64,000 nucleotides of DNA, taken from the NCBI GenBank assembly GCA_965603825.1, contig CBFDEM010000010.1, forward strand, positions 532,158 through 596,157, read 5' to 3'. The DNA is from Blepharisma stoltei ATCC 30299. Lineage: Eukaryota > Protista > Ciliophora. The number at the start of each line of letters is the position of its first letter. Positions within the stretch are counted from its first letter, which is position 1. Both the position numbers and the translations under genes were made by a program. The notes under the pieces are model-generated. The model was not told the DNA's origin and searched no databases. It saw only the letters and a list, made by a program, of their open reading frames with translations. Below, one piece after another: positions 1-64,000 of the stretch.

Positions 1-777
1 CTCAGCTGTCCAAAATTGTTCTTCGACAATTGCTATCACATATAAAAAATTCTTATCAGTTGTAAAACCCAGATATTTTCCATCTGGGCTGAAAGCACTA
101 GAATTCAAGAGCTCACCTATAATGAATTTTAAGTCCAGATGCTTTAGATGTCATTTGACACGTCTTTCTTCTCTAGGTTCTCTTGCTATCCTGCATGATC
201 TACATCATCATAAAAACTTGTAGCGAGTAGTGGAGCTGTTAGAGATATTTTATTATGAAATTGTATAAATCCATAACTTCTACCTATAATAATTATTATC
301 TAATTATTGGCTATTTCTATGATTGCTTATTATATAAAGTTCAACAGGAATTTAAAATAAACAAATTGAATTAGTGGAACTTGTGCTACATCAAAAATTA
401 AATTTAACCTTTGTAGCTAATATAGAAGGTAGCTTTCTGGAGTCGAAATTTTGAGAAGGTTTCGGCTTTGAGATAAATGTCTCTCATATAAGGCCAAAAA
501 AAATTATCACTAATTCTTAGAAGCTTCAAGTCTATAAATTTTTGGAAGTCTCGACTGTAATTTTCTTTAATGGTGATGTCTGGAATAAAAGAGGTTGGAT
601 TAAAAGACTTCAATGAAGCTGCCATTCAAATTGTTTTCACAATGACAGGGTCATCTTCAAAATTTTCAATGCTTGAGCCTAGACAGTCATTTTTCTCAAA
701 CTCCAGTAATTTGTTTGTGCAGCTATTTATCCAAAAATGCTTTGCTTTCAATTTTTCACATGTCATTAAAGCTAAGC
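1..777 (-). repeat. Inverted segmental duplicate of 57563-58341 (part of a decayed WD40-like gene)
   Basis: Bases 1-140 are the near-exact reverse complement of ~58203-58341 (ctcagctgtccaaaattgttcttcgacaattgc vs gcaattgtcgaagaacaattttggacagctgag). Similarity continues to ~777/57563. Confidence 0.9.
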
Positions 778-966
778 TCTGTTAAGAAAGAGAAGAGAAT
801 ATTGCATCCCTTTATGATGGTAGTCACATTAGACGCTGCCAGTTTAACTTGAAAGAAAAATCATTATCTTCACTGCCTTATTAAGAGGCTTAAAAAACTT
901 ATTTAATGCTCTTGTGTTAACTATATAGCAGATATTTATAAAATTTAGCTTTCATTATAATAATTA

Positions 967-2369
967 ATGGAGCTTATGCATTGCTTCGAGCCAGGGTGCA
1001 AGAATGAGGCTGAATACTCGTGCCCATGCACCTCTCCTGAAACTCTATTCTGTGAACTGCATCGGTTAAAGCATATGAAAATCCCTAACAGAGCTCATGC
1101 TTGCAACTCGATTTTTGTAGAGCCATGCCAAGGGACAAAAGAAGAAATTCTTAAGTTTCTTACAAGAGAAAACTCAAAAAATAGCAAGCTAAGGGGAAAG
1201 ATCCTAGCATCCTTTAGCAAGCGCTTACTTGAATCAGAAAATGATATTGAAGAACTCTTAAAAAATCTTGGATTCAGGCTCAGCTGAAATAAGCAATTAT
1301 TTTACAAAAATTTCTCAAGCTCAAAAATTATTAAAATCAGAGCAAGACCCGATTTTAGGACTATTGAGTTTACAACCTGATGAAGCTATTGAGAAACTAA
1401 AAAAGATTATTCCAGCCAATCAAGAATGGTCCAAAAGTGCAAAGCTATTTTGTGTGCTCAGTGAAAAAATTGAAAAAATGATTGAGTGTTTTATTGGGGA
1501 TAAATTTGAAGCTTATTTAGATAAAAGACTGTCTAATATAGAAAACAGTCTTCAAGAGCACATTAAATCAGCCAATGAAGAGCATAAAAATATCATTGAT
1601 TCAACGAATGATCAGCTAGCAAACATCAAAGACTCTATTTCTAAGCTGATAAATGAGAATAAAAAAACGAGAGAGACCTCAAAGACTGGAAAGAAGAAAT
1701 AATGCTATAAAACAAAAAACGAAATAGACCTGCTAGATTCTCAAATCAATTACACTAAATCAAGATCTCTATCAAAAATTAATTGAAGTTTCAGATAAAA
1801 CCTCAAATGCTTCAAGAGCTAAGAGAGAAGAGATCTGAAATTTTAAATAGACCAAATGACCCAGAATTAGAGCAAGACTTTAGGAGAACCTGCTCAAGCT
1901 ACAGTAGCAGATGTCTGTGCTTGATGATCCAACTCTTCAGCAAGCTTATCAAGATTATACTAATGCTTATCGCCAAAAAACATCTCTTTATACAATTATA
2001 AAGGATTAATGACAGAACTAATTTGATTATTTACGATACAGAAAATGATAGTAAAGAAGTCAGGATAGTAGAGACTCCTAAAGCACTAAATTCTAGCACT
2101 TGTATTGCTCAGCTTCCTAATGGTAATTTATTTTGCTTTGGTAATAGACCCATTTCTGGGATTTCATTGTAATTGAATGTGAAAATGGATCAATCTATGA
2201 AAGCGAATTGTCAAATGACACTGCCTGGAGATGAATTGGAGACTCAATAATAAATGATGATTTTGCTCAAGTTTATTTGTCATATAATAAAGGATGAATA
2301 AACATTGCACTTGATGCTAGTTACTTCAAGTTTAATTTAGAGGCAAAAATATTAATCGAGCTGAATTAA
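967..2369 (+). pseudogene. Zn-finger/coiled-coil/Kelch-like propeller gene, frameshifted and internally deleted
   Basis: N-terminal CFEPGC..CPC..CELH..KH motif, then coiled coil, then propeller (CIAQLPNGNLFCFG, IECENGSIYESE). Several frameshifts between 1265 and 2010. It lacks 354 nt present in the paralog at 60118-60472. Confidence 0.75.
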
Positions 2370-2821
2370 AATAATTTCCTAATAAATAGGTCTCATTTAA
2401 TAATCTTTTTAAAATTTTTTATTATTTAATCTATTATGCAAGTTGACACGTGCTGCCATTTTAATGTATTCTTAAAGGGGGAGAGTTTTAATTCTAATAA
2501 ACGAAATCAACAGTTATTTTTATTACTGCTTATTAGGATAAGTACTTAAATTTCTAAGATCTCAGCATTATTTATTTTATGCTCACAATTGTACACAAAT
2601 GTAGGAGGATCTTACATGTATTTATTAATTAATTTTGCTAGCCATTACTCTCAAATATTATTATAAACTCGCTATAATTCATTAATGATATATTCAAAAA
2701 TTATGAGGTGTGTCTAAAAAGTAATATATTAAACGTCTTTGCATGCCCAATAAAATATTTTATATTTAAATAATAAAATTTAAGTCAAGAAAACTAGGCT
2801 TAGTATTTTAAAATAATTAAT

Positions 2822-4065
2822 TTAGCCATTATATCAAAATGAATGGTGGTCCATTAGTGATTTTTCAAAGATTTTTGCCTCTTTCAGCTTCTTTTCTTTT
2901 AAATCAAATGAATAAGCACATTGATAAGTTGCAATGTAAATTATTTCTTTATAGCAAATGGGGTATCCACAAACAACTGCATAATCTTTAATTAATGAGC
3001 ATTCTCCAATATTATTTCAAGTCATTAAATCATCGTCACTCTCATATATAAATTTGGAAAATTCAAATAAAAATACCTTTTCACCTACAGCAAAAAATTG
3101 TTTATGAACTTTAGGTGATAACTTTATTGGTAAAATTTCTGAATAAGAGTCTGTAATAGTATCATAAAAGATAGGATTCTCACTAGAAGATGCTATTAAA
3201 ATTTTGGTTTTGAATAAAGTGCAAAAGGCTCGATTCTCAATAGAAAAAGAATATTTGCTAAGTGAAAACCATCTATTTTTATCCATGTCGAATTTTACTG
3301 CAACTTCATGAGATCCTCCAAAAATATATATTTTTCCATCAAAATAAATTGCTCCTGCATGGTAGCATATAGCATAAGGTGTAATATTTCTTGAATTTCC
3401 CAATGGGTCAATAATTATTCAAGTATCATTTCAAGCATAAAACAAGCTACCATGTGGAATTAAGCATCCAAATCCATCACAGTTAAGCTCTTTATTGTAA
3501 TTATAACTAAATTTCTTTATATTTAAGGTTTCCGCATCAAAAATAGCGAATTTGTTTGGAAATCCTCTACATACAAATTTAATTACTCGAGTAATGGGAG
3601 AATAGCGCTCACAGTAATCGAAACTGTTTTCCAATGGTTCTAATTTAAATAATTCAGCTATTTTATGTTCCTTAATACTGTTTATCTCAAATTTTGGAGA
3701 CCTGATTTTTTCAGTCACCATTTTGCAGCCAGACAGCACTGTTTCGAGAAAAGAGAGTGGCTTTGAATTATCAATTTCTCTTAAAGTGCAAATTTCTGAA
3801 ATAATTTCGTTGATTTTTTGTTCATAAATTTTGAGCTTTTCCAAAGTATTTTCAGATGCTTTATGGATTTGCTGGACAAGAGAGCGTTCTTCATTGATTA
3901 TTCTTATTTTGTCAGCTTTTATATCTGATTTTATTTTAGAATATAGCTGAATAGCAGATAAATTGTTTCTTGCTTGATTTCTGAAGAATTATTTTGAGCT
4001 TTTGTCAGTTGAGAATAATCAGATATATGGTTCTTAAATAAAAGAATAGGATTTGCTTCAGACAT
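2822..4065 (-). CDS. Coiled-coil/Kelch-like propeller protein with a degenerate Zn finger; one frameshift near 3960
   Basis: ORFs 3431-3844 and 3017-3403 join through TGA=Trp and end at TAA 2822. Kelch motif AIYFDGKIYIFGG..KFD..NRW. Homologous to the 8679 family. Confidence 0.75.
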
Positions 4066-4499
4066 GCCAAAAAAGATTAAATATTAACATGTCTTTGATT
4101 AAGCTTAGATGAAAATGCAGATTACTAGAAATAATAAAGTTTTATTCTTACAATCCCCAAATGAAAACAAAATTCTTTCCTTATGAATAAATTTACTTGC
4201 AAAAGATATTTCGCTTAAATCTAGCAGAAAATTTAAAAACACTTCCTTTCAGAATTAGCACGCTATATTGCTTTCTCCTTCTGCATCACAAAAGTATTGA
4301 AACTTATATTTCGACAAAAATAGAAGAGAAAATATGTCTCACAAATAATGAACAGGCAATTTAATGATTTTAAATATAAACACTATTCTTTAAATGGCAT
4401 AGGTTAGAAATTAAATTAAGCAAGAATGATGTCAATTAGTTATTTCTAATAACTAAGATTTTAACTAAAATAATAATTTTAGTGCCAAAATTTGGTCTT

Positions 4500-4835
4500 C
4501 TAAAACTCGTTAGGAAATTTTTAAAGGTTTTTGATTTGTCTACTTTATTTTCTTTTAAGTTAAATGAATAAGCAAAATGTGAAGTCTTGATAAAGCGCGG
4601 GATAGCCAAGCATAGTTTCATGATCTGATATTATTCTGCAGTGTCCAAATTTATTTCACGCTATTAAGCTATCATCACTTTTATATATAAATTGCGAAAA
4701 TTCTATTAAAAATACTTTTTCGCTTTTAACGCAAAACAATTTAGATGTGTCAGAACATAGCTGTATTGATAAAGGAGTAGCACTTAAGGACGCTATTAAA
4801 ATTTTGCTCTTAAATAGACAACATATGTGCGATTC
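4500..4835 (-). pseudogene. Decayed 3' fragment of a Kelch-like propeller gene
   Basis: Remnants KSKILIAS, EKVFLIEFSQFIYKSDD and AYSFNLKENK match the 2822-4065 C-terminus, with stops and frameshifts. Confidence 0.6.
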
Positions 4836-4926
4836 CCAATAGAATTTCTAAGCTTATAAAAATTGCACATTAGAAAATTAAGATTATGAGAAAATTAAGG
4901 GTATTTCACATAAATAAAAACTTATA

Positions 4927-5602
4927 TTATGTGCTTCTACTAATAATTGCATTTGAAAGTCATTCTAACCCTTCATTAAGCCCATCTCCAGTAATTGCAC
5001 AAGTACTTTGAATATACCAATTTTTGCCTCTAATCGGATATAGATCTAACTTATCAATTAACTCTGAGACTCCTAACGCCCCGGGCAAATCATTTTTGTT
5101 GCTGACTCTTCACTCTTTTCTTATTGGGATTTGCAATTTATACATCTCCAATTTTTATGAGTTTTTCTTATAAAATTTATAGTTTTTAATAATTTTTTAT
5201 TTACATTGCAATCTGGGAGGATAAGAATAAGGATGTTGAGTTTCTAAGGCTACTATTATTCGCTGCTTTATGTAGTTCGTCTTTAGCTTCTTCGATTCTT
5301 TCCATGTCACTCGAATTTAAAACAAAAATAATAGCATCGGTGTCGTCATAATAATAATAATAATGATACCACAGAACTCTGCTTTTCTCTTCTCCTCCTA
5401 TATCTCACACTAAAAATTGTATATTTTTATATCTAAGATTTTCCTCATTGGGCCCATTTGTTGAGACTAATACTAAAGTTTCTCCAATCTTTAATTTATA
5501 AAAAATCGTTGTTTTCCCTGCGCCATCAAGCCCAATCATAACTATACGTAAATCTTCGTGCCTGGTAAATCTACTCCAAAGATGCGATACTGAAGTTTCC
5601 AT
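4927..5602 (-). pseudogene. ADP-ribosylation factor (Arf)-like GTPase interrupted by a 118-bp insertion
   Basis: GLDGAGKTT P-loop, V(W=TGA)DIGG, NKNDLP and WYIQSTCAITGDGLNEGLE(W=TGA)L. The insert at 5104-5221 introduces a stop, and switch I is degenerate. Confidence 0.85.
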
Positions 5603-6002
5603 AATGAATATTATACCTTGTAAGATAATTTTCTAAAAACGCATCATATTATAATTATCATCCTTCATATTGGGTCAATTTTTCCATTCCTTAGCATCAT
5701 TAGATAATTCTTTTTCTAAAATTTTTAATAAATTCAGTAATTTTCATGCACTTTTTGCATTTAAGTATCTCATTGTTTTGACAGATATGAATTATTCCTT
5801 TTAGTTCAAGCATCAAAGTCATGCAGCCTATTGAGTTTTCACTATTAAAATTCAATTTATTTTATTTAAAACAAATTATAACTTATATAATTTCACACAA
5901 TCGCAAATATTTATTGGGCTATTTTATTAAGCAATACTTCTCAGACATTTCGCTTTAGTGTTCTCATAAAATTAAATGATCTTCATTATTTTTAATTTTT
6001 AA

Positions 6003-7688
6003 ATGGCTTCTAAAATGATCATAGATCGTCATAAAAATACAAAAGAGGCACTTCTTGAATTTCTTATTGATGAAAAATCCAGACAAGAAAAATCAAAATC
6101 AATACTACTTAAAATTTTCAAAGAAAATCAACACTCTTCTAAAAGCAGCCTTAAAGAATTATTAAATAAATTGAATTCCAACATTTTAGTGCTGGATTAT
6201 TATTTTACTAAGATTTTTGAAGACCAAAAAATAGTAAAATTAGAGGATGGCTCAGAATTGAACTTTTTAAGCTTAGACCCTCAAGAAGCTACAGAGATAA
6301 TGAAGACGAAGGTTCTTGCAAATTCTTATGGCGATATTGAGATATTTTGTGGCTTAGACGTGGAAATAGAGAAAATTATTGGGAACTTTGTAGAAAATAA
6401 ACTTTTAGATTTAAAAACTTCGATAAAGGAGGAGCTTAGAAATGATTTTGAAAATGAAAAGAAAAAAGCTGATGAAGAGATTGCCAATCTGAATAAAGAA
6501 ATAGGCAAACAAACTGAGCTTATAAATGAACTATATACAAAAATTAATAGTCTTCCTATGACTCATCAAAATAAAAAATCATATAATTGGCCATGATACT
6601 TTACAGTCAGCATTTTGCTTCTCCTTGTTTTGGTTTGCTTTAGTCCATTTAAAAATACAAATCCTACTTTAGTAGGCATAAAAACCAATTTTAGTAGTTC
6701 TTCAAGCAACTCTGGCAGCCTATCACAAGATCTAACTAGCCCTTCAGCAAAAACTGACTCTTTAAATGTTTCAGGTACTCCAGGAATTTATGATACTTCA
6801 ACAAAAGCTGATTCTTCAAGTATTTCAGATCAATCAGATGGTCGCTCAAATAACCACATTGATGATCTGAGTAATGCTCCTGCAAAATCAGCTGATGACT
6901 CAGAAAATCTTCCTTATAGCTCTGTAATTGAAACTAATGAATTGATAATTTGCTCTCAAAGATCTAGACAAATATATTCAGTTGACGTAAAGACCTTTAA
7001 AGCGATTAGTTTGAGCTTAGGCCCATGCTATGGGCTATATAGCAATGTATTTATCCCTACTACTAATTCAACTTTATTTTATGGCGAGTTCATGCATAAA
7101 AATTTAGATATAAATGCATTTATTCTTGACGCAGAAAAGAAAATAACGAAACTTATTTGGGCGCAAGAAAAATTGTTTCCTAGCTTGGCTTATTATGAAA
7201 ATTATGTATATGCATTTGGTAACTCAGTATCAGCGAAATACAACTGCTTACAAAATAAATGGGAAAATCTCGCTCATCTTGGACTTGACCTTTATGGTCG
7301 CCAAAGCTCTTCTGTTGGATTTAAAGGACATATTTTGATAGTTGAGCGCACTCTTTCATCACTTATAAGCTATGATATTGAACAAAATAGCTTTCAAAAA
7401 GTTGCAGGCTTATCTTTAGATTGGAGAGCAAATAAAATTATATTTTCAGCAGATAATAGAGTCTATATAATTGAATTTCCTGGGCGCATTCATCAAAGTG
7501 CGATAAATGATTTTACGGAATGGGAAATCATAGCTACTAGAACAATGGATTGCAGTGGAGAGTTATGGTCTTATGTTATAAGATTTAATGAGAAATTTTA
7601 TTTCGAATGCATAAGCAGCTATAACTCAATACTTGTAGAATTTGATCTGAAGGAAAACAAGCTGAAGACAATATCTATAAATATTTAA
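6003..7688 (+). CDS. Coiled-coil / transmembrane / Ser-rich stalk / Kelch-like propeller protein, 561 aa
   Basis: The two track ORFs are in frame across TGA 6594. Hydrophobic segment WPWYFTVSILLLLVLVCFSPF. Propeller motif LAYYENYVYAFG..KY..NKW. The N-terminus resembles the 967 gene coiled coil. Confidence 0.85.
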
Positions 7689-7789
7689 TTTATATATTCA
7701 AGTCTATACCTATCAATTGCAAATCACTATAGAATCATCTGTTAAAGCATCTATAATGTAGTGCTATGCCATACTTCCTTTGTATAATA

Positions 7790-8090
7790 ATCCTTATTAA
7801 TAGAAGCTTTCGAAGATTTTGCAGGCTTCAATAAGCTTTTCTTCAGCTTCTTAATCCTTAATCTTCCTAGCCATAAGGTTTAAGAATTTAGGGAAGTCAA
7901 TGGTCGCATTTGCATTAGGATCAACACTGTTGACCATGTCTCGAAGTTCAGCCTTAGTTGGGCTTTTTCAAATAGATTTCATAGCAGTGCCAAGCTCTCT
8001 TCATGTGATTCCCCCATCACCGTCTCTGCCGAAAAAAGAGAAAGCTTCCTTGAATTCTACAATCTACCCTTCGGTTAGTTGTTCTTCCAT
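7790..8090 (-). pseudogene. Calmodulin pseudogene
   Basis: [69 protein letters not shown], with TAG/TAA stops and frameshifts. Confidence 0.9.
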
Positions 8091-8678
8091 TTTATCATTA
8101 TTATAAAAACTAATATAAAATTGTGTTAAATTTATAATTTTAGAGACAAATTAAGCAGAGTTAGGAATGATTATTGATTATTTGCATATTTTTATATATA
8201 GCTTTAATACTAAATCTTTATATTATTAATAAAATTATATTTGTCCATCAACATAAACTCTTCCTCTCCTAAACTTATCTATATAATGAGAATCTCACCA
8301 TTCTAGTATATTTAAAATTATTTTTATCAAATTAATGAAGCATAAATTTTTGAACACAAAAATTCACTTCCTCTTCGTAAAATTTGTAAAATCCCATACA
8401 TGTTTAACAAAAAGCATGATTATAAAGAAAAATTTCTATTAATCTAATTCTTCTCTCACAATTGTTACAAATATGCCATATTTCATGATGAAAATCTTTA
8501 AAATATATAACGTTAGGGATTTTGGTAATAGATAATGATCTATTCTGAGCCATAAAAGTCCTAAAGTTTGGATCCAGCTTATGATAGCTTAAGTTTAGAT
8601 ATAATTATCAAATCATTAATAGTAAAATAATACTCTAAGTGAAAAATATAATGAAAAATCGAATTTTTTATATTAATT

Positions 8679-9971
8679 ATGTGCACTAGACTCTGCTCTT
8701 TCGAAAAATGCTCTAGTAATCCTGCAGTCGTATGCAATTGTGAAGCAATTCCTGTATTAATTTGCCAAGAGCACATTAAAAATCATTCCCAGCTTCAAAG
8801 ATCTCATACTTATACCAAAGTTTTTTCTGAAATTCGAGAAGAAGCAAGGAAATCTGCAATTAAATTATTTTCAAAAATCAAGCCAGAACTAATAAAACTT
8901 AAATCAAATATCATACAAGAAGAGCTATCAATGATTAAAGAAATCAACAAAATCTCCAAAAATGCTTTAGAAAAGCTAAAAACTTGTGAAGAAAACTTAA
9001 ATCAAATTATATTAGAAATCAGCAGCTTAAGATTTATTGATAACTCAAAATCATCGACTTTTGTAGAATCATTACTCAAAATGCAACAACAAGATATTGA
9101 AAAAATCAAAAAAATTAGAGGGCCTAAGCTTAGCATAAATAGCATTGATTCTAATTTTTTTTCTAAAATTTTCAAACTTGAGACCTCATCAGAATGTTTC
9201 GATTATCGGCAAAATTGTTGTGATAATTCCAGAGTAATTAAATTTGTATGAGGAAATTTCCAAAATATTATTGGTACTTTTGACGCCGAAACTGTAAAAG
9301 TTTATCAACATAAGCATGCATGAGATTATCATTTTGATGCATATGGGATAAAGTGTTTGCTGCCCGATGGTAACATCTTTTATGCTAAATATAGAAATCT
9401 GATCATAATTGACTCATTCGGTAATATAAAACCAATATCTCCTTATAAAATTAAGTCAATATTCTCAGCCATTTATGTTGGTGGATGCATTTTTGCGTGC
9501 TGTTCTGGTTCTCAAAGCTGGGCAAAATACATTATTCAAAGAAATGAATGAAACTTTTTAACTCCTCTTCCTCAGAGTCAAAGTATTTTTACTGATTGCG
9601 CTTTGTTTCAAAATTATATTTTATTCGGATCAAATAGCGAATCAAAAATTATTTACTACGATATGCTAATAGACTCTTTTTCAGAAATATCATCATTAAA
9701 TTTAAAAACATTAGCAGCAAAGACTATTATTGCACAAGATCGAAGGGTATTTATCATAGAATTTTCGCAATTCATATATGAAAGCACTGATAATTTAATA
9801 ACATGAAATATTATAGGAGAATGTTCCGAACTAATGCCATTTTTTCCTGTAACAAGCTATCCAATCCTTTATAAAGAAAATATATATTTTTCAAGTATAT
9901 ATGGGATCTATGCATTTGATATAAAAGAAAAGGTTACCAAATCTGTGGTTTATTTTGATTTTTCTAATTAA
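8679..9971 (+). CDS. Zn-finger (B-box-like)/coiled-coil/Kelch-like propeller protein, copy 1, 430 aa, intact
   Basis: Continuous ORF with 4 TGA=Trp codons. C-x4-C-x7-CxC-x7-C-x2-H-x3-H motif, coiled coil, then propeller blades. Confidence 0.85.
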
Positions 9972-10079
9972 TTCTACTATCTTTAATTTATAAAATTATT
10001 TAATCAGCACGATAATATGATTTTTAGCTTACACTCTGCAAATATAATGAATGAGCCTATATTTTATTGAAATATATAG

Positions 10080-10565
10080 CATTTTTCAGCTTCTTTTTCT
10101 TTAAATTAAATATAAAATGCCTGATAAGTTTGTATAATAAACTTTTTCTTCATATAATTCTTTGCCATTTTTGTTCTACTTCAATTAAGGAAAGATTATT
10201 TTTATTAAAGAGTCTTTAGCTTTCATATGCTATATCGAATTATCCTTTTGGAATGCAGGAATTAAAATGACAGCGCATAATAATAAATTCGTAAACTCTT
10301 CATCTCAAAACTGAATCTCTAACATATAATTGCTCAAGGATTTTTGAGTCACCTAAATCTCCATTATTTTCATATAGATATTCTTCATTGCCAATTGCAT
10401 AATGATTTTCCCTACCAATAATAAATATAATTTATATTGCGCTTCTGATGGAATTGATAAATTTGAAAAAGAGTCTATATCAATATCATAGATATACACT
10501 TTATTTGTGACAAGGCTCCATAAAAATGCGTAATTCTTAAATAAAGGGCAGACCTGTGAAGACAC
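10080..10565 (-). pseudogene. Fragment of a second Kelch-like subfamily carrying a 128-bp insertion
   Basis: Matches 16797-17141 and ~22117-22462. Contains frameshifts and an insertion at 10153-10280. Confidence 0.75.
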
Positions 10566-10679
10566 GAGTTCTAAGATATTCTGCTATAAGCTTAATTTTA
10601 TGGATAATTATCAAATCATTAATAGTAAATCATCTCTAAGTGAAAAATATAATGAAAAATCGAATTTTTTATATTAATT

Positions 10680-11976
10680 ATGTGCAGTAGACTCTGCTCT
10701 TTCGAAAAATGCTCTAGTAATCCTGCAGTTGTATGCGATTGCGAAGCAATTCTGTATTAATTTGCGAAGAGCACATTAAAAATCATTCCCAGCTTCAAAG
10801 ATCCCATACTTATACCAAAGTTTTTTCTGAAATTCGAGAAGAAGCAAGGGAATCTGCAATTAAATTATTTCAAAAATCAAGCCAAAACTCAGAAATCTTA
10901 GATCAATTATCATACAAGAAGAGCTATCAATGATTAAAGAAATCAACAAAATCTCCAAAAATGCTTTAGAAAAGCTAAAAACTTGTGAAGAAAACTTAAA
11001 TCAAATTATATTAGAAATCAGCAGCTTAAGATTTATTGATAACTCAAAATCATCGACTTTTGTAGAATCATTACTCAAAATGAAACAACAAGATATTGAA
11101 AAAATCAAAAAAATTAGAGGTCCTAAGCTTAGCATAAATAGCATTGATTCTAATTTTTTTTCTAAGATTTTCAACCTTGAGCCCTCATCAGAATGTTTCG
11201 ATTATCGGCAAAATTATTATGATAATTCCAAAGTAATTAAATTTGTATGAAGAAATTGAAAAAATATTATTGGTACTTTTGATATCGAAACTTTACAAAT
11301 TTATCATTATAAGCATTCATGAAATCATTATCTTGATGCATATGGGATAAAATGTTTGCTACCTGATAGTAGCGTTTTTTGTTCTCAATATGAAAATTGC
11401 TTCATAATTGACTCATTAGGTAATATAAAATCAATATCTACTTATAAAAATAAGTCAATATTGTCTGCCATTTATGTTGGTGGATGCATTTTTGCATGCT
11501 GCAATGGTTTTAAAAGCTGAGCGAAATACATTATTCAAAGAAATGAATGAAGCGAATTAACTCCTCTTCCTCAAAGTCTTTTTACTGAAAGCGCTTTATT
11601 TCAAAATTATATTTTATTAGGGTCAAATAGCTCATCAAAAATTATTTACTACGATATGCTAATAGACTGTTTTTCAGAAATATCATTAAATTTAAAACAA
11701 TCAACAACAAAGACTATTGTTGTACAAGATCGAAGGATATTTATCATAGAATTTTCTCAATATATATATGAAAGCACTGATAATTTAATAACATGGAACA
11801 CTATAGGAGAATGCTCTGAACTAATAGCGCGTTTATCTAGAACAAGCTATCCCATCTTTTATAAAGAAAAAATATATTTTTTAACTGATCATGAGATCTA
11901 TGCATTTGATATAAACGAAAGGGTGACCAAATCTGTGGCTAAGATTGATTTTTCTCATAAATTCTTATATAATTAA
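10680..11976 (+). CDS. Zn-finger/coiled-coil/Kelch-like protein, copy 2 (5' frameshifts: pseudogene or assembly errors)
   Basis: Near-identical to copy 1 in the 5' half. Single-base deletions at ~10751 and ~10870-10910. The propeller half is open with TGA=Trp. Confidence 0.75.
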
Positions 11977-11984
11977 TGCATAAA

Positions 11985-13110
11985 ATTATTTAATCAGCAC
12001 GCATAATATGATTTTTAACTTACATTCTGCAAAGATAAATAGAATTTACCTTAAAACTACCTATTTAAACGAATTTTCGCAATATTTGCAACGAAGCGAA
12101 CACAGAATTCTTCACAAGGTTTATCAGTCTCGCAGTCAGGCTGCTGCGAAAGATCTAGTTTGGCATTTTCCTTGCTTTTAGGCTGCATTCTTTATTATCT
12201 AGCTTATGGATTTCTGTGCCACAGCAATGGCCGTGGGCATCTTGTGATTTCAAAAATTACTACTTTTGGCTTCAAGGTAAAAGACTGTTTTCTATCATCG
12301 ATGCGTAAATTACCGGCTTCTAAGCTAATTCAATACAACATTGCCACATATCTCAACTTCCTATTACAATAATATAGCAAAAACTCTTTGGCGCTTTTTT
12401 TAAGCTTTTTCGATTTTGAATTGTCGATCTGAGCTCGCATTAGGCTTAAGGTTTGGACTGTTTCGAGTTAAATATAATTATACCTACTTTTTTAAACTTG
12501 ATCTCATAAGATTTCCGTTAAATTTTCGCCCTAATAATGCCACTCAATAGCAGAATTAGGGGAAATCAGACCTCTTGCACAAATATTTAGCCAAGAGGCT
12601 CTTGCCTTTACCAGTTTTTATTTATCTAGTTGGATTATTTCTATCTTTTTACGGGATTTACAATAAACAAGCACACACCCAAGATTTCCTTTGGCTGGCA
12701 TAAAATCTAAGACTTATATATCCCTTAAAAATATCATTGGATTATTGTTGATTTAAATATCAAGTTTATTGCTTTTTTAAGGTTGATGTAAGATTATGTA
12801 ATTCGGTTTTTAGCAGGTCGAGGCTTAAAGAAAGAGGAGTTATCAGAAATCTTTGCAATTGAGGAAAATCCAGCAGCTGATAAATACTTAGGCACATATA
12901 AACATTGGCAAATTTATTTCGAATGAGTCAATTTTCAAGCAATTTGTGTGGTAAAACATTTTGTTTATTTTTTATGCCGCATAAAAGAATTTTCTTGGGA
13001 ATTTTCATTGATATCAGAGTAAGATAATTTGGATTTCTCATAAAAAAAATTAGTATAATTATCAGACATTTTTATCAATATTTATAAGCATTTAAACGAA
13101 AATTTAAACT
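11985..13110 (+). repeat. Duplicated downstream segment, paralogous to ~14925-16400
   Basis: Shared blocks include cataaaattatttaatcagcacgcataatatg, gcagtcaggctgctg and ggttgatg.aagattatgtaattcg. Confidence 0.8.
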
Positions 13111-13617
13111 GAATTAATCTTTAAAGATAATTTGTATGAAAATCTTCTTGAAAGTAGAAAACGAAAATAGCAAACTATCACTTATACTTGAGATTCTAAT
13201 CAGGGTTAAACTGCATAGCGCAGTATATTTTTTGGTTAGTATATTGCTTGATCGTAGTGATCTCTTACGTCAAGCGATTAATATTCATTCAAAGCTATTA
13301 ATAATTATTTATATTTAGACTCAAGCTATACTACCTTATATGAACAACTTTTAATGTGCTCTCTATAGTATCAATCTTTATTGCCCTGTTGATATTTTTC
13401 CAATTCTTAACATACGGCAAATGAATATAGCATTTCAAGTCCAAGGACTGCTTTTAGCTGCTTCAAAGGCAAAATTTTATCAATCCCGAATAATTCATCT
13501 TATAATTTTACTATTTGTTATATTTTGCAATTAAATAATTAAATCTATATTTAATTTAGTCATTATTCTAATGAGCATGATAATTCTATAATGAAACATC
13601 GAATTTTTATATTAATT

Positions 13618-14910
13618 ATGTGCAGTAGACTCTGCTCTTTCGAAAAATGCTCTAGTAATCCTGCAGTTGTATGCAATTGCGAGGCAATTCCTGTATTAAT
13701 TTGCCAAGAGCACATTAAAAATCATTCCCAGCTTCAAAGATCCCATACTTATACCAAAGTTTTTTCTGAAATTCGAGAAGAAGCAAGGAAATCTGCAATT
13801 AAATTATTTTCAAAAATCAAGCCAGAATTAAGAAAACTTAGATCAAATATCATACAAGAAGAGCTATCAATGATTAAAGAAATCAACAAAACTTCCAAAA
13901 ATGCTTTAGTAGAGCTTAAAATTTGTGAAGAAAACTTAAATCAAATTATATTAGAAATCAGCAGCTTAAGATTTATTGATAACTCAAAATCATCGACTTT
14001 TGTAGAATCATTACTCAAAATGCAACAACAAGATATTGAAAAAATCAAAAAAATTAGAGGGCCTAAGCTTAGCATAAATAGCATTGATTCTAATTTTTTT
14101 TCTAAAATTTTCGAGCTTGAGACCTCACCAGAATGTTTCGATTATCGGCAAAATTATTGTGATAATCCCAGAGTAATTAAATTTATATGAGGAAATTCAA
14201 ACAAATATATTATTGGTACTTTTGATGCCGAAACTTTAAAAGTTTATCAGCATAAGCTTGAGGGTGATTATTTTTATCAACATGGGATAAAGTGTTTGCT
14301 GCCTGATGGTAGCATTCTTTATGCTCTATATGAAAATTTGATGATAATTGACTCGTTGGGTAATATAAAACCAATATCTACTTATAAAATTAAGTCAATG
14401 ATTTCTCCCATCTATGTTGGTGGATGCATTTTCGCATGTACTGGCTATCCGAAGATGGGCGAAATACATTATTCAAAGAAACGAATGAAGCGAATTAACT
14501 CCTCTTCCTCAAAGTCATGAGCTTTTCCATTTTTGCGCTTTGTTTCAAAATTATATATTTTATTAGGATCAAATAGCGAATCAAAAATTATTTACTATGA
14601 TATGCTAATAGATTCTTTTTCAGAAATATCATCATTAAATTTAAAAAAATCAGTAACAAAGACTATTGTTGTGCAAGATCGAAGGGTATTTATTATAGAA
14701 TTTTCTCAATTTATATATGAAAGCACTGATAATTTAATAGCATGAAACATTATAGGAGAATGCTCTGGACTAACAGCACGTTTTTCTATCACAAGCTATC
14801 CCATCTTTTATAAAGAAAAAATATATTTTGCACATACATATAAGATCTATGCATTTGATATAAAAGAAAAGGTTATCAAATTTATGGTTAACCTTGATTT
14901 TTCTCATTAA
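13618..14910 (+). CDS. Zn-finger/coiled-coil/Kelch-like protein, copy 3 (frameshifts at ~14450-14550)
   Basis: Near-identical 5' half to copies 1 and 2, with divergent propeller loops. Ends at TAA 14910. Confidence 0.75.
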
Positions 14911-15949
14911 TTCTAATATCTTTAACGCATAAAATTATTTAATCAGCACGCATAATATGATTTTAACTAACGCCCTGCATATATAAATAGAATTTACCTT
15001 AAAACTACGTTAGGCTATTAAAACGAATTTTGAAGCTAACACTGACTTCCTTTGCAAGATTTATCAGTTTTGCAGTCAGGCTGCTGTGAAAGATCTAGGG
15101 TTGGCCTTTCCTTACTTTAAGACTTCACTATTAATTAGTCAGCTTATGGATTTTTTGACCCAGAAATGGCGATGGGAATCGTTTGATTTCAAAAATTAAT
15201 TCTTGGGGCTTAGCAGGTGCTAAAGTGCCTTTCTTCAGAAATTACAGGAAAAAGACTGTTTCAATAGTCGATATGTAAATTGACGGTTTTAGGCAAGTGC
15301 AATACTTAAGAGTCGAAGGGCATTGTCACATACCTCAATTTCCTATTACAAAAATATAGAAAAACCTCTTTGATGCATATTTACTGGGCTTTTTAGATTA
15401 TTTAAGAGCTCGCCTTAGCTTAAGGTCTGGGCTGTAGCGTCCAAGTCACTAGAAAACGCACATGTCTTGGGTTTATTAAATATAAATATAACACTTTGAC
15501 TAAATAATTCCAACAAATTATAAATTTTTTATACAGCCTTTCATCTTTCCTAGTTCGAGTCAAATATAATTATATCACCATTTTTAATCTTCACCTCACA
15601 TGGTATTTCCATTAAGCTTTCACCATAATAATGCCATTCAATGGCTGAATTAGAAGAAATCAGACCCTGCCAATCTTTTGCGTAATATTTGGCAAGAGGC
15701 TATTCTCTTTACCAATTCTTATTCATACAGTTGACTTATAGATATCGATTTACAGGATATTGCCTTATAATTTTTGTCTATTTTGCTTAAAATGTTTTCA
15801 CAAGCCTTTTTCTTCTTTCTCTGGTATAAGTCTCTTTTGCTTTTTGCAAAGCTTTAAACTGTCTGATTTTTTTTTTCTCAATATTCATATATCAAAATCA
15901 AAATAAATGCTTAAATAGATTTTTACTATTCTCCAAGTTTATTTACTAT

Positions 15950-16350
15950 AAGCAAGTACATACCCAAGGTTTCCTTTGGTATGCATAAACTCTAAGGCAT
16001 GCTATAGATATTTCCTTTTAAGCATATTATTGAATTTGTGATTGCTGAATTTAAATATCAACTTTGATAAGTTTATTGATTTTTCTTAGGTTGATGCAAG
16101 ATTATGTAATTCGATTTTTAACAGGTCGAAGCATAAGGAAAGAGAGTTTATCAAAATATTTTCAATTAGAGAAGTTCCAGTAAAAGCTGATATATACACA
16201 TTCGCAATTTTAGTTCATCAGATTCAATTTCCAAGCCATTTGTAAAAGGCTTTATTGGTTTTTAATTAGTTTTTATGCCTTATAAAAGAATTTTCTTGGA
16301 AATTTCCATGGGTATTAGTGTAAGATAATTTGGATTTCTGATAAAAGAAG
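15950..16350 (+). pseudogene. Heavily decayed protein kinase remnant (second copy at ~12670-13050)
   Basis: Residual DARLCNS (DFG region) and KADIYTFAIL (subdomain IX-like), with many stops. Confidence 0.4.
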
Positions 16351-16456
16351 TTAGTATAATTGTCAAACATTTTTACTGATATTTTATACTGAACTTTTAT
16401 TTTCTAAAACAAAGTAAATTTTAGCCAAACAATTAATATTCACTCAAAGTTATTAA

Positions 16457-18240
16457 TAATTATTTATATGCAGACTCAATTTATATACTACCTTATATAA
16501 AAGCTTTTAATGTGCTCTATATAGTATCAATCTTTATTGCCCTGCTGATATTTTTCCAATTCTTACCACATGGCAAATGAATATAGCATTTCAAGTCCTA
16601 GGACTGGTGTTAGCTGCTTCAGAGGCAAAATTTTATCAATCCCGATTAATTCATCTTATAATTTCACTATTTGTTATATTTTGCAATTAAATAAATTAAA
16701 TCTATAATTAATTTAGTCATTATTCTGATGAGCATGATATAAAACCACCTGCAGTCCAAAATTATTCTTCAGCTAATTTATTAAAATATATAACATTTTT
16801 CAGCTTCTTTTTCTTTAAATTAAATCTGAAAATGCCTGATCAGTTTGCATAATAAACTTTTTCTTCATAATAAATTGGTGAACTCTTCATCTCAAAACTG
16901 CATCCTCTAACATATAATTTCCCAAGAATTTTTCAGTCACTTAAATCTCCGTTATTTTCATATAAATATTCTTCATTGCTAATTGCATAAATATTTTCAC
17001 TACCAATAATAAATAATTTACATTGCGTTATTGATGGGATTGATAGATTTGAAAACGAGTCTATATCAATATCATAGATATACACTTTATTTGTGACAAG
17101 GCTCCATAAAAATACGTAATTCTTAAATAAAGGACCGACCTGCCCTGCACTTCATGCATCATAATTAGAGGCAAGTTTATACCATCGACCTTCGCTAATT
17201 TTATATCTTCATGACATATGGTGAATCCCACTTACTAAATAAACAAAGCCATCATGATAAAATGAACACCCATACTGAGACTTTTTATTCGTTGTAATAT
17301 ACTTTACGTTATTCAAAGGATCAATGATATATGAGACAGATCCATAATGATAAAATAGGCTTCCATCAGGGAGCAAACACTTTGATGCTTGAAAATGCAA
17401 CTCTTTATCTATTTTTAGCTCTATATGATCAATTGTTTTAGTTCTTGCATCAAAAATACTTACGGGCAAGTAAAACTTTAGAAAATCCTAATTTTTTTAA
17501 AGAAACCTCTCCATAAAAGAGCAAAAAGATTTTCAAATATTTTTTATATATGATTTTTATAACAAAATCTCTTGCAATTTTTAAGACATTGAATTCTCAA
17601 ATAGAAGATTTAATTCTAAAAATCAATTTTAATATAAAATTAACTCTTTTAACGAGCAATAAAGAAGGTTTGCTCCCTTGCACAGGAGAATTAAAGTTTT
17701 TGAGTTATTACTGCTTAATTTGAACTTTAGCTTATCAGATTCAAATTGTTGAGAGCTTTTGTGATATCAATTTTGATCAATTTGAAGAATGCTAGATTTT
17801 TCTTCCATATATTACAGAAATGGAAATGAAAGCTAGAAAATGAATAATAAGCAATAATTCTTATAATGACACTATAGTTCAAAGTTCGGATGGGTGTTGG
17901 CATTCTTCAGACTGGTGGTGCTCTCTAATATTTAGCTAATTTATTATCGATCTCTTTTAGTGTCCACTATCATATCGCTCCTGTCCTTCCCTCCCTGCTC
18001 CAAGGTTCCTTGCCCACACACGAGGCCCTATATAGCGTTATTCAGCTCGCCATTCGACTTCTAGCGTTAGATTTTTAAAGGGATAATCTCTAATATAAAT
18101 TCTCTTCTGATTCTTGTATTTTTATTCAAATTTTAACAGATCTTTTGAAGCTTGTAAGGTGCTACGTGAACCATTTTTGGAGCTCCAGGCGCGCAAATCT
18201 CTTAACCGCTGTTTTAGTTTGAAGATAAGAGTTATATTTT
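16457..18240 (+). repeat. Direct repeat, left copy (~1.78 kb)
   Basis: Colinear and highly similar to 21780-23476. Its first ~280 nt also recur at ~13300-13580. Confidence 0.92.
16770..17487 (-). pseudogene. 5'-truncated Kelch-like propeller ORF inside the left direct repeat
   Basis: Open with TGA=Trp (KCLLPDGSLFY..IIDP..FYHDGFVYLVSG..IYYEEKVYY..FRFNLKKKKL). An in-frame TAG lies upstream and there is no upstream ATG. Confidence 0.7.
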
Positions 18241-18421
18241 GGTAATAAATAATTTAATATGAGACTAAAATCTTAATGATAGCATATTTAAATGGAATTA
18301 CAATAAACTTTGATATTTCTTTGACATTTATTATTTATAAGAAAAGACCACGCTTTTTTTTTTTAAGTTACTCTACCTTTATATTCAAAGGGAGGTATTG
18401 ATAATGAAACAATTCAATTGA

Positions 18422-21400
18422 TTAAGATTTTTTAAATCTCTTTTCTGGCTTTTGTTCTTCAACTACATATCTTTTTCTTTTTCTGTTATTTCTTTCCTCT
18501 TCTTGTTCTCGTAACTTATCACGTATGATTTCCAAGCCGGAGTCTTTCTTTTTGATTTTTTGAATTAATCTATCTATATTTTCGTCACCAAACTCAATTC
18601 TTTTTTCTTTTGTTAAAGTAACATCATTTTCTCTACACAATATTGAACTCTGAGAAAATATTTCTCCTCTTGCAGTACTAAAATGATTATTTATATCGAA
18701 TGCAACTTTAATGCTGAATTGTTGCTCGTTTATATGAATTGCTCATTTTCCATCAACAGTATTTCTATAAAATACAATTCCGCGAATTATCATTCGTTGG
18801 AGATAGTCATAATTTGGATTTAAAGCAACTTCTATGTACTTTTTAGCGCATATTTGTCAAAGTAAATCATGAGCCTTTTCACAGACCACAGAAATTTCAG
18901 CCTCTCCTAGCTTTTTATACTCATGAATTATAGCAACATCCCCTTTTCCACGCCTTGAAATGAAAATCCCATCAAGCTTTTTTTGGAATTTGTTAGATAT
19001 CTCAAAGCCGATAGAATATTTTGGATCATTTGCTGTTAATAGTGGTATTGCACCTGCTCCGCCTACGATAGTTTGGAAAAACTTTTCACTTTTATATGTT
19101 CCATCGTTATTTTATCAAGGATTTCTTCTTGTATCGCTCTTGAAACTTCATCTTTATCCTCTAAATTTTCAACAAATTTTTCTAACCAATCATAAGAATT
19201 AATTTGATTTTCTCCTGTTATATTTAGTCATGCATTAAGCATTTTGTGGTAAAAATATCTTCCCACTTCTTTATTAGGAACTACCAAAACATCGATTTTG
19301 TGCTTATATTCATATGGAGTCAAGTATCCTGCATGAAGCAGGAGTAAATAAGCATTATTTCTTGCCCAAGGTTGATTAATAATCGGTTCTTTCAATTTAA
19401 GAAATCCAGTTTTCATTATATCAAATAATTCATCATCAGGTTTAAGAGCTTCGAATATCGAAGTTAAAAATCTATCGTTATTATTAACATCATTTCAATA
19501 TTGATTGAGAGGTCATTGGCAATTATTAGCAGCAGAGTTCAAGCAGCTTATTATCGATCGAGAGTTGTATATTTTCTGACCCCTACATTATAACCATTAT
19601 ATCAGTCTTTTATTAACGCTTTCTGATCTATTAGATGACGGTCTGAATATTCTATTAAGTGCTTATTAAGCAGCCATTCAACATCCGCTTCAGTAAATCC
19701 AAAAAATTTTGAATATGATTTTATCGAAATATTGTAAGGAAAAAAAGCATCTAAATTAGATATATCAAGCAAAGTGTCATAATAATTTCCAGCTACAATT
19801 AATTTTTTTATGCGATAATCGATATGATCGACGAGTAACGTAATGATTTTCCATAAGAGAATCTTTATTTCTTTCTGATTCTTTTGGACGAGTCCTCTAT
19901 TAAAATTTTTATCATATTCATCAATAATAACAATAACAGCTTGCCCATGAATTAGATGAAGCATATGAGCCAAATTTTTCAGTGCTGTAATTATATTTAT
20001 TTGTGAGCTGAATTGTCGATAAGTTCTAAATAGCTGAACTTCAGTAGGCAATATTATTTTATTACGATCAATAATATGTTCCAGCATCTCAACATTTCGA
20101 TTTTTATAATTCATTTTTTCTACTCCGTATTGCTCTATTATTTTCTCTAAGTACAGACAATAGGAGGAAGTGTGCTCTTGATACAGCTTTGAAATTTCTA
20201 CTTGAATTGCTTCAAAAAGGATTTCCGGAGGTATTGATTCTCAGAAAAACCCAGGAAAAGTAAACAAAATAGTCGGAATACACCCAGCAAATTGTCTATA
20301 ATGTCCATTATCAGCATTCATTATTTTCAAGCATTTTGTGCTATCCAAATTATTTAAATCAGTGTTATTTTTCCCTCCTGTAAGTAAATACAAATTTGCG
20401 AATTGCCCATTTGCATCTTGCTCTGGATTTAAAAATGCCTTTAGCATAGTTAAATTCAATGTTTTACCCCAACCTCTCGGTCTCAAAATAGCAAATTTTA
20501 GACACATATCATCTAAAATAGCTTTAATAAACATTGTTTTATCCACATAGACAGCCTTATCATCAATCATACGTTTAAAATCCCTATCACCAGTGCTAAA
20601 AAGATAAGAATTTTTGACTCTAATTGCTGATTGTGGCGTTACAGGAGACTTTTTTAGCCTTTTCTTCATGGAAATTGGTGTTTGGAAGATATTGTGGCCG
20701 GGCAATGAGCTAATCTTTAAAGATTGGATAAATTTATGCGCCATATCATTTTTGCCTTTTTCTTTAAAATCCCTTAATATGCATAATTGATTTAAGTTCA
20801 AATTGCTTAATATAATATCCGTATCATCTTCCGATATTACCCAATCTTCCATTTCTTTTTTAAGCTTGTTTAAAATTGAGTCTTTTATCCTTCCAAGCCA
20901 ACTCAACTCGAAATTTCATGAGTCTATTTCACAATTTTGTGTCAGGGTTTCAATAATACTTTGGTCTTCAAATAGCGCTGTAATTTTATAAGCTGAGTTC
21001 AAATCAAACTGAGAAAATGAATCTAAAAAGACAGATTTGCCTGTTGAAATCAGCATAATTATATTGTACATTGATAATAGGCAGCTTTGGAGGCAATGCT
21101 TATACATTTTAATGCTATGATGATCGAATATCCAATAAGAGTTGAAAAAGCCTCCAAAGGTAGCTGATTGTCCATCAGGCCCTTTATAAGAAAATTTTGT
21201 ACAAAGCAGGTACTTAAGGAGAGGAGGCAACCTATAGTTATTTCCTGATGAATCAATCGAAAAAACTAGCTCAGAAAGGTTATACAGAGGTTCTCCGTTT
21301 ATATTTATGTAGTCCTTGGGGATAATTGCCATTGTTTGCCATATGTAGTTTTTTTCTATTTGCTCATCTGCAAGATTAGAGTTTTACTTGCATCTAATTT

Positions 21401-21742
21401 TCAATAGGCTACAATAGGCCTCTTAAGTTTTTCACCATCATTTCTAATCGCCTCTTCGATTTTCTTTGTATAAGATAGCACACCATTTACTTCATCATCG
21501 ATGGCGGGAGAATTATTCAAAATAAGCTCTGAGCCTATTATTTGAATTTTGTCTTGGTAAATATGCTTAAGGGCTTCTTGAATGCCAAAGGCAGATGCAT
21601 AGCATTTTGCTTTGCTTAAACGATCATAAGTATCAAGATTGTTAAAAACGGTGTAAAGTTCCTGCTTTAAGCTATTCATATTTTTATTTATCAAACTCAA
21701 TTTATAAGAAAATGTCTTAGCCCCTTTTTCATTTAATAGCAT
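18422..21742 (-). CDS. AAA-ATPase-like (PF09820-type) + PD-(D/E)XK nuclease (PDDEXK_9-type) protein, ~1100 aa, three frame disruptions
   Basis: YVDKTMFI, Walker A RPRGWGKTLNLTML, Walker B VIVIIDEYD, FGFTEADV, (W)YNGY, IYNSRSII, LLHAGYLT, VPNKEV. The nuclease region reads SEKFFQTIVG..FE..KLDGIF..IIHEYK..(W)QICAKKY..GIVF. The pieces join via TGA=Trp plus frameshifts at ~21380, ~19580 and ~19108. Confidence 0.85.
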
Positions 21743-21779
21743 TTATTTTACTCTAGATTTCTTTTACACTTTGCCTCAG

Positions 21780-23476
21780 TAATTATTTGTATGCAGACTC
21801 AATTTATATACTACCTTATATAAAAGCTTTTAATGTGCTCTCTATAGTATTAACTTTATTGCCCTGCTGATATTTTTCCAATTCTTACAACATCGCAAAA
21901 TGAATATGGCATGTAAAATCCTAGGACTGGTGTTAGCTGCTTCAGAGGCAAAATTTTATCAATCCCGATTAATTCATCTTATAATTTCACTATTTGTTAT
22001 ATTTTGCAATTAAATAATTAAATCTATGATCAATTTAGTCATTATTCTGATGAGCATGATATAAAACCACCTGCAGTCCAAAATTATTCTTCAGCTAATC
22101 TATTAAAATACATAACATTTTTCAGCTTCTTTTTCTTTAAATTAAATCTGAAAATGCCTGATCAGTTTGCATAATAAACTTTTTCTTCATAATAAATTGG
22201 TGAACTCTTCATCTCATAACTGCATCCTCTAGCACATAATTTCCCAAGGATTTTTCAGTCACTTAAATCTCCATTATTTTCATATAAATATTCTTCATTG
22301 CTAATTGCATAAATATTTTCACTACCAATAATAAATAATTTACATCGCGTTATTGATGGGATTGGTAGATTTGAAAACGAGTCTATATCAATATCATAGA
22401 TATACACTTTATTTGTGACAAGGCTCCATAAAAATACGTAATTCTTAAATAAAGGACCGACCTGCCCTGCACTTCATGCATCATAATTAGAGGCAAGTTT
22501 ATACCATCGACCTTCGCTAATTTTATATCTTCATGACATATGGTGAATCCCACTTACTAAATAGACAAAGCCATCATGATAAAATGAACACCCATACTGA
22601 GACTTTTTATTCGTTGTAATATACTTTACGTTATTCAAAGGATCAATGATATAAGAGACAGATCCATAATGATAAAATAGGCTTCCATCAGGGAGCAAAC
22701 ACTTTGATCCATGAAAATGCAACTCTTTATCAATTTTTAGCTCTATATGATCAATTGTTTTAGTTCTTGCATCAAAAATACTTACGGGCAAGTAAAACTT
22801 TAGAAAATCCTAATTTTTTTCAATTTTTAATTCTCAAATAGAAGATTTAATTCTAAAAATCAATTTTTAATATAAAATTAACTCTTTAACGAGCAATAAA
22901 GAAGGTTTGCTCCCTTGCATAGGAGAATTAAAGTTTTTGAGCTATTACTGCTTACTTTGAACTTTAGCTTATCAGATTCAAAGTGTTGAGAACTTTTGTG
23001 ATATAAATTTTGATCAATTTGAAGAATGCTAGATTTTTCTTCCATATATTACAGAAATGGAAATGAAAGCTAAAAATGAATAATAAGCAATAATCCTTAA
23101 AATGATATTCTTAAAATGACATTATATAGTTCAAAGTTCGGATGGTTGTTTGCATTCTTCAGACTGGGTGGTGCTCTCTAATATTAATTTATTATCGAAC
23201 TCGTTCAGTGTCCACTATCATATCGCTCCCTGCTCCAAACTTCCTTGCCCACACATGAGGCCCTATATAGCGTTATTCAGCTAATCCTTCAACTTCTGGC
23301 GTTAGATTTTTAAAGGGATAATCTCTAATATAAATTCTCTTCTGATTCTTGTATCTTTATTCAAATTTTAAAAGATCTTTTGAAGCTTTGCAAGGTAGTT
23401 GGGGAACCAATTTTTGAGCTCCAGGGTGTGCAAATCTCTTGACCGCTTTTTTAGTTGAAGATAAAAGTTGTATTTT
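21780..23476 (+). repeat. Direct repeat, right copy (~1.70 kb)
   Basis: Colinear with 16457-18240, but lacks ~85 nt corresponding to ~17499-17591. Confidence 0.92.
22090..22809 (-). pseudogene. 5'-truncated Kelch-like propeller ORF inside the right direct repeat
   Basis: Near-identical to 16770-17487 (FQAS vs FHGS). Confidence 0.7.
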
Positions 23477-23630
23477 GATGGTAGTAATATTAGACGCTGC
23501 CAGTTTAACTTGAAAGAAAAATCATTTTCTTCACTGCCTTATTAAGAGGCTTAAAAAACTTATTTAATGCTCTTGTGTTATCAACTATATAGCAGATATT
23601 TATAAAATTTAGCTTGCATTATAGTAATTA

Positions 23631-24773
23631 ATGAAACTTATGCATTTTTTCGAGCCAGAATGCAAGAATGAGGTTGAATACTCGTGCCCATGCACCTCTC
23701 CTGAAACTCTATCTTGTGAACTGCATGCTGGTAAGCATATGAAGATCCCTAGCAGAGCTCATTCTTTCAACTCAATTTTTGTAGAGCCACGTAAAGAGAC
23801 AAAAGAAGAAATTATTAAGTTTCTCACAAGAGAAAACTCAAAAAATAGTAAGTTAAGGGGAGATAATTTGCCACTCAAAGAAATTATAAAATTTGCTCAA
23901 AAACCTTCATTCTATATTTCAGATTTAGTTTACAAGGAGCAGATTCATTTGCTAAAAGATGAAATAAGAGAAATATCAACTTCAATTTGAATAGCAGAAA
24001 ATAACTCCCAAACTGTGGCTGTAAAAAAATATACTTATAGAAAGAAAAAACTTACTCGAAAATACAAAAAAGAAGCAAAATTTCTTGCTATTTTAGATTT
24101 GCTTAATCATCCATTTTTTGTAAAGTTTTATAAATTCGGCAAAAAATCATTAGAAGGACAGTTTGAGTTTTGCGTCGTTATGGAATACTGCCCTAGTAGC
24201 TTGCATAGACAAATTATGGAAAAAATTGTCTTTGGTGAAAATTCTAATTCTATCATAGCTAAAATTGTGGATAAATTATTAAGCGGATTTGTAAAGTTAA
24301 GCAGCTTAAATATTGTGCATAGAGATATAAAGCCTCAAAATATCTTAGTCTCTGAGGATGGTGAGTATAAACTAATTGATTTTGGGATTTCTGAAGTTGT
24401 TTCATCAATTTCTGAAGAAAATGAGTACTTAATTAAGGGCACACATGATTATATGTCTCCAGAACTTATTTCAGAGTTAAATAAAAATTCTCAAACGTGT
24501 GTGAAGTTTAAATATAACCTGGAAAAAGCAGATGTTTATTCATTAGGACTAGTATTTTGGAAAATTAGCACAGGTAAAAGAGTAAAAGGAATCAATCAAA
24601 TTATTTATCAAGAGGAAATGTGCGAAATTCTTAATGAAATAAAATTAAACTGACTAAGAAAAGTGCTAGAAAAAATGCTCTTGATGGATCCAGCAAAAAG
24701 ATTCACATTCAAAGAAGCTTACACATATCTGAAAGAAGATGATGATTTTATCAAAGATCTGAATCTGGCTTAA
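23631..24773 (+). CDS. Chimeric Zn-finger module + Ser/Thr protein kinase, 380 aa, intact
   Basis: The first 77 codons and ~150 nt upstream copy 815-1197. In frame across TGA 23988 to VAVK, HRDIKPQN, DFG, YMSPE and DVYSLG. Ends at TAA 24773. No GxGxxG loop. Confidence 0.9.
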
Positions 24774-24858
24774 AGTATTCGAAAGTAACCGGTAACTCTA
24801 ATTATCATATTAAAAACCATTGCAAATTTAAATTCTATTAAAGATTATTTAAATAAAA

Positions 24859-25596
24859 ATGAAAATCGTATTTTTATTAATTACTGCAATATATGCAAGC
24901 AATTTTCCTATGCTTGATCTTCAAGCATCTCTCAAAGTCCCTATATGAACCTCCAATAATTATTGTGGCTGAGCAGGGGTCTACTGTAACAGCAGTAATG
25001 AAGTCTATGCAATTTGTTTAACAGGCCTCCCATTTACAGGCGATCTTGCTGAAGGAATTTTTAGCAGGCTTCCAAAACTTTCGATTTTGGCTATCGTGAT
25101 TGACGACAATTCCCAAGCTCAAGCTTTAACTCTTCCCAGCGATCTTTGCACATTGAATTCTTTGAATCAGCTGGAACTTCACAGATTAAATATAAATACA
25201 GCATTTCCTTCACAAATTCTCAGCTGCACAAAGTTAAAAATTCTCCATATGGCTTATTGTGGATTGACAGGAACTTTGCCTGATTTCTCTAATATGAACA
25301 ACCTGGAGACGCTAGATTTGAATGGAAATAAGTTTACAGGAAGCATTTCTCAATCTATAGCAAATTTACCAAATTTAGTAACTTTGCAATTATTCAGTAA
25401 TTCACTTAGTGGAAGTCTGCCTAGCTTTGCATCAAACAACTTGGCTTCACTTGATGTAAGGAATAATGCCCTCACAGGATCAGTTCCTTCTGATTTGTTT
25501 TCTAAATCAAGCATAGACTATTTTGGGTTTGATGGAAATCAAATGACAGTTCCTGAAATTTGCAAAGATAAGCCATTTTGTATCCCGTTTTCTTAA
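24859..25596 (+). CDS. Secreted plant-type leucine-rich-repeat protein, 245 aa
   Basis: Signal peptide MKIVFLLITAIYA. LRRNT cap YCG(W=TGA)AGVYC. LxLxxNxLxGxLP repeats. Confidence 0.9.
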
Positions 25597-26342
25597 GTGA
25601 TTGAATAGATTTTAATTAAAACATATTGCCGAATCATTCTCTTACTTATCAAATTAATCACTCAATTTTCATAGTCCATCATGAATCTCTACAATTTTCT
25701 CAATTAAAAAATATAATAATTAAATAATTAGCTTGATATATAATCCTTTCTATTATATCTAAGAGTTTCACGATGGCCAAGAAAGTTTTGAATTGCAGGA
25801 TGATAATTATCAAAACTATTTCTCAAGGTCTATAATGCCTTGGATGATAAATAATGCTGATCGCATAAAATTATTATTATTACTAAGTTATTATAATGAG
25901 ATCTCTAATATAAGCCCTAAATTGCTAAGTTAATATAATTCTCTATCTTATCTTCTCCCCACATGCACCTATTATTATTTCTGACAAAAACCCTTTCTCC
26001 AAAAAACTATTTTAAAATTAATTTTAAAAGAACTAAGCTAGCTATCACTGACAGAATTAAGATAATTAAGCAGAATTCTTGACAATGTATTTTACAAGAT
26101 AACTTTCAGGATTTTTATTTGGAAATCCACAATGCAAGGTTGCACTATAGCGAAGAGTTTCTGTGTAAGTCTTATAGTCACTGGATATATATTACCTTTC
26201 AAGATGGGTCAACTCTGATAATACTTTGGCAGCTTTATCATCGTTAAATAAGCCACTTGTAAGCTTCTGACTATATTTTACACTGAAGTTTAAATCGTGT
26301 TCCATATTTATTATTATCACCAAACTCATTTTGATTATATAA

Positions 26343-28178
26343 TTATTTGTCTAATTTTAAGCGATTTTCTAAATTAGTGCGTTTTTTTGAAAGGAAAGGA
26401 AAACTTTCATCGCCAAAGTATTTCTTTGAAATTGGAGATATATCAGGTGTTACTGATTTATATGTGTCTATTTCACCTTTTTGCGGTAAAGAAATTGTCC
26501 GTTTCGGAGTAATTGTAGGGGTTTTAGAATACTCAAAAATTGAGAACGATTGGTCAGCAGTTTCTTCGGTTTCTCGAGGAGAATCCCTGCCAAAAGAATT
26601 TTCTGAAAATTTTTCTTTGAAAATTCCTTTTAATTTTTCTGAATAAATATTATAGACTTCTCCCATTTTTCGCTTATTTTTGACCGTTTTTTTGATTCGA
26701 TTAATTTCAGATTTAAAATCGAAATTTGATCGGGCATTCGGATCTTTCGGGCATTTGTGGGGAGAATGTCCATTTTTCTTGCAATTTGAGCAAAAAAGGG
26801 ATCTTTCAGGGTTTTCTTCTTCATTGTCGCTGTCGATTAAATTTTGATTTTCGTGCTTGCTTCTTTGGCATCCTGAGCTTTCTTTATTTGTATTTCCACA
26901 GCACCAATACATTTGGCCATTTCATATATTGCCATGTGTAGAACAAGACCAATTATAATTATTTTTCTCGAAATAAGGTTTTCTGCATTTTTTGCATAGT
27001 TTTTCTTCTGTTTCTCTCACAGCTTTATGCTTAGCTTTCAGTGCCTTGAGCCTTTCTTTCATTTTTTCATATTCCATATTAAAATCATTGAATTCTTTTT
27101 CTTTCTTTGAAAACTCTTGCTCACTGTCTTTCGTCCTCGCAATTTCTCGTTTGAGCTGATTTTTTTTGTTATTAAAATAATCTGTGATCACAAATCTAAG
27201 TTTTTTCACCTCCTCTTTAATATTTTGTCTACTAGAAATATTGTCATAGTTAGAAATGACTAATTTGAAATTTTGCCACATACACTTGCCTGCCTCATAA
27301 CTTTCTGTTTGCTCTATTTTATTTAGATTTTCATTTAAATTTTTCCATGAAGACAGTGAGGCTGATAAAATATCCTCGAATTGAGAAGACGATAATAAAG
27401 ATGTGCAGGATTCAAAAAATCCTTTTAGTCTTTCTCCCATAATATCACTTCGCATTCTATATAGATCATTTCAATGAAGCAGGGTTTTTGATTTTTCTTT
27501 TAATTCCATATTGAAATTCTTTTCTTTGTAGTAAGAATTTTCCAATTCGATTTTTTCTGTTTGACTTTTTTCATACATAGATTTTGATTCCAGCAGATCT
27601 TGCCTTGTCCCAGTTATGCCTAAAACTACAAATTTATTTCTTTTATCTGTCTCTTTAAGCATATATCTTATGCTATTCAAATTTGTTTTATCCCTCAGCA
27701 GCTTTTCTTTTAATGCATTAAGCTCAATTTCGACTGTATTTTTCTCAGTCACCACTTTTTCATAATTGTTTTTAATTTTTTCTAAACCAACAAGCTCTTT
27801 GCTTAAAATTTCTTTCAGTAAATCACTTAATTTTTCTAATGGCTTTTTATCTTTCAACAGCCTATTCGGCGACATTCCGTAAGCAGATACTCGTTTTCTT
27901 GCTGAAGTAGCTCGTTTTTGTGTGTCAAACATCGGCAGCAAGTACTTTTTTACCACTTCTAAAGCCATTTCCCTTGAAATTTTTGGCCTTACATTTGATT
28001 TTCTGTTTTTCAGTTTTTCAATATTTGGATACAAAGTCTCAACCATGTGGGATTTGCCAATCGAACTCAAAGACCTATGGTAAAGCCAATTAGATGGAGA
28101 GTAATCCATAGGGGAACTTGGACTATGTGACCGTTTTCGAATTATCCTTGATGATCCATATGTAAAAGAATTTTCCAT
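26343..28178 (-). CDS. Coiled-coil protein with a Cys/His Zn motif and a CCHC zinc knuckle, 611 aa
   Basis: Three track ORFs join in frame via TGA. Motifs CKKC..CSTH..WCC..GC..H and CSNCKKNGHSPHKC. Confidence 0.85.
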
Positions 28179-28546
28179 AATAGTTTAAAATTAATGAATA
28201 AAACAGATTTTAACAAATTGATATGACGTAAAATTTTCTTTTAGCTGTAAAATTTGAATATTAGAATTGAGGGAGCTTTTATTTAATTTAAAATTCATAT
28301 ATCACGGTCTAATACATTTTATTTATTATTACTAAATAAGTCATAAACTTGAAATTAATATGATCAAACATTAATGAATTTATAGAGCCTTGCCATTGCT
28401 TAATTTTCTTGATAATAAATGAAATTGCGACATAAAGAAAATGATATTTAAAGAGGAAGCTTAAAAGATTTGTTGAGTAAATTGCTAATAATATTGCGCT
28501 ATTATTTCAAATTAGATTACATCTAATTATTTACATAAGTGTCACT

Positions 28547-29842
28547 ATGATAAGTATTTTTATTGATAAAATGGATCAAGTATTTTGTGCGTTAACATTA
28601 TCCCAGATTATTTCGCTTTCAGCAACAGCCTTAATCGAACCATTTCTCATTGATGAAGCCAAAAATCATGACATTTCTACAGATTTTTTAAAATTTGCAA
28701 TAATTTTATCATTATCTCTCCCAATAGTCACTTCTCCAATAATTGGGAAAAATTTACAAAGATTTGGCAGACGAAAATTATTTGTAATTAGCTGCATTTT
28801 GCAAGGAATTCCTTTTTTATTCTTCAGCTTGCTGTCTCATATAAACAGTGCCTTTTACCTATTTTTGTCTCTAATTGCTTTTATAATTTTCGCACTCGGC
28901 CTCTCAATTTCCCTTACAAGTACAATTTCTTTTGTTGCTCTTTATTACCCTACTTTTATGGAATCGAGGCTGGGAAGAGTTCAGATCTTATCTACATTCG
29001 GAGCAATGATCGTAGCTTCATTTGGGATTACAATGTATAATGTTTTTGGATTTACAGTATTTTGCCTTGTTTTTGGCATTGGGATTTTTATATATACTCC
29101 TATTATCTATCAATTACTTCCAGAAGACAATAAATATGTAGAGCTCGACGAGGTAATCCAATTCAAAAAAATCATCAGACTGCCTTCGATAGAAATCACA
29201 GGGATGCTGCAAATTTTTGCTTATGCTTCATATAGCTTTTTAGGGCCAGTTTTAAGCAGCTATTTACTTACTTTTAATCTTACAGCAAAATCTATGACAC
29301 TTATAGTGTTTTTATTAAACATTTCTTTTGGATTAGGGTTAGCTGGCATCAGGTTTATAAATATTGATAGAAAGTACTTTATGGTGATTGGCATATTCTG
29401 TGTTGGCTTAGGAGATTTATTTTTACTTATTCATAATGAATGAGTTTTGGGCTTGTCTTTAACGCTACTTGGGTTTGGGACTTCTTTTAGTACACTTACA
29501 GTCTTGCCAGACATGATAGACACCGCGATGCAAGTGTTTAATTACTATAATGATTCGCATGTATCAGATTTTATATCTGGAATCATTAGTGCCTTATGAT
29601 GCAGTGGAAATTTAATCGGCTACTTGATTGCAAAATCTTTGTATAAATCTATTGGGTTTAATTTTTGCGAAGCCATCATGGGGGTTGCGACTTTAATATT
29701 TTGCTTAGGATTTGCAGGATATTTGAGACTAAACAAGCCAATTAGACGTAAAGCATCTAAAACAATTTTGCTCGGACATGAATTAGACAATATTTCTCAA
29801 AACACTGAAATGACATCATTCAACTTAAACTCACAACATTAA
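28547..29842 (+). CDS. MFS transporter (SLC18B1-like), 431 aa
   Basis: Multiple TM helices and RFGRRK motif A. Open across 2 TGA codons. Confidence 0.85.
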
Positions 29843-30025
29843 ATATAATCGATATAGCCAATTATTAAGATTGTTGATAGTTCTTAAAATATTTTGCATT
29901 CCAAATCTATAAAATTAAGTTTTTGCTTCTATTATTCACCCCGATATTATTTTTAATTAATGAATTTAATACCAAAAATTGAATCAAATATATTTAGAAA
30001 TCATTGTGATTTTATTTGTAAGTAA

Positions 30026-31288
30026 ATGGACTGAAGCTTAATCGCTTTACTTTTAGCACAAATCTTATCTTGCTCAGTTTATTCTATTATTGCACCTTTT
30101 TTCCCATCAGAAGCGCACAAAAAGAATATAGGAAGTGGCTTAGTAGGAGTTATCTTCAGTGGGTATCCGATTGCAGCAAGCTTATCGTCTTTATTTTTTG
30201 CAAAATTCATATCAAAAATAGGAAGGAAAAGGCTTTTATTATTAGGCTGTCTATGTGAAGGCTTTTCTATGCTTGGTTTTGGAACTGCTCCTTTTTTTCC
30301 AAGAAATTCATTTATTGTCATCACACTTATATCAAGGTTTTGCCAGGGGCTTGGTGCTGGCGCTATCAGCACGGCAACTTTTGCTATTATCGCTTGCGTA
30401 TATAGTGAGAAAATTGAACTTGTTTTAGGATTTGTACAATCTGTAACTGGGGTTGGGTTTTTGATGGGCCCTCTCGTAGGGTCCGGGCTTTATGCGCTTG
30501 AAGGTTTCTCTTTTCTGTTTTTTACTTATGGGACAATTTTTTTAATTTTTGTGCCAATTATGCATTTTATGCTTCCAAGAGACACGAAATATGCAAAAAC
30601 AAAAGATGATATAGAATTAAAGAATTTTTTTAGGATTCCTACAGTAGTTTTTGATGGAATTTTGCAGATTTTGTCGATAACCTCTTTTAGCTTTTTAAAT
30701 CCTACTTTTTCGGACCATTTAGCCACTTATGGGATCAGCACAGCTGAGTCAGGAATTATGTTTACAATTCCTTCAGTAATGTATGCACTGTCAGTTTTTA
30801 TATTGAATTATATACATTTAGGCAGAAAATCTATTATGATTATTGGACTAGCAATTGTAGGCATAGCTGATTTTCATCTAGGGCCATGAAAATATGCGCT
30901 TTTGCCTCACAAATTGTGGGTTGTTATTGTGTCTTTAGCAGTTTTTGGGTTTGGGATGGGACTTTGCCAACTTCCAGCACTGCCTGATATGGTTGAAGAC
31001 TCTAAAAAGGTTCTAAATCAATATACAGAATTTCAAGTATCAGACTCTCTTTCAGGAATTTTGGCATCTGCATTTTATCTAGGGGAAATGATTGGCCCAC
31101 CTCTAGCAGGGATTTTAACTGATGAAATTGGCTTTGCGAATTCTGAAGCTGCAATAGGTATGACTCTATTAATTTATGCTATAGTTTACATCACGTTTTG
31201 CTATTTGCATCAAAAGAAAAATAAATACAAAGCAAATAGTTTGCTAATTGAGAAAGATATAGAATTAGAAATAAAAATTGATAAATAA
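30026..31288 (+). CDS. MFS transporter (SLC18B1-like), 420 aa, tandem paralog
   Basis: IAPFFPSEA, KIGRK, SRFCQGLG and GFLMGPLVG. ATG 30026 is in frame via TGA. Confidence 0.9.
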
Positions 31289-31451
31289 TTATCGTTTAGC
31301 AGTGATTTATACTCATAAAGCTAATGCATATAATAAAATTACTTCTTAAATCTGCTTTAGGGTATTTCATCCTTTTTCTTCTCTCATAAACCATTTAAAA
31401 AGATAAAGATATTCCATATTGCTTTATGGAAAATCAGACCGTTAAAAATAA

Positions 31452-32024
31452 ATGATTTTTTATATTTTATTATGTCTAGCAAGTGAAGTCTTCGGAGATG
31501 GTGTCAAATATATCAAAAAAGGCCTGATGCTTAAATGAAAATTTTTGCCAGAGGAAGAAATTCAATTCCAATTATATATCCCTCAAGTAATTGCTGATGA
31601 TCTAGGGTGGGCTGGAATCGGCTTTAAATACCCTGAAGATGATAGATACATGACAAATGCTGATATGGTGAATATTATTTTTGGAGAATCTATTTATGAT
31701 TGTATAGCCCTGTCTAACGGAAGCCTTACATTGGATACTGATGTAAATGGGACAAATGATTTGGTAGTAGATCCTACTATTTATGATGATATTCACGTTA
31801 TTTTTACGTGGAGACGCAAACTCATCACAGATGATCCTAATGATATTATTTTTATCAAAGGTAATGAGTATAATCTTTTGTGGGCAATCGGCATAATGAA
31901 AAATGGAAACCAACTCAAGCATTTTAAATCAGGTCGTGGATTTGAATCGATTGTGCTTTCTGATGATTATTTTGATAATTCAGTGATAGGTGTAGAAAAT
32001 GACTCTTTCCTCTCTGATGATTAA
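31452..32024 (+). CDS. Secreted DOMON-domain protein, 190 aa
   Basis: Signal peptide, then LK(W)K, GWAGIGF, MTNADMV, WRRKLITDD and LLWAIG..KH. Confidence 0.85.
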
Positions 32025-32082
32025 TTAAAAATAAAATTTTATGAGAAATATACAAAATTATTGATATAAAAAATTTTAAACA

Positions 32083-35000
32083 TTAATTGATAGTGATATT
32101 TGTTTGGGCTGTTGCAGACCTGTCATGCTTTACTTTAGAGCTCCAAAAATTTTTATTTGAAATTGAATGATTTATTTTATTTGCAGTACTGCCTTCACCT
32201 AAAGCGAGAATTTCTGCTCCATTTTTTCTGCCAATATATAATCTTGCCAAAATGTCTTTATAAATTTTTTTCAAGACTTCTTCTGAGGTGTCCAAGTTTA
32301 TTGAAGTCTCTAATTGCAAACTAAGTATTTTATTTTTGGAATCAACTGCTTCAACTAGAATTCCTTTGCTATTTTTAAGCAAAGAGACCACATATTGCTT
32401 ATCTTGAATAGATGTAATTGTTTTTAGTAGAAGTTTTTTAGGCTTAGAACTAAAAAAGCCATTCAAAATTTTCTGGCTTGTAAAGCTTTTTGGTGAAACA
32501 TTTAAAGATTTAAAAGAAGTGATATTGCTTTCTTCTTTTAATTTTTTTTCTTTTTCAGACTTATGCACATGATGTTTGTGATACTTTTTCCTTTTTAATG
32601 CATCACTTGGCTTCTCCAACTTAGAAAGTTCATTTCTTGTTTCATTCAAAGAAATCAGCCTTAGTAAATTTTTCGACTGGGTATTTGAGGCATTTAATAA
32701 TGTCGCTGGAGATCTCGTATCGCTAAGGCTTAGATTAATATTTGGTAATAATCTTTTTGTACTAGGCCGAATATTTGGTTGTGGGGTATATCTTTTTTCA
32801 TAATATAGTTTTCTTATAATCCCTTGATCATGAATACCTAAATTCGGAAGAATTTTTTCTTCCAAAAATTTTTTCCTCGTGGTATCTCCAATCACTTTCA
32901 AAATATCACTGCCAAGATACATTGCAATAATTTCCCTCCCATGCTCAGCTTCAATTTTTATCCTTCCACTTTGAGCATATGCATAAATTATATACTTTTT
33001 CCCATTAATTTCTTTCATTTTCATTGCAATAAGTCCATGCTCTGAATGCTTATGTATTTTTCCGATGCTTTTTCTAACTCTTCAACCTCTGAAGAATTTT
33101 TGTATTTTATTGACTTTTTCATTCAAATTTAATTTTGGGACATCCAAGTTTAAATTTATGCTAAATTCGCCGACTTGCAGACAGTTATCTAGTAAATATA
33201 TGGACAAAGGAACAATTCATTCTTTCTGGATGCCTGTGCTGCTACATACCATTTTTAGATCAACTGAAAGCTGTTTTCTTGAAAAAGTTGTGACCACAGG
33301 CGTTACATCAAAAATGAGAATTTCTGTTTCCTGGCCTTTTGTAATGCTAAAAATGGTATCAAGCCCAATTTTGACGACACATTTTTTAAAATTCAGTACT
33401 CTTCTTCTGCTTAATATTAGATTTTCATCAGTAATGCTCACAAAAGAAGACAAAGAATCCCCTGAATATCTCCTTTTAGACCTTACCAAAACTAGCTCAT
33501 TGTCTATAATCTGAACTTCTCTAAACAGCACTTCACCGTCTATTTTTTTATGCATTTTTTTGAGTTTCGATATAGGGAATGTTTTTGCGTATTTTCATTC
33601 CCCAGTTTTTGGCTTATGGACTGAATAAACTTCTATGGTATAATCATTTGGGGCTTCGAAAATACTCACCATGTACTCCTCATCTCCAATTATTTTAGCT
33701 CTATGGATGACAAGCTTTCTCTGCGATTCCTTTCGTTTTCTAATTAAAAGCCGTTTTGCGATGACAACTCTGACGAACCGCTGGATGATTAAAGTTGCGG
33801 CTTTATAAGAGAGGCCTTCTTCTCGTCCATGCTCAAAAAAAGAATAATCTTTTATTTGGACATCTATATTGGCAGTTCCAGAATAATTTCGTAAAAATGC
33901 TGGCTTGCCATTAATTACTTCTAAAGCGTCTACTATAAGTCTTGGGTCTTGCAACTGGGAGTATCCAAAAATATAGAACGATGGGTCTATTAATTTTTCA
34001 TATAATTCCCGAGTGTTCATATCTTGGATTTTTACTAAAATCCCTTTTTTACTAGAATATACAGAAATCATATAAGGAGTTTTTCCTATATACCTTATAG
34101 ATCTGCATAAAAGTTTATAGCGAGATTCTCTATACCTTTTTAGAACCAACAGTTTCTTTAATTCTATAGCCATTTTCCGCTTATAAAACTTCTGAATAGT
34201 TTCAGCTGCCTTTTTTTCTATTTTTGAGTATTTTCTATCAGATAAAATTATTGCGTGAATTTTATAATGGTTTGGATTTAGCTTAATTTTTATCGGCGAT
34301 TTTGGTCTCAACGGAGCATTTTCTGAGTCATTATTTTCATTATGTGACTCTGGAGACTCACTAATATTATTTTCAGTTAGGGTTTGAATGTGCTTATATT
34401 GATTAATACAAAGCTCATTTGAATTTGATAAATAAATGTAATCAGAAATTTTATCGTAATTTTCAGGGATCACTTCAACCTTAATTCTAAGAATATTAGC
34501 AAGCTCTCCTTTAGATAAGCATAAGTAACTATGAATAGGAATTGCTTCTATGGATTCCACTTCAATTAAAATGCTTTCCTTCATATTTTCGCCTTCAACC
34601 TCATAGTAGAAGATGTCAAAATTAAATTTTGTATTTAATTTTCCAACAGTATTGTACACTAAAAGTTTTGAAATTTGCTTCGAAACAGACTTTTTAGATA
34701 TTATGATTTTTTCATCTTGAATATCTAAATGCTTAATTAGTTTATGAATGTGTGTATATACTTCAGAATTTTCTCAAAAATCAAGGATTTCACAAATTTC
34801 TGGAATGCTCATTGTGAGGGATTCAGGGTGCTGAAGCTTTTTTAATGGGTAAGCTTCAAATCTTATATGCTCATTTCCTTTTATGATTTCCTTGTACAAA
34901 CTTATCACATATATACACCTGAAAAAGATTTTTTGAGTGCGTATCAGCAAGTTTCCATTCAGTCACTCACGCTTTGGCTTCAATAATTTTAGCAAATTAA

Positions 35001-35112
35001 ATTTTTTTTTGAATCTTTCAGTTTCCAAAGTCTGAGCGGTAGCTCTTTGAGACATTTCTTCGCTTTTATGTAGAGAGTGTCAGGCTTTTATTTCAGTTTT
35101 ATCCATTTTCAT
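32083..35112 (-). CDS. IQ-motif (calmodulin-binding) protein, 1009 aa
   Basis: Single frame with TGA=Trp. IQ motifs IQKFYKR, IQRFVR and IQKFFRG(W)RVRK. Confidence 0.85.
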
Positions 35113-35526
35113 TTGAAAGTCATTAATTTAAAATCTTTATTTGACTGCTCTCAGTATCACCTAGGAGTAAAACACTTCGAAAATTTTTGGGTCTATTTTG
35201 TGCTTAGATATGAAATTAAGAAAGTAAATTTTTTTCTAATAAAATCCTTATAATGCTAAAATATAATAAATATTCTATTGAAAAATTGAATTTTTTACTC
35301 TAAAATTTGCTAAGAAATATTGATCAATTATAAAGAGATTATTGTTTATTTTCATTTGAAAAATATTGGGTTTTATAAATATTATTTGTATTTAATCTAT
35401 ATCTCAATTTTTTAATATTATGAAAATATAAATAATATGAAATCGAACAATATGCAAATTTCAAGATGAATCCATATCGAAGACAGGTATAAATAGCTGA
35501 ATAGAAACAATATTTGCAATAAAAAT

Positions 35527-35850
35527 ATGGGAGGAGACCAGCCGAAAAATAAATTAATAAGAAGCCATCATAAAGTTTCAAGAAGTAGAAAGAAATGCGA
35601 AAAAGATGAGAATAAGGAGAAGGTGAAAGCAGCAAAAATCCCTTCGGAGATTAAAAAGATTGAAAAATCAACAGAAAAGAGTCCAAAAGTTGTGAAAATC
35701 TCTAAGGATAAAATTAAACACAAGCACAAAAATCCTGAGCCATCATTCGATGATCCTTTAAGGGCATTTTATGAAAGTTTATTACAACAAAACCCAAATA
35801 GCCAAATGGCAAGAAAATATTGCATTGAGCATGGAATTTTAAAGGAGTAA
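35527..35850 (+). CDS. Small Lys-rich protein with a conserved-looking C-terminal domain
   Basis: ATG..TAA ORF ending in DPLRAFYESLLQQNPNSQMARKYCIEHGIL. Confidence 0.75.
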   Translation: MGGDQPKNKLIRSHHKVSRSRKKCEKDENKEKVKAAKIPSEIKKIEKSTEKSPKVVKISKDKIKHKHKNPEPSFDDPLRAFYESLLQQNPNSQMARKYCIEHGILKE

Positions 35851-35880
35851 TAGTTAATTAAAATTGCATTAAAAAATACA

Positions 35881-36705
35881 TTACTTGTAGTGGCTATGAG
35901 GCTTTTCTTGGCCAAACATTTTTAGGGTGCTCGGAGATATCACTTGAAAATGCTTTGCCGAAGCAAGAAACTTGCTTTTATTCGCTTTCGTTATTAGTCT
36001 TTCCATCTTAATCCTATGCTCGATTGCTCTTTCTTGGAAGGTATTAGAAATCGCAGCACTTTCTTTTTGCTCAGCATGCATTGTTTTATGTCCAATTTTT
36101 GAATTCATTGTGAAGGTCTTTAATGACTGGCTTCTGTTGATGTTTGAGCTCCAGAGATCTGATCTCGAGGCTTTTTCTCCTAGATCTAGATCTCTGCTTT
36201 CGTTTGGCAGCTTGAAGCTTGAAACTGGAGAAATTCCTTGAATGCTTGATTCTTGATTTTTCACCTGCATGTTCACATTTCCAAAATCTCTTTTCTTTAA
36301 TTCTTCAAATTTTAAAGGTGAGTCGGCTTTGGAGATCGTCAATAGCTTCTGCCTTCTTCTCACTTCGTTTTTTATTTTCGTTTTGCCTTCCATATAGGCT
36401 TGATCGGTTTTATGGAAATCTTTCATTGAAATTTTTTCAGCTGGAGGGTTCATGGTTGTCAATAAGTTTTGTAATAGTTTATCAATTTTAGTTTTTTCTT
36501 TGTTTTTCGCAGAGCCCAGCTGAGAAGTAGGTGTGCCTTCTATTAAGCTAATCAAACTTGTAAATCTTTTTGCACGATTCAATTTCAAGCGGCCTTCATG
36601 CGGACTTAAGATTTGAGAACGGGTTGATATAGAAATTTGTGAGTTATACGGGGATTTTTCATGAAGCGGAGATATAGTTTTGGTGTGACCTCTATGAATG
36701 GACAT
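35881..36705 (-). CDS. Hypothetical basic low-complexity protein, 274 aa
   Basis: ATG..TAA ORF with coding-like composition. Confidence 0.75.
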   Translation of the reverse strand: MSIHRGHTKTISPLHEKSPYNSQISISTRSQILSPHEGRLKLNRAKRFTSLISLIEGTPTSQLGSAKNKEKTKIDKLLQNLLTTMNPPAEKISMKDFHKTDQAYMEGKTKIKNEVRRRQKLLTISKADSPLKFEELKKRDFGNVNMQVKNQESSIQGISPVSSFKLPNESRDLDLGEKASRSDLWSSNINRSQSLKTFTMNSKIGHKTMHAEQKESAAISNTFQERAIEHRIKMERLITKANKSKFLASAKHFQVISPSTLKMFGQEKPHSHYK

Positions 36706-36964
36706 ATTGATTAACTTTATGTGAATTTTCAGCTCTTTAGATAAAATAAAGGCTGCAAAATTTTTTCACTTTATATTTATCTTTACTCTATCAAAAATAG
36801 GCATAATATATTTTTAATAAAAATATATAACTGGCCAATTTTCTAGCCTGAAACTCCTAGTAAAATTAGAAATTAAAAAAATTTAAATAATATCGCTTTG
36901 ATTCTATTCAATTAATTCTCTCATTTGATTTAAAAAATCTGTTTCTCAAATTAATGGTAAATAA

Positions 36965-39900
36965 ATGCTACTTGTTCTTGTATTAATTCAACTCATCTCT
37001 GCCTATGATGTTTACATAGTCCCACACTCACACTGCGACCTTGGCTGGCTGGACACCATAGATGGCTATTACAACTCTCATGTTGGCAAAATACTTGACA
37101 ACATCGTGACTGTTTTGCAAAAAGATGTGAGAAGAAAAATAGTGTGGTCTGAGACCTCATTCCTAAAGCAATGAATCAATAATAGTCCAAAATCGAAAAT
37201 AGATATTTTCAAAAGACTTGTTAAGGATGGGCAAATCGAATTTGTCGGAGGCGGGTATGTGCAGAATGATGAGGCCAACCCAGATTTCGATATGGTGATC
37301 AGGCAAATTAACATGGGTCACGAATACCTGAAGCAAGAGTTCAACGTGTCAAGGGTGCAGGTAGCTTGGCAAATTGACCCTTTTGGATACTCTGCCTTAA
37401 CCCCGAGTATTTTCTCGAAATTCGGCTATGAGTATTTAGTAACAAATAGAATTGATGTGAATTTCAAAGAGCAGCTGTTTAAAGAAAAAAATATTGAATT
37501 CATATGGGAAGGAGTCAATTTTGGTCATAATGAGTCTATTTTGCTTCACAATCTGTATGATCATTATATTTTTCCTGACTTTTTCCATCATGACAACCCA
37601 AGACACTGCTTCACTTCAGACGATTTAAACCAAAATCTTCCTGACTGGTAAATTTTATTTAGCACTGGGCGTCTTTATGATTTAATTGAAAGAAGGAAAA
37701 AAGCTCATAGACATGATAATTTGATGATTTTGTATGGAGATGATTTTTATTATGTAAAAGAATGGGATTCTGAGATGAAATATAGGAGAATTGAGGCAAT
37801 CAGAGAATATATGAGCAAAAAATATCAGAATATCAATATAAAAATAGCCACTGCAAGCGAATATTTTGAAGCATTAAAAGCTCAAAAAATTGAGTTTTCC
37901 ACATATAAAGCTGACCTTTTCCCATATGTGAATCAAAGATCATCAGGAGAGCCTGGAATATGGACAGGATATTACACAACAAGACCTCATTTAAAACAGA
38001 AAATTTTTGAGAATAATCAGCTTGCTAGAGCAGCTGAAATAGCACAGTCTTTAAGCCTTGGGACTAATTTTTATGCATGGGAATCAAGCCTTACTTTACA
38101 TCATGATGCTATCACAGGAACATGTAGGCCTCATGTTGCTGATGATTATAAAAATCGGCTTGCTTTTGAAAGAAAAAATGAAATAAGAGCAATAAAGGAT
38201 GCGATTAAAGGGAAATTCACTGAAGTCAATGATAGTTTTGCATTGGCTTTACCATATAGAGTAGTTATTGTTTATAACCCGTTAAACTGGGAAAAGGCTA
38301 GCCTACTAAGTTTTGAGGTTGATAATGGCAAGTTTATACAAATAAAGGATTGAATGGGGAAAATTGTTGTTTCCCAGTCTGTTAAAAACCAAATGAATGA
38401 TAAAAAGACAGTCTATATCAAACTAAAATTGCCTGCACTTTCATTTGTTACATTATTTATCAATGACTACACAGAGAAATGCCCTTTTTGTGACAGTGAT
38501 TCTGAACAATCTACAGATAATTCTATATCTGACAAGTTTTTCACAATAAATTTTGACGATTCTGGACTGGTTGAAAGCATAGTAACGTCAAATATCACTT
38601 ATCAGCTGAGCCAAACATTTTGAACTTACTCAGGAAGAAGTGCTGGAGCGTATTTATTCCAACCCCCAGATTCTGGGAATCAAATAAAAGATATGAAATT
38701 AGAAAAAATTGTGGTTTCCAAAGGAGAAGTATTAGAAACTATTGAAATCATATGAAAAAGATCCCAGAAAGCGCTGAATATAGACCACTACTATCAAAAA
38801 ATAATTCTATACGGAGAGCCAAGGTTCATTTGGAAATATGGACTTTATGCAACTAACAATGATGAAATACTAGTCAGGTTTTCAAGCAATGATATAAACG
38901 GAGACAAATGGTTTCTTACCTCAAACTCAGGAGACTTAAGGGAGAGAAAATACTATCAAGAAAGCTCAAGTCGAAAAGGTTACAATATGTATCCCATCCC
39001 AGGAGGTTTTGCTGTGAAAATGAAGCAGAGCTATTTAAAATTTTTCCCAAAATTCTCAGTCGGCGTTGCGATGGTAGACAATAGCTCTTTTGAGCTGCTT
39101 CTTCATCGAAAGCTTCAGCAAGACGATGGCTTTGGACTAGGCATGGGGGTGTCTGATGATACTTTTGTTCACTATCATTTTGAGGTAGATTTAGGTGATC
39201 TTACACACAAAAGTTATATGAAATCCTATTTAGAAGCTAAAACAGACGTTTATTCTTTTACTCTTGCTAACCATAACGATATCACAATTACTGACGATAT
39301 TTGGTCTGAAGGCGCAATTTTGAACTTTAATTGGAATAAACAAAGAATTTACTCCTTAGGATTCAACAGCTCTGACTTCTACCTTTCAAGTGTAGGGATG
39401 AAAAATGGCAAGCTATTTATGAGGGTTCTAAATCTGAAAGACTCCCATCAGAGTTTGCATGCAAGTGGATGGAAATTTTCAAATAAAAGCTTGTTTAATG
39501 GGAATTTGAATTTCAGCACTTACCCTTATCCATACAGAGCAAATAAGGAAATTTCTTTTATAAACAGAGCAGACACAGGAATGAAAAAGCTGCTTCCGAA
39601 AGCAGATGAGGAGTCTGATGGAGAAACGATGATGAATCCTTATGAGTTTGCAGCTTATTATGTTGAAAGCGTTGCAGCAGATGAGCAAGAAAACGAAAAT
39701 AATACTAAAAGTGAATCAGATAATATAGAAGAAAGCGAAAGCGGTATAAAAAGTGAACCAGAAGATAGAAATCAAACTAATGGAAGCATAGAAAATATCG
39801 AAGAAAATAGCAATTCTGAAGAAAAAGATCCTGGTGAGGATGATCATAGTGAAAGCACTGGGAGCAAAAATCAAGAAGGAAACAAAAATGAAACTGATAA

Positions 39901-40213
39901 AAATCAAGAAGAGGATTTTAAAAACAGTCCTGAAGAAGAAAGCCGAAATAGTACTGATGAACACCAATCAGAAAATAAGAACGAAGAAATAAACAACGAA
40001 AATAACAAACAAATAAAAGAAAACGAAGAAAGAAATATGGCAGGAAATGAAACTCACTACATTATAGTAAACATCTCAGATGCTGATGAAGAAAAACTAG
40101 ATGGTTCACAGATAATCGAGTTTTGCATACTCTTTGGCGTATCTATTGTGTTTTTAGCCAGCATCATTATCTATATTAGGAGAAAGAAACCTCGTATTAT
40201 AAGAGTAATATAA
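36965..40213 (+). CDS. GH38 alpha-mannosidase, type I membrane protein with an acidic stalk; 15-nt intron 37648-37662
   Basis: Signal peptide, VPHSHCDLGW, WQIDPFG, HHDAITGT and a C-terminal TM helix. Has 4 in-frame TGA codons and intron gtaaattttatttag. Confidence 0.93.
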
Positions 40214-40540
40214 AATTAAACCATAAATATGCATGACAGCGGCTGTATATTGTATAAAGAATCGTTTTCAGGAATATTTTCATAATAATTTTTAAAAGCA
40301 TAAGGTCTGCGAGCTTAAATGCATATCAAATCTGATATAGTCCCAATCGAAATAACTCAAAACCCTCATTGTATATTAGCAGTCAGTTAATGCCTCATCT
40401 AGAGATGGAAATCACCGTCTGGATTTCTCCAAATTTATGATCTTATCTAAAAAATAAAAAAACTGCTTCAAGAACCCACAAATTCTTTTTTAAAATCACT
40501 TCCGCATTAAATTAAACTTCTATAGTGGAATAAATAATAA

Positions 40541-43501
40541 ATGTGGGCTTTTCTCCTGCTTCTTACTGTTTGCTCCAGTATTGAAGTATACATTGTCCCA
40601 CACTCACATTGTGATCCTGGGTGGATTGAAACAGTGAAATGGTATTATGACCGACAAGCTCGAAGCATACTGAATAACATTGTAGTCATCTTGCAAAAAG
40701 ATCCAAGAAGAAAAATAGTGTGGTCCGAAACATCTTTCTTGAAGATATGGATGGAAGAGATAACAGATGCCAAGAAGGACCTTTTCAGACAGTTCGTGAA
40801 AAATGGACAAATCGAGTTTGTGGGAGGCGGGTTTGTCCAAAATGATGAAGCCAACCCAGATTTTGAAATGGTCATAAGGCAATTAGAAACTGGCCATCAA
40901 TATCTCAACCAGGAATTTGGCATTAACAGAGTTAAGGTCGGCTGGCAAATAGATCCGTTTGGCCACTCTGCCCTGACACCAAGTCTATGGTCGAAATTTG
41001 GCTATGAGTACTTGGTGACTAACAGAATCAACATCCTGATGAGAGATGAGCTTGTGAGAGAAGGAAACATTGAATTCTTATGGGAAGGCGTCAATTTTGG
41101 GTATAACGAGTCTATTTTCACTCACAATTTATATGACCATTATGACCCTCCTCCAATGCTGCACCCTTACAAAAATCACTGTTTTACTAAGAACAACCTC
41201 AGTGACGAGCTTCTCAGCAGATGGTAAGATATATTTAGTATGAAGCTTTTGAATGAACTAGCCAAGACAAGGAGATCAGCCTACAAGCATGATAAACTTA
41301 TGCTTCTCTATGGAGACGATTTCTATTATATGAACTCTGACGAGGCTGAAAAGCTTTATCAAAGAATTGAGGCATTAAGAGATTATGCAGAAAGGTCAAA
41401 TGAATACCCAGGACTGAAGATAAAAATCGCTACTGCCAGTGAATATTTCGAAGCAGTCAAATCAACAAGTCCTAAGCTGTCAGTGTACAAAGGAGATTTA
41501 TTGCCTTATGTGAACTTCAGAGCTGGGAGAGAGCCTGCGCATTGGACTGGTTATTACACAACGAGGCCTCACTTAAAACAGACTATTTATTATACACATA
41601 AACTAGTTAGGGCTACAGAAATAGTTTTGGCACTGAGCAAAGGAGCTTCTTTTTTCGCTGGAGAATCCAGTTTAGCTTTGCATCATGATGCTATCACAGG
41701 GACTTGCAGACCACAAGTGGTTGAGGACTATACAGAGCGTTGTATAGAAGAGCAGAAAAAAGCTATCAGTGCCATTAATGACGCTATACAAGACCGATTT
41801 TCAAGTGCAGAGACAAGTTTTGAATTAGCGATTCCTTATAGAGTTCTGATTGTTTATAACCCACTTAACTGGGCAAAAACAAATCTCTTTAGCCTGGAAG
41901 CTGATGAGAATGTTTTTATCCAAATAAAAAATTGGCAAGGAGAATACGTTTCTTCTCAGTCAGTAAAAAGCATCCTTGGGAATAAGAAAACAGTCTATGC
42001 AAAGATCGAAGTCCCAGCGCTTTCATTTGTCACGCTATTTGTCAACGAATATACAGAAAGCTGTGAACATTGTGACAAGAGTTCAGAACAGCAAGAAAAT
42101 GGCAAGACTATAAGTGACAAGCATTTCATAATAAACCTTAATGACTTTGGAATGGTCCAAAACATCAAAAAATCAGGCAAAAAATACGACTTAAAGCAGA
42201 CCTTCTGGACTTACTACGGGTCTCGAGGAGGAGCTTACATTTTCCACCCCACGAATAATGGTAATGAAATCAATGATCTCAGCCTAGACAAAATCATAGT
42301 CTCCAAAGGGCCTTTACTAGAAACTGTAGAGGTGGTATGGAGAAGAGAAAGAAAGACTTGGGATGCTGACTATTACTATCAAAAAATAATTTTATATGGA
42401 GAACCCCGATTTATTTGGAAATTTGGGCTTTTCGCTACCAGTAATGAAGAAATTCTTGTAAGGTTTTCAAGTGACAATATAACTGGCGATAAGTGGCTAT
42501 TGACCTCAAACTCAGGAGACCTGAGAGAAAGGAAGTATTTCCAAGAAACTGCAAGCAAAAAAGGATCGAATATGTACCCAGTCCCAGGTGGCTTTGCTGT
42601 CGATATGGGCAAAGAGTATTTAAAAATTTTCCCCAAGTTTTCTAATGGAGTAGCTATGGTCGACAATTCCTCTTTTGAGCTCCTTCTTCACAGACATCTA
42701 GGCCAAGACGATAACTTTGGGCTTGCTTATGGGGTTGATGACTATATGTTCCTTCATTACCACTTTGAAGTCGAACTAGGCGAACTCACACACAGAAGCT
42801 ATTGGAAATCCTACCTAGAAGCCAAAGCTGATATCTATGCTTTTCCCCTCATAAACTTCGATGAGTTCTCGATATCAGGAGAAGCTTGGTCTAGCGGTGT
42901 CCAAATTAACCAAACTTGGGACAAAGAAACCATCTACTCTTTAGGCTTCAACCATTCAGATATTTATCTATCAAGCGCTGTAATTAAAAACAGTCAGCTG
43001 GTTATGAGAGTGATGAACCTTAAGGACGCAGCCCAAAGCTTGTATGTCAAAGGTTTCCAGTTTATGAAGAAAAAGCTGTTTGATGGCTTTTTAGATGCAT
43101 CGTCTGTTCAGGTCTCGTGGAAAAGAGGCAAAGAGTTTGAGTACAGCCAGAAGCCAGACACAAGCATGCCGAAATCCTTACCTAGAAGCGATGAAGACTC
43201 AAAGAAAGGCAAGGCTATGCTTCATCCTTTTGAGTTTTCAACTTTTAACGTGAAAATTGTGCCAGCTGGAGAAGAGCAAGAAGAGGGTAATGAAGAAGAA
43301 GTCATTGAAGAAACAGAGGGCGAGCTTGAGAAGACAGAAGGAGATACTCCATTAGTGACAGAGAGGCCAGGAGTTTCGCAAGCAAGCTTTGATGATATTC
43401 AAAGACTAGAATACGCTATCGTGTTTTCGCTGACTGGAATTGCTTTGATCAGCATTATTTTGCATTTTAAATCTAAAGGGAAAAGGAAAGGAATCGATTA
43501 A
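40541..43501 (+). CDS. GH38 alpha-mannosidase, tandem paralog; 15-nt intron 41224-41238
   Basis: VPHSHCDPGW, WQIDPFGHS, HHDAITGT and a C-terminal TM helix. Intron gtaagatatatttag sits at the same position as in the paralog. Confidence 0.93.
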
Positions 43502-43829
43502 TATTAAGCTTTTAGTTAAGAAAATTATAAAAGTCATTCATTTTTTTCTATCCAAGAGAGTCTCTGGGTATCTACGTATCAGAGATAGCTCTATACTTTA
43601 AATTATTTAAAGCGCATATAGAATTCTTTTATGGCAAACTTTCTGGTTTTCTTTTATTTTAATAATAAAACTTTAGCATAACTGCTTCCTTTTAAACTCT
43701 TTTTATTCTTATTTCTATCTACTAAGTCAAAGATAGATTCAGAATCGAGATAATTAAATAAATTATGTAACACCTAATACCCTTACATTATTTCTACCTG
43801 GATTCAAAAATTCTCAGCCAAATTCCTCA

Positions 43830-44204
43830 TTAGTTTTCTTCACTTGCGTTTTCTGTCGCTTCTTCTATCTTGATCAGGTTTGGCGAGCCTATAGTAAAGC
43901 CATCTCCGTCCTCAGACTTCAGCCTTTTCTTCCTCTCCAGCAAATAGTTGTCTAGTGGTGACGTCATTTCGTCTAGCATGTTTCTTGGCGGTATATAAAC
44001 TTCCCCAGGTTTTTGCCTTTGCTTTGCCAGCCTGATGAATTCACTCTGGATTTCCTCGAGATTGGAAGCTGGATCGTGCTTGCTAAGGATCCGCATAATG
44101 GCTGGGTCGTTTTTCTCCACCATTTCCTTCAAGATTTCTTCTTCGTGCATGGATATTGCTCTGGAGTTGTAAAGACCAGCTATGACAGAATATGCGTACT
44201 CCAT
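43830..44204 (-). CDS. Hypothetical protein, 124 aa
   Basis: ATG..TAA ORF with GC content elevated over the flanks. Confidence 0.75.
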   Translation of the reverse strand: MEYAYSVIAGLYNSRAISMHEEEILKEMVEKNDPAIMRILSKHDPASNLEEIQSEFIRLAKQRQKPGEVYIPPRNMLDEMTSPLDNYLLERKKRLKSEDGDGFTIGSPNLIKIEEATENASEEN

Positions 44205-44233
44205 AATTTAATATAAAATTATAATCTTATTAT

Positions 44234-47200
44234 TTATGCTCTCATCAGTTTTTCGCATTTTTCTCTTAGTTTCTTTGCTTTTTCTTTTAAGTATTTATTC
44301 TGTTTCTTGTAATTTTTTAAGTCTTCTTCGAGGTGGACGTTATAATTTTTCAAATTTTTGATTTCCCCCTTTGTTTCGTCTACCCTTTCACTTGAAGTCT
44401 GTGCTGCATTGTTCTCTGCTTGGAAAACAGCGCACTCATAGAGTTTATCGTATAATTTGGAGTCCAGAAGGCTTGTTATTGTAGCATCGCTGTCGTCTAA
44501 AGCGAAGACATTATTATCCCTTTCTTCAAGAAGCAGATAAGCTATAATCTCTGCTTCAATTCTATTGGACTGGTTTAGGTATAATGCGATTTTGGCTTTT
44601 TCATTCTTAGACATGCTTATCCATAGCAGCATTCTTTTGTCGCTTTCAAGCCATTCTTGTTTCAATAAATACGCAATAGGATCCCTTGCTGACTTGTAGG
44701 CTTTTACAATATATTTGATATCTCCAATCCATTTTTTTGCAAATGCCCTTTTGTCTTTGTCTTCAAGGGATACCCATACATGTCTTTGAATTGTTGGGCT
44801 TCATTCTTCTGCATCACTGCTAAACCTCGTCCGATCAAAAACTGCAGCATTCCATACCAGCACACGCTCTTCATTCTGGAAGGACTCTTCTCCCATTCAC
44901 ATGGTCAGCTTATCTCTTGGAGGAGTTATGTCCCACAGCTGCATTTGCCGATTAGAAAGTTCAGAAGACTCTGGAGGTTCGAGACCTTCTTGGATGGCTT
45001 TTTCGATTTTTCGCCTTAAATAATCGTTATGCAAAATGGACAACTGTCTCCAGATTTTGAGCTTTCCCAGCGCATCTTCTTGCAGTCATTGATTCTCTTC
45101 GACAAACACAACTTCTTGGAGCATGGCTGGCAGAACGACTTTTTCTGCAGATACGTTCTCTTCTTTGAGGTTGGGGAGGTTGATCTTGCCGTTGCTCTTT
45201 TCTAATAAACTTTCTTCCAAAACCCTTATTCACGCATTCACAGTATAGTTCACAGGCTTGACTGTTTCTATTTCATAGTCTAGATTCTCAGAAGTCTTTG
45301 GTAGCTCTCCTTCAGAAGGGGTGTCTTGGCTGTCCTTTTCTTTGGCTTTATCGTCACCGGCATCCTCCCATTCCATTAGTTCTTTTCTCTGTCACTTAGC
45401 TTTGAGTATGAGAATTATTTTTTTGAAAAATCCAATTTGTTGCATTTTTCTGCTATCTTTTCCAGTGTTATAGTGGGCATAAATAATTGCTATAAAAATA
45501 TTTAGCAGCAACAAATTAAAGATGATGCTAAGTGTGAGAAACCATAGCATCCCTATTTTTCCATCAGCTGATATAATCTGATTAACACTAAACTGTCCTA
45601 CAAGCACGCTGAATGTAGAAAAAAGGGAATAGTTGAATAAACGGAAATTTGTGATGGCTTGACCGAAAATTAAATACCCCATTATTGTGTAGCCTATGAT
45701 CACGATGAAGAACATCAATATAAAAAAGATTAGATCAAGCTTGGCAGAACTCAAGATGTCGGTCAAGAGCGATAGCTGCTTGCTGAACTCAAAGTATTCG
45801 AGAAATCTGAGAAATATGATCAAGCAGTTGAAGCAAGTAATAATTTCATATTGAGTATACAAATCACTAATCTCGCTAAATTCCCCAATTGAGTTTTCCC
45901 AATCATCCCCAATTTTATAATTTCTGACAAAATCATTAGACATCAGTGTTGCAAGAAAGGCTAATTGAATAACTGATAAAATCACAGAGATGAGCTGAAG
46001 AAGTTTAAACATGTCCATCTTCAAAAATATTATCAAAGACTGGAAAAGCTGCTTGACTGTAAAAATAATTCACACAAGCCCTCTCCTGATCTTTTTCCCA
46101 AAACTTGAAAATATAATCCCCATTCCTGCCTTATTTTCTTCATTATTATTGCCTTTGAGTTTATTTAGCACGTCTCTGACTGCTTTTTTCCCTCTGAGAA
46201 TCCTTTTTCTTTCTCCAGCTAACTTCCTCATGATTTTAAGTCATTCATAGCCAAACTGGCAAATAAAATAAATTATGAATAAGAGGAAAATGACATCAAG
46301 CACAGCTCTGATCTGAAATTGCTGAGTATAAACATCCAGCTCAACAGTTTTTGAAGAAAGGCTTGGTGAGATCTTCCCAGAAACATCAAGAGTAAAAGAT
46401 ATATAAGCATAAACAAACATGTTCATGTTTATGTTGTAAGTGATTCATTCAAGGGCAAATACATTTGTTTCATTTCCTACAAAGCCATCTGCCTTTGAAT
46501 TTATAAATGCTTGCTGGATATCTTGCGAATTGAAAAGTTCGTAGGTACATCCGCCTTCTTTTTTAAAAGTCTCTTTTGTCCCAGAACTAATATATCTGAA
46601 TTTAGTTAGAGTCGATAGTCCTTGAAGGTTCTCATGATTATATTCTGGAGGATAGCTTGTGGCATTTTTTATCACAGAGTTTGAAAAAGAATTATCATTT
46701 TTATCGAGCTTGTACCGATTCATCGTAACACGAACCTTTGGGCTCGTCAAAAAATGATTTTGGACGGCTACAGTTTGCGATTCTATGTAAGGGACCATTA
46801 TTTGCTGCAAAAACTCATATGCAGACTCAGCATTATTAATATCATAAAAAGTGACATTGGTGCTACTATATACAAATTTAGGCACTGCTAAAGAGTCAGC
46901 AACTAGCGAGTTCAGAGCAAAAGATTCTTCAATCCTCAGCCTATATTTGGCTGCAATCACATAAATTATGATAAAAATTATATACAAAATCATTTCGACA
47001 AAGAGTTTGAAATTGTAATTTACTTCATTTTCCCTTACTTTCTTCAAGATTTCGTTTTTCGCCTTTTCTTGCTCCATTGTCCTAATCGTATTTTTTAGCT
47101 TGAGTGATAGCTGCTCTCTAGTCAATAAGGAAGAGCCTGCCCCTCTAAGTGCAAGTTGGAGCTGCCCAAAGTTGTATTTTACTATGCTAAAGATATTTTG

Positions 47201-49060
47201 CTGGCTTTGAAGTAAAATTGTGTTTTCAAGCCTCCTCATGCGATCATTTATTTCTTCTTGTTCCTGGGCGTTTGTGGTAGATTTCACTGAAAGAGTCTGA
47301 TATTCAATGGCATCTTCTTCTAAGGTGTTTTTTATTCTGAGTAGTAAAAAATTCAGAAGAATCTCAATAAAAGCATTGCTGTCTTCAGTCAGCATGCGAG
47401 CTCTGGCTTCAAGGAGCAGCTGAGACCTACTCCTTAGTTCTGTGTACACACTCAGAACAATGGCAAGGAATGTATTTAAAATGATAAAATAAAAAAGCGA
47501 AATAAAAACAATATAAAATACCCCTGCAATACTATAGTTGCCTACCGTCATTTCATCAATTATTTCTATCGCAAGCAGCGCTGACCAAAGAGATGACATT
47601 GCAGTGCCGAACGTCGAAAAGGAATTTGTCGTTAATCCAAACCCTACAAATGCTGAAAGCGAAAAAGCAATAATAAGGAGGATTGTAATAAACCCAAAAT
47701 TCATGATATCGTTCTTTGCCATGTTGATGGTATCGAAAAGCACCCCAAAGGATGGGAACTTAGACTTTAAAATGACCAGAACCCTGAAAATGATCAAAAG
47801 AGTAGCCACTGCGGTAACTCTTATCAGAATCTTAAAATTTTGGCAATAAACCACGAAGTCGCTGAACTGACTTTCAGAATCTATGGGGATTTGCAATTTA
47901 CCAATATTCCCGATCACGTTTTGAAGAAATAGGGAGATAGAGGTAATAACTAGCAGTAGTGTAACTATTTCCAAATACTCATGCCAAGCTATATCTAGTT
48001 TCAGCTTTGTCCAAAGCGTTGTGCAGATCCTTATAATACTTTGAACGAATTTGTAAATCTGCAAGAGAAAACCAGCAATATAAATAAGTCCTAAAATGAC
48101 CACAATTTTTGATTCAGGAGTCCAACTTTCATAAGCTTCAGGGAAAATCCCAACGGAGTCGCTGGTGCACGAAAAACTCCCTGAGCTGGTTCGCTCAATT
48201 GTTTGATAATAATACAACGTGGTCATCATATTTGAATTTTGAACTAACAGTTCTGCGGTGATGCTCACAAAATAGTCTGGGCTCAGTCAAATCGGCTTCA
48301 TTACTCTTCATCTCACCAAAGCATCCTGCAAGGTTAGGTTACAAAAAAGCTCGAAATAGGCACCTGCTTCTCTGAAGCCTCCTCCACTGGAATAGTTAAA
48401 AATCCCTAAATCATTTTTCTCTTCGCCGTCAGAATTGGAGTCTCCAGCTCCCAAATCAGGGTCTTTTCTGACCCATCTGACAGCTTCTTCATATTCAGAA
48501 AAAGGATTCTCTTTTAGGATCGCTCTTTTAAGGGAAAGCCTGAGCCCGACCACATAATTATATTTGTTTATAAATTCGTTAGTAAAGGCACCAGGGAACA
48601 GGACTCTCCTGTAATATGTGTCTAAGTCAGTCAGCGACTCAATGTCATTGAAATATTTGTTTGGGTTGCCGGCTCACACGGTATTTTCGAAAAAATCAAT
48701 AATTGTGAGACTTACTGGGGAGGACTTGTCGACTCTGTTGATAAAGATGCTCAAAACTATGAAAATTAGGGAAACGATAACTGATATGTAAACACCTTTC
48801 ACGTTTACAGGAGTTGCTTCTAGGGACCTCTCAAGGTCTTTTTCCACGACGGAAAGCTTTTTTTCAATTGCTTCAAGCTCTTGATCAACAAGTTCAATAT
48901 CGTCAATAGTCAGTTGTCCTTTTTGCCTGCTTATGCTTTCGAGATCTTTTTGCCGCTTTTTTAAGGAAGATGTCATGTTTAGTATGGGCTTTGTGTCTGT
49001 TTCGCCAGCTTCGGCATCCTTCTCAATGAAACTTGAACTCTCCATAACCCTGTCTTCCAT
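44234..49060 (-). CDS. Two-repeat polycystin-2 (TRPP/PKD2)-like cation channel, 1608 aa
   Basis: Six track ORFs join in one frame via TGA. There are two S1-TOP-S2..S6 units, with S6 motifs FIILNTFLAIV and LLLLNIFIAII, and a C-terminal coiled coil. Confidence 0.85.
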
Positions 49061-50823
49061 TTTATTAATTAGCCGTTTAAGCCAAGACTTAAAAATATAT
49101 TGAATTTTACCTACAAGGCAAATTCTGGAAATGATAAAATCAAGATTCTTAGTAAATTGACTTGATTAAAGAATTTTATATGCTATAATGGCCAGCTAAT
49201 TCTAAAAAAAAAATTTTTTTAACTTCCAGTGGCTGAATCTCTTCTAAAAATTTTTTTACTATCCTGAACCTTTTAAACTATTTTTCTAAGATTCTGAACT
49301 TAATTTTGTCATTTTCTGCTGTGTCAGCTAGCGCCTAATGAGTAATTCCCTTGAGCTTATTTCTTGAGCAATACCATTATTTTTTAATTTCACTAATCTA
49401 GCATACTCATCTAGGGATAATAAATCTGTTGACAATAAAAGCTAAAAACTTATTTACTATTGAATTTAAGTACGATTTTGCTTATAAAGAATTATCTTTA
49501 TAGCTGCATTTATAAGAATCAATTATTAAAAAATTTTTAAAATGGCCTTATTTGAATTTCATAAGTGCTTATTCTTTCTTTTCCTAAAAAACAAAGTTTT
49601 CTTTACTTTTCAAGTTTCTTTGTTTATGGGGATGAAGAAAAAGTTTTAATATGGCCTATATTTCATTGACTTTTTCTTAAATAATCTAACAAAAAATGAC
49701 GAAAATTTAAATATTCAGCCAATAGCTCAATAAAAATGATAATAGCTTTCTAAATTCATTCTTTATTACTAGCCATTGCTAGAGATATTTTCTAAATTAT
49801 CTCCAAAACCCTATATATTTCTAGGATTTACGCTACCATAAACCTAAAAAAACTACTTTTAATTACTAATTTCAACAAAACCTGCATGCATGTTCTCATG
49901 CCTTTTTATTCAAAAGTTATATTTAGGGCTTATTAAACTTATTTTAAGTTTGAATTGCTTTATATTTTTCATTAAAATTCATCCATAATTTTCAATAATT
50001 TTATGAGCTGATAAAAAATCTTCGCTAATAAAAAATTAAATTTTTAGTAATAGCGGTATACTTCATAGAATTGTTCCTGATAATGAAACCGTTTTTAAGT
50101 TGATTACAAGTCCAAACAAATATTTGGCATATTCTATCAACCAAGTATCTAAAACTTCTACAGCATCTCAGTATTAATATTTGTTCTGTTAACAAAGCAA
50201 GCTTCTAACCACTCGCATCAATATCAATTGAAGTCATATCATGTGCTTATTCGCGCATGAATTGACCACTCATTGCAGGCACAAAGCTCTATAGCATCCA
50301 TAGTCCAGTTCGATAAACTTTATTTGATTGTATTAACACCCATGCCCGATTTGATCATTAATTCTTGCACACAAATTGAAATTGCAAAAGGGGAAGGTCA
50401 TTTGTAAAAAGTAATCTAGAAAATGATAGATCTTCTACTGGCCAATTTACTCCGTGCCAAGTACTTATATCGAGTAATTTTCCTAAAAGCAATTTATAGG
50501 GGTTTTTGGTGTCAGTGGCTATGCCTGAAGATTCAATTAAAGCTTTGATCCAAATTTGTCGTACAATAATTTGTATTTATTAAACCTTATCTATCGGAAC
50601 TCTGAAATTTATAAGGTTGAAACTTGACTTTTTTCGCTCGCTACTGCAGTAGTTCAGTCCCTGCTTTGATAAGAATAAGATTGGCTTGATTGCTATTATT
50701 TGCATTTTATTAGATATTGACTTAAAACTCTAATTTTAAAGAATTACGGTGAAAAGCTAAGCTTAAATTGATAAAATTAAAAAAATAGTGATTTTAATAA
50801 TTTATTGATTATAGAAATTCAGC

Positions 50824-52212
50824 ATGTCTATGATAATTAGCAAGATTTGGAACTACGATGTATGGTATAACCCATTCTCTCATGTAAAATCACATATCAG
50901 CTGATGGGACGAAATGCTTGAAACTTTCAGCGGAAGAACTTTATTCTTGCTATTTTCTGTCTATTTCTCACAAGGATTCCGCCAATTTGGGTATTTTGCT
51001 ACAAGTCTCTATTTGAAATTGTCATTCGGGATGGAGTTTTCTGAAAATCAGCTAATACAGACAATGATCCTCTTAGCTTGGAACATAAAACCAATTTATG
51101 GGCTTATAAGTGACAATTTTCCTATATTTGGATTCCATAGATGTGGATATTTATTCTTATCTGCTACGATCGGGACGATCTCTTTTATGACCTTCTTCTT
51201 CATACAAAACTTGACTGCCTCTATTATTGCTTTAATCATTTCAGAACTCAGCCAAGCGATAGCAGACGTAATGGCTGATGCTATTGTGGTGCAAGAATCA
51301 AGAAAAACTCATATAGAGGGATCCGACTACCTTCAGTCGTTCTGCTGGTTTTGGCTTGCATTAGGTGCTATTACTGGTGGGCTTTTAGGTGGGTTTTCCT
51401 TGAACTTTTTGTCTCCTAATAATGCTATTGGTGTCCAAGTGATTTGTCCAATTCTGATCATGATAGCTACATTTTTATACCCCGAGCAAAAATCAACTGA
51501 TCACAGCTCTTGCAGCTCATTTTGCTATAAATTGCGAAGGCTATTTAAGCTTTGGTCCAAGCCAATTGTGTTTAAAGTGATGATTTTCAACTTCCTTAAC
51601 AGAGCAACTGTCCCTTCCTTTTCTATGCTGATGTTTTATTTCTATTTTGACAAGGTGGGATTTTCAAAAGAATTCACATCAGCGCTTACAACAATTTCGT
51701 TTATAGGGCTTGCCTGTGGAAGCTTTGTGTATGCAAAATTTTTTACGAAAATTGCTTTTAAAAAGCTTATGTTCTGGGGGTTGATTTTTATCACTTTTTT
51801 CAGCATGATAGATTTTTTATTGATTTTTGGAGTTTATAAAGACATAGGGATAAAGGCAGAATATATAGCTGTTTTTAGCACTTTTATTGGAAATATTGCA
51901 GATTTTACAATAAGAATGATGCCAACATTAGTGATTGCTAGCTTATTATGCCCAAATGGCTCTGAAGCAACCCTCTTTACATTATTTAATTCATCAAATA
52001 ATATTGGAATATCTGTATCATCTTTATTAGGTCCCATGATAGCAAATACCCTAGGGATTTACAATGCAAATAATCCAAATATCTGGATTCTATTTGTAAT
52101 TGGAAGTCTCTCGAATCTCATATTAGTGCTATTTTTGTTTTTGATCCCAGAAAGTAGAGAAAAGTGTTCAGTTGAAGACGAAAAGCTTGCCCAGCCTCTG
52201 CTTAAGAATTAA
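50824..52212 (+). CDS. BT1-family folate/biopterin transporter
   Basis: VYFSQG, WNIKPIYGLISDNFPIFG, DVMADAIVV and LCPNGSEATLF. An upstream ATG at 50824 is in frame via TGA. Confidence 0.9.
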
Positions 52213-52333
52213 TAATAAAATATATTTAATTATCTTATAAATTGCCAGTATGTTTATAATAAAATTAATAATTATTGTTTAGGTCTAAAAATCATAATTT
52301 CCATTATTGAAAAGAATTTTAATTAAATTAGGA

Positions 52334-52876
52334 TTACAAAAATAGACAGATTTCTTTGATAAGATTTGGAGAGAGAGCTCTATAAAAATTAGTCCTTTTT
52401 CATACTCATAATAGTTTTTTCCTATCATGCCAAGGCATTGTAGCCCAAGGTCCATGCACTTCTTGATAAGCCAAGAGTGTTACAAGCTCTTTGTTTTGAT
52501 TAACGATTGCAATTCCTTTCGCTGTCACCCCAGAATCAGTCTTTTTGCTGACGTCTGCTCCTTTTCTGCATAAATAATCAGCAATCCAATTAGATTCCCT
52601 TGAGTTTTGAAAGGCACAAATATGAAGAGCAGTGCAGCCATCCGTATTTGTCTCATCCAGCTCAACTCTGTAGCCATCTACTAGCAATTTTACTACTTCT
52701 AGCTGATTACTTTGGCAGGCAAGCATTAGAGCATTCCATAGATTATCATTCAATGGCTTCTGTGTAAAATATGGATTCTTGTCTACTAATTCAACAATTT
52801 TTGGAATGTCTCCTCTCATGATAAGCTGAGTAAATTCTTTGTTTAGGCTTTTGGGCTTGCTTTGTGTTTTCCCCAT
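52334..52876 (-). CDS. Ankyrin-repeat protein, probably N-myristoylated, 180 aa
   Basis: MGKTQSK start; NALMLAC and TALHICA repeats. Reads through 2 TGA codons to LSPNLIKEICLFL-TAA. Confidence 0.88.
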
Positions 52877-52953
52877 AATTAAATTATTGTGTCTTTAGGG
52901 ATATTTCAAAGAAAATAAGAGTTTATTGGAAGCGTTTTTAATTTAATCATATA

Positions 52954-54120
52954 TTATTCGTCTTCAGAATTCTCAGGTTTTCTTTTATGGCTATGACCTT
53001 TTGGCTCCTTTCTTTCTTGAGATATTTTTCTAGGTTTTGGCTTTTCTTCTTCTAGTTCAAGCTCCACATTTTGTTTTCTCTGGTTCTTGACCTTTTCAAC
53101 CGGCTTCATCTCTTCTTTTGTTTCTTCAGTATTTTTCTTTGCTTTTGTGGATTTCGGCAGCCCCACAAACTTTGCAGGTTTTTTTGGCTTTTCTTCTTTC
53201 TCTTCAATATTCAAATCTGGTGCTGAAGCCAAATTCCCACTTTTTGTTCTCAAATTCCTTATTGTCCTTTTGAGATCTTTTATCTCAAACTCCTTCATTC
53301 TGATTTCCTGCTCTTTTTCCTTTAAAAATCTGTTGGCGCTTTCTTTTGACTCTTCGTAATATCCTTTTTCTTGTTCTATCTCAGCCAATCTTTTCCTCCA
53401 CCTAGGCTCTACTGAGAGTTTCATTTTTTCGAGCTCAGCAATCTCTTCTTTAAGTGCTTGGATTTCTCTGGACTCAAGAGGGAGTTTTTCAGGCTCTTCT
53501 TCATAGCCCGAAGTCTTTGAGCTTTTTTTTCCTGGATATGGCGTTTCTGATGAAATTCCTAGCTCTTCTGCCTGCCTTTCTAATTGAGCTATTTTTGTTA
53601 ATGCGTTTTCGTTTTGCTTTTTCTGATGGTTGTATTTTGCATCAATTTCTTTCAATTTTTCTTTGCAAACTCTGAGTTCTTCATTTAGAATCCTCATTTC
53701 TTTAGCCTCTTCTGGGTCTGTAGACTGGATATTTATTCGGTTGGCCCCATCCTTCAGCTCTCGCTGAATCTCCCTGTTCCTGTTGACAGTTTCCTTGAGC
53801 AGTGCTTTTGTGGAAACGATTTCTTCTTCAAGCTTGTGCTTGTTTTCGAATGAATGGGCTTCAAGCTGCTGCCTTAGGATTTCTATTTCTTTTTCTGTTG
53901 CAGAAAGAAGCTTCTGTGCACTTTCTATTCTTTTTTCAGTTGCTAAATGGATTTTACATGAACTGCTTGGCTCTGGGGCTGCTTGCTTTGCCAAAAGATC
54001 GTCAAGGGTTTGACTGACCTGCCTTAATTCGTTTCTTAGCTCTTCATTTTGGGCCCGCAATTGGTTTAATGCACTGAGTAGTTGTTACATTAATGGATTT
54101 GAAGAAATAGCAGTTTCCAT
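52954..54120 (-). CDS. Coiled-coil protein; 15-nt intron 54074-54088 (possible second intron 53943-53957)
   Basis: ATG 54120 joins the long ORF once gtaacaactactcag, which holds an in-frame TAA, is removed. Confidence 0.85.
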
Positions 54121-54541
54121 TTTATTTTTGTATGAAGGGAAAATCAAGGTGCTTGCTAGAATTTTATAATTGCTATTTAATTTTCAGTGCCAACTCGATC
54201 CAAGTTAGCTGCTAATATAAATTTAGCAGCAACTTTACTTTAAGATTTGTCCTAATTAATTAAATCACATTTCGCATTTCTATCTAAGCTGTTTCAACTA
54301 AATTTTTATCAAGATCTAAGCCTCTTTCGGTATTTCTAAAGTTTTTATATCATAAAAGTTGATTAATAATAAAAGAAAAATCTATATTAGGCTCTAGATT
54401 CCTTGTCTTTATGCTCAGTCTTTTCAGAGATTCCCTCAACGAAGCAATATTTTTGATGCTGTCCAGCAAGACTCTGAGTCGATCTGGTTTGATCACAACA
54501 TGTGCCTCATTAAGAAAAATCTATTCAAGGTATACTAAAAA

Positions 54542-55927
54542 TTAGTTAGGATTACTTTCTTCAACTTCCATTTTTTCCATCCCTCTCGCAAGCCTCTCCA
54601 CTCTTGCCCTTTTCCTCTTCAAGCTGAACTGCATTCTTGTGTAAAGGTTTCTAATTTTCTTTGTCATCATTATTTTCCCGAGCTCTTTCTTCTGTGACTC
54701 CTCTTCTTGCTGCAACTCAATGTTTTCGCCCTTAAGTTGCATTATTTCTTTAAGCCTGTCAGGAATGTGGCTTTCTTGTTGGTAATCAACGAACGGAGAC
54801 AAGTGGGGAGGAGCTTGGCATCCAGGTTTGTAAGGGGCAATTGGTAGCAAAATCTTGAAATTCAAGCAGTCATAAACCCACTGTGGCAGCACATACTCTC
54901 TGTCTTGCCTAGTTTCGTTGATCGGCCTATCAACAATTTGGTGTGTAACTTGATCGCAATCATCTGGAGCTATTTCTCCAGCACAAGACCTTATAATTAG
55001 CTCTAAAGAGTATCTTGGGGTTTCTCTTCCAAGGAAAAAGACAAATCCTTTGAACAGTTTTTTGGATGCTTCTCTATCTTCATGCATTTTTTGAATTTTC
55101 TTTACATCAGGGTCAGACTGGAATTCTGGGTCAAAATGGAAATTGTCTTCTGGAACCTGGGCCTGGGAAATGTGCTGAGATGTTGGAACACTAAGATCTG
55201 GAGGGTAGCTGAGTCCTACTTCTTGGAAAAGCTTAAAATTAACAAACCTCAGCAGAGTGTGATAAAATTCGAGAAAAGTAAGCATTATAGAGTAGTCGAC
55301 ATCAGTAGGTAAATGCTGTGCAAATTGGTAAGGGACCAGCCAAGTTACTTCTTGGCCTTTAATTTCGGCCTGGTAGTAAATGCCTTTTATTGATAAAAAC
55401 GATTTCCGGACACTTTTGCTTACGATCAGATATAACTCAAATTCATGCCATAGCCGTTCACTCATCCTTATCATGTCAAATGATATTTTATAGTCTTTGT
55501 TGCTTGGACAGCTGGCAAACAGACAAACCATAGATAAAGCATCATCTAGGTCCCTGAGCGCATCTCCAAACCGTGGGTATCTTTCTCGAAGTAGGTGATG
55601 AAGGCTATATGATGGTGCATTTTCCTTCAGCTTCTCAGCTTTCATTCCGTCTTTTTTAACCGTAGCTTTGCGTATTTTCTTGACCCAAGAGTCTATTTCT
55701 CTGAATTTAGAGAGAAGCTGCTCATGAGCGAGATACTTGACATCTTTTGTGTGATAGTAAGTCTTAGATGAGTCTTTCTTTTTTCTTGGATCTCTGGGGT
55801 ATACTCCTTTGAGAATGCAGAGCCTATGGAATTGTTTTGTGTTTAGCTGAAGTTTGCGCATCGCTTTGCCTTTTGTGATGTATTGGACTAATTCCCCTTC
55901 TTTTCCTTTGGTTTTTTGTTTGCCCAT
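54542..55927 (-). CDS. PES1: Pescadillo/Nop7 ribosome biogenesis factor
   Basis: RLCILKGVYPRDP, ERYPRFGDALRDLDDALS, FLSIKGIYYQAEI, a BRCT domain with PQWVYDC, and PPHLSPFV. Confidence 0.96.
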   Translation of the reverse strand: MGKQKTKGKEGELVQYITKGKAMRKLQLNTKQFHRLCILKGVYPRDPRKKKDSSKTYYHTKDVKYLAHEQLLSKFREIDSWVKKIRKATVKKDGMKAEKLKENAPSYSLHHLLRERYPRFGDALRDLDDALSMVCLFASCPSNKDYKISFDMIRMSERLWHEFELYLIVSKSVRKSFLSIKGIYYQAEIKGQEVTWLVPYQFAQHLPTDVDYSIMLTFLEFYHTLLRFVNFKLFQEVGLSYPPDLSVPTSQHISQAQVPEDNFHFDPEFQSDPDVKKIQKMHEDREASKKLFKGFVFFLGRETPRYSLELIIRSCAGEIAPDDCDQVTHQIVDRPINETRQDREYVLPQWVYDCLNFKILLPIAPYKPGCQAPPHLSPFVDYQQESHIPDRLKEIMQLKGENIELQQEEESQKKELGKIMMTKKIRNLYTRMQFSLKRKRARVERLARGMEKMEVEESNPN

Positions 55928-56534
55928 TGACTAATTATTAGCCCATTAATATGCAAATATGGAAATCACAATTGAATTGGAGTCTCGAGCATATTTCTTT
56001 TAATTTGGGTCTAGAGTAAAACAATCTTTTTGGGTAACCCTCTTTGCAATCTTGATCTAAAGCTCCTTTTTTATGGAAGTTCTTATGCATTCGAATTTTC
56101 TAACTTGACTAGCGAATAGGATTATATGCTTTAAAAGAAAGGGTTAACTTTTTTGTCAAATTTGGTAAAGAAAATATGATAATTTAGAAACTATATAGAT
56201 CTTTTTATCAATTTAAAGCTTAGCAAAAAGTCAACAGAAGAAACCTTAGAAGTCTTGAATTGGCCACACACTTAGATTGTGAACGAATTACAAGTAATAA
56301 ACTATGCTCCATGGCAATAGATAATTTTTTATTTCTCAAACTACTGCTGCTATAGACATACTTTAATACAAATTATAGGTTTTATAATTATCTTACTCAA
56401 TATTTAAGCTCTTATCAGCCCTAGAAAAGATTCTAGTTAAAAGAACATTAAAAATTCTCATAATAAGCAATATAAATAATTAGATAAATTTATTTGAATA
56501 AACAAATAATTTTGGAATTAAATTCAGAGTATAA

Positions 56535-57170
56535 CTAGCAAGAAGAAGTTCTTGCCCTTCTTGCACCAAGTTTCCAAGTTGTTGGAACTCTAGAAACAAC
56601 CTCCAGATCTAATTCACTCTGGTCAGGGCTATTTACTCTCGTGCAGCATTTTCTTTCGTCTAATTTTTCAACAAAGGCTCTATATGCTGAAAAAGCACTA
56701 TTTAATAGAGGCCTATTTTTAATGTATTTATCGCGCTTTTTTCGAATCTTTGCATCAGAAACTTGTGTCATTGGTTTTAAAACACAGCTTCTGTTTTTGC
56801 ATTTTTTTAATCCTTTTCATGTCACTAAGTTGTCACTATTTTGGCTTTCTTTAAGAAGCTGCTCTAGATCGTAACTTGAGCTCTTGCAAATTTTGTGAAT
56901 GTATTTTTGAGTTTCCATGAGAAAAGCCAAGGTGTCTCTTTTCTTATTTTTTTGCTTATTGATAAATTTATCTTCGCCAAGTAGATAGATTCATTTATCT
57001 GGAATTGATGATTTTCACATATACTCGATTGATCTTGATTTTGGGGTGCCATATCAAGCTGATCTTTTGCCTTGAGGTGATTCTCAGTTTTGTTCTTCTT
57101 CTAGCTTTCTGTTTCTTTCTACCTCTTGATTGAGGACTGACAAACTTGGGTTAAATGATCTCCCTTTCAT
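56535..57170 (-). CDS. Hypothetical protein, 211 aa
   Basis: ATG 57170 to TAG 56535, open with 5 TGA=Trp codons. Confidence 0.7.
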
Positions 57171-57562
57171 TAGAAATTATAAAGATAATAAGTTTATAAT
57201 TATGAACTTAGAATGTTTCGCAAATATTGTTAATTAAATTTTAAACCAAACAGATTGGTTGAATTCAGATATCAGATGGTAAATTATTAAAAATGTTTAA
57301 AAATAATTTGAGCTTTCAGTATAAATTAAATTTTAGACATGATTTTTTATATATAAGTTTAACCTAAATTGCCTAATTAAATGCTCACATAGCGTGTCTG
57401 AAAAGTTCATTTATAAATTTTATATTATCAAATCGATATCAGATTGGATTGACCAAGCAGTTAAACATAAAAGATGATTTCAAAAATTAATCAAATATAA
57501 TTAATAAGTTTAAAGCTATTCACCATTGGATTGATTAAATTTATATATTAGGAATTAAAAAC

Positions 57563-59800
57563 TTTAGCTTTGAGGACGTTTGAAAATTGAAAGCAAAGCA
57601 ATTTTGGATATATAACAGCACAAACAAATTACTGGAGTTTAAGAAGAATGGCTGAGTAGGCTCAAGCATTGAAAATTTTGAAGATGACCCTGCCATTGTG
57701 GAAAATAATTTGAATGGCAGCTTCATTGAAGTCTTTTAATCCAACCTCTTTTATTCCAGACATCACCATTAAAGAAAATTACAGTCGAGACTTCTAAAAA
57801 TTTATAGACTTGATGCTTTTAAGACTTAGTGATAATTTGTATTGGCCTTATATGAGAGACATTAATCTCAAAGCCAGGAAACTTCTCAAAATTTCGGCTC
57901 CAGAAAGCTAACTTCTAGATCTTGAGCTAAAAAAACTAGATTTAATTTTGATGGAGCACAAGTTCCACTAATTCAATTTGTTTATTTTAAATTCCTGTTT
58001 AACTTCATATAATAAGCAATCATAGAAATAGCCAATAATTAGATAATAATTATTATAGGTAGAAGTTATGGATCTATACAATTTTATCATAAAATGTTTC
58101 TAACAGCTTCACTAATCGCTACAAGTTTTTATGATGATGTAGATCAAGCAGGATAGCAAGAGAGCCTAGAGATGAAAGGCATGCCAAATGACACCGACAA
58201 TATCTGGGCTTAAAATTCACTATAGGTGAGCTCTTGAATTCTAGTGCTTTCAGCCCAGATGGAAAATATCTGTGTTTTACAACTGATAAGAAGTTTCTAT
58301 ATGTGATAGCAATTGTCGAAGAACAATTTTGGACAGCTGAGATTGCAAGAAGTAAGGAAATAGGCAGAAATGCAAGAATTATAAGTCCATCTATCATTCA
58401 AAATCAGCAAATAACGCCTTGTTCGCTTGACAGGAGAGTAGATTTCATGAAGATAAGGCAAGACCTGAAGACCAATGTTTATATAATTTTCTGTTCTGGA
58501 ATTAACACCATAAATATATTTGAACTCAAAAGCAGCTTAATCAAAATTAAGGAGGATAGGGTTGAAGTCGGCTAGCCAGCTTTAGAAACCACAAAGGATA
58601 TAGCAATTTTTCATAACACTCATGATAAATCAAAAAATTAGCCTATACAAATACCAAGAACTTGTATAATAGCTGGCGATGACAATGGATTAGTCAGCAT
58701 AGATGATGTAACTGAAGCTGAAATAATAAAGCCATTTAAGGTGTATGACAATGTCTGAGGTTTATCATACTTCTCGTGTGAGATGTATTGCACTGGCTGA
58801 GTTTGTGGAGAAATCCTCCTTAGAAGTCAAGCCTAGACGGACTAAAATTTTATTTTCAGGTGGGAAGTGCACTATGATAGGGTACAGAATAGACCAAACT
58901 GATATGCGAAAGCTCATTATAAGTATATAAATGATTTGGAGGTCACCAAGGACTGTTTATTACTTATTTCTTGCTCAGATAACTGTTTGGTACTGATATG
59001 GAGTATAAACTTCAGCTTTGGCTATAACGAATTTAGCCTTGCAAAATTAAAGCAAATTTCTTACTTCCAAGAAAGAGTTACACATTTGATAATTAATGAC
59101 AATCATTTTATGGCGTCTTCATTTGATGAAACAGTTTAAATATGAAATATATCAGAATCTTTTTGTTTGAGCTAGAATTTTAATGGAAAATACAGATCTA
59201 TCGTTTCTTAGTGAAAAAATTCTATCCTTGAAGCTGCAGCTAGAAAGAAAATCATTGTTTTAGGTAAACCTGTTTCCACTTAAGAAATTTTAATATTAGG
59301 GTAACAAAGCAAAATAAGAAAATTCTTAAAATACATTTACTCAGCTTACAGCTAAGCCCCAGAGCATGATGTAGAGATGGATAACTTTTTTATACCAAAA
59401 TACGATATAAATATTCTACTTGCCTATACTGACAGAGATTTGGCAGAGCATTTGACACTAAGCTTAAAAAGCTGATGGACCATTTTCAGCTGCTATTCAA
59501 AACGAAACACCTTCAGTTTAAGTTTGAAGGGTAAGCATAAAGACTGCGTTGCTTCTTATTTAAAAGAAAATTAGCCATCCTTAATGAAATCGGCATAAGC
59601 TCACTTGATGAGTTTATAGTTCTATTTCTATTAAGAGAGAAAATGAAGTTGAAAAATTTGCCACTAAATGAAAAAGACTTCCAAAATTTTTTATTCAGAA
59701 ACCTTTGTGCTTTTAAAAGAAACTTTGATGAGGCAAATAAATTGACTTTTTGGGGTTATGACATAAGCCAGATTGAAAAAAGATATTGAAAGATTTAATA
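57563..59800 (+). pseudogene. Decayed WD40-repeat gene
   Basis: AFSPDGKYL, LISCSDNCLVLIWS and MASSFDETV*I(W)N, with many TAA/TAG stops and frameshifts. Confidence 0.7.
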
Positions 59801-59822
59801 GCAAAAGATTATTAAATGAGAC

Positions 59823-61935
59823 CTATTTAAATCAATCTTCATTTTTTTCAATTTCATCTAATTCATCCATTAATTCCTCCTCATCAGTTAAGCTTATTGG
59901 TAAGTATATTGCATCCTCTCCAAACACCTTAGTTAATCTTTTCGTCTCTAAATTGAACTTAAAGCAATTTAAAATATAACCTGTTGCAATGTTTATTCCT
60001 CCTTTATTATATGACAAATAAACTTGATAAAAATAATCTATTATTGAGTCTCCAATTCGTCTCCAGACAGTATCATTTGACAATTCGCTTTCATAGATTG
60101 ATCCATTTTCACATTCAATTAAATACAGTCTCTCTGCACTTATAAGAATCTTGCATTTTTCAGCTTGAAAATCATAAGGAATTGTTGCGAAAGTGTTGCT
60201 ACCAATTGAATACCTCAAAAGATTTTTATTTTCCCTTCCAGAAATCACAATATTCCCGTTAAATATTACACTAGTGCAATTGTAATCAGCTTTTGGCAGT
60301 GGCTTTAATTTAATTCATCGGTTTTCATTTAAATCAAATCTCTCTGATAGAGTTAAAGCACGATTATTATTTTCTCCTCCAAAGCAATAAAGACTATTAT
60401 TGAAATAGATAGCTGATGAGCATCTGCAAGGAGTTCCAGATGGCAGCTGCCGAACTCTATAATTCTCATCGATTATCAATGAAATCCCAGAATATGGGTA
60501 GTCTTTACCAAAGCAAAATAAATTACCATTAGGAAGCTGAGCAATGCAAGTGCCTCAATCCAGTGGTTCAGGAGTCTCTAATATCCTTACTTCTTTACTA
60601 TCATTCTCTGTATCATAAATCATCAATTTAGTTCTCGTTATTATCATCATCTCTAATTGTATAAAGAGATGTTTTTTGGCGATAAGCATTAGTATAATCT
60701 TGATAAGCTTGCTGATCAACAGAGACATCGCTACTGAACTTTGAGCAGGTTCTCCTAAAGTCTTGCTCTAATTCTGGGTCATTTGGTCTATTTAAAATTT
60801 CAGACCTCTTCTCTCTTAGCTCTTGAATGCTTTGGGCTTTTTCTGTTTCATTATTTTTGATAAGATCTTGATTTATTTTAATAGTTTGAGAATTAAGCAG
60901 GTCTTCATTACTGTCTTTGAGGCCTTTCTCGCTCTTTTTATTTCCATTTATTATGCTGCTCAAGCGAGCGATTTCTGCTCTAAGCCACTCAATTTCATTT
61001 TTCTGGACTATGTTTTCTTTTCTGTATTTAGATAACTCTTTTTCAAGCTGCTCATTTCTTTCCCTTTCTTTCTCAAGTTGAATTTGGCAAATAGCTGCAT
61101 TCATTGCAGATGCTTGTGGAATTGTAATGCCTAAGCTTAGAGTTTTATTGACTATAAACTCATGAGTTAAGATATCAACTATTTTGGGCCTCTCTATTCG
61201 CCGCTTTTTTAGGCACCAATCAACGAAATACCTCAATTCATTAGAGTATTCGCTTCTTATTGGCCTATGAGGTGCATTTTTTATTTTATTCACATTATCG
61301 CCAAAAGGATGCTCAAGGTTGCAGAGATAATACAAAATGCAGCCGACTGCCCAAACATCACTTTCTTTAGCCTGAGGATCTCCACTATGAGTCCTAGGAG
61401 ACTGGTAACTGGCAACACCCTGAATTGTTTTGGTCTGTAAAGAGCGAGAAGTGCCAAAATCAGCTATTTTAATATCTTTATTTTCGTCTAAGAGGATATT
61501 TTGTGGATGAAGATCTCGATGAGTAAATCCGTTGTAGTGCAAAGACTCGAGCCCAAAGCAGATCTGGATGAAATATTTTCAGATTTCGTCTTCTTCAAAC
61601 ATTTCATCGGCGCTAATCTTATCAACTATGGCTTTAAGAAGGTCTCCATTTCTACAATAATCTATGACCATATAGAAAGTTTCACCTTTAACAAAAAAGG
61701 AGTCTAAACGAAGCTTATATGGATTGGCCCATGAGAGTACTTGCAACTCAGCTCCAATATCCTTCCAGGTTGACCCTGTGCTATTTCTGGCTACAGCCTT
61801 TATTGCGTACATTTGTCCATTGCCTGAATAAAAATTACTTCTCTTTATGGCTCTATAGATAATTCCATAACCTCCAAAATTAAAGTGATCCTTAACTTCA
61901 AAAGTGTTTGTTAAGTCTTCAGGAAAAAGCTCCAT
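59823..61935 (-). CDS. NEK-like kinase / coiled-coil / Kelch-like propeller chimera; one frame disruption at ~60632
   Basis: GGYG, YAIK, EDEI(W)KYFIQIC, HRDLHPQN, DFG and DVWAVGC. The segment 60830-59930 is paralogous to 1808-2360. Propeller motif AIYFNNSLYCFGG..ERFD..NR(W). Confidence 0.82.
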
Positions 61936-62070
61936 GGTTATCGATCGAAATTACTATATTCCATTAAAGACCACACTTTTGAAATCAATATTTAGCTTTG
62001 ATATTAATTATTTACCAATTTATATCTAAATCAAAACTTTAAGAAAAGGCTTGGAGTATTTAAATATTTA

Positions 62071-64000
62071 TTAGGGTGTTAGGGTGTTAGGGTGTTAGGG
62101 TGTTAGGGTGTTAGGGTGTTAGGGTGTTAGGGTGTTAGGGTGTTAGGGTGTTAGGGTGTTAGGGTGTTAGGGTGTTAGGGTGTTAGGGTGTTAGGGTGTT
62201 AGGGTGTTAGGGTGTTAGGGTGTTAGGGTGTTAGGGTGTTAGGGTGTTAGGGTGTTAGGGTGTTAGGGTGTTAGGGTGTTAGGGTGTTAGGGTGTTAGGG
62301 TGTTAGGGTGTTAGGGTGTTAGGGTGTTAGGGTGTTAGGGTGTTAGGGTGTTAGGGTGTTAGGGTGTTAGGGTGTTAGGGTGTTAGGGTGTTAGGGTGTT
62401 AGGGTGTGTTAGGGTGTTAGGGTGTTAGGGTGTTAGGGTGTTAGGGTGTTAGGGTGTTAGGGTGTTAGGGTGTTAGGGTGTTAGGGTGTTAGGGTGTTAG
62501 GGTGTTAGGGTGTTAGGGTGTTAGGGTGTTAGGGTGTTAGGGTGTTAGGGTGTTAGGGTGTTAGGGTGTTAGGGTGTTAGGGTGTTAGGGTGTTAGGGTG
62601 TTAGGGTGTTAGGGTGTTAGGGTGTTAGGGTGTTAGGGTGTTAGGGTGTTAGGGTGTTAGGGTGTTAGGGTGTTAGGGTGTTAGGGTGTTAGGGTGTTAG
62701 GGTGTTAGGGTGTTAGGGTGTTAGGGTGTTAGGGTGTTAGGGTGTTAGGGTGTAGGGTGTTAGGGTGTTAGGGTGTTAGGGTGTTAGGGTGTTAGGGTGT
62801 TAGGGTGTTAGGGTGTTAGGGTGTTAGGGTGTTAGGGTGTTAGGGTGTTAGGGTGTTAGGGTGTTAGGGTGTTAGGGTGTTAGGGTGTTAGGGTGTTAGG
62901 GTGTTAGGGTGTTAGGGTGTTAGGGTGTTAGGGTGTTAGGGTGTTAGGGTGTTAGGGTGTTAGGGTGTTAGGGTGTTAGGGTGTTAGGGTGTTAGGGTGT
63001 TAGGGTGTTAGGGTGTTAGGGTGTTAGGGTGTTAGGGTGTTAGGGTGTTAGGGTGTTAGGGTGTTAGGGTGTTAGGGTGTTAGGGTGTTAGGGTGTGTAG
63101 GGTGTTAGGGTGTTAGGGTGTTAGGGTGTTAGGGTGTTAGGGTGTTAGGGTGTTAGGGTGTTAGGGTGTTAGGGTGTTAGGGTGTTAGGGTGTTAGGGTG
63201 TTAGGGTGTTAGGGTGTTAGGGTGTTAGGGTGTTAGGGTGTTAGGGTGTTAGGGTGTTAGGGTGTTAGGGTGTTAGGGTGTTAGGGTGTTAGGGTGTTAG
63301 GGTGTTAGGGTGTTAGGGTGTTAGGGTGTTAGGGTGTTAGGGTGTTAGGGTGTTAGGGTGTTAGGGTGTTAGGGTGTTAGGGTGTTAGGGTGTTAGGGTG
63401 TTAGGGTGTTAGGGTGTTAGGGTGTTAGGGTGTTAGGGTGTTAGGGTGTTAGGGTGTTAGGGTGTTAGGGTGTTAGGGTGTTAGGGTGTTAGGGTGTTAG
63501 GGTGGGTGTAGGGTGTTAGGGTGTTAGGGTGTTAGGGTGTTAGGGTGTTAGGGTGTTAGGGTGTTAGGGTGTTAGGGTGTTAGGGTGTTAGGGTGTTAGG
63601 GTGTTAGGGTGTTAGGGTGTTAGGGTGTTAGGGTGGTTAGGGTGTTAGGGTGTTAGGGTGTGGGTGTTAGGGTGTTAGGGTGTTAGGGTGTTAGGGTGTT
63701 AGGGTGTTAGGGTGTTAGGGTGTTAGGGTGTTAGGGTGTTAGGGTGTTAGGGTGTTAGGGTGTTAGGGTGTTAGGGTGTTAGGGTGTTAGGGTGTTGGGT
63801 GTTAGGGGTTAGGTGTTAGGGTGTAGGGTGTTAGGGTGTTAGGGTGTTAGGGTGTTAGGGTGTTAGGGTGTTAGGGTGTTAGGGTGTTAGGGTGTTAGGG
63901 TGTTAGGGTGTTAGGGTGTTAGGGTGTTAGGGTGTTAGGGTGTTAGGGTGTTAGGGTGTTAGGGTGTTAGGGTGTTAGGGTGTTAGGGTGTTAGGGTGTT
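62071..64000 (+). repeat. Telomeric repeat (TGTTAGGG)n = (CCCTAACA)n, about 240 units
   Basis: Near-perfect 8-mer tandem array running to the window end, with the G-rich strand oriented outward. Confidence 0.98.

Follow-up and report, generated by a model that had tools for sequence, protein, structure and literature searches.

The stretch of DNA analysed here, referred to as the window, comprises 64,000 nucleotides that form the telomeric end of MAC contig 10 in Blepharisma stoltei (532158-596157; assembly of 41.46 Mb in 64 contigs). The published genome of this ciliate has 41 Mbp in 64 contigs, with CCCTAACA telomeres, UGA read as Trp and introns of 15-16 nt (PMC9942806). An initial annotation, made from the sequence alone, described about ten related genes or fragments in the window, built from a zinc finger (ZnF), a coiled coil (CC) and a propeller in changing combinations, and proposed that they form a recognition and signalling repertoire under conflict-driven evolution. 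What kind of protein does this family encode, how was the locus assembled, and does an immunity-like role account for it?

Results

Organization of the locus

The window closes on a telomere (Table 1), whose unit agrees with the CCCTAACA repeat published for B. stoltei (PMC9942806). Translation table 4 gave more long-ORF content in the window, and TGA codons occupied conserved Trp positions, indicating that TGA encodes Trp. Using this table, tblastn of the 64-kb window mapped 12 related genes or fragments at 1-25.6 kb and 59.8-61.9 kb, and the original count was therefore correct. The region from 26 to 56 kb holds long intact ORFs with Pfam matches to MFS, alpha-mannosidase, PKD channel, BT1 and Pescadillo, in line with the separation from intact core genes that had been noted. 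Intact reading frames were found in only 3-4 of the ~12 copies (6003, 8679, 13618 and the ZnF-kinase at 23631). The other eight elements have suffered frameshifts or truncation or survive as orphan propeller pieces, embedded in a mosaic of segmental duplications, which bears out the duplications and pseudogenes described around the family.

Table 1. Coordinates of the features mapped in the window
Feature	Position	Strand	Evidence or remark
Decayed ZnF-CC-propeller, gene 967	812-2363 (tblastn 967-2363)	+	Collinearity with paralogs, ORF breaks
N-truncated, frameshifted CC-propeller, '4065'	2825-4065 (tblastn 2900-3982)	-	tblastn, Kelch Pfam matches
Propeller fragment, ~80 codons	4584-4823	-	tblastn, E 7e-11 to 8679 residues 307-400
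Intact CC-TM-Ser-rich linker-Kelch gene, no finger, 561 aa	6003-7688 (tblastn 6003-7685)	+	Single ORF
Tandem paralog A, intact ZnF-CC-Kelch, 430 aa	8679-9971 (tblastn 8679-9968)	+	
Orphan-propeller-type fragment between paralogs A and B	10318-10562	-	tblastn
Tandem paralog B, broken	10680-11976 (tblastn 10663-11958)	+	DNA alignment, tblastn
Tandem paralog C, open frame	13618-14910 (tblastn 13618-14907)	+	DNA alignment
1.7-kb direct repeat, copy 1	16457-18241	.	Carries orphan propeller ORF 16765-17487 (-)
AAA-ATPase_like (PF09820) gene, not a family member	18425-21742	-	Pfam
1.7-kb direct repeat, copy 2	21780-23477	.	Carries orphan propeller 22087-22809 (-)
ZnF-kinase chimera	23473-24773; ORF 23631-24770, 381 aa (tblastn finger 23649-23831)	+	
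Secreted-type LRR protein gene	24859-25596	+	LRR_1, LRR_4 and LRR_8 matches; hydrophobic N-terminus
Kinase-CC-propeller chimera, propeller out of frame	59826-61935	-	Pkinase, subfamily homology
Telomere, (TTAGGGTG)n	62060-64000	+	~1.9-kb repeat run closing the window

Four genes (967, 8679, 10680 and 13618) had been listed as ZnF-CC-propeller forms. The product of 8679 (paralog A) is identical to the public protein P0010, and this member stands as an intact gene, but 967 and 10680 proved to be broken and 13618 is open only by virtue of a compensated shift. Paralog B (10680) carries two 1-nt deletions in its finger-coding part according to DNA alignment, falls into three frames in tblastn and is publicly annotated as two pieces of 78 and 298 aa. 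In paralog C (13618), the compensated -2/+2 shift rewrites ~33 codons of one blade, and the public product has 439 aa. Gene 967 begins with a promoter and finger (812-1197), followed by the coiled coil and a propeller damaged by a 348-bp internal deletion and frameshifts; its public annotation is just a 178-aa product (P0063). Positions 800-2400 are collinear with full-length paralogs of the subtelomeric subfamily at 85-93% DNA identity, and gene 967 is, judged from its sequence, an ordinary decayed member of this subtelomeric ZnF-CC-propeller subfamily. The same collinearity ruled out a candidate origin of gene 967 by fusion of the finger of 23631 with the propeller of 59826.

The remaining forms differ in preservation. 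The '4065' copy, described as a CC-propeller that had lost its zinc finger, does lack the finger and shares 41% aa identity with residues 53-414 of 8679, with matches to Kelch_2, Kelch_6 and Kelch_1, but it is N-truncated and frameshifted, and its public product of 299 aa starts at an internal Met. Gene 6003 is a single ORF with one TGA and has the same length in the public annotation; a hydropathy of 2.15 across 19 residues (198-216), followed by an 85-residue Ser-rich linker, supports the CC-TM-propeller form assigned to it. The two copies of the 1.7-kb repeat (16457-18241 versus 21780-23477) match at 97% and 88% DNA identity. The orphan propeller ORFs within them share 96% aa identity with each other; these pieces are present as reported, but they have no start codon, and the sequence upstream is degenerate and contains stops. 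The 10318-10562 fragment showed 73-75% aa identity to the 22087 propeller and 90% DNA identity to 16867-17142.

Chimeric and neighbouring genes

Both kinase-bearing genes of the initial annotation are chimeras that are real in the assembly. At 23631, where the frame is open and the module boundaries could be mapped, the promoter and a 77-codon finger module (23473-23861) are followed by a genome-unique 169-bp stretch and then by the kinase (Pkinase, Pfam E 6e-33). The first Zn ligand has changed from Cys to Phe, and the kinase is without a Gly-rich loop, which is natively absent from its kinase paralogs too. At 61935, a kinase (60905-61935; Pkinase, E 1e-30) is fused to a segment of the 967 subfamily (59925-60904) that comprises the end of the coiled coil and the propeller, with homology to that subfamily ending at 60904. 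The chimera itself was upheld, but its propeller is out of frame: the kinase-CC part and the propeller do not share a frame, a state that fits a 1-nt insertion near 60650 when the gene is compared with paralogs, and no canonical intron accounts for the shift. Tiny introns were likewise rejected as an explanation for the broken frames of 967 and 61935, as no GT...AG pair of suitable phase joins meaningful frames. Besides the Pfam matches, which confirm the kinase parts of both genes, the catalytic HRD, DFG and VAIK Lys are visible in both translations.

The LRR protein reported for the island was recovered by its Pfam matches (Table 1). Its gene was co-duplicated with the 23631 kinase, since both are present in the copy at the C32 locus, to which the kinase-LRR segment (24031-25386) is 92-93% identical. 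The neighbouring gene described as an ATPase-nuclease matched AAA-ATPase_like (PF09820; E 7e-13 and 3e-5) and consists of four ORF pieces that three candidate introns (20, 35 and 20 nt) could join. Its nuclease half was not confirmed: the C-terminal pieces, kept short by TGA codons and introns, gave no HMM match, PDDEXK_9 (PF08011) included, even at E <= 5. A D...EYK-like motif was seen in this gene by eye only. Because the LRR gene and the kinase came jointly by segmental duplication from or to the C32 locus, and the ATPase gene is bracketed by the 1.7-kb direct repeats, the co-location of these genes with the family looks accidental.

The state of the copies raises the question of whether the island is neutral duplication debris, with chimeras that are chance juxtapositions with open frames. 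The eight broken elements, the lost first Zn ligand of the ZnF-kinase, the frameshifted kinase-CC-propeller and a propeller dN/dS of 0.58-0.82 in the tandem triplet are all compatible with a graveyard of pseudogenes. However, 6003 and 8679 are intact and are publicly annotated as full genes, relatives elsewhere in the genome are intact and constrained, and such an explanation would cover the locus only and not the family. We regard it as highly improbable, although the locus itself may contribute little function because most of its copies are broken.

Predicted structure of the family proteins

The AlphaFold2 (AF2) model of the 6003 propeller (pLDDT 90.3, pTM 0.89) contains 23 strands. Foldseek matched it to KLHL3, KEAP1 and KLHL2 (E 8e-11 to 1e-9, TM 0.72-0.75), with designed SAKe6 Kelch proteins ranking beside KLHL3, the best natural match. 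Kelch_2 was detected at 23.6 bits (cut-off, 21.3) at window positions 3020-3418, that is, in the '4065' copy, and Kelch_1 at 45 bits in the paralog P0001; most copies in the window fell under the Pfam threshold. As modelled, the C-terminal module folds into a Kelch propeller of six blades.

The N-terminal finger follows the motif C-x4-C-x7-C-x-C-x7/8-C-x2-H-x3-H-x6-9-H, with eight near-invariant Cys/His across 137 proteins. No match was obtained against Pfam, zf-B_box included, or PDB sequences, whether single sequences or a 12-member profile was used. In the AF2 model of 8679 residues 1-190, the finger (pLDDT ~90) is followed by a 63-residue helix (residues 54-116, pLDDT 84-95), the coiled coil thus being predicted as one long helix. 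Foldseek returned no match at E < 1 for this finger/coiled-coil model. VIA-align placed the finger next to the B-boxes of COL2 (Z 5.7, rmsd 1.8 over 46 residues), CYLD (Z 5.2) and TRIM28 (B-box1; Z 5.2, rmsd 1.6, 41/43 residues), Z scores that are modest for a domain of 50 residues. The best ESM Atlas shape match of the finger/coiled-coil module was a B-box/NHL cluster (TM 0.48 over 136 residues), and its neighbours by language-model features carry zf-B_box. Together, these comparisons suggest that the predicted fold of the finger is nearest to B-boxes.

Pfam gave no RING or U-box match on the window pieces, where the proteins begin with the finger at residues 5-45, and neither domain was among the 25 commonest Pfam families listed for the 137 family proteins; the same held for BTB and BACK in both sets. 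NACHT, NB-ARC, TIR, death-fold and RING were absent from every piece scanned. The B-box/coiled-coil/variable-domain layout of TRIM proteins, invoked from the start for this family, was recovered as a resemblance at the level of predicted structure (AF2, VIA-align and Atlas shape). Because there is no RING, the canonical protein is TRIM-like and not a TRIM, and E3 activity cannot be assumed.

Size and distribution of the family

A first look at the whole genome yielded 248 finger/coiled-coil and 408 propeller candidates. Scoring confirmed at least 137 finger/coiled-coil loci (137 of 150 scored) and at least 141 propeller loci (141 of 146 scored), and a HMMER profile scan retrieved 287 representative proteins at E <= 1e-10. 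By these genome-wide counts the family is not small; it is very large, with several hundred genes in Blepharisma. The finger/coiled-coil module also occurs in Stentor and another protist. Kelch and B-box are absent from the main text and supplement of the B. stoltei genome paper (PMC9942806).

The family propeller was present in 52 of the best 150 finger/coiled-coil proteins. Pfam scanning of 137 finger/coiled-coil proteins detected TPR in 6 and WD40 in 4, and paralogs with U-box-propeller and kinase-propeller architectures exist. The view of a family with swappable parts therefore holds, as the same modules are also found with TPR, WD40, U-box, kinase and TM segments. Among 91 family matches, 56 are no more than 100 kb from a contig end, where 25 would be expected, and for 60 a neighbour is found within 10 kb. 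TAA or TAG stops occurred in at most ~14% of the finger/coiled-coil matches genome-wide. Tandem and segmental duplication, pseudogenisation, clustering and swaps agree with the birth-and-death evolution with domain swapping that had been proposed.

Sequence evolution of the propeller

Hypervariable patches of the propeller correspond to two top-face loops (B-C and D-A) per blade. By structural class, dN/dS was 0.48-0.53 in strands and 0.33-0.47 in bottom loops, and 1.25-1.66 in top loops, although the confidence intervals for top loops include 1 and the value fell to 0.96 with more divergent paralogs. Relative to synonymous change, top loops evolved 2-3.5x faster than the scaffold (permutation p = 0.0065), with dN > dS in 9/10 pairs. 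The scaffold, at a dN/dS of ~0.5, is under purifying selection. In the tandem triplet, variable sites mapped to loop classes gave a trend only (p = 0.05). The contrast between its conserved N-half and its variable propeller stems in part from unequal synonymous divergence (dS 0.06-0.08 in the N-half versus 0.19-0.24 in the propeller), which suggests that gene conversion has acted in addition to selection. Diversification of the top-face loops is plausible from these rates; relaxed constraint alone could also explain the loop variation, because the intervals include 1.

The elevated top-loop rates, with dN exceeding dS in nearly all pairs, are among the arguments for an innate-immunity-like sensor repertoire, analogous to TRIM5 or NLRs, evolving under host-pathogen or host-symbiont conflict, in which the island would couple sensors to kinase, LRR and ATPase-nuclease effectors. 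The hypervariable patches, the large clustered family with its contig-end enrichment, many pseudogenes and chimeras, and the TM anchor of 6003, which could present the propeller outside the cell, would fit such a role. However, the same intervals weaken the case for conflict, none of the immune-type domains sought was found in the pieces scanned, and the supposed effector genes appear to adjoin the family by accident of duplication. We consider this explanation rather doubtful.

The purifying selection on the scaffold would also suit an expansion of substrate adaptors or of cortical or cytoskeletal scaffolds, multiplied in a large complex cell as heterotrich kinases are, with loop variation reflecting sub-functionalisation to many endogenous targets. 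This is consistent with the occurrence of the module in Stentor and another protist, the joining to domains that are common in cellular regulation (TPR, WD40, U-box and kinase), and the low frequency of stops genome-wide. Contig-end enrichment, very young tandem copies and change concentrated in binding loops would be unusual for such adaptors, and a housekeeping expansion seems to us unlikely.

Discussion

We favour, with a probability of roughly 0.6, the interpretation that the locus is a birth-and-death cluster of a very large, heterotrich-expanded, RING-less TRIM-like family working as follows. A canonical member combines a single B-box-like finger with eight ligands, an extended coiled coil and, at its C-terminus, a Kelch propeller of six blades. 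Finger and coiled coil would assemble into dimers or larger complexes in the manner of TRIMs, and the propeller top face (B-C and D-A loops) would bind a protein or peptide ligand, which the complex may scaffold or pass to effectors supplied in trans. Paralogs with a U-box or kinase in place of the finger may illustrate outputs coupled to the propeller, putatively by ubiquitination or phosphorylation. Duplication, both tandem and segmental, probably shaped the locus itself, together with gene conversion of the N-half, exon-sized module swaps and rapid pseudogenisation, and these processes would have left 3-4 open genes among ~12.

A bolder and distinctly tentative extension, which we think probably does not hold in full, is that Blepharisma, and perhaps heterotrichs generally, maintain several hundred Kelch receptors of RING-less, TRIM-like type as a recognition repertoire. 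Selection would diversify the twelve top-face loops of these receptors, and their modules would be continually re-coupled to kinase, U-box, TPR or a membrane anchor, in a convergent solution to recognition of non-self, symbionts, prey or mates. The constrained scaffold with fast top loops and the N-terminal swaps (kinase, U-box and TM) make the family a testable candidate for a protist recognition repertoire, and it offers a clean natural experiment in the assembly of modular receptors by segmental duplication. The family, whose finger is invisible to Pfam, may account for ~1-1.5% of genes (first-look candidates: 248 finger/coiled-coil and 408 propeller loci, versus 25,711 genes). Even if it were merely an adaptor expansion, its description would usefully correct the annotation of heterotrich genomes.

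Among known systems, the nearest language-model neighbours of the finger/coiled-coil module are ciliate TLDc and U-box proteins that contain a B-box (ESM Atlas clusters; 0.81-0.86, lead-level scores only), whose C-terminal domains are unlike those of the family. NLR/STAND clusters share gene clustering, duplication-driven turnover and domain swapping, but the Blepharisma proteins have no NACHT or NB-ARC and no LRR in the same protein, and the neighbouring ATPase is a PF09820 protein encoded by a separate gene, not a STAND ATPase. Plant F-box-Kelch and other birth-and-death adaptors resemble the family in that they number hundreds of copies, form tandem arrays, include many pseudogenes and vary the propeller surface while conserving the scaffold; they belong to a different kingdom and carry an F-box, which the family lacks. 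BTB-Kelch proteins (KLHL, KEAP1) likewise place a six-bladed Kelch propeller, which in the KLHL type binds substrate through its B-C and D-A loops, behind an N-terminal self-associating module. In the family, self-association is predicted, and dimers would form through the finger and coiled coil; because BTB and BACK are missing, there is no evident link to cullin-3.

The closest parallel is with TRIM proteins, especially TRIM-NHL (TRIM2/3/32/71) and RING-less TRIM-like members. The tripartite motif has been described as metazoan-specific, and some TRIM subgroups show lineage-specific tandem expansion and fast-evolving recognition surfaces (PMC2533329). The Blepharisma proteins differ from TRIMs in the missing RING, in their single atypical finger, which escapes Pfam zf-B_box, in the replacement of NHL or SPRY by Kelch and in their ciliate host, and the likeness is one of predicted structure. 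A ciliate would here use, without RING and with a Kelch propeller, the B-box/coiled-coil/variable-domain logic that has been regarded as a metazoan invention. In both, a finger, which in the family is B-box-like by its predicted fold, precedes an extended coiled coil and, at the C-terminus, a propeller of six blades or another variable recognition domain, and in predicted structure the best neighbours of the N-terminal module of the family are B-boxes and B-box/NHL proteins.

Composition of the cluster and state of its copies

All-against-all comparison of ORFs translated with table 4, together with a tblastn map, identified 12 family elements in the window.

Family elements in the window, with coordinates from the tblastn map
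Element	Position	Strand	Remarks
Gene 967	967-2363	+	frameshifts and 348-bp deletion
'4065' copy	2900-3982	-	frameshifted, most of finger gone
Family element	4584-4823	-	
6003	6003-7685	+	clean gene, 561 aa
8679	8679-9968	+	clean gene, 430 aa, identical to public protein P0010
Family element	10318-10562	-	
10680	10663-11958	+	two 1-nt deletions
13618	13618-14907	+	open via compensated -2/+2 shift
Orphan propeller	16765-17487	-	
Orphan propeller	22087-22809	-	
Finger fused to kinase (23631 gene)	23649-23831	+	
Kinase-CC-propeller (61935)	59826-61935	-	propeller out of frame

Only 6003 and 8679 are clean genes; in the former, the propeller is preceded by a hydrophobic segment of 19 residues (hydropathy 2.15) and a Ser-rich linker of 85 residues. 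The initial annotation had presented 967 and 10680 as zinc finger (ZnF)-coiled coil (CC)-propeller genes, '4065' as a CC-propeller gene without its finger, and 61935 as a kinase-CC-propeller gene. Of these, 967 is collinear with full-length subfamily genes, 10680 is a tandem paralog, '4065' lacks most of the finger and 61935 joins a kinase to a coiled-coil end and propeller; all four carry the lesions listed in the table. Public annotation gives '4065' 299 aa from an internal Met, the compensated shift in 13618 rewrote about 33 codons, and comparison of 61935 with its paralogs suggests that a 1-nt insertion near 60650 could account for the frame break. The orphan propellers have no start codon and their upstream sequence is degenerate. 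Because the assembly is HiFi-based, the frameshifts and deletions are probably genuine. Collinearity of 967 over 800-2400 with the full-length loci L013, L055 and L057-L059 ruled it out as a chimera.

DNA self-comparison showed a duplication mosaic across the window. The segment 812-1197 is 91% identical to 23473-23861, and 1726-2355 aligns in inverted orientation with 59933-60904 at 85%. Similarity among the three tandem units (8586-10047, 10589-12038 and 13587-14986) is about 89%; small pieces of the orphan-propeller unit occur between these paralogs, and 1.7-kb direct repeats (16457-18241 and 21780-23477; 97% and 88%) flank the ATPase gene on both sides. An inverted duplicate (1-775 versus 57564-58341, 91.5% identity) contains an ORF of 160 aa with three TGA codons (58093-58572). 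Upstream, the family cluster extends beyond the window to about C10:516 kb. The sharp contrast with core genes is real, as long ORFs at 26-56 kb have matches to MFS transporters, alpha-mannosidases, a PKD-type channel, BT1 and Pescadillo. The alpha-mannosidase units (57% aa identity, within 36965-43498, +) and the MFS transporters (29%, within 28481-31285, +) form tandem pairs, so that tandem duplication here is not limited to the family. As a whole, the locus is a fast-turnover cluster with many dead copies.

A second assembly, GCA_914767885.1, contains the same locus (window 5000-16400 corresponds to L054:1-21390) with some 19 additional inserts (83-911 bp each), on a contig of 782,495 bp versus 596,157 bp here; this copy is evidently a MAC+IES, germline-like version. 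In all three tandem paralogs, an 87-89 bp insert occupies the same site, some 474 nt from the start of the coding sequence, indicating that the duplications occurred in the germline with the IES already present. An Arf-family GTPase ORF (5204-5632, -; PF00025, E 7e-14), publicly annotated as 72- and 133-aa products, may be broken or IES-interrupted in the other assembly.

Telomeric (TTAGGGTG)n of about 1.9 kb closes the window, with variant units scattered among otherwise perfect 8-mers over 62060-64000 (e.g. ~62400, 62750, 63100, 63500 and 63650-63830). The window corresponds to C10:532158-596157 of the assembly (41.46 Mb, 64 contigs). The published HiFi-based genome has 41 Mbp in 64 telomere-to-telomere contigs, and CCCTAACA telomeres, UGA as Trp and introns of 15-16 bp were reported for it (PMC9942806). 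Table 4 translation gave more long-ORF content in the window, and TGA occupies conserved Trp positions of the propellers; search queries were TGA-free pieces or TGA-free paralogs throughout.

Predicted folds of the modules

An AF2 model of the propeller (window 6900-7685, 25-row paralog alignment) reached pLDDT 90.3 and pTM 0.89, and Foldseek matched it to Kelch domains (E ~1e-10, TM ~0.74), including KLHL3, KLHL17, KEAP1, KLHL2 and designed six-bladed Kelch proteins. Pfam Kelch matches were weak on the window copies and clear on paralogs. In the finger, eight Cys/His are almost invariant among 137 proteins (C-x4-C-x7-C-x-C-x7/8-C-x2-H-x3-H-x6-9-H), and Pfam and PDB sequence searches gave no match. 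AF2 of 8679 residues 1-190 predicted the finger with pLDDT ~90 and one helix spanning residues 54-116. Foldseek of this model returned nothing significant. VIA-align ranked the B-boxes of COL2 (Z 5.7, rmsd 1.8 over 46 residues), CYLD (Z 5.2) and TRIM28 (B-box1, Z 5.2, rmsd 1.6 over 41/43) just above ZZ and RING domains, and by Atlas shape search the best match, over 136 residues at TM 0.48, was a B-box/NHL cluster, with TRIM-NHL E3s next; zf-B_box among language-model neighbours provided leads only. The predicted structures thus support, with moderate strength, the proposed B-box-like finger plus coiled coil as the N-terminal module. In one subfamily member (L057:1165-2313, contig C38), four tandem copies of a ~36-residue unit lie inside the coiled coil, indicating that its length varies through repeat expansion.

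Chimeric genes and their neighbors

The proposed ZnF-kinase chimera is real in the assembly: the 381-aa frame of ORF 23631-24770 is open and consists of three parts. The first (23473-23861, promoter plus 77 codons) matches three genes of the subfamily located on this contig at 91-92% identity, and copies close to the ends of other contigs at 81-87%. The second (23862-24030) is unique in the genome at the DNA level; its 169 bp encode a genuine N-lobe of a kinase subfamily natively without a Gly-rich loop. The third, from 24031, is a kinase-plus-LRR segment 92-93% identical to a locus on contig C32, where the kinase is a pseudogene. This kinase subfamily normally has a ~300-aa helical N-terminal region, whose place the finger has taken in this gene. 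No second genomic locus matches across the junction, and the first Zn ligand of the finger is Phe. At C32, about 750 bp with a Glu/Asp-rich open frame separate kinase and LRR (L049:445-1195, C32:604.9-605.6 kb), and an ATPase-gene-family fragment lies beside the pseudogene (L049:2211-2907).

In 61935, finger-subfamily homology is confined to 59925-60904, ending at 60904, and the kinase is similar to that found in kinase-propeller genes at other loci (L012). The element is thus a kinase gene that gained the CC end and propeller of the subfamily and was frameshifted afterwards.

The kinases and LRR protein noted initially were confirmed. For the putative ATPase-nuclease (18425-21742, minus), the ATPase half matched PF09820, but an HMM search found no support for the nuclease half. 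Candidate introns of 20, 35 and 20 nt would connect the four ORF pieces of this gene; they exceed the 15-16 nt typical of B. stoltei. The initial annotation considered the locus an immunity-like repertoire, which by analogy is possible; against this, the pieces scanned contained no immune-type domain, and the co-location of LRR, kinase and ATPase genes is explained by segmental duplication.

Family size and architectures across the genome

The finger/CC query found 137 loci among 150 scored (248 candidates) and the propeller query 141 among 146 (408 candidates) in the B. stoltei genome, all counts being lower bounds. Loci occur on most contigs, frequently in tandem arrays. Among the 91 finger/CC matches located on contigs of known length, 56 lie within 100 kb of a contig end, against 25 expected, and for 60 the nearest neighbor is no more than 10 kb away; since array members are non-independent, this pattern is safe in direction only. 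Among 1.84 billion proteins, the finger/CC profile matched 934 representatives at E <= 1e-3 (287 at E <= 1e-10); ten sampled matches comprised seven from B. stoltei, one from Stentor coeruleus and two others, one of these from a gene-dense eukaryote.

The modularity deduced from a single window proved to be genome-wide. Among the best 150 finger/CC proteins, the family propeller is present in 52, and 45 have a length below 250 aa; a Pfam scan of 137 of them detected TPR arrays in six and WD40 propellers in four. The family propeller also follows a U-box in P0003 and kinases in P0005, L011 and L012, and it precedes TPR in P0004, P0006 and L058. Long ORFs of 721 and 748 aa (L058:2837-4999 and L059:589-2832) combine the propeller with a C-terminal TPR array, a further recurrent architecture near contig ends.

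Evolutionary rates of the propeller

In the tandem triplet, dS was 0.06-0.08 in the N-half (dN/dS 0.35-0.79) and 0.19-0.24 in the propeller (dN/dS 0.58-0.82). The contrast between the halves is thus partly synonymous, which points to a 5' half that is homogenised by gene conversion, or younger, and not to selection on the propeller alone. Variable sites of the triplet lean to top-face loops (A versus B, 0.32 versus 0.13, p = 0.05).

The 967/59826 subfamily alignment (59826 being the propeller end of 61935) has short hypervariable patches amid a nearly invariant scaffold, located after the strand-B glycines and before strand A, i.e. in the B-C and D-A loops of every blade. With columns classed from the AF2 strand map independently of their variability, the classes being carried over from the model of a 25-30% identical paralog, and with indel columns, the most variable, left out, dN/dS in five paralogs was 1.66 for top loops (bootstrap CI 0.89-3.44), 0.48 for strands (0.28-0.81) and 0.33 for bottom loops (permutation p = 0.0065), with top-loop dN exceeding dS in 9 of 10 pairs. 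The corresponding values were 1.25 (0.85-1.86), 0.53 and 0.47 in eight intact paralogs (>=70% identity), and 0.96, 0.42 and 0.43 in eleven (>=60%). The scaffold is under purifying selection, indicating that the family is functional, and at the canonical Kelch binding face the rate is neutral or slightly higher. Loop dS is not elevated, making patchwise conversion from distant donors unlikely in the loops. The top-loop rates fit diversifying selection acting on some of the sites, but relaxed constraint may also account for them.

Comparison with known systems

The family is best read as TRIM-like Kelch proteins without a RING, in which the finger/coiled coil would assemble the protein and the top face of the propeller would recognise a ligand. 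The family belongs with Kelch proteins by its propeller, and not with BTB-Kelch or NLR proteins. TRIM proteins require a RING, which Pfam scans found neither on the window pieces nor within the 25 most frequent domain families of 137 family proteins; the finger is B-box-like by predicted fold (Z 5.2-5.7), not by Pfam or PDB sequence match. The tripartite motif has been described as metazoan-exclusive, with B-boxes noted in some protists (PMC2533329), and the TRIM resemblance would therefore reflect either deep homology of the B-box/coiled-coil unit or convergence.

Follow-up and report, generated by a model that had tools for sequence, protein, structure and literature searches.

A probable recently inactivated pseudogene of a CE-clan/DUF1703/nuclease gene family in Blepharisma stoltei

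The locus and its modules

The window analyzed in this study is a 64,000-nucleotide stretch of contig CBFDEM010000010.1 (contig 10) of Blepharisma stoltei ATCC 30299, and the locus lies on its minus strand at 18422-21742. In B. stoltei, TGA encodes Trp. The locus had been taken, from its letters, as a gene readable in one host-code frame. We found instead four open segments separated by three shifts even with TGA as Trp (A and C in Table 1; the second and fourth at 21383-19554 and 19111-18425). The segments were searched separately, split at TGA for the search tools and otherwise each translated contiguously under the organism's published code, and they were never joined into one protein.

Table 1. 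Features of the locus and its flanks within the window
Feature	Position	Strand	Remarks
Right flanking repeat	21780-23388	-	Second Kelch-propeller gene copy, ORF 22087-22809; 91-97% identity to left repeat
Open segment A	21359-21742	-	128 codons, TGA as Trp; CE-clan-like domain, first helices and strand
Start codon ATG	21677-21679	-	Common to the locus and paralogue L015
CE-clan (Ulp1/DUB-like) pseudo-protease domain	20919-21604	-	Fold predicted on paralogue L011, window pieces aligned across the domain
Frame break 1	21382-21385	-	Run of 4 T (4 A on coding strand), 5 in L015
Triad His site, YIWQ	21315-21347	-	His replaced by Ile
Triad Asp site, SIDSSG	21243-21260	-	Asp kept
Triad Cys site, LQSC	21063-21092	-	Cys replaced by Ser
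Linker	20601-20915	-	Helical and basic, ~105 residues, between CE-like domain and ATPase
DUF1703 AAA-ATPase_like module	19575-20600	-	Pfam profile and motifs
Walker A, RPRGWGKT	20460-20483	-	
Walker B, IIDEYD	19911-19928	-	
WYNGY	19590-19604	-	Trp encoded by TGA at 19602-19604
Frame break 2	19580-19583	-	Run of 4 C (GGGG on coding strand), 5 in L015
Open segment C	19066-19587	-	DUF1703 middle helical region, bacterial profile positions 285-441, 34.7 bits; QKIYNS sensor-2-like motif
Frame break 3	19106-19107	-	One base fewer than L015; non-homopolymer site
PD-(D/E)XK (PDDEXK_9-like) nuclease	18761-19090	-	Motifs I-IV intact
E in SEKFFQ	19073-19090	-	
D in KLDGIF	18962-18979	-	
ExK in HEYKK	18911-18925	-	
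Q in LWQICAKKY	18836-18862	-	
C-terminal tail	18422-18760	-	Basic clusters; ends with TAA
RKRKR	18470-18484	-	
KRFKKS	18425-18442	-	
Stop codon TAA	18422-18424	-	
Left flanking repeat	16457-18153	-	Kelch-propeller family gene copy, ORF 16765-17487

Nine in-frame TGA codons occur in the locus, six of them at columns that are mostly Trp in homologues; at the column of the WYNGY Trp, 14 of 16 homologues have Trp. The contig is capped by a telomere with Blepharisma-type repeats, and ciliate genes lie on either side of the locus. The host code, the capped ciliate contig and the neighboring genes together indicate that the locus is not a contaminant, as the sequence-only reading had held in describing a host-adapted gene. 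The flanking Kelch genes are in direct orientation and are ordinary tandem paralogues from a large Kelch family.

DUF1703 proteins combine PF09820 (AAA-ATPase_like) with PF08011 (PDDEXK_9), and have a variant Walker A of the RPRRFGKS type and a DEYD Walker B (Knizewski et al. 2007, PMC1913061). PF09820 scored 49.2 bits on 20244-20915 against a gathering cut-off of 26.1, and 24.3 bits on 19605-20240; a scan of the B. stoltei genome with this profile also listed the window locus. A full-length bacterial DUF1703 profile was collinear with three of the window segments (profile positions 5-285, 285-441 and 451-549) and ran end to end on paralogues at 175-303 bits. All motifs of the ordered AAA-ATPase-like/PDDEXK_9 set named from the letters were located on the minus strand of the locus. 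In L015, an intact paralogue, DGYD stands in place of DEYD, and an intact frame is therefore no guarantee of an active ATPase.

In the nuclease domain, the D and ExK previously called intact were present (Table 1). PF08011 gave no match on the window pieces, the best paralogue reached 15.8 bits against a threshold of 25.5, and the sole match in a genome scan with this profile was an unrelated locus on contig 56. When the domain was compared with bacterial PDDEXK_9 regions using hhalign, the match was 96.1% with an E value of 3.6e-9, and the E, D, ExK and Q were all aligned. Because PF08011 stayed below threshold on the window copy and on every paralogue tested, the nuclease assignment rests on the profile-profile comparison and the predicted fold. 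Of the two Pfam families proposed for the locus, PF09820 was thus confirmed directly, and the nuclease was matched by this other route. These results support, at the level of sequence, a core made of a bacterial-type DUF1703 ATPase and a PD-(D/E)XK nuclease. The basic, NLS-like tail was also located as described, and basic tails were found in paralogues too.

The N-terminal region had been described as unrecognized; its predicted fold is that of a degenerate CE-clan (Ulp1/DUB-like) protease. The model of paralogue L011 (pLDDT 72) matched OtDUB (6ups) with Z 14.2 and an rmsd of 2.8 Å over 161 aligned residues, followed by SseL, CidB-DUB and RickCE at Z 12.3-12.4, and the best 50 structural matches were all CE-clan or CE-related effector folds. 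A model of the nuclease, built on paralogue L002, matched CidB ND1-ND2 (Z 10.4) and CinB (Z 9.5). The window copy is linked to the CE-domain and nuclease models by alignment only, at 32-47% and ~27% identity, respectively. Every Blepharisma copy has other residues in place of the catalytic His and Cys, whereas the environmental homologues P0106 and P0028 retain the full triad (HW...D...DCGWW). Neither the window copy nor the paralogues gave any Pfam match, Peptidase_C48 included, over their N-terminal pieces. By its modeled structure, the N-terminal domain is a CE-clan fold without the catalytic His and Cys.

Frame breaks in the window copy

L015 lies on contig 32, has 1,111 codons and is 91% identical to the window copy. 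The start codon that it shares with the locus is the ATG listed in Table 1 and not position 21742, and translation from this ATG stops after ~107 residues. The public gene model P0001 covers a 593-aa middle segment and lacks the nuclease. When the two copies were aligned, all three junctions showed one base more in L015 than in the window copy.

The support for these differences came from public Logan contigs, which are contigs and not reads; two studies supplied the DNA runs behind them, and X8 and X9 are RNA-like runs, a status guessed by the tool. At break 1, contigs X8 record 24 and X9 record 32 were of the window type, without the extra base. At break 2, the inserted base was found in no DNA contig, and the extra base occurred in one X8 contig, which shared the other differences of L015. 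At break 3, contigs X1 record 3, X8 record 19 and X9 record 28 crossed the site with zero differences and zero gaps.

We considered whether the breaks could be assembly errors in a locus that is really intact. Two of the sites are homopolymeric, and a paralogue with 91% identity could confuse polishing. However, the B. stoltei assembly was built from PacBio HiFi reads (PMC9942806), the Logan DNA contigs of both studies and the RNA-like contigs match the window version, and the L015 version sits on separate contigs together with L015's other differences. We therefore regard assembly error as very unlikely.

A gene that is intact and restores its frame through tiny introns, programmed ribosomal frameshifting or transcript slippage is also highly improbable, if slightly less so. 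All three shifts are in the same direction, two lie in short homopolymers, no in-frame stop occurs, and a 20-nt GT...AG stretch can be drawn at site 1. In Blepharisma, most introns measure 15-16 nt (PMC9942806). Against such devices, no intron can plausibly be placed at site 2 or 3, site 3 is neither homopolymeric nor slippery, and the RNA-like contigs that cross sites 1 and 3 align collinearly to the DNA. L015 has exactly one more base per site and reads through without any such device, and introns at the shifts were rejected on this ground.

The dN/dS of the window copy against L015 was 0.76 overall and 0.25 in the nuclease, with zero in-frame stops, and these values fit a recent inactivation. 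Because DNA contigs and probable RNA contigs carry its shorter version, the window copy is read as a pseudogene: three single-base losses break its frame. Taken as a whole, its identification as a recently inactivated pseudogene of a CE-clan/DUF1703/nuclease family is probable. The RNA-like contigs indicate that the window copy is likely transcribed.

The paralogue family and its origin

The scans of the B. stoltei genome gave 30 matches to PF09820 and 26 to the N-terminal domain, coinciding at ~24 loci. At least 7 copies are intact, 7 having been verified, and at least 9 are broken; copies on contigs 32, 58 and 54 are among the intact ones. The family proteins have ~1,050-1,120 residues in three modules, namely the CE-clan domain, the DUF1703 ATPase, and the nuclease with its basic tail. 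The Blepharisma copies formed a single clade with 98% support. The horizontal acquisition first proposed would not be a lone one, since this locus is one of ~24 paralogous loci in one clade. A subtelomeric location of the whole family was also considered and rejected; loci on contigs 54, 27, 40 and 32 sit 33-228 kb from contig ends. A literature search for Blepharisma together with this gene family found no publication.

The arrangement of the copies bears on whether the gene-sized unit is a selfish mobile ATPase-nuclease cassette inserting at new sites. The window copy and the contig-32 copy resemble each other only from ~45 nt before the ATG to 13 nt past the stop; the surroundings differ, and each copy is flanked by duplicated host DNA, which in the contig-32 copy consists of inverted copies of DNA resembling 24.8-25.4 kb of the window. 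This confinement to the gene unit would suit a cassette. On the other hand, terminal inverted repeats, short target duplications, a transposase and a reverse transcriptase are all absent from the unit, and the flanking repeats at the window locus are the ordinary Kelch paralogues. Moreover, most copies are arranged in tandem arrays, and the two members of the L007/L026 pair (92%) share 387 nt or more of their upstream flank. A mobile cassette is therefore unlikely.

DUF1703 cores come overwhelmingly from prokaryotes (PMC6387759, PMC1913061), which speaks for a recent transfer from bacteria or for contamination. This reading was refuted by the TGA at conserved Trp positions, the telomere-capped contig, the ~24 loci in one clade, and the low identity to bacteria (22-29% at best), and its probability is close to nil; the N-terminal domain was also absent from all of the best 80 bacterial DUF1703 loci. 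Among named bacteria, the nearest relatives belong to Rickettsiaceae, Alphaproteobacteria and Legionella. The closest relatives overall are environmental three-domain proteins on eukaryote-like contigs, one of which adjoins a Stentor-like gene, and the Blepharisma clade falls among them. The link to intracellular bacteria that the sequence-only reading expected thus holds for the nearest named bacteria, but the nearer kin are these proteins on eukaryote-like contigs. No named relative from Stentor coeruleus appeared among the matches listed in word-indexed searches; such relatives may nonetheless exist. Given the low bacterial identity and the eukaryote-like contigs of the closest relatives, any transfer is old and may have gone in either direction.

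Proposed function and known systems

The Blepharisma family shares with DUF1703 proteins the collinear order of ATPase, helical middle and nuclease, an RPRxxGK[ST] Walker A, a DEYD Walker B, nuclease motifs I-IV and a tendency to lineage-specific expansion. DUF1703 is widespread in bacteria and expanded in some intracellular symbionts, with 25 copies in Cardinium cCpun (PMC6387759). Unlike their bacterial counterparts, the Blepharisma genes are nuclear, use TGA for Trp, and have an added N-terminal CE-clan domain, linker and basic tail, amounting to ~500 extra residues; their nuclease half has diverged too far to reach the Pfam threshold.

The combination also recalls the Wolbachia/Rickettsia CI-type toxins CidB and CinB and the chimeric toxins with a CE protease and dual nucleases (Gillespie et al. 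2018, PMC6133264). Both have CE-clan DUB-type and PD-(D/E)XK domains on one polypeptide, and the best structural matches of both Blepharisma modules include these toxins (the CidB DUB at Z 12.3, besides the nuclease matches given above). In contrast to the toxins, the Blepharisma domain order is reversed, the nuclease is single rather than double, and an AAA-like ATPase lies between. The state of the two activities is opposite to that in CidB, since Blepharisma combines a dead protease with intact nuclease motifs. The likeness is structural only, with sequence similarity undetectable. The N-terminal fold is also shared with the bacterial CE-clan deubiquitinases OtDUB, SseL, RickCE and ChlaDUB (Z 11-14 over ~160 residues), from which the Blepharisma copies differ by lacking the catalytic His and Cys and a Pfam Peptidase_C48 match.

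These comparisons led us to a tentative model. Intact members may be nucleus-directed, NTP-gated DNA nucleases, in which the dead protease domain would serve as a sensor or docking module that binds ubiquitin/Ubl or peptides. The family would turn over by tandem duplication followed by decay, as in immune-like or toxin-like conflict genes. We consider this model possible, at somewhat less than even chances. For DUF1703, the PADLOC defence models and a PDB sequence search were both empty. Because, to our knowledge, the biochemical function of no DUF1703 protein is known, we can only infer the mechanism. Likewise, the nuclear effector or selfish element first proposed for the locus is a putative assignment.

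Instead of a conflict system, the family could supply a developmental nuclease for programmed DNA elimination. A nuclear-type nuclease in an organism with massive DNA elimination would fit this role; however, the high turnover, frequent pseudogenes and relaxed constraint are unusual for core developmental machinery, and we think it improbable.

More speculatively, the conflict model could be extended to an undescribed eukaryotic family in heterotrich ciliates whose members unite three parts, namely a CE-clan (pseudo)deubiquitinase, an ATPase of the DUF1703 type and a nuclease resembling CinB. Such a family might be the nuclear-genome counterpart of the protease and nuclease toxin modules of Rickettsiales/Legionellales, and perhaps also their source or sink. 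Its proteins might be NTP-gated nucleases that work in the nucleus, in a conflict of the immune-like or toxin-antidote kind, with the window copy as a recent casualty. We put this forward as a rather doubtful proposal.

The value of the window copy is as evidence of the birth-and-death dynamics of the family only. A eukaryotic DUF1703 clade that has gained a CE-clan domain, retained its nuclease motifs and grown to about two dozen fast-turnover nuclear genes would offer a second tractable setting for the role of the ATPase-nuclease. It also bears on the question raised for the cytoplasmic-incompatibility (CI) toxins, namely whether protease and nuclease modules moved between protist hosts and intracellular bacteria.

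Frame breaks and inactivation of the window copy

Standard translation of the minus-strand gene at 18422-21742 met many stops. With TGA read as Trp, the gene was open in four segments lying in three frames (see table). Of the nine in-frame TGA codons, six fell on columns with Trp in 6/9 to 15/15 homologues, and the WYNGY Trp column, which is TGA in the window copy, held Trp in 14 of 16. These results confirm the sequence-only reading that the gene uses the host's code. The motif set of that reading holds as well: Walker A (RPRGWGKT), Walker B (DEYD), WYNGY and the basic tail lay where it had placed them.

A DNA search of the genome identified a 91% identical paralogue on contig 32 with an uninterrupted 1,111-codon frame. 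In the alignment, the window copy was one base short of this paralogue at each of the three frame changes. Introns at the frame changes were rejected because the paralogue has exactly one more base per site. Similarity ran from about 45 nt before the ATG (21679) to 13 nt past the stop; the conserved start is therefore 21679, and not 21742. In each of two DNA studies and two probable RNA runs, Logan contigs reproduced the window's version, and contigs crossed 19107 and 21382-21385 without differences or gaps. No Logan DNA contig carried an insertion at 19579, and the extra-base version occurred only on Logan contigs sharing the paralogue's other differences. The public gene model here covers just the middle segment (593 aa).

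The RNA-like runs covered the gene body (18357-21606) and none of the upstream spacer, and at site 1 paralogue-type contigs were three to four times deeper than window-type contigs. These results suggest, short of proof, that the broken copy is still transcribed, but less strongly. Since comparison with the contig-32 paralogue gave a dS of 0.12, a dN/dS of 0.76 overall (0.25 in the nuclease) and no in-frame stop in the window copy, its inactivation looks recent. The window copy is a pseudogene from a eukaryotic DUF1703 variant not described before. The intact sister copy has DGYD in Walker B (L015:2691-4013, contig 32), versus the DEYD of the window copy and most paralogues, and a 12-nt insertion at the place of a TGA Trp of the window copy (20241-20243).

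Features of the window gene and its surroundings
Feature	Position	Detail
First open segment (TGA=Trp)	21742-21359	minus strand
Second open segment (610 codons)	21383-19554	minus strand; bacterial profile positions 5-285, 113.5 bits
Third open segment	19587-19066	minus strand; profile positions 285-441, 34.7 bits
Last open segment	19111-18425	minus strand; profile positions 451-549, 10.5 bits
Frame break, site 1	21382-21385	T4, T5 in paralogue
Frame break, site 2	19580-19583	C4, C5 in paralogue
Frame break, site 3	between 19106 and 19107	non-homopolymer; one base fewer than paralogue
PF09820 match	20244-20915	49.2 bits (cut-off 26.1)
PF09820 match	19605-20240	24.3 bits
Kelch-propeller frame	16765-17487	241 codons
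Kelch-propeller frame	22087-22809	241 codons
5' end of LRR-type gene	24831-25417
Telomere repeats	62800-64000	about 1.2 kb

Domain assignment

Database searches were run on separate TGA-free pieces; in scripts, each contiguous segment was translated alone under the organism's code and left unjoined. On the TGA-free pieces, Pfam gave two PF09820 (AAA-ATPase_like) scores, one of them above the cut-off, and no PF08011 match. A bacterial DUF1703 profile, built from 17 full-length proteins each carrying both Pfam domains, was collinear with the window segments. In a profile-profile comparison, the family's C-terminal region matched the bacterial PDDEXK_9 region (96.1% probability, E 3.6e-9), pairing motif I Glu, motif II Asp, motif III ExK and motif IV Gln, the defining DUF1703 motifs (PMC1913061). 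The predicted nuclease fold of paralogue L002 best matched Wolbachia CidB ND1-ND2 (Z 10.4) and CinB (Z 9.5), with restriction enzymes and Cas4-type nucleases clearly lower (Z 5-6). We found no solved DUF1703 structure in a PDB sequence search and no PADLOC models for DUF1703. Elsewhere in the genome, L013:1318-2067 (contig 56, 427 kb) was the sole place passing Pfam PF08011 (59.4 bits), in a short 250-codon frame that is apparently a solitary PDDEXK_9 gene with no relationship to the three-domain clusters. The top PF09820 score (121 bits) belonged to L001:847-2229 (contig 22, 337 kb), a TGA-free member of 461 codons that has the ATPase but neither CE-like domain nor nuclease.

The N-terminal region, previously called unrecognised, has a CE-clan fold; it is conserved in all paralogues, always together with the ATPase. 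An AlphaFold model made for L011, a paralogue free of TGA codons (20 family rows including both window pieces; pLDDT 72, pTM 0.71) matched CE-clan folds only: OtDUB (Z 14.2, rmsd 2.8 Å over 161 aligned residues), SseL (Z 12.4), the CidB DUB domain and RickCE (both Z 12.3) and Ulp1 (Z about 9). The window copy is tied to this fold by alignment at 32-47% identity. In all Blepharisma copies, including the window copy, the catalytic His is replaced by a hydrophobic residue or Thr and the catalytic Cys by Ser. As both positions are replaced in every copy, the Blepharisma domain is a pseudo-protease at the family level. The aligned environmental homologues P0106 and P0028 retain the complete HW...D...DCGWW triad (His-Asp-Cys), so that a three-domain architecture with an active protease probably exists in uncultured eukaryotes.

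Relatives and tree

An exhaustive search returned 1,997 relatives. The nearest after the Blepharisma paralogues were metagenome proteins of 900-1,070 aa with all three domains. Two three-domain relatives lay on eukaryote-like contigs, one beside kinesin, Myb, MORN and PX genes and the other beside a protein kinase. Since a spastin-like neighbour on one such contig shared 81% identity with a Stentor coeruleus protein and 65% with its B. stoltei counterpart, a Stentor-like heterotrich also carries the three-domain family. Across 185,579 bacterial and archaeal species genomes, the best matches were 22-29% identical and included Legionella, Rickettsiaceae, a Rickettsia endosymbiont, Amoebophilaceae, Midichloriaceae and Wolbachia; the CE-like domain was present at 0 of the 80 best bacterial loci. 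Unusual relatives were a Hydra vulgaris protein (P0002, 681 aa), an ankyrin-repeat fusion (P0345, 1,166 aa) and a 5,114-aa protein (P0107) with four ATPase-like stretches.

A maximum-likelihood tree of 92 rows (quick search, SH-aLRT support) took in only rows with the full core, after near-duplicates at 60% identity or more had been dropped. All Blepharisma copies formed one clade (98), nested in an all-environmental clade that contains the three-domain proteins (98). Its sister group, supported at 84, held Rickettsiaceae and Alphaproteobacteria MAG sequences and a Hydra protein; Legionella and Thiotrichales came next, with gut and free-living bacteria on the opposite side. The tree fixes no direction of transfer, being unrooted and with most rows lacking taxonomy.

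Genome setting and proposed role

The window spans positions 532158-596157 of contig 10. It closes with TTAGGGTG telomere repeats, among which variant units occur now and then; the gene lies about 42 kb from this end of the macronuclear contig. The published Blepharisma stoltei ATCC 30299 macronuclear genome, a PacBio HiFi assembly, has the same repeat unit, contig number and TGA=Trp code (PMC9942806). The 1.7-kb direct repeats on both sides of the gene were rejected as element termini; each is a copy of a Kelch-propeller gene whose large family has further members elsewhere in the window. Their frames differ by only a handful of residues, with the 3.6-kb pseudogene between them. At L015, inverted copies (742-1269 and 4840-5314) resembling the LRR-type 5' end (85-94% identical) bracket the intact paralogue, and what the two loci share matches the transcription unit almost exactly. 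A second, partial duplication connects the contig-32 and window regions: at L016:1501-2303 (606.5-607.3 kb), a 0.8-kb ATPase fragment, 87% identical to window 19611-20433, adjoins a kinase gene matching window 24031-24955.

In the 41.46-Mb assembly (64 contigs), PF09820 matched 30 places and the N-domain 26, at the same roughly 24 loci, most of them clustered in tandem (contigs 22, 40, 58, 27, 62 and 32). Intact frames of 1,036-1,121 codons were verified at seven loci, and at least nine were broken.

To our knowledge, no activity has been reported for any DUF1703 protein. Intact members may be nucleus-directed, NTP-gated nucleases, whose dead CE domain would bind ubiquitin-like or peptide ligands. 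Symbiont toxins carry protease and nuclease modules (PMC6133264) that the two end domains resemble. From this resemblance, together with tandem birth-and-death and relaxed constraint, we infer a conflict-type role for the intact members.
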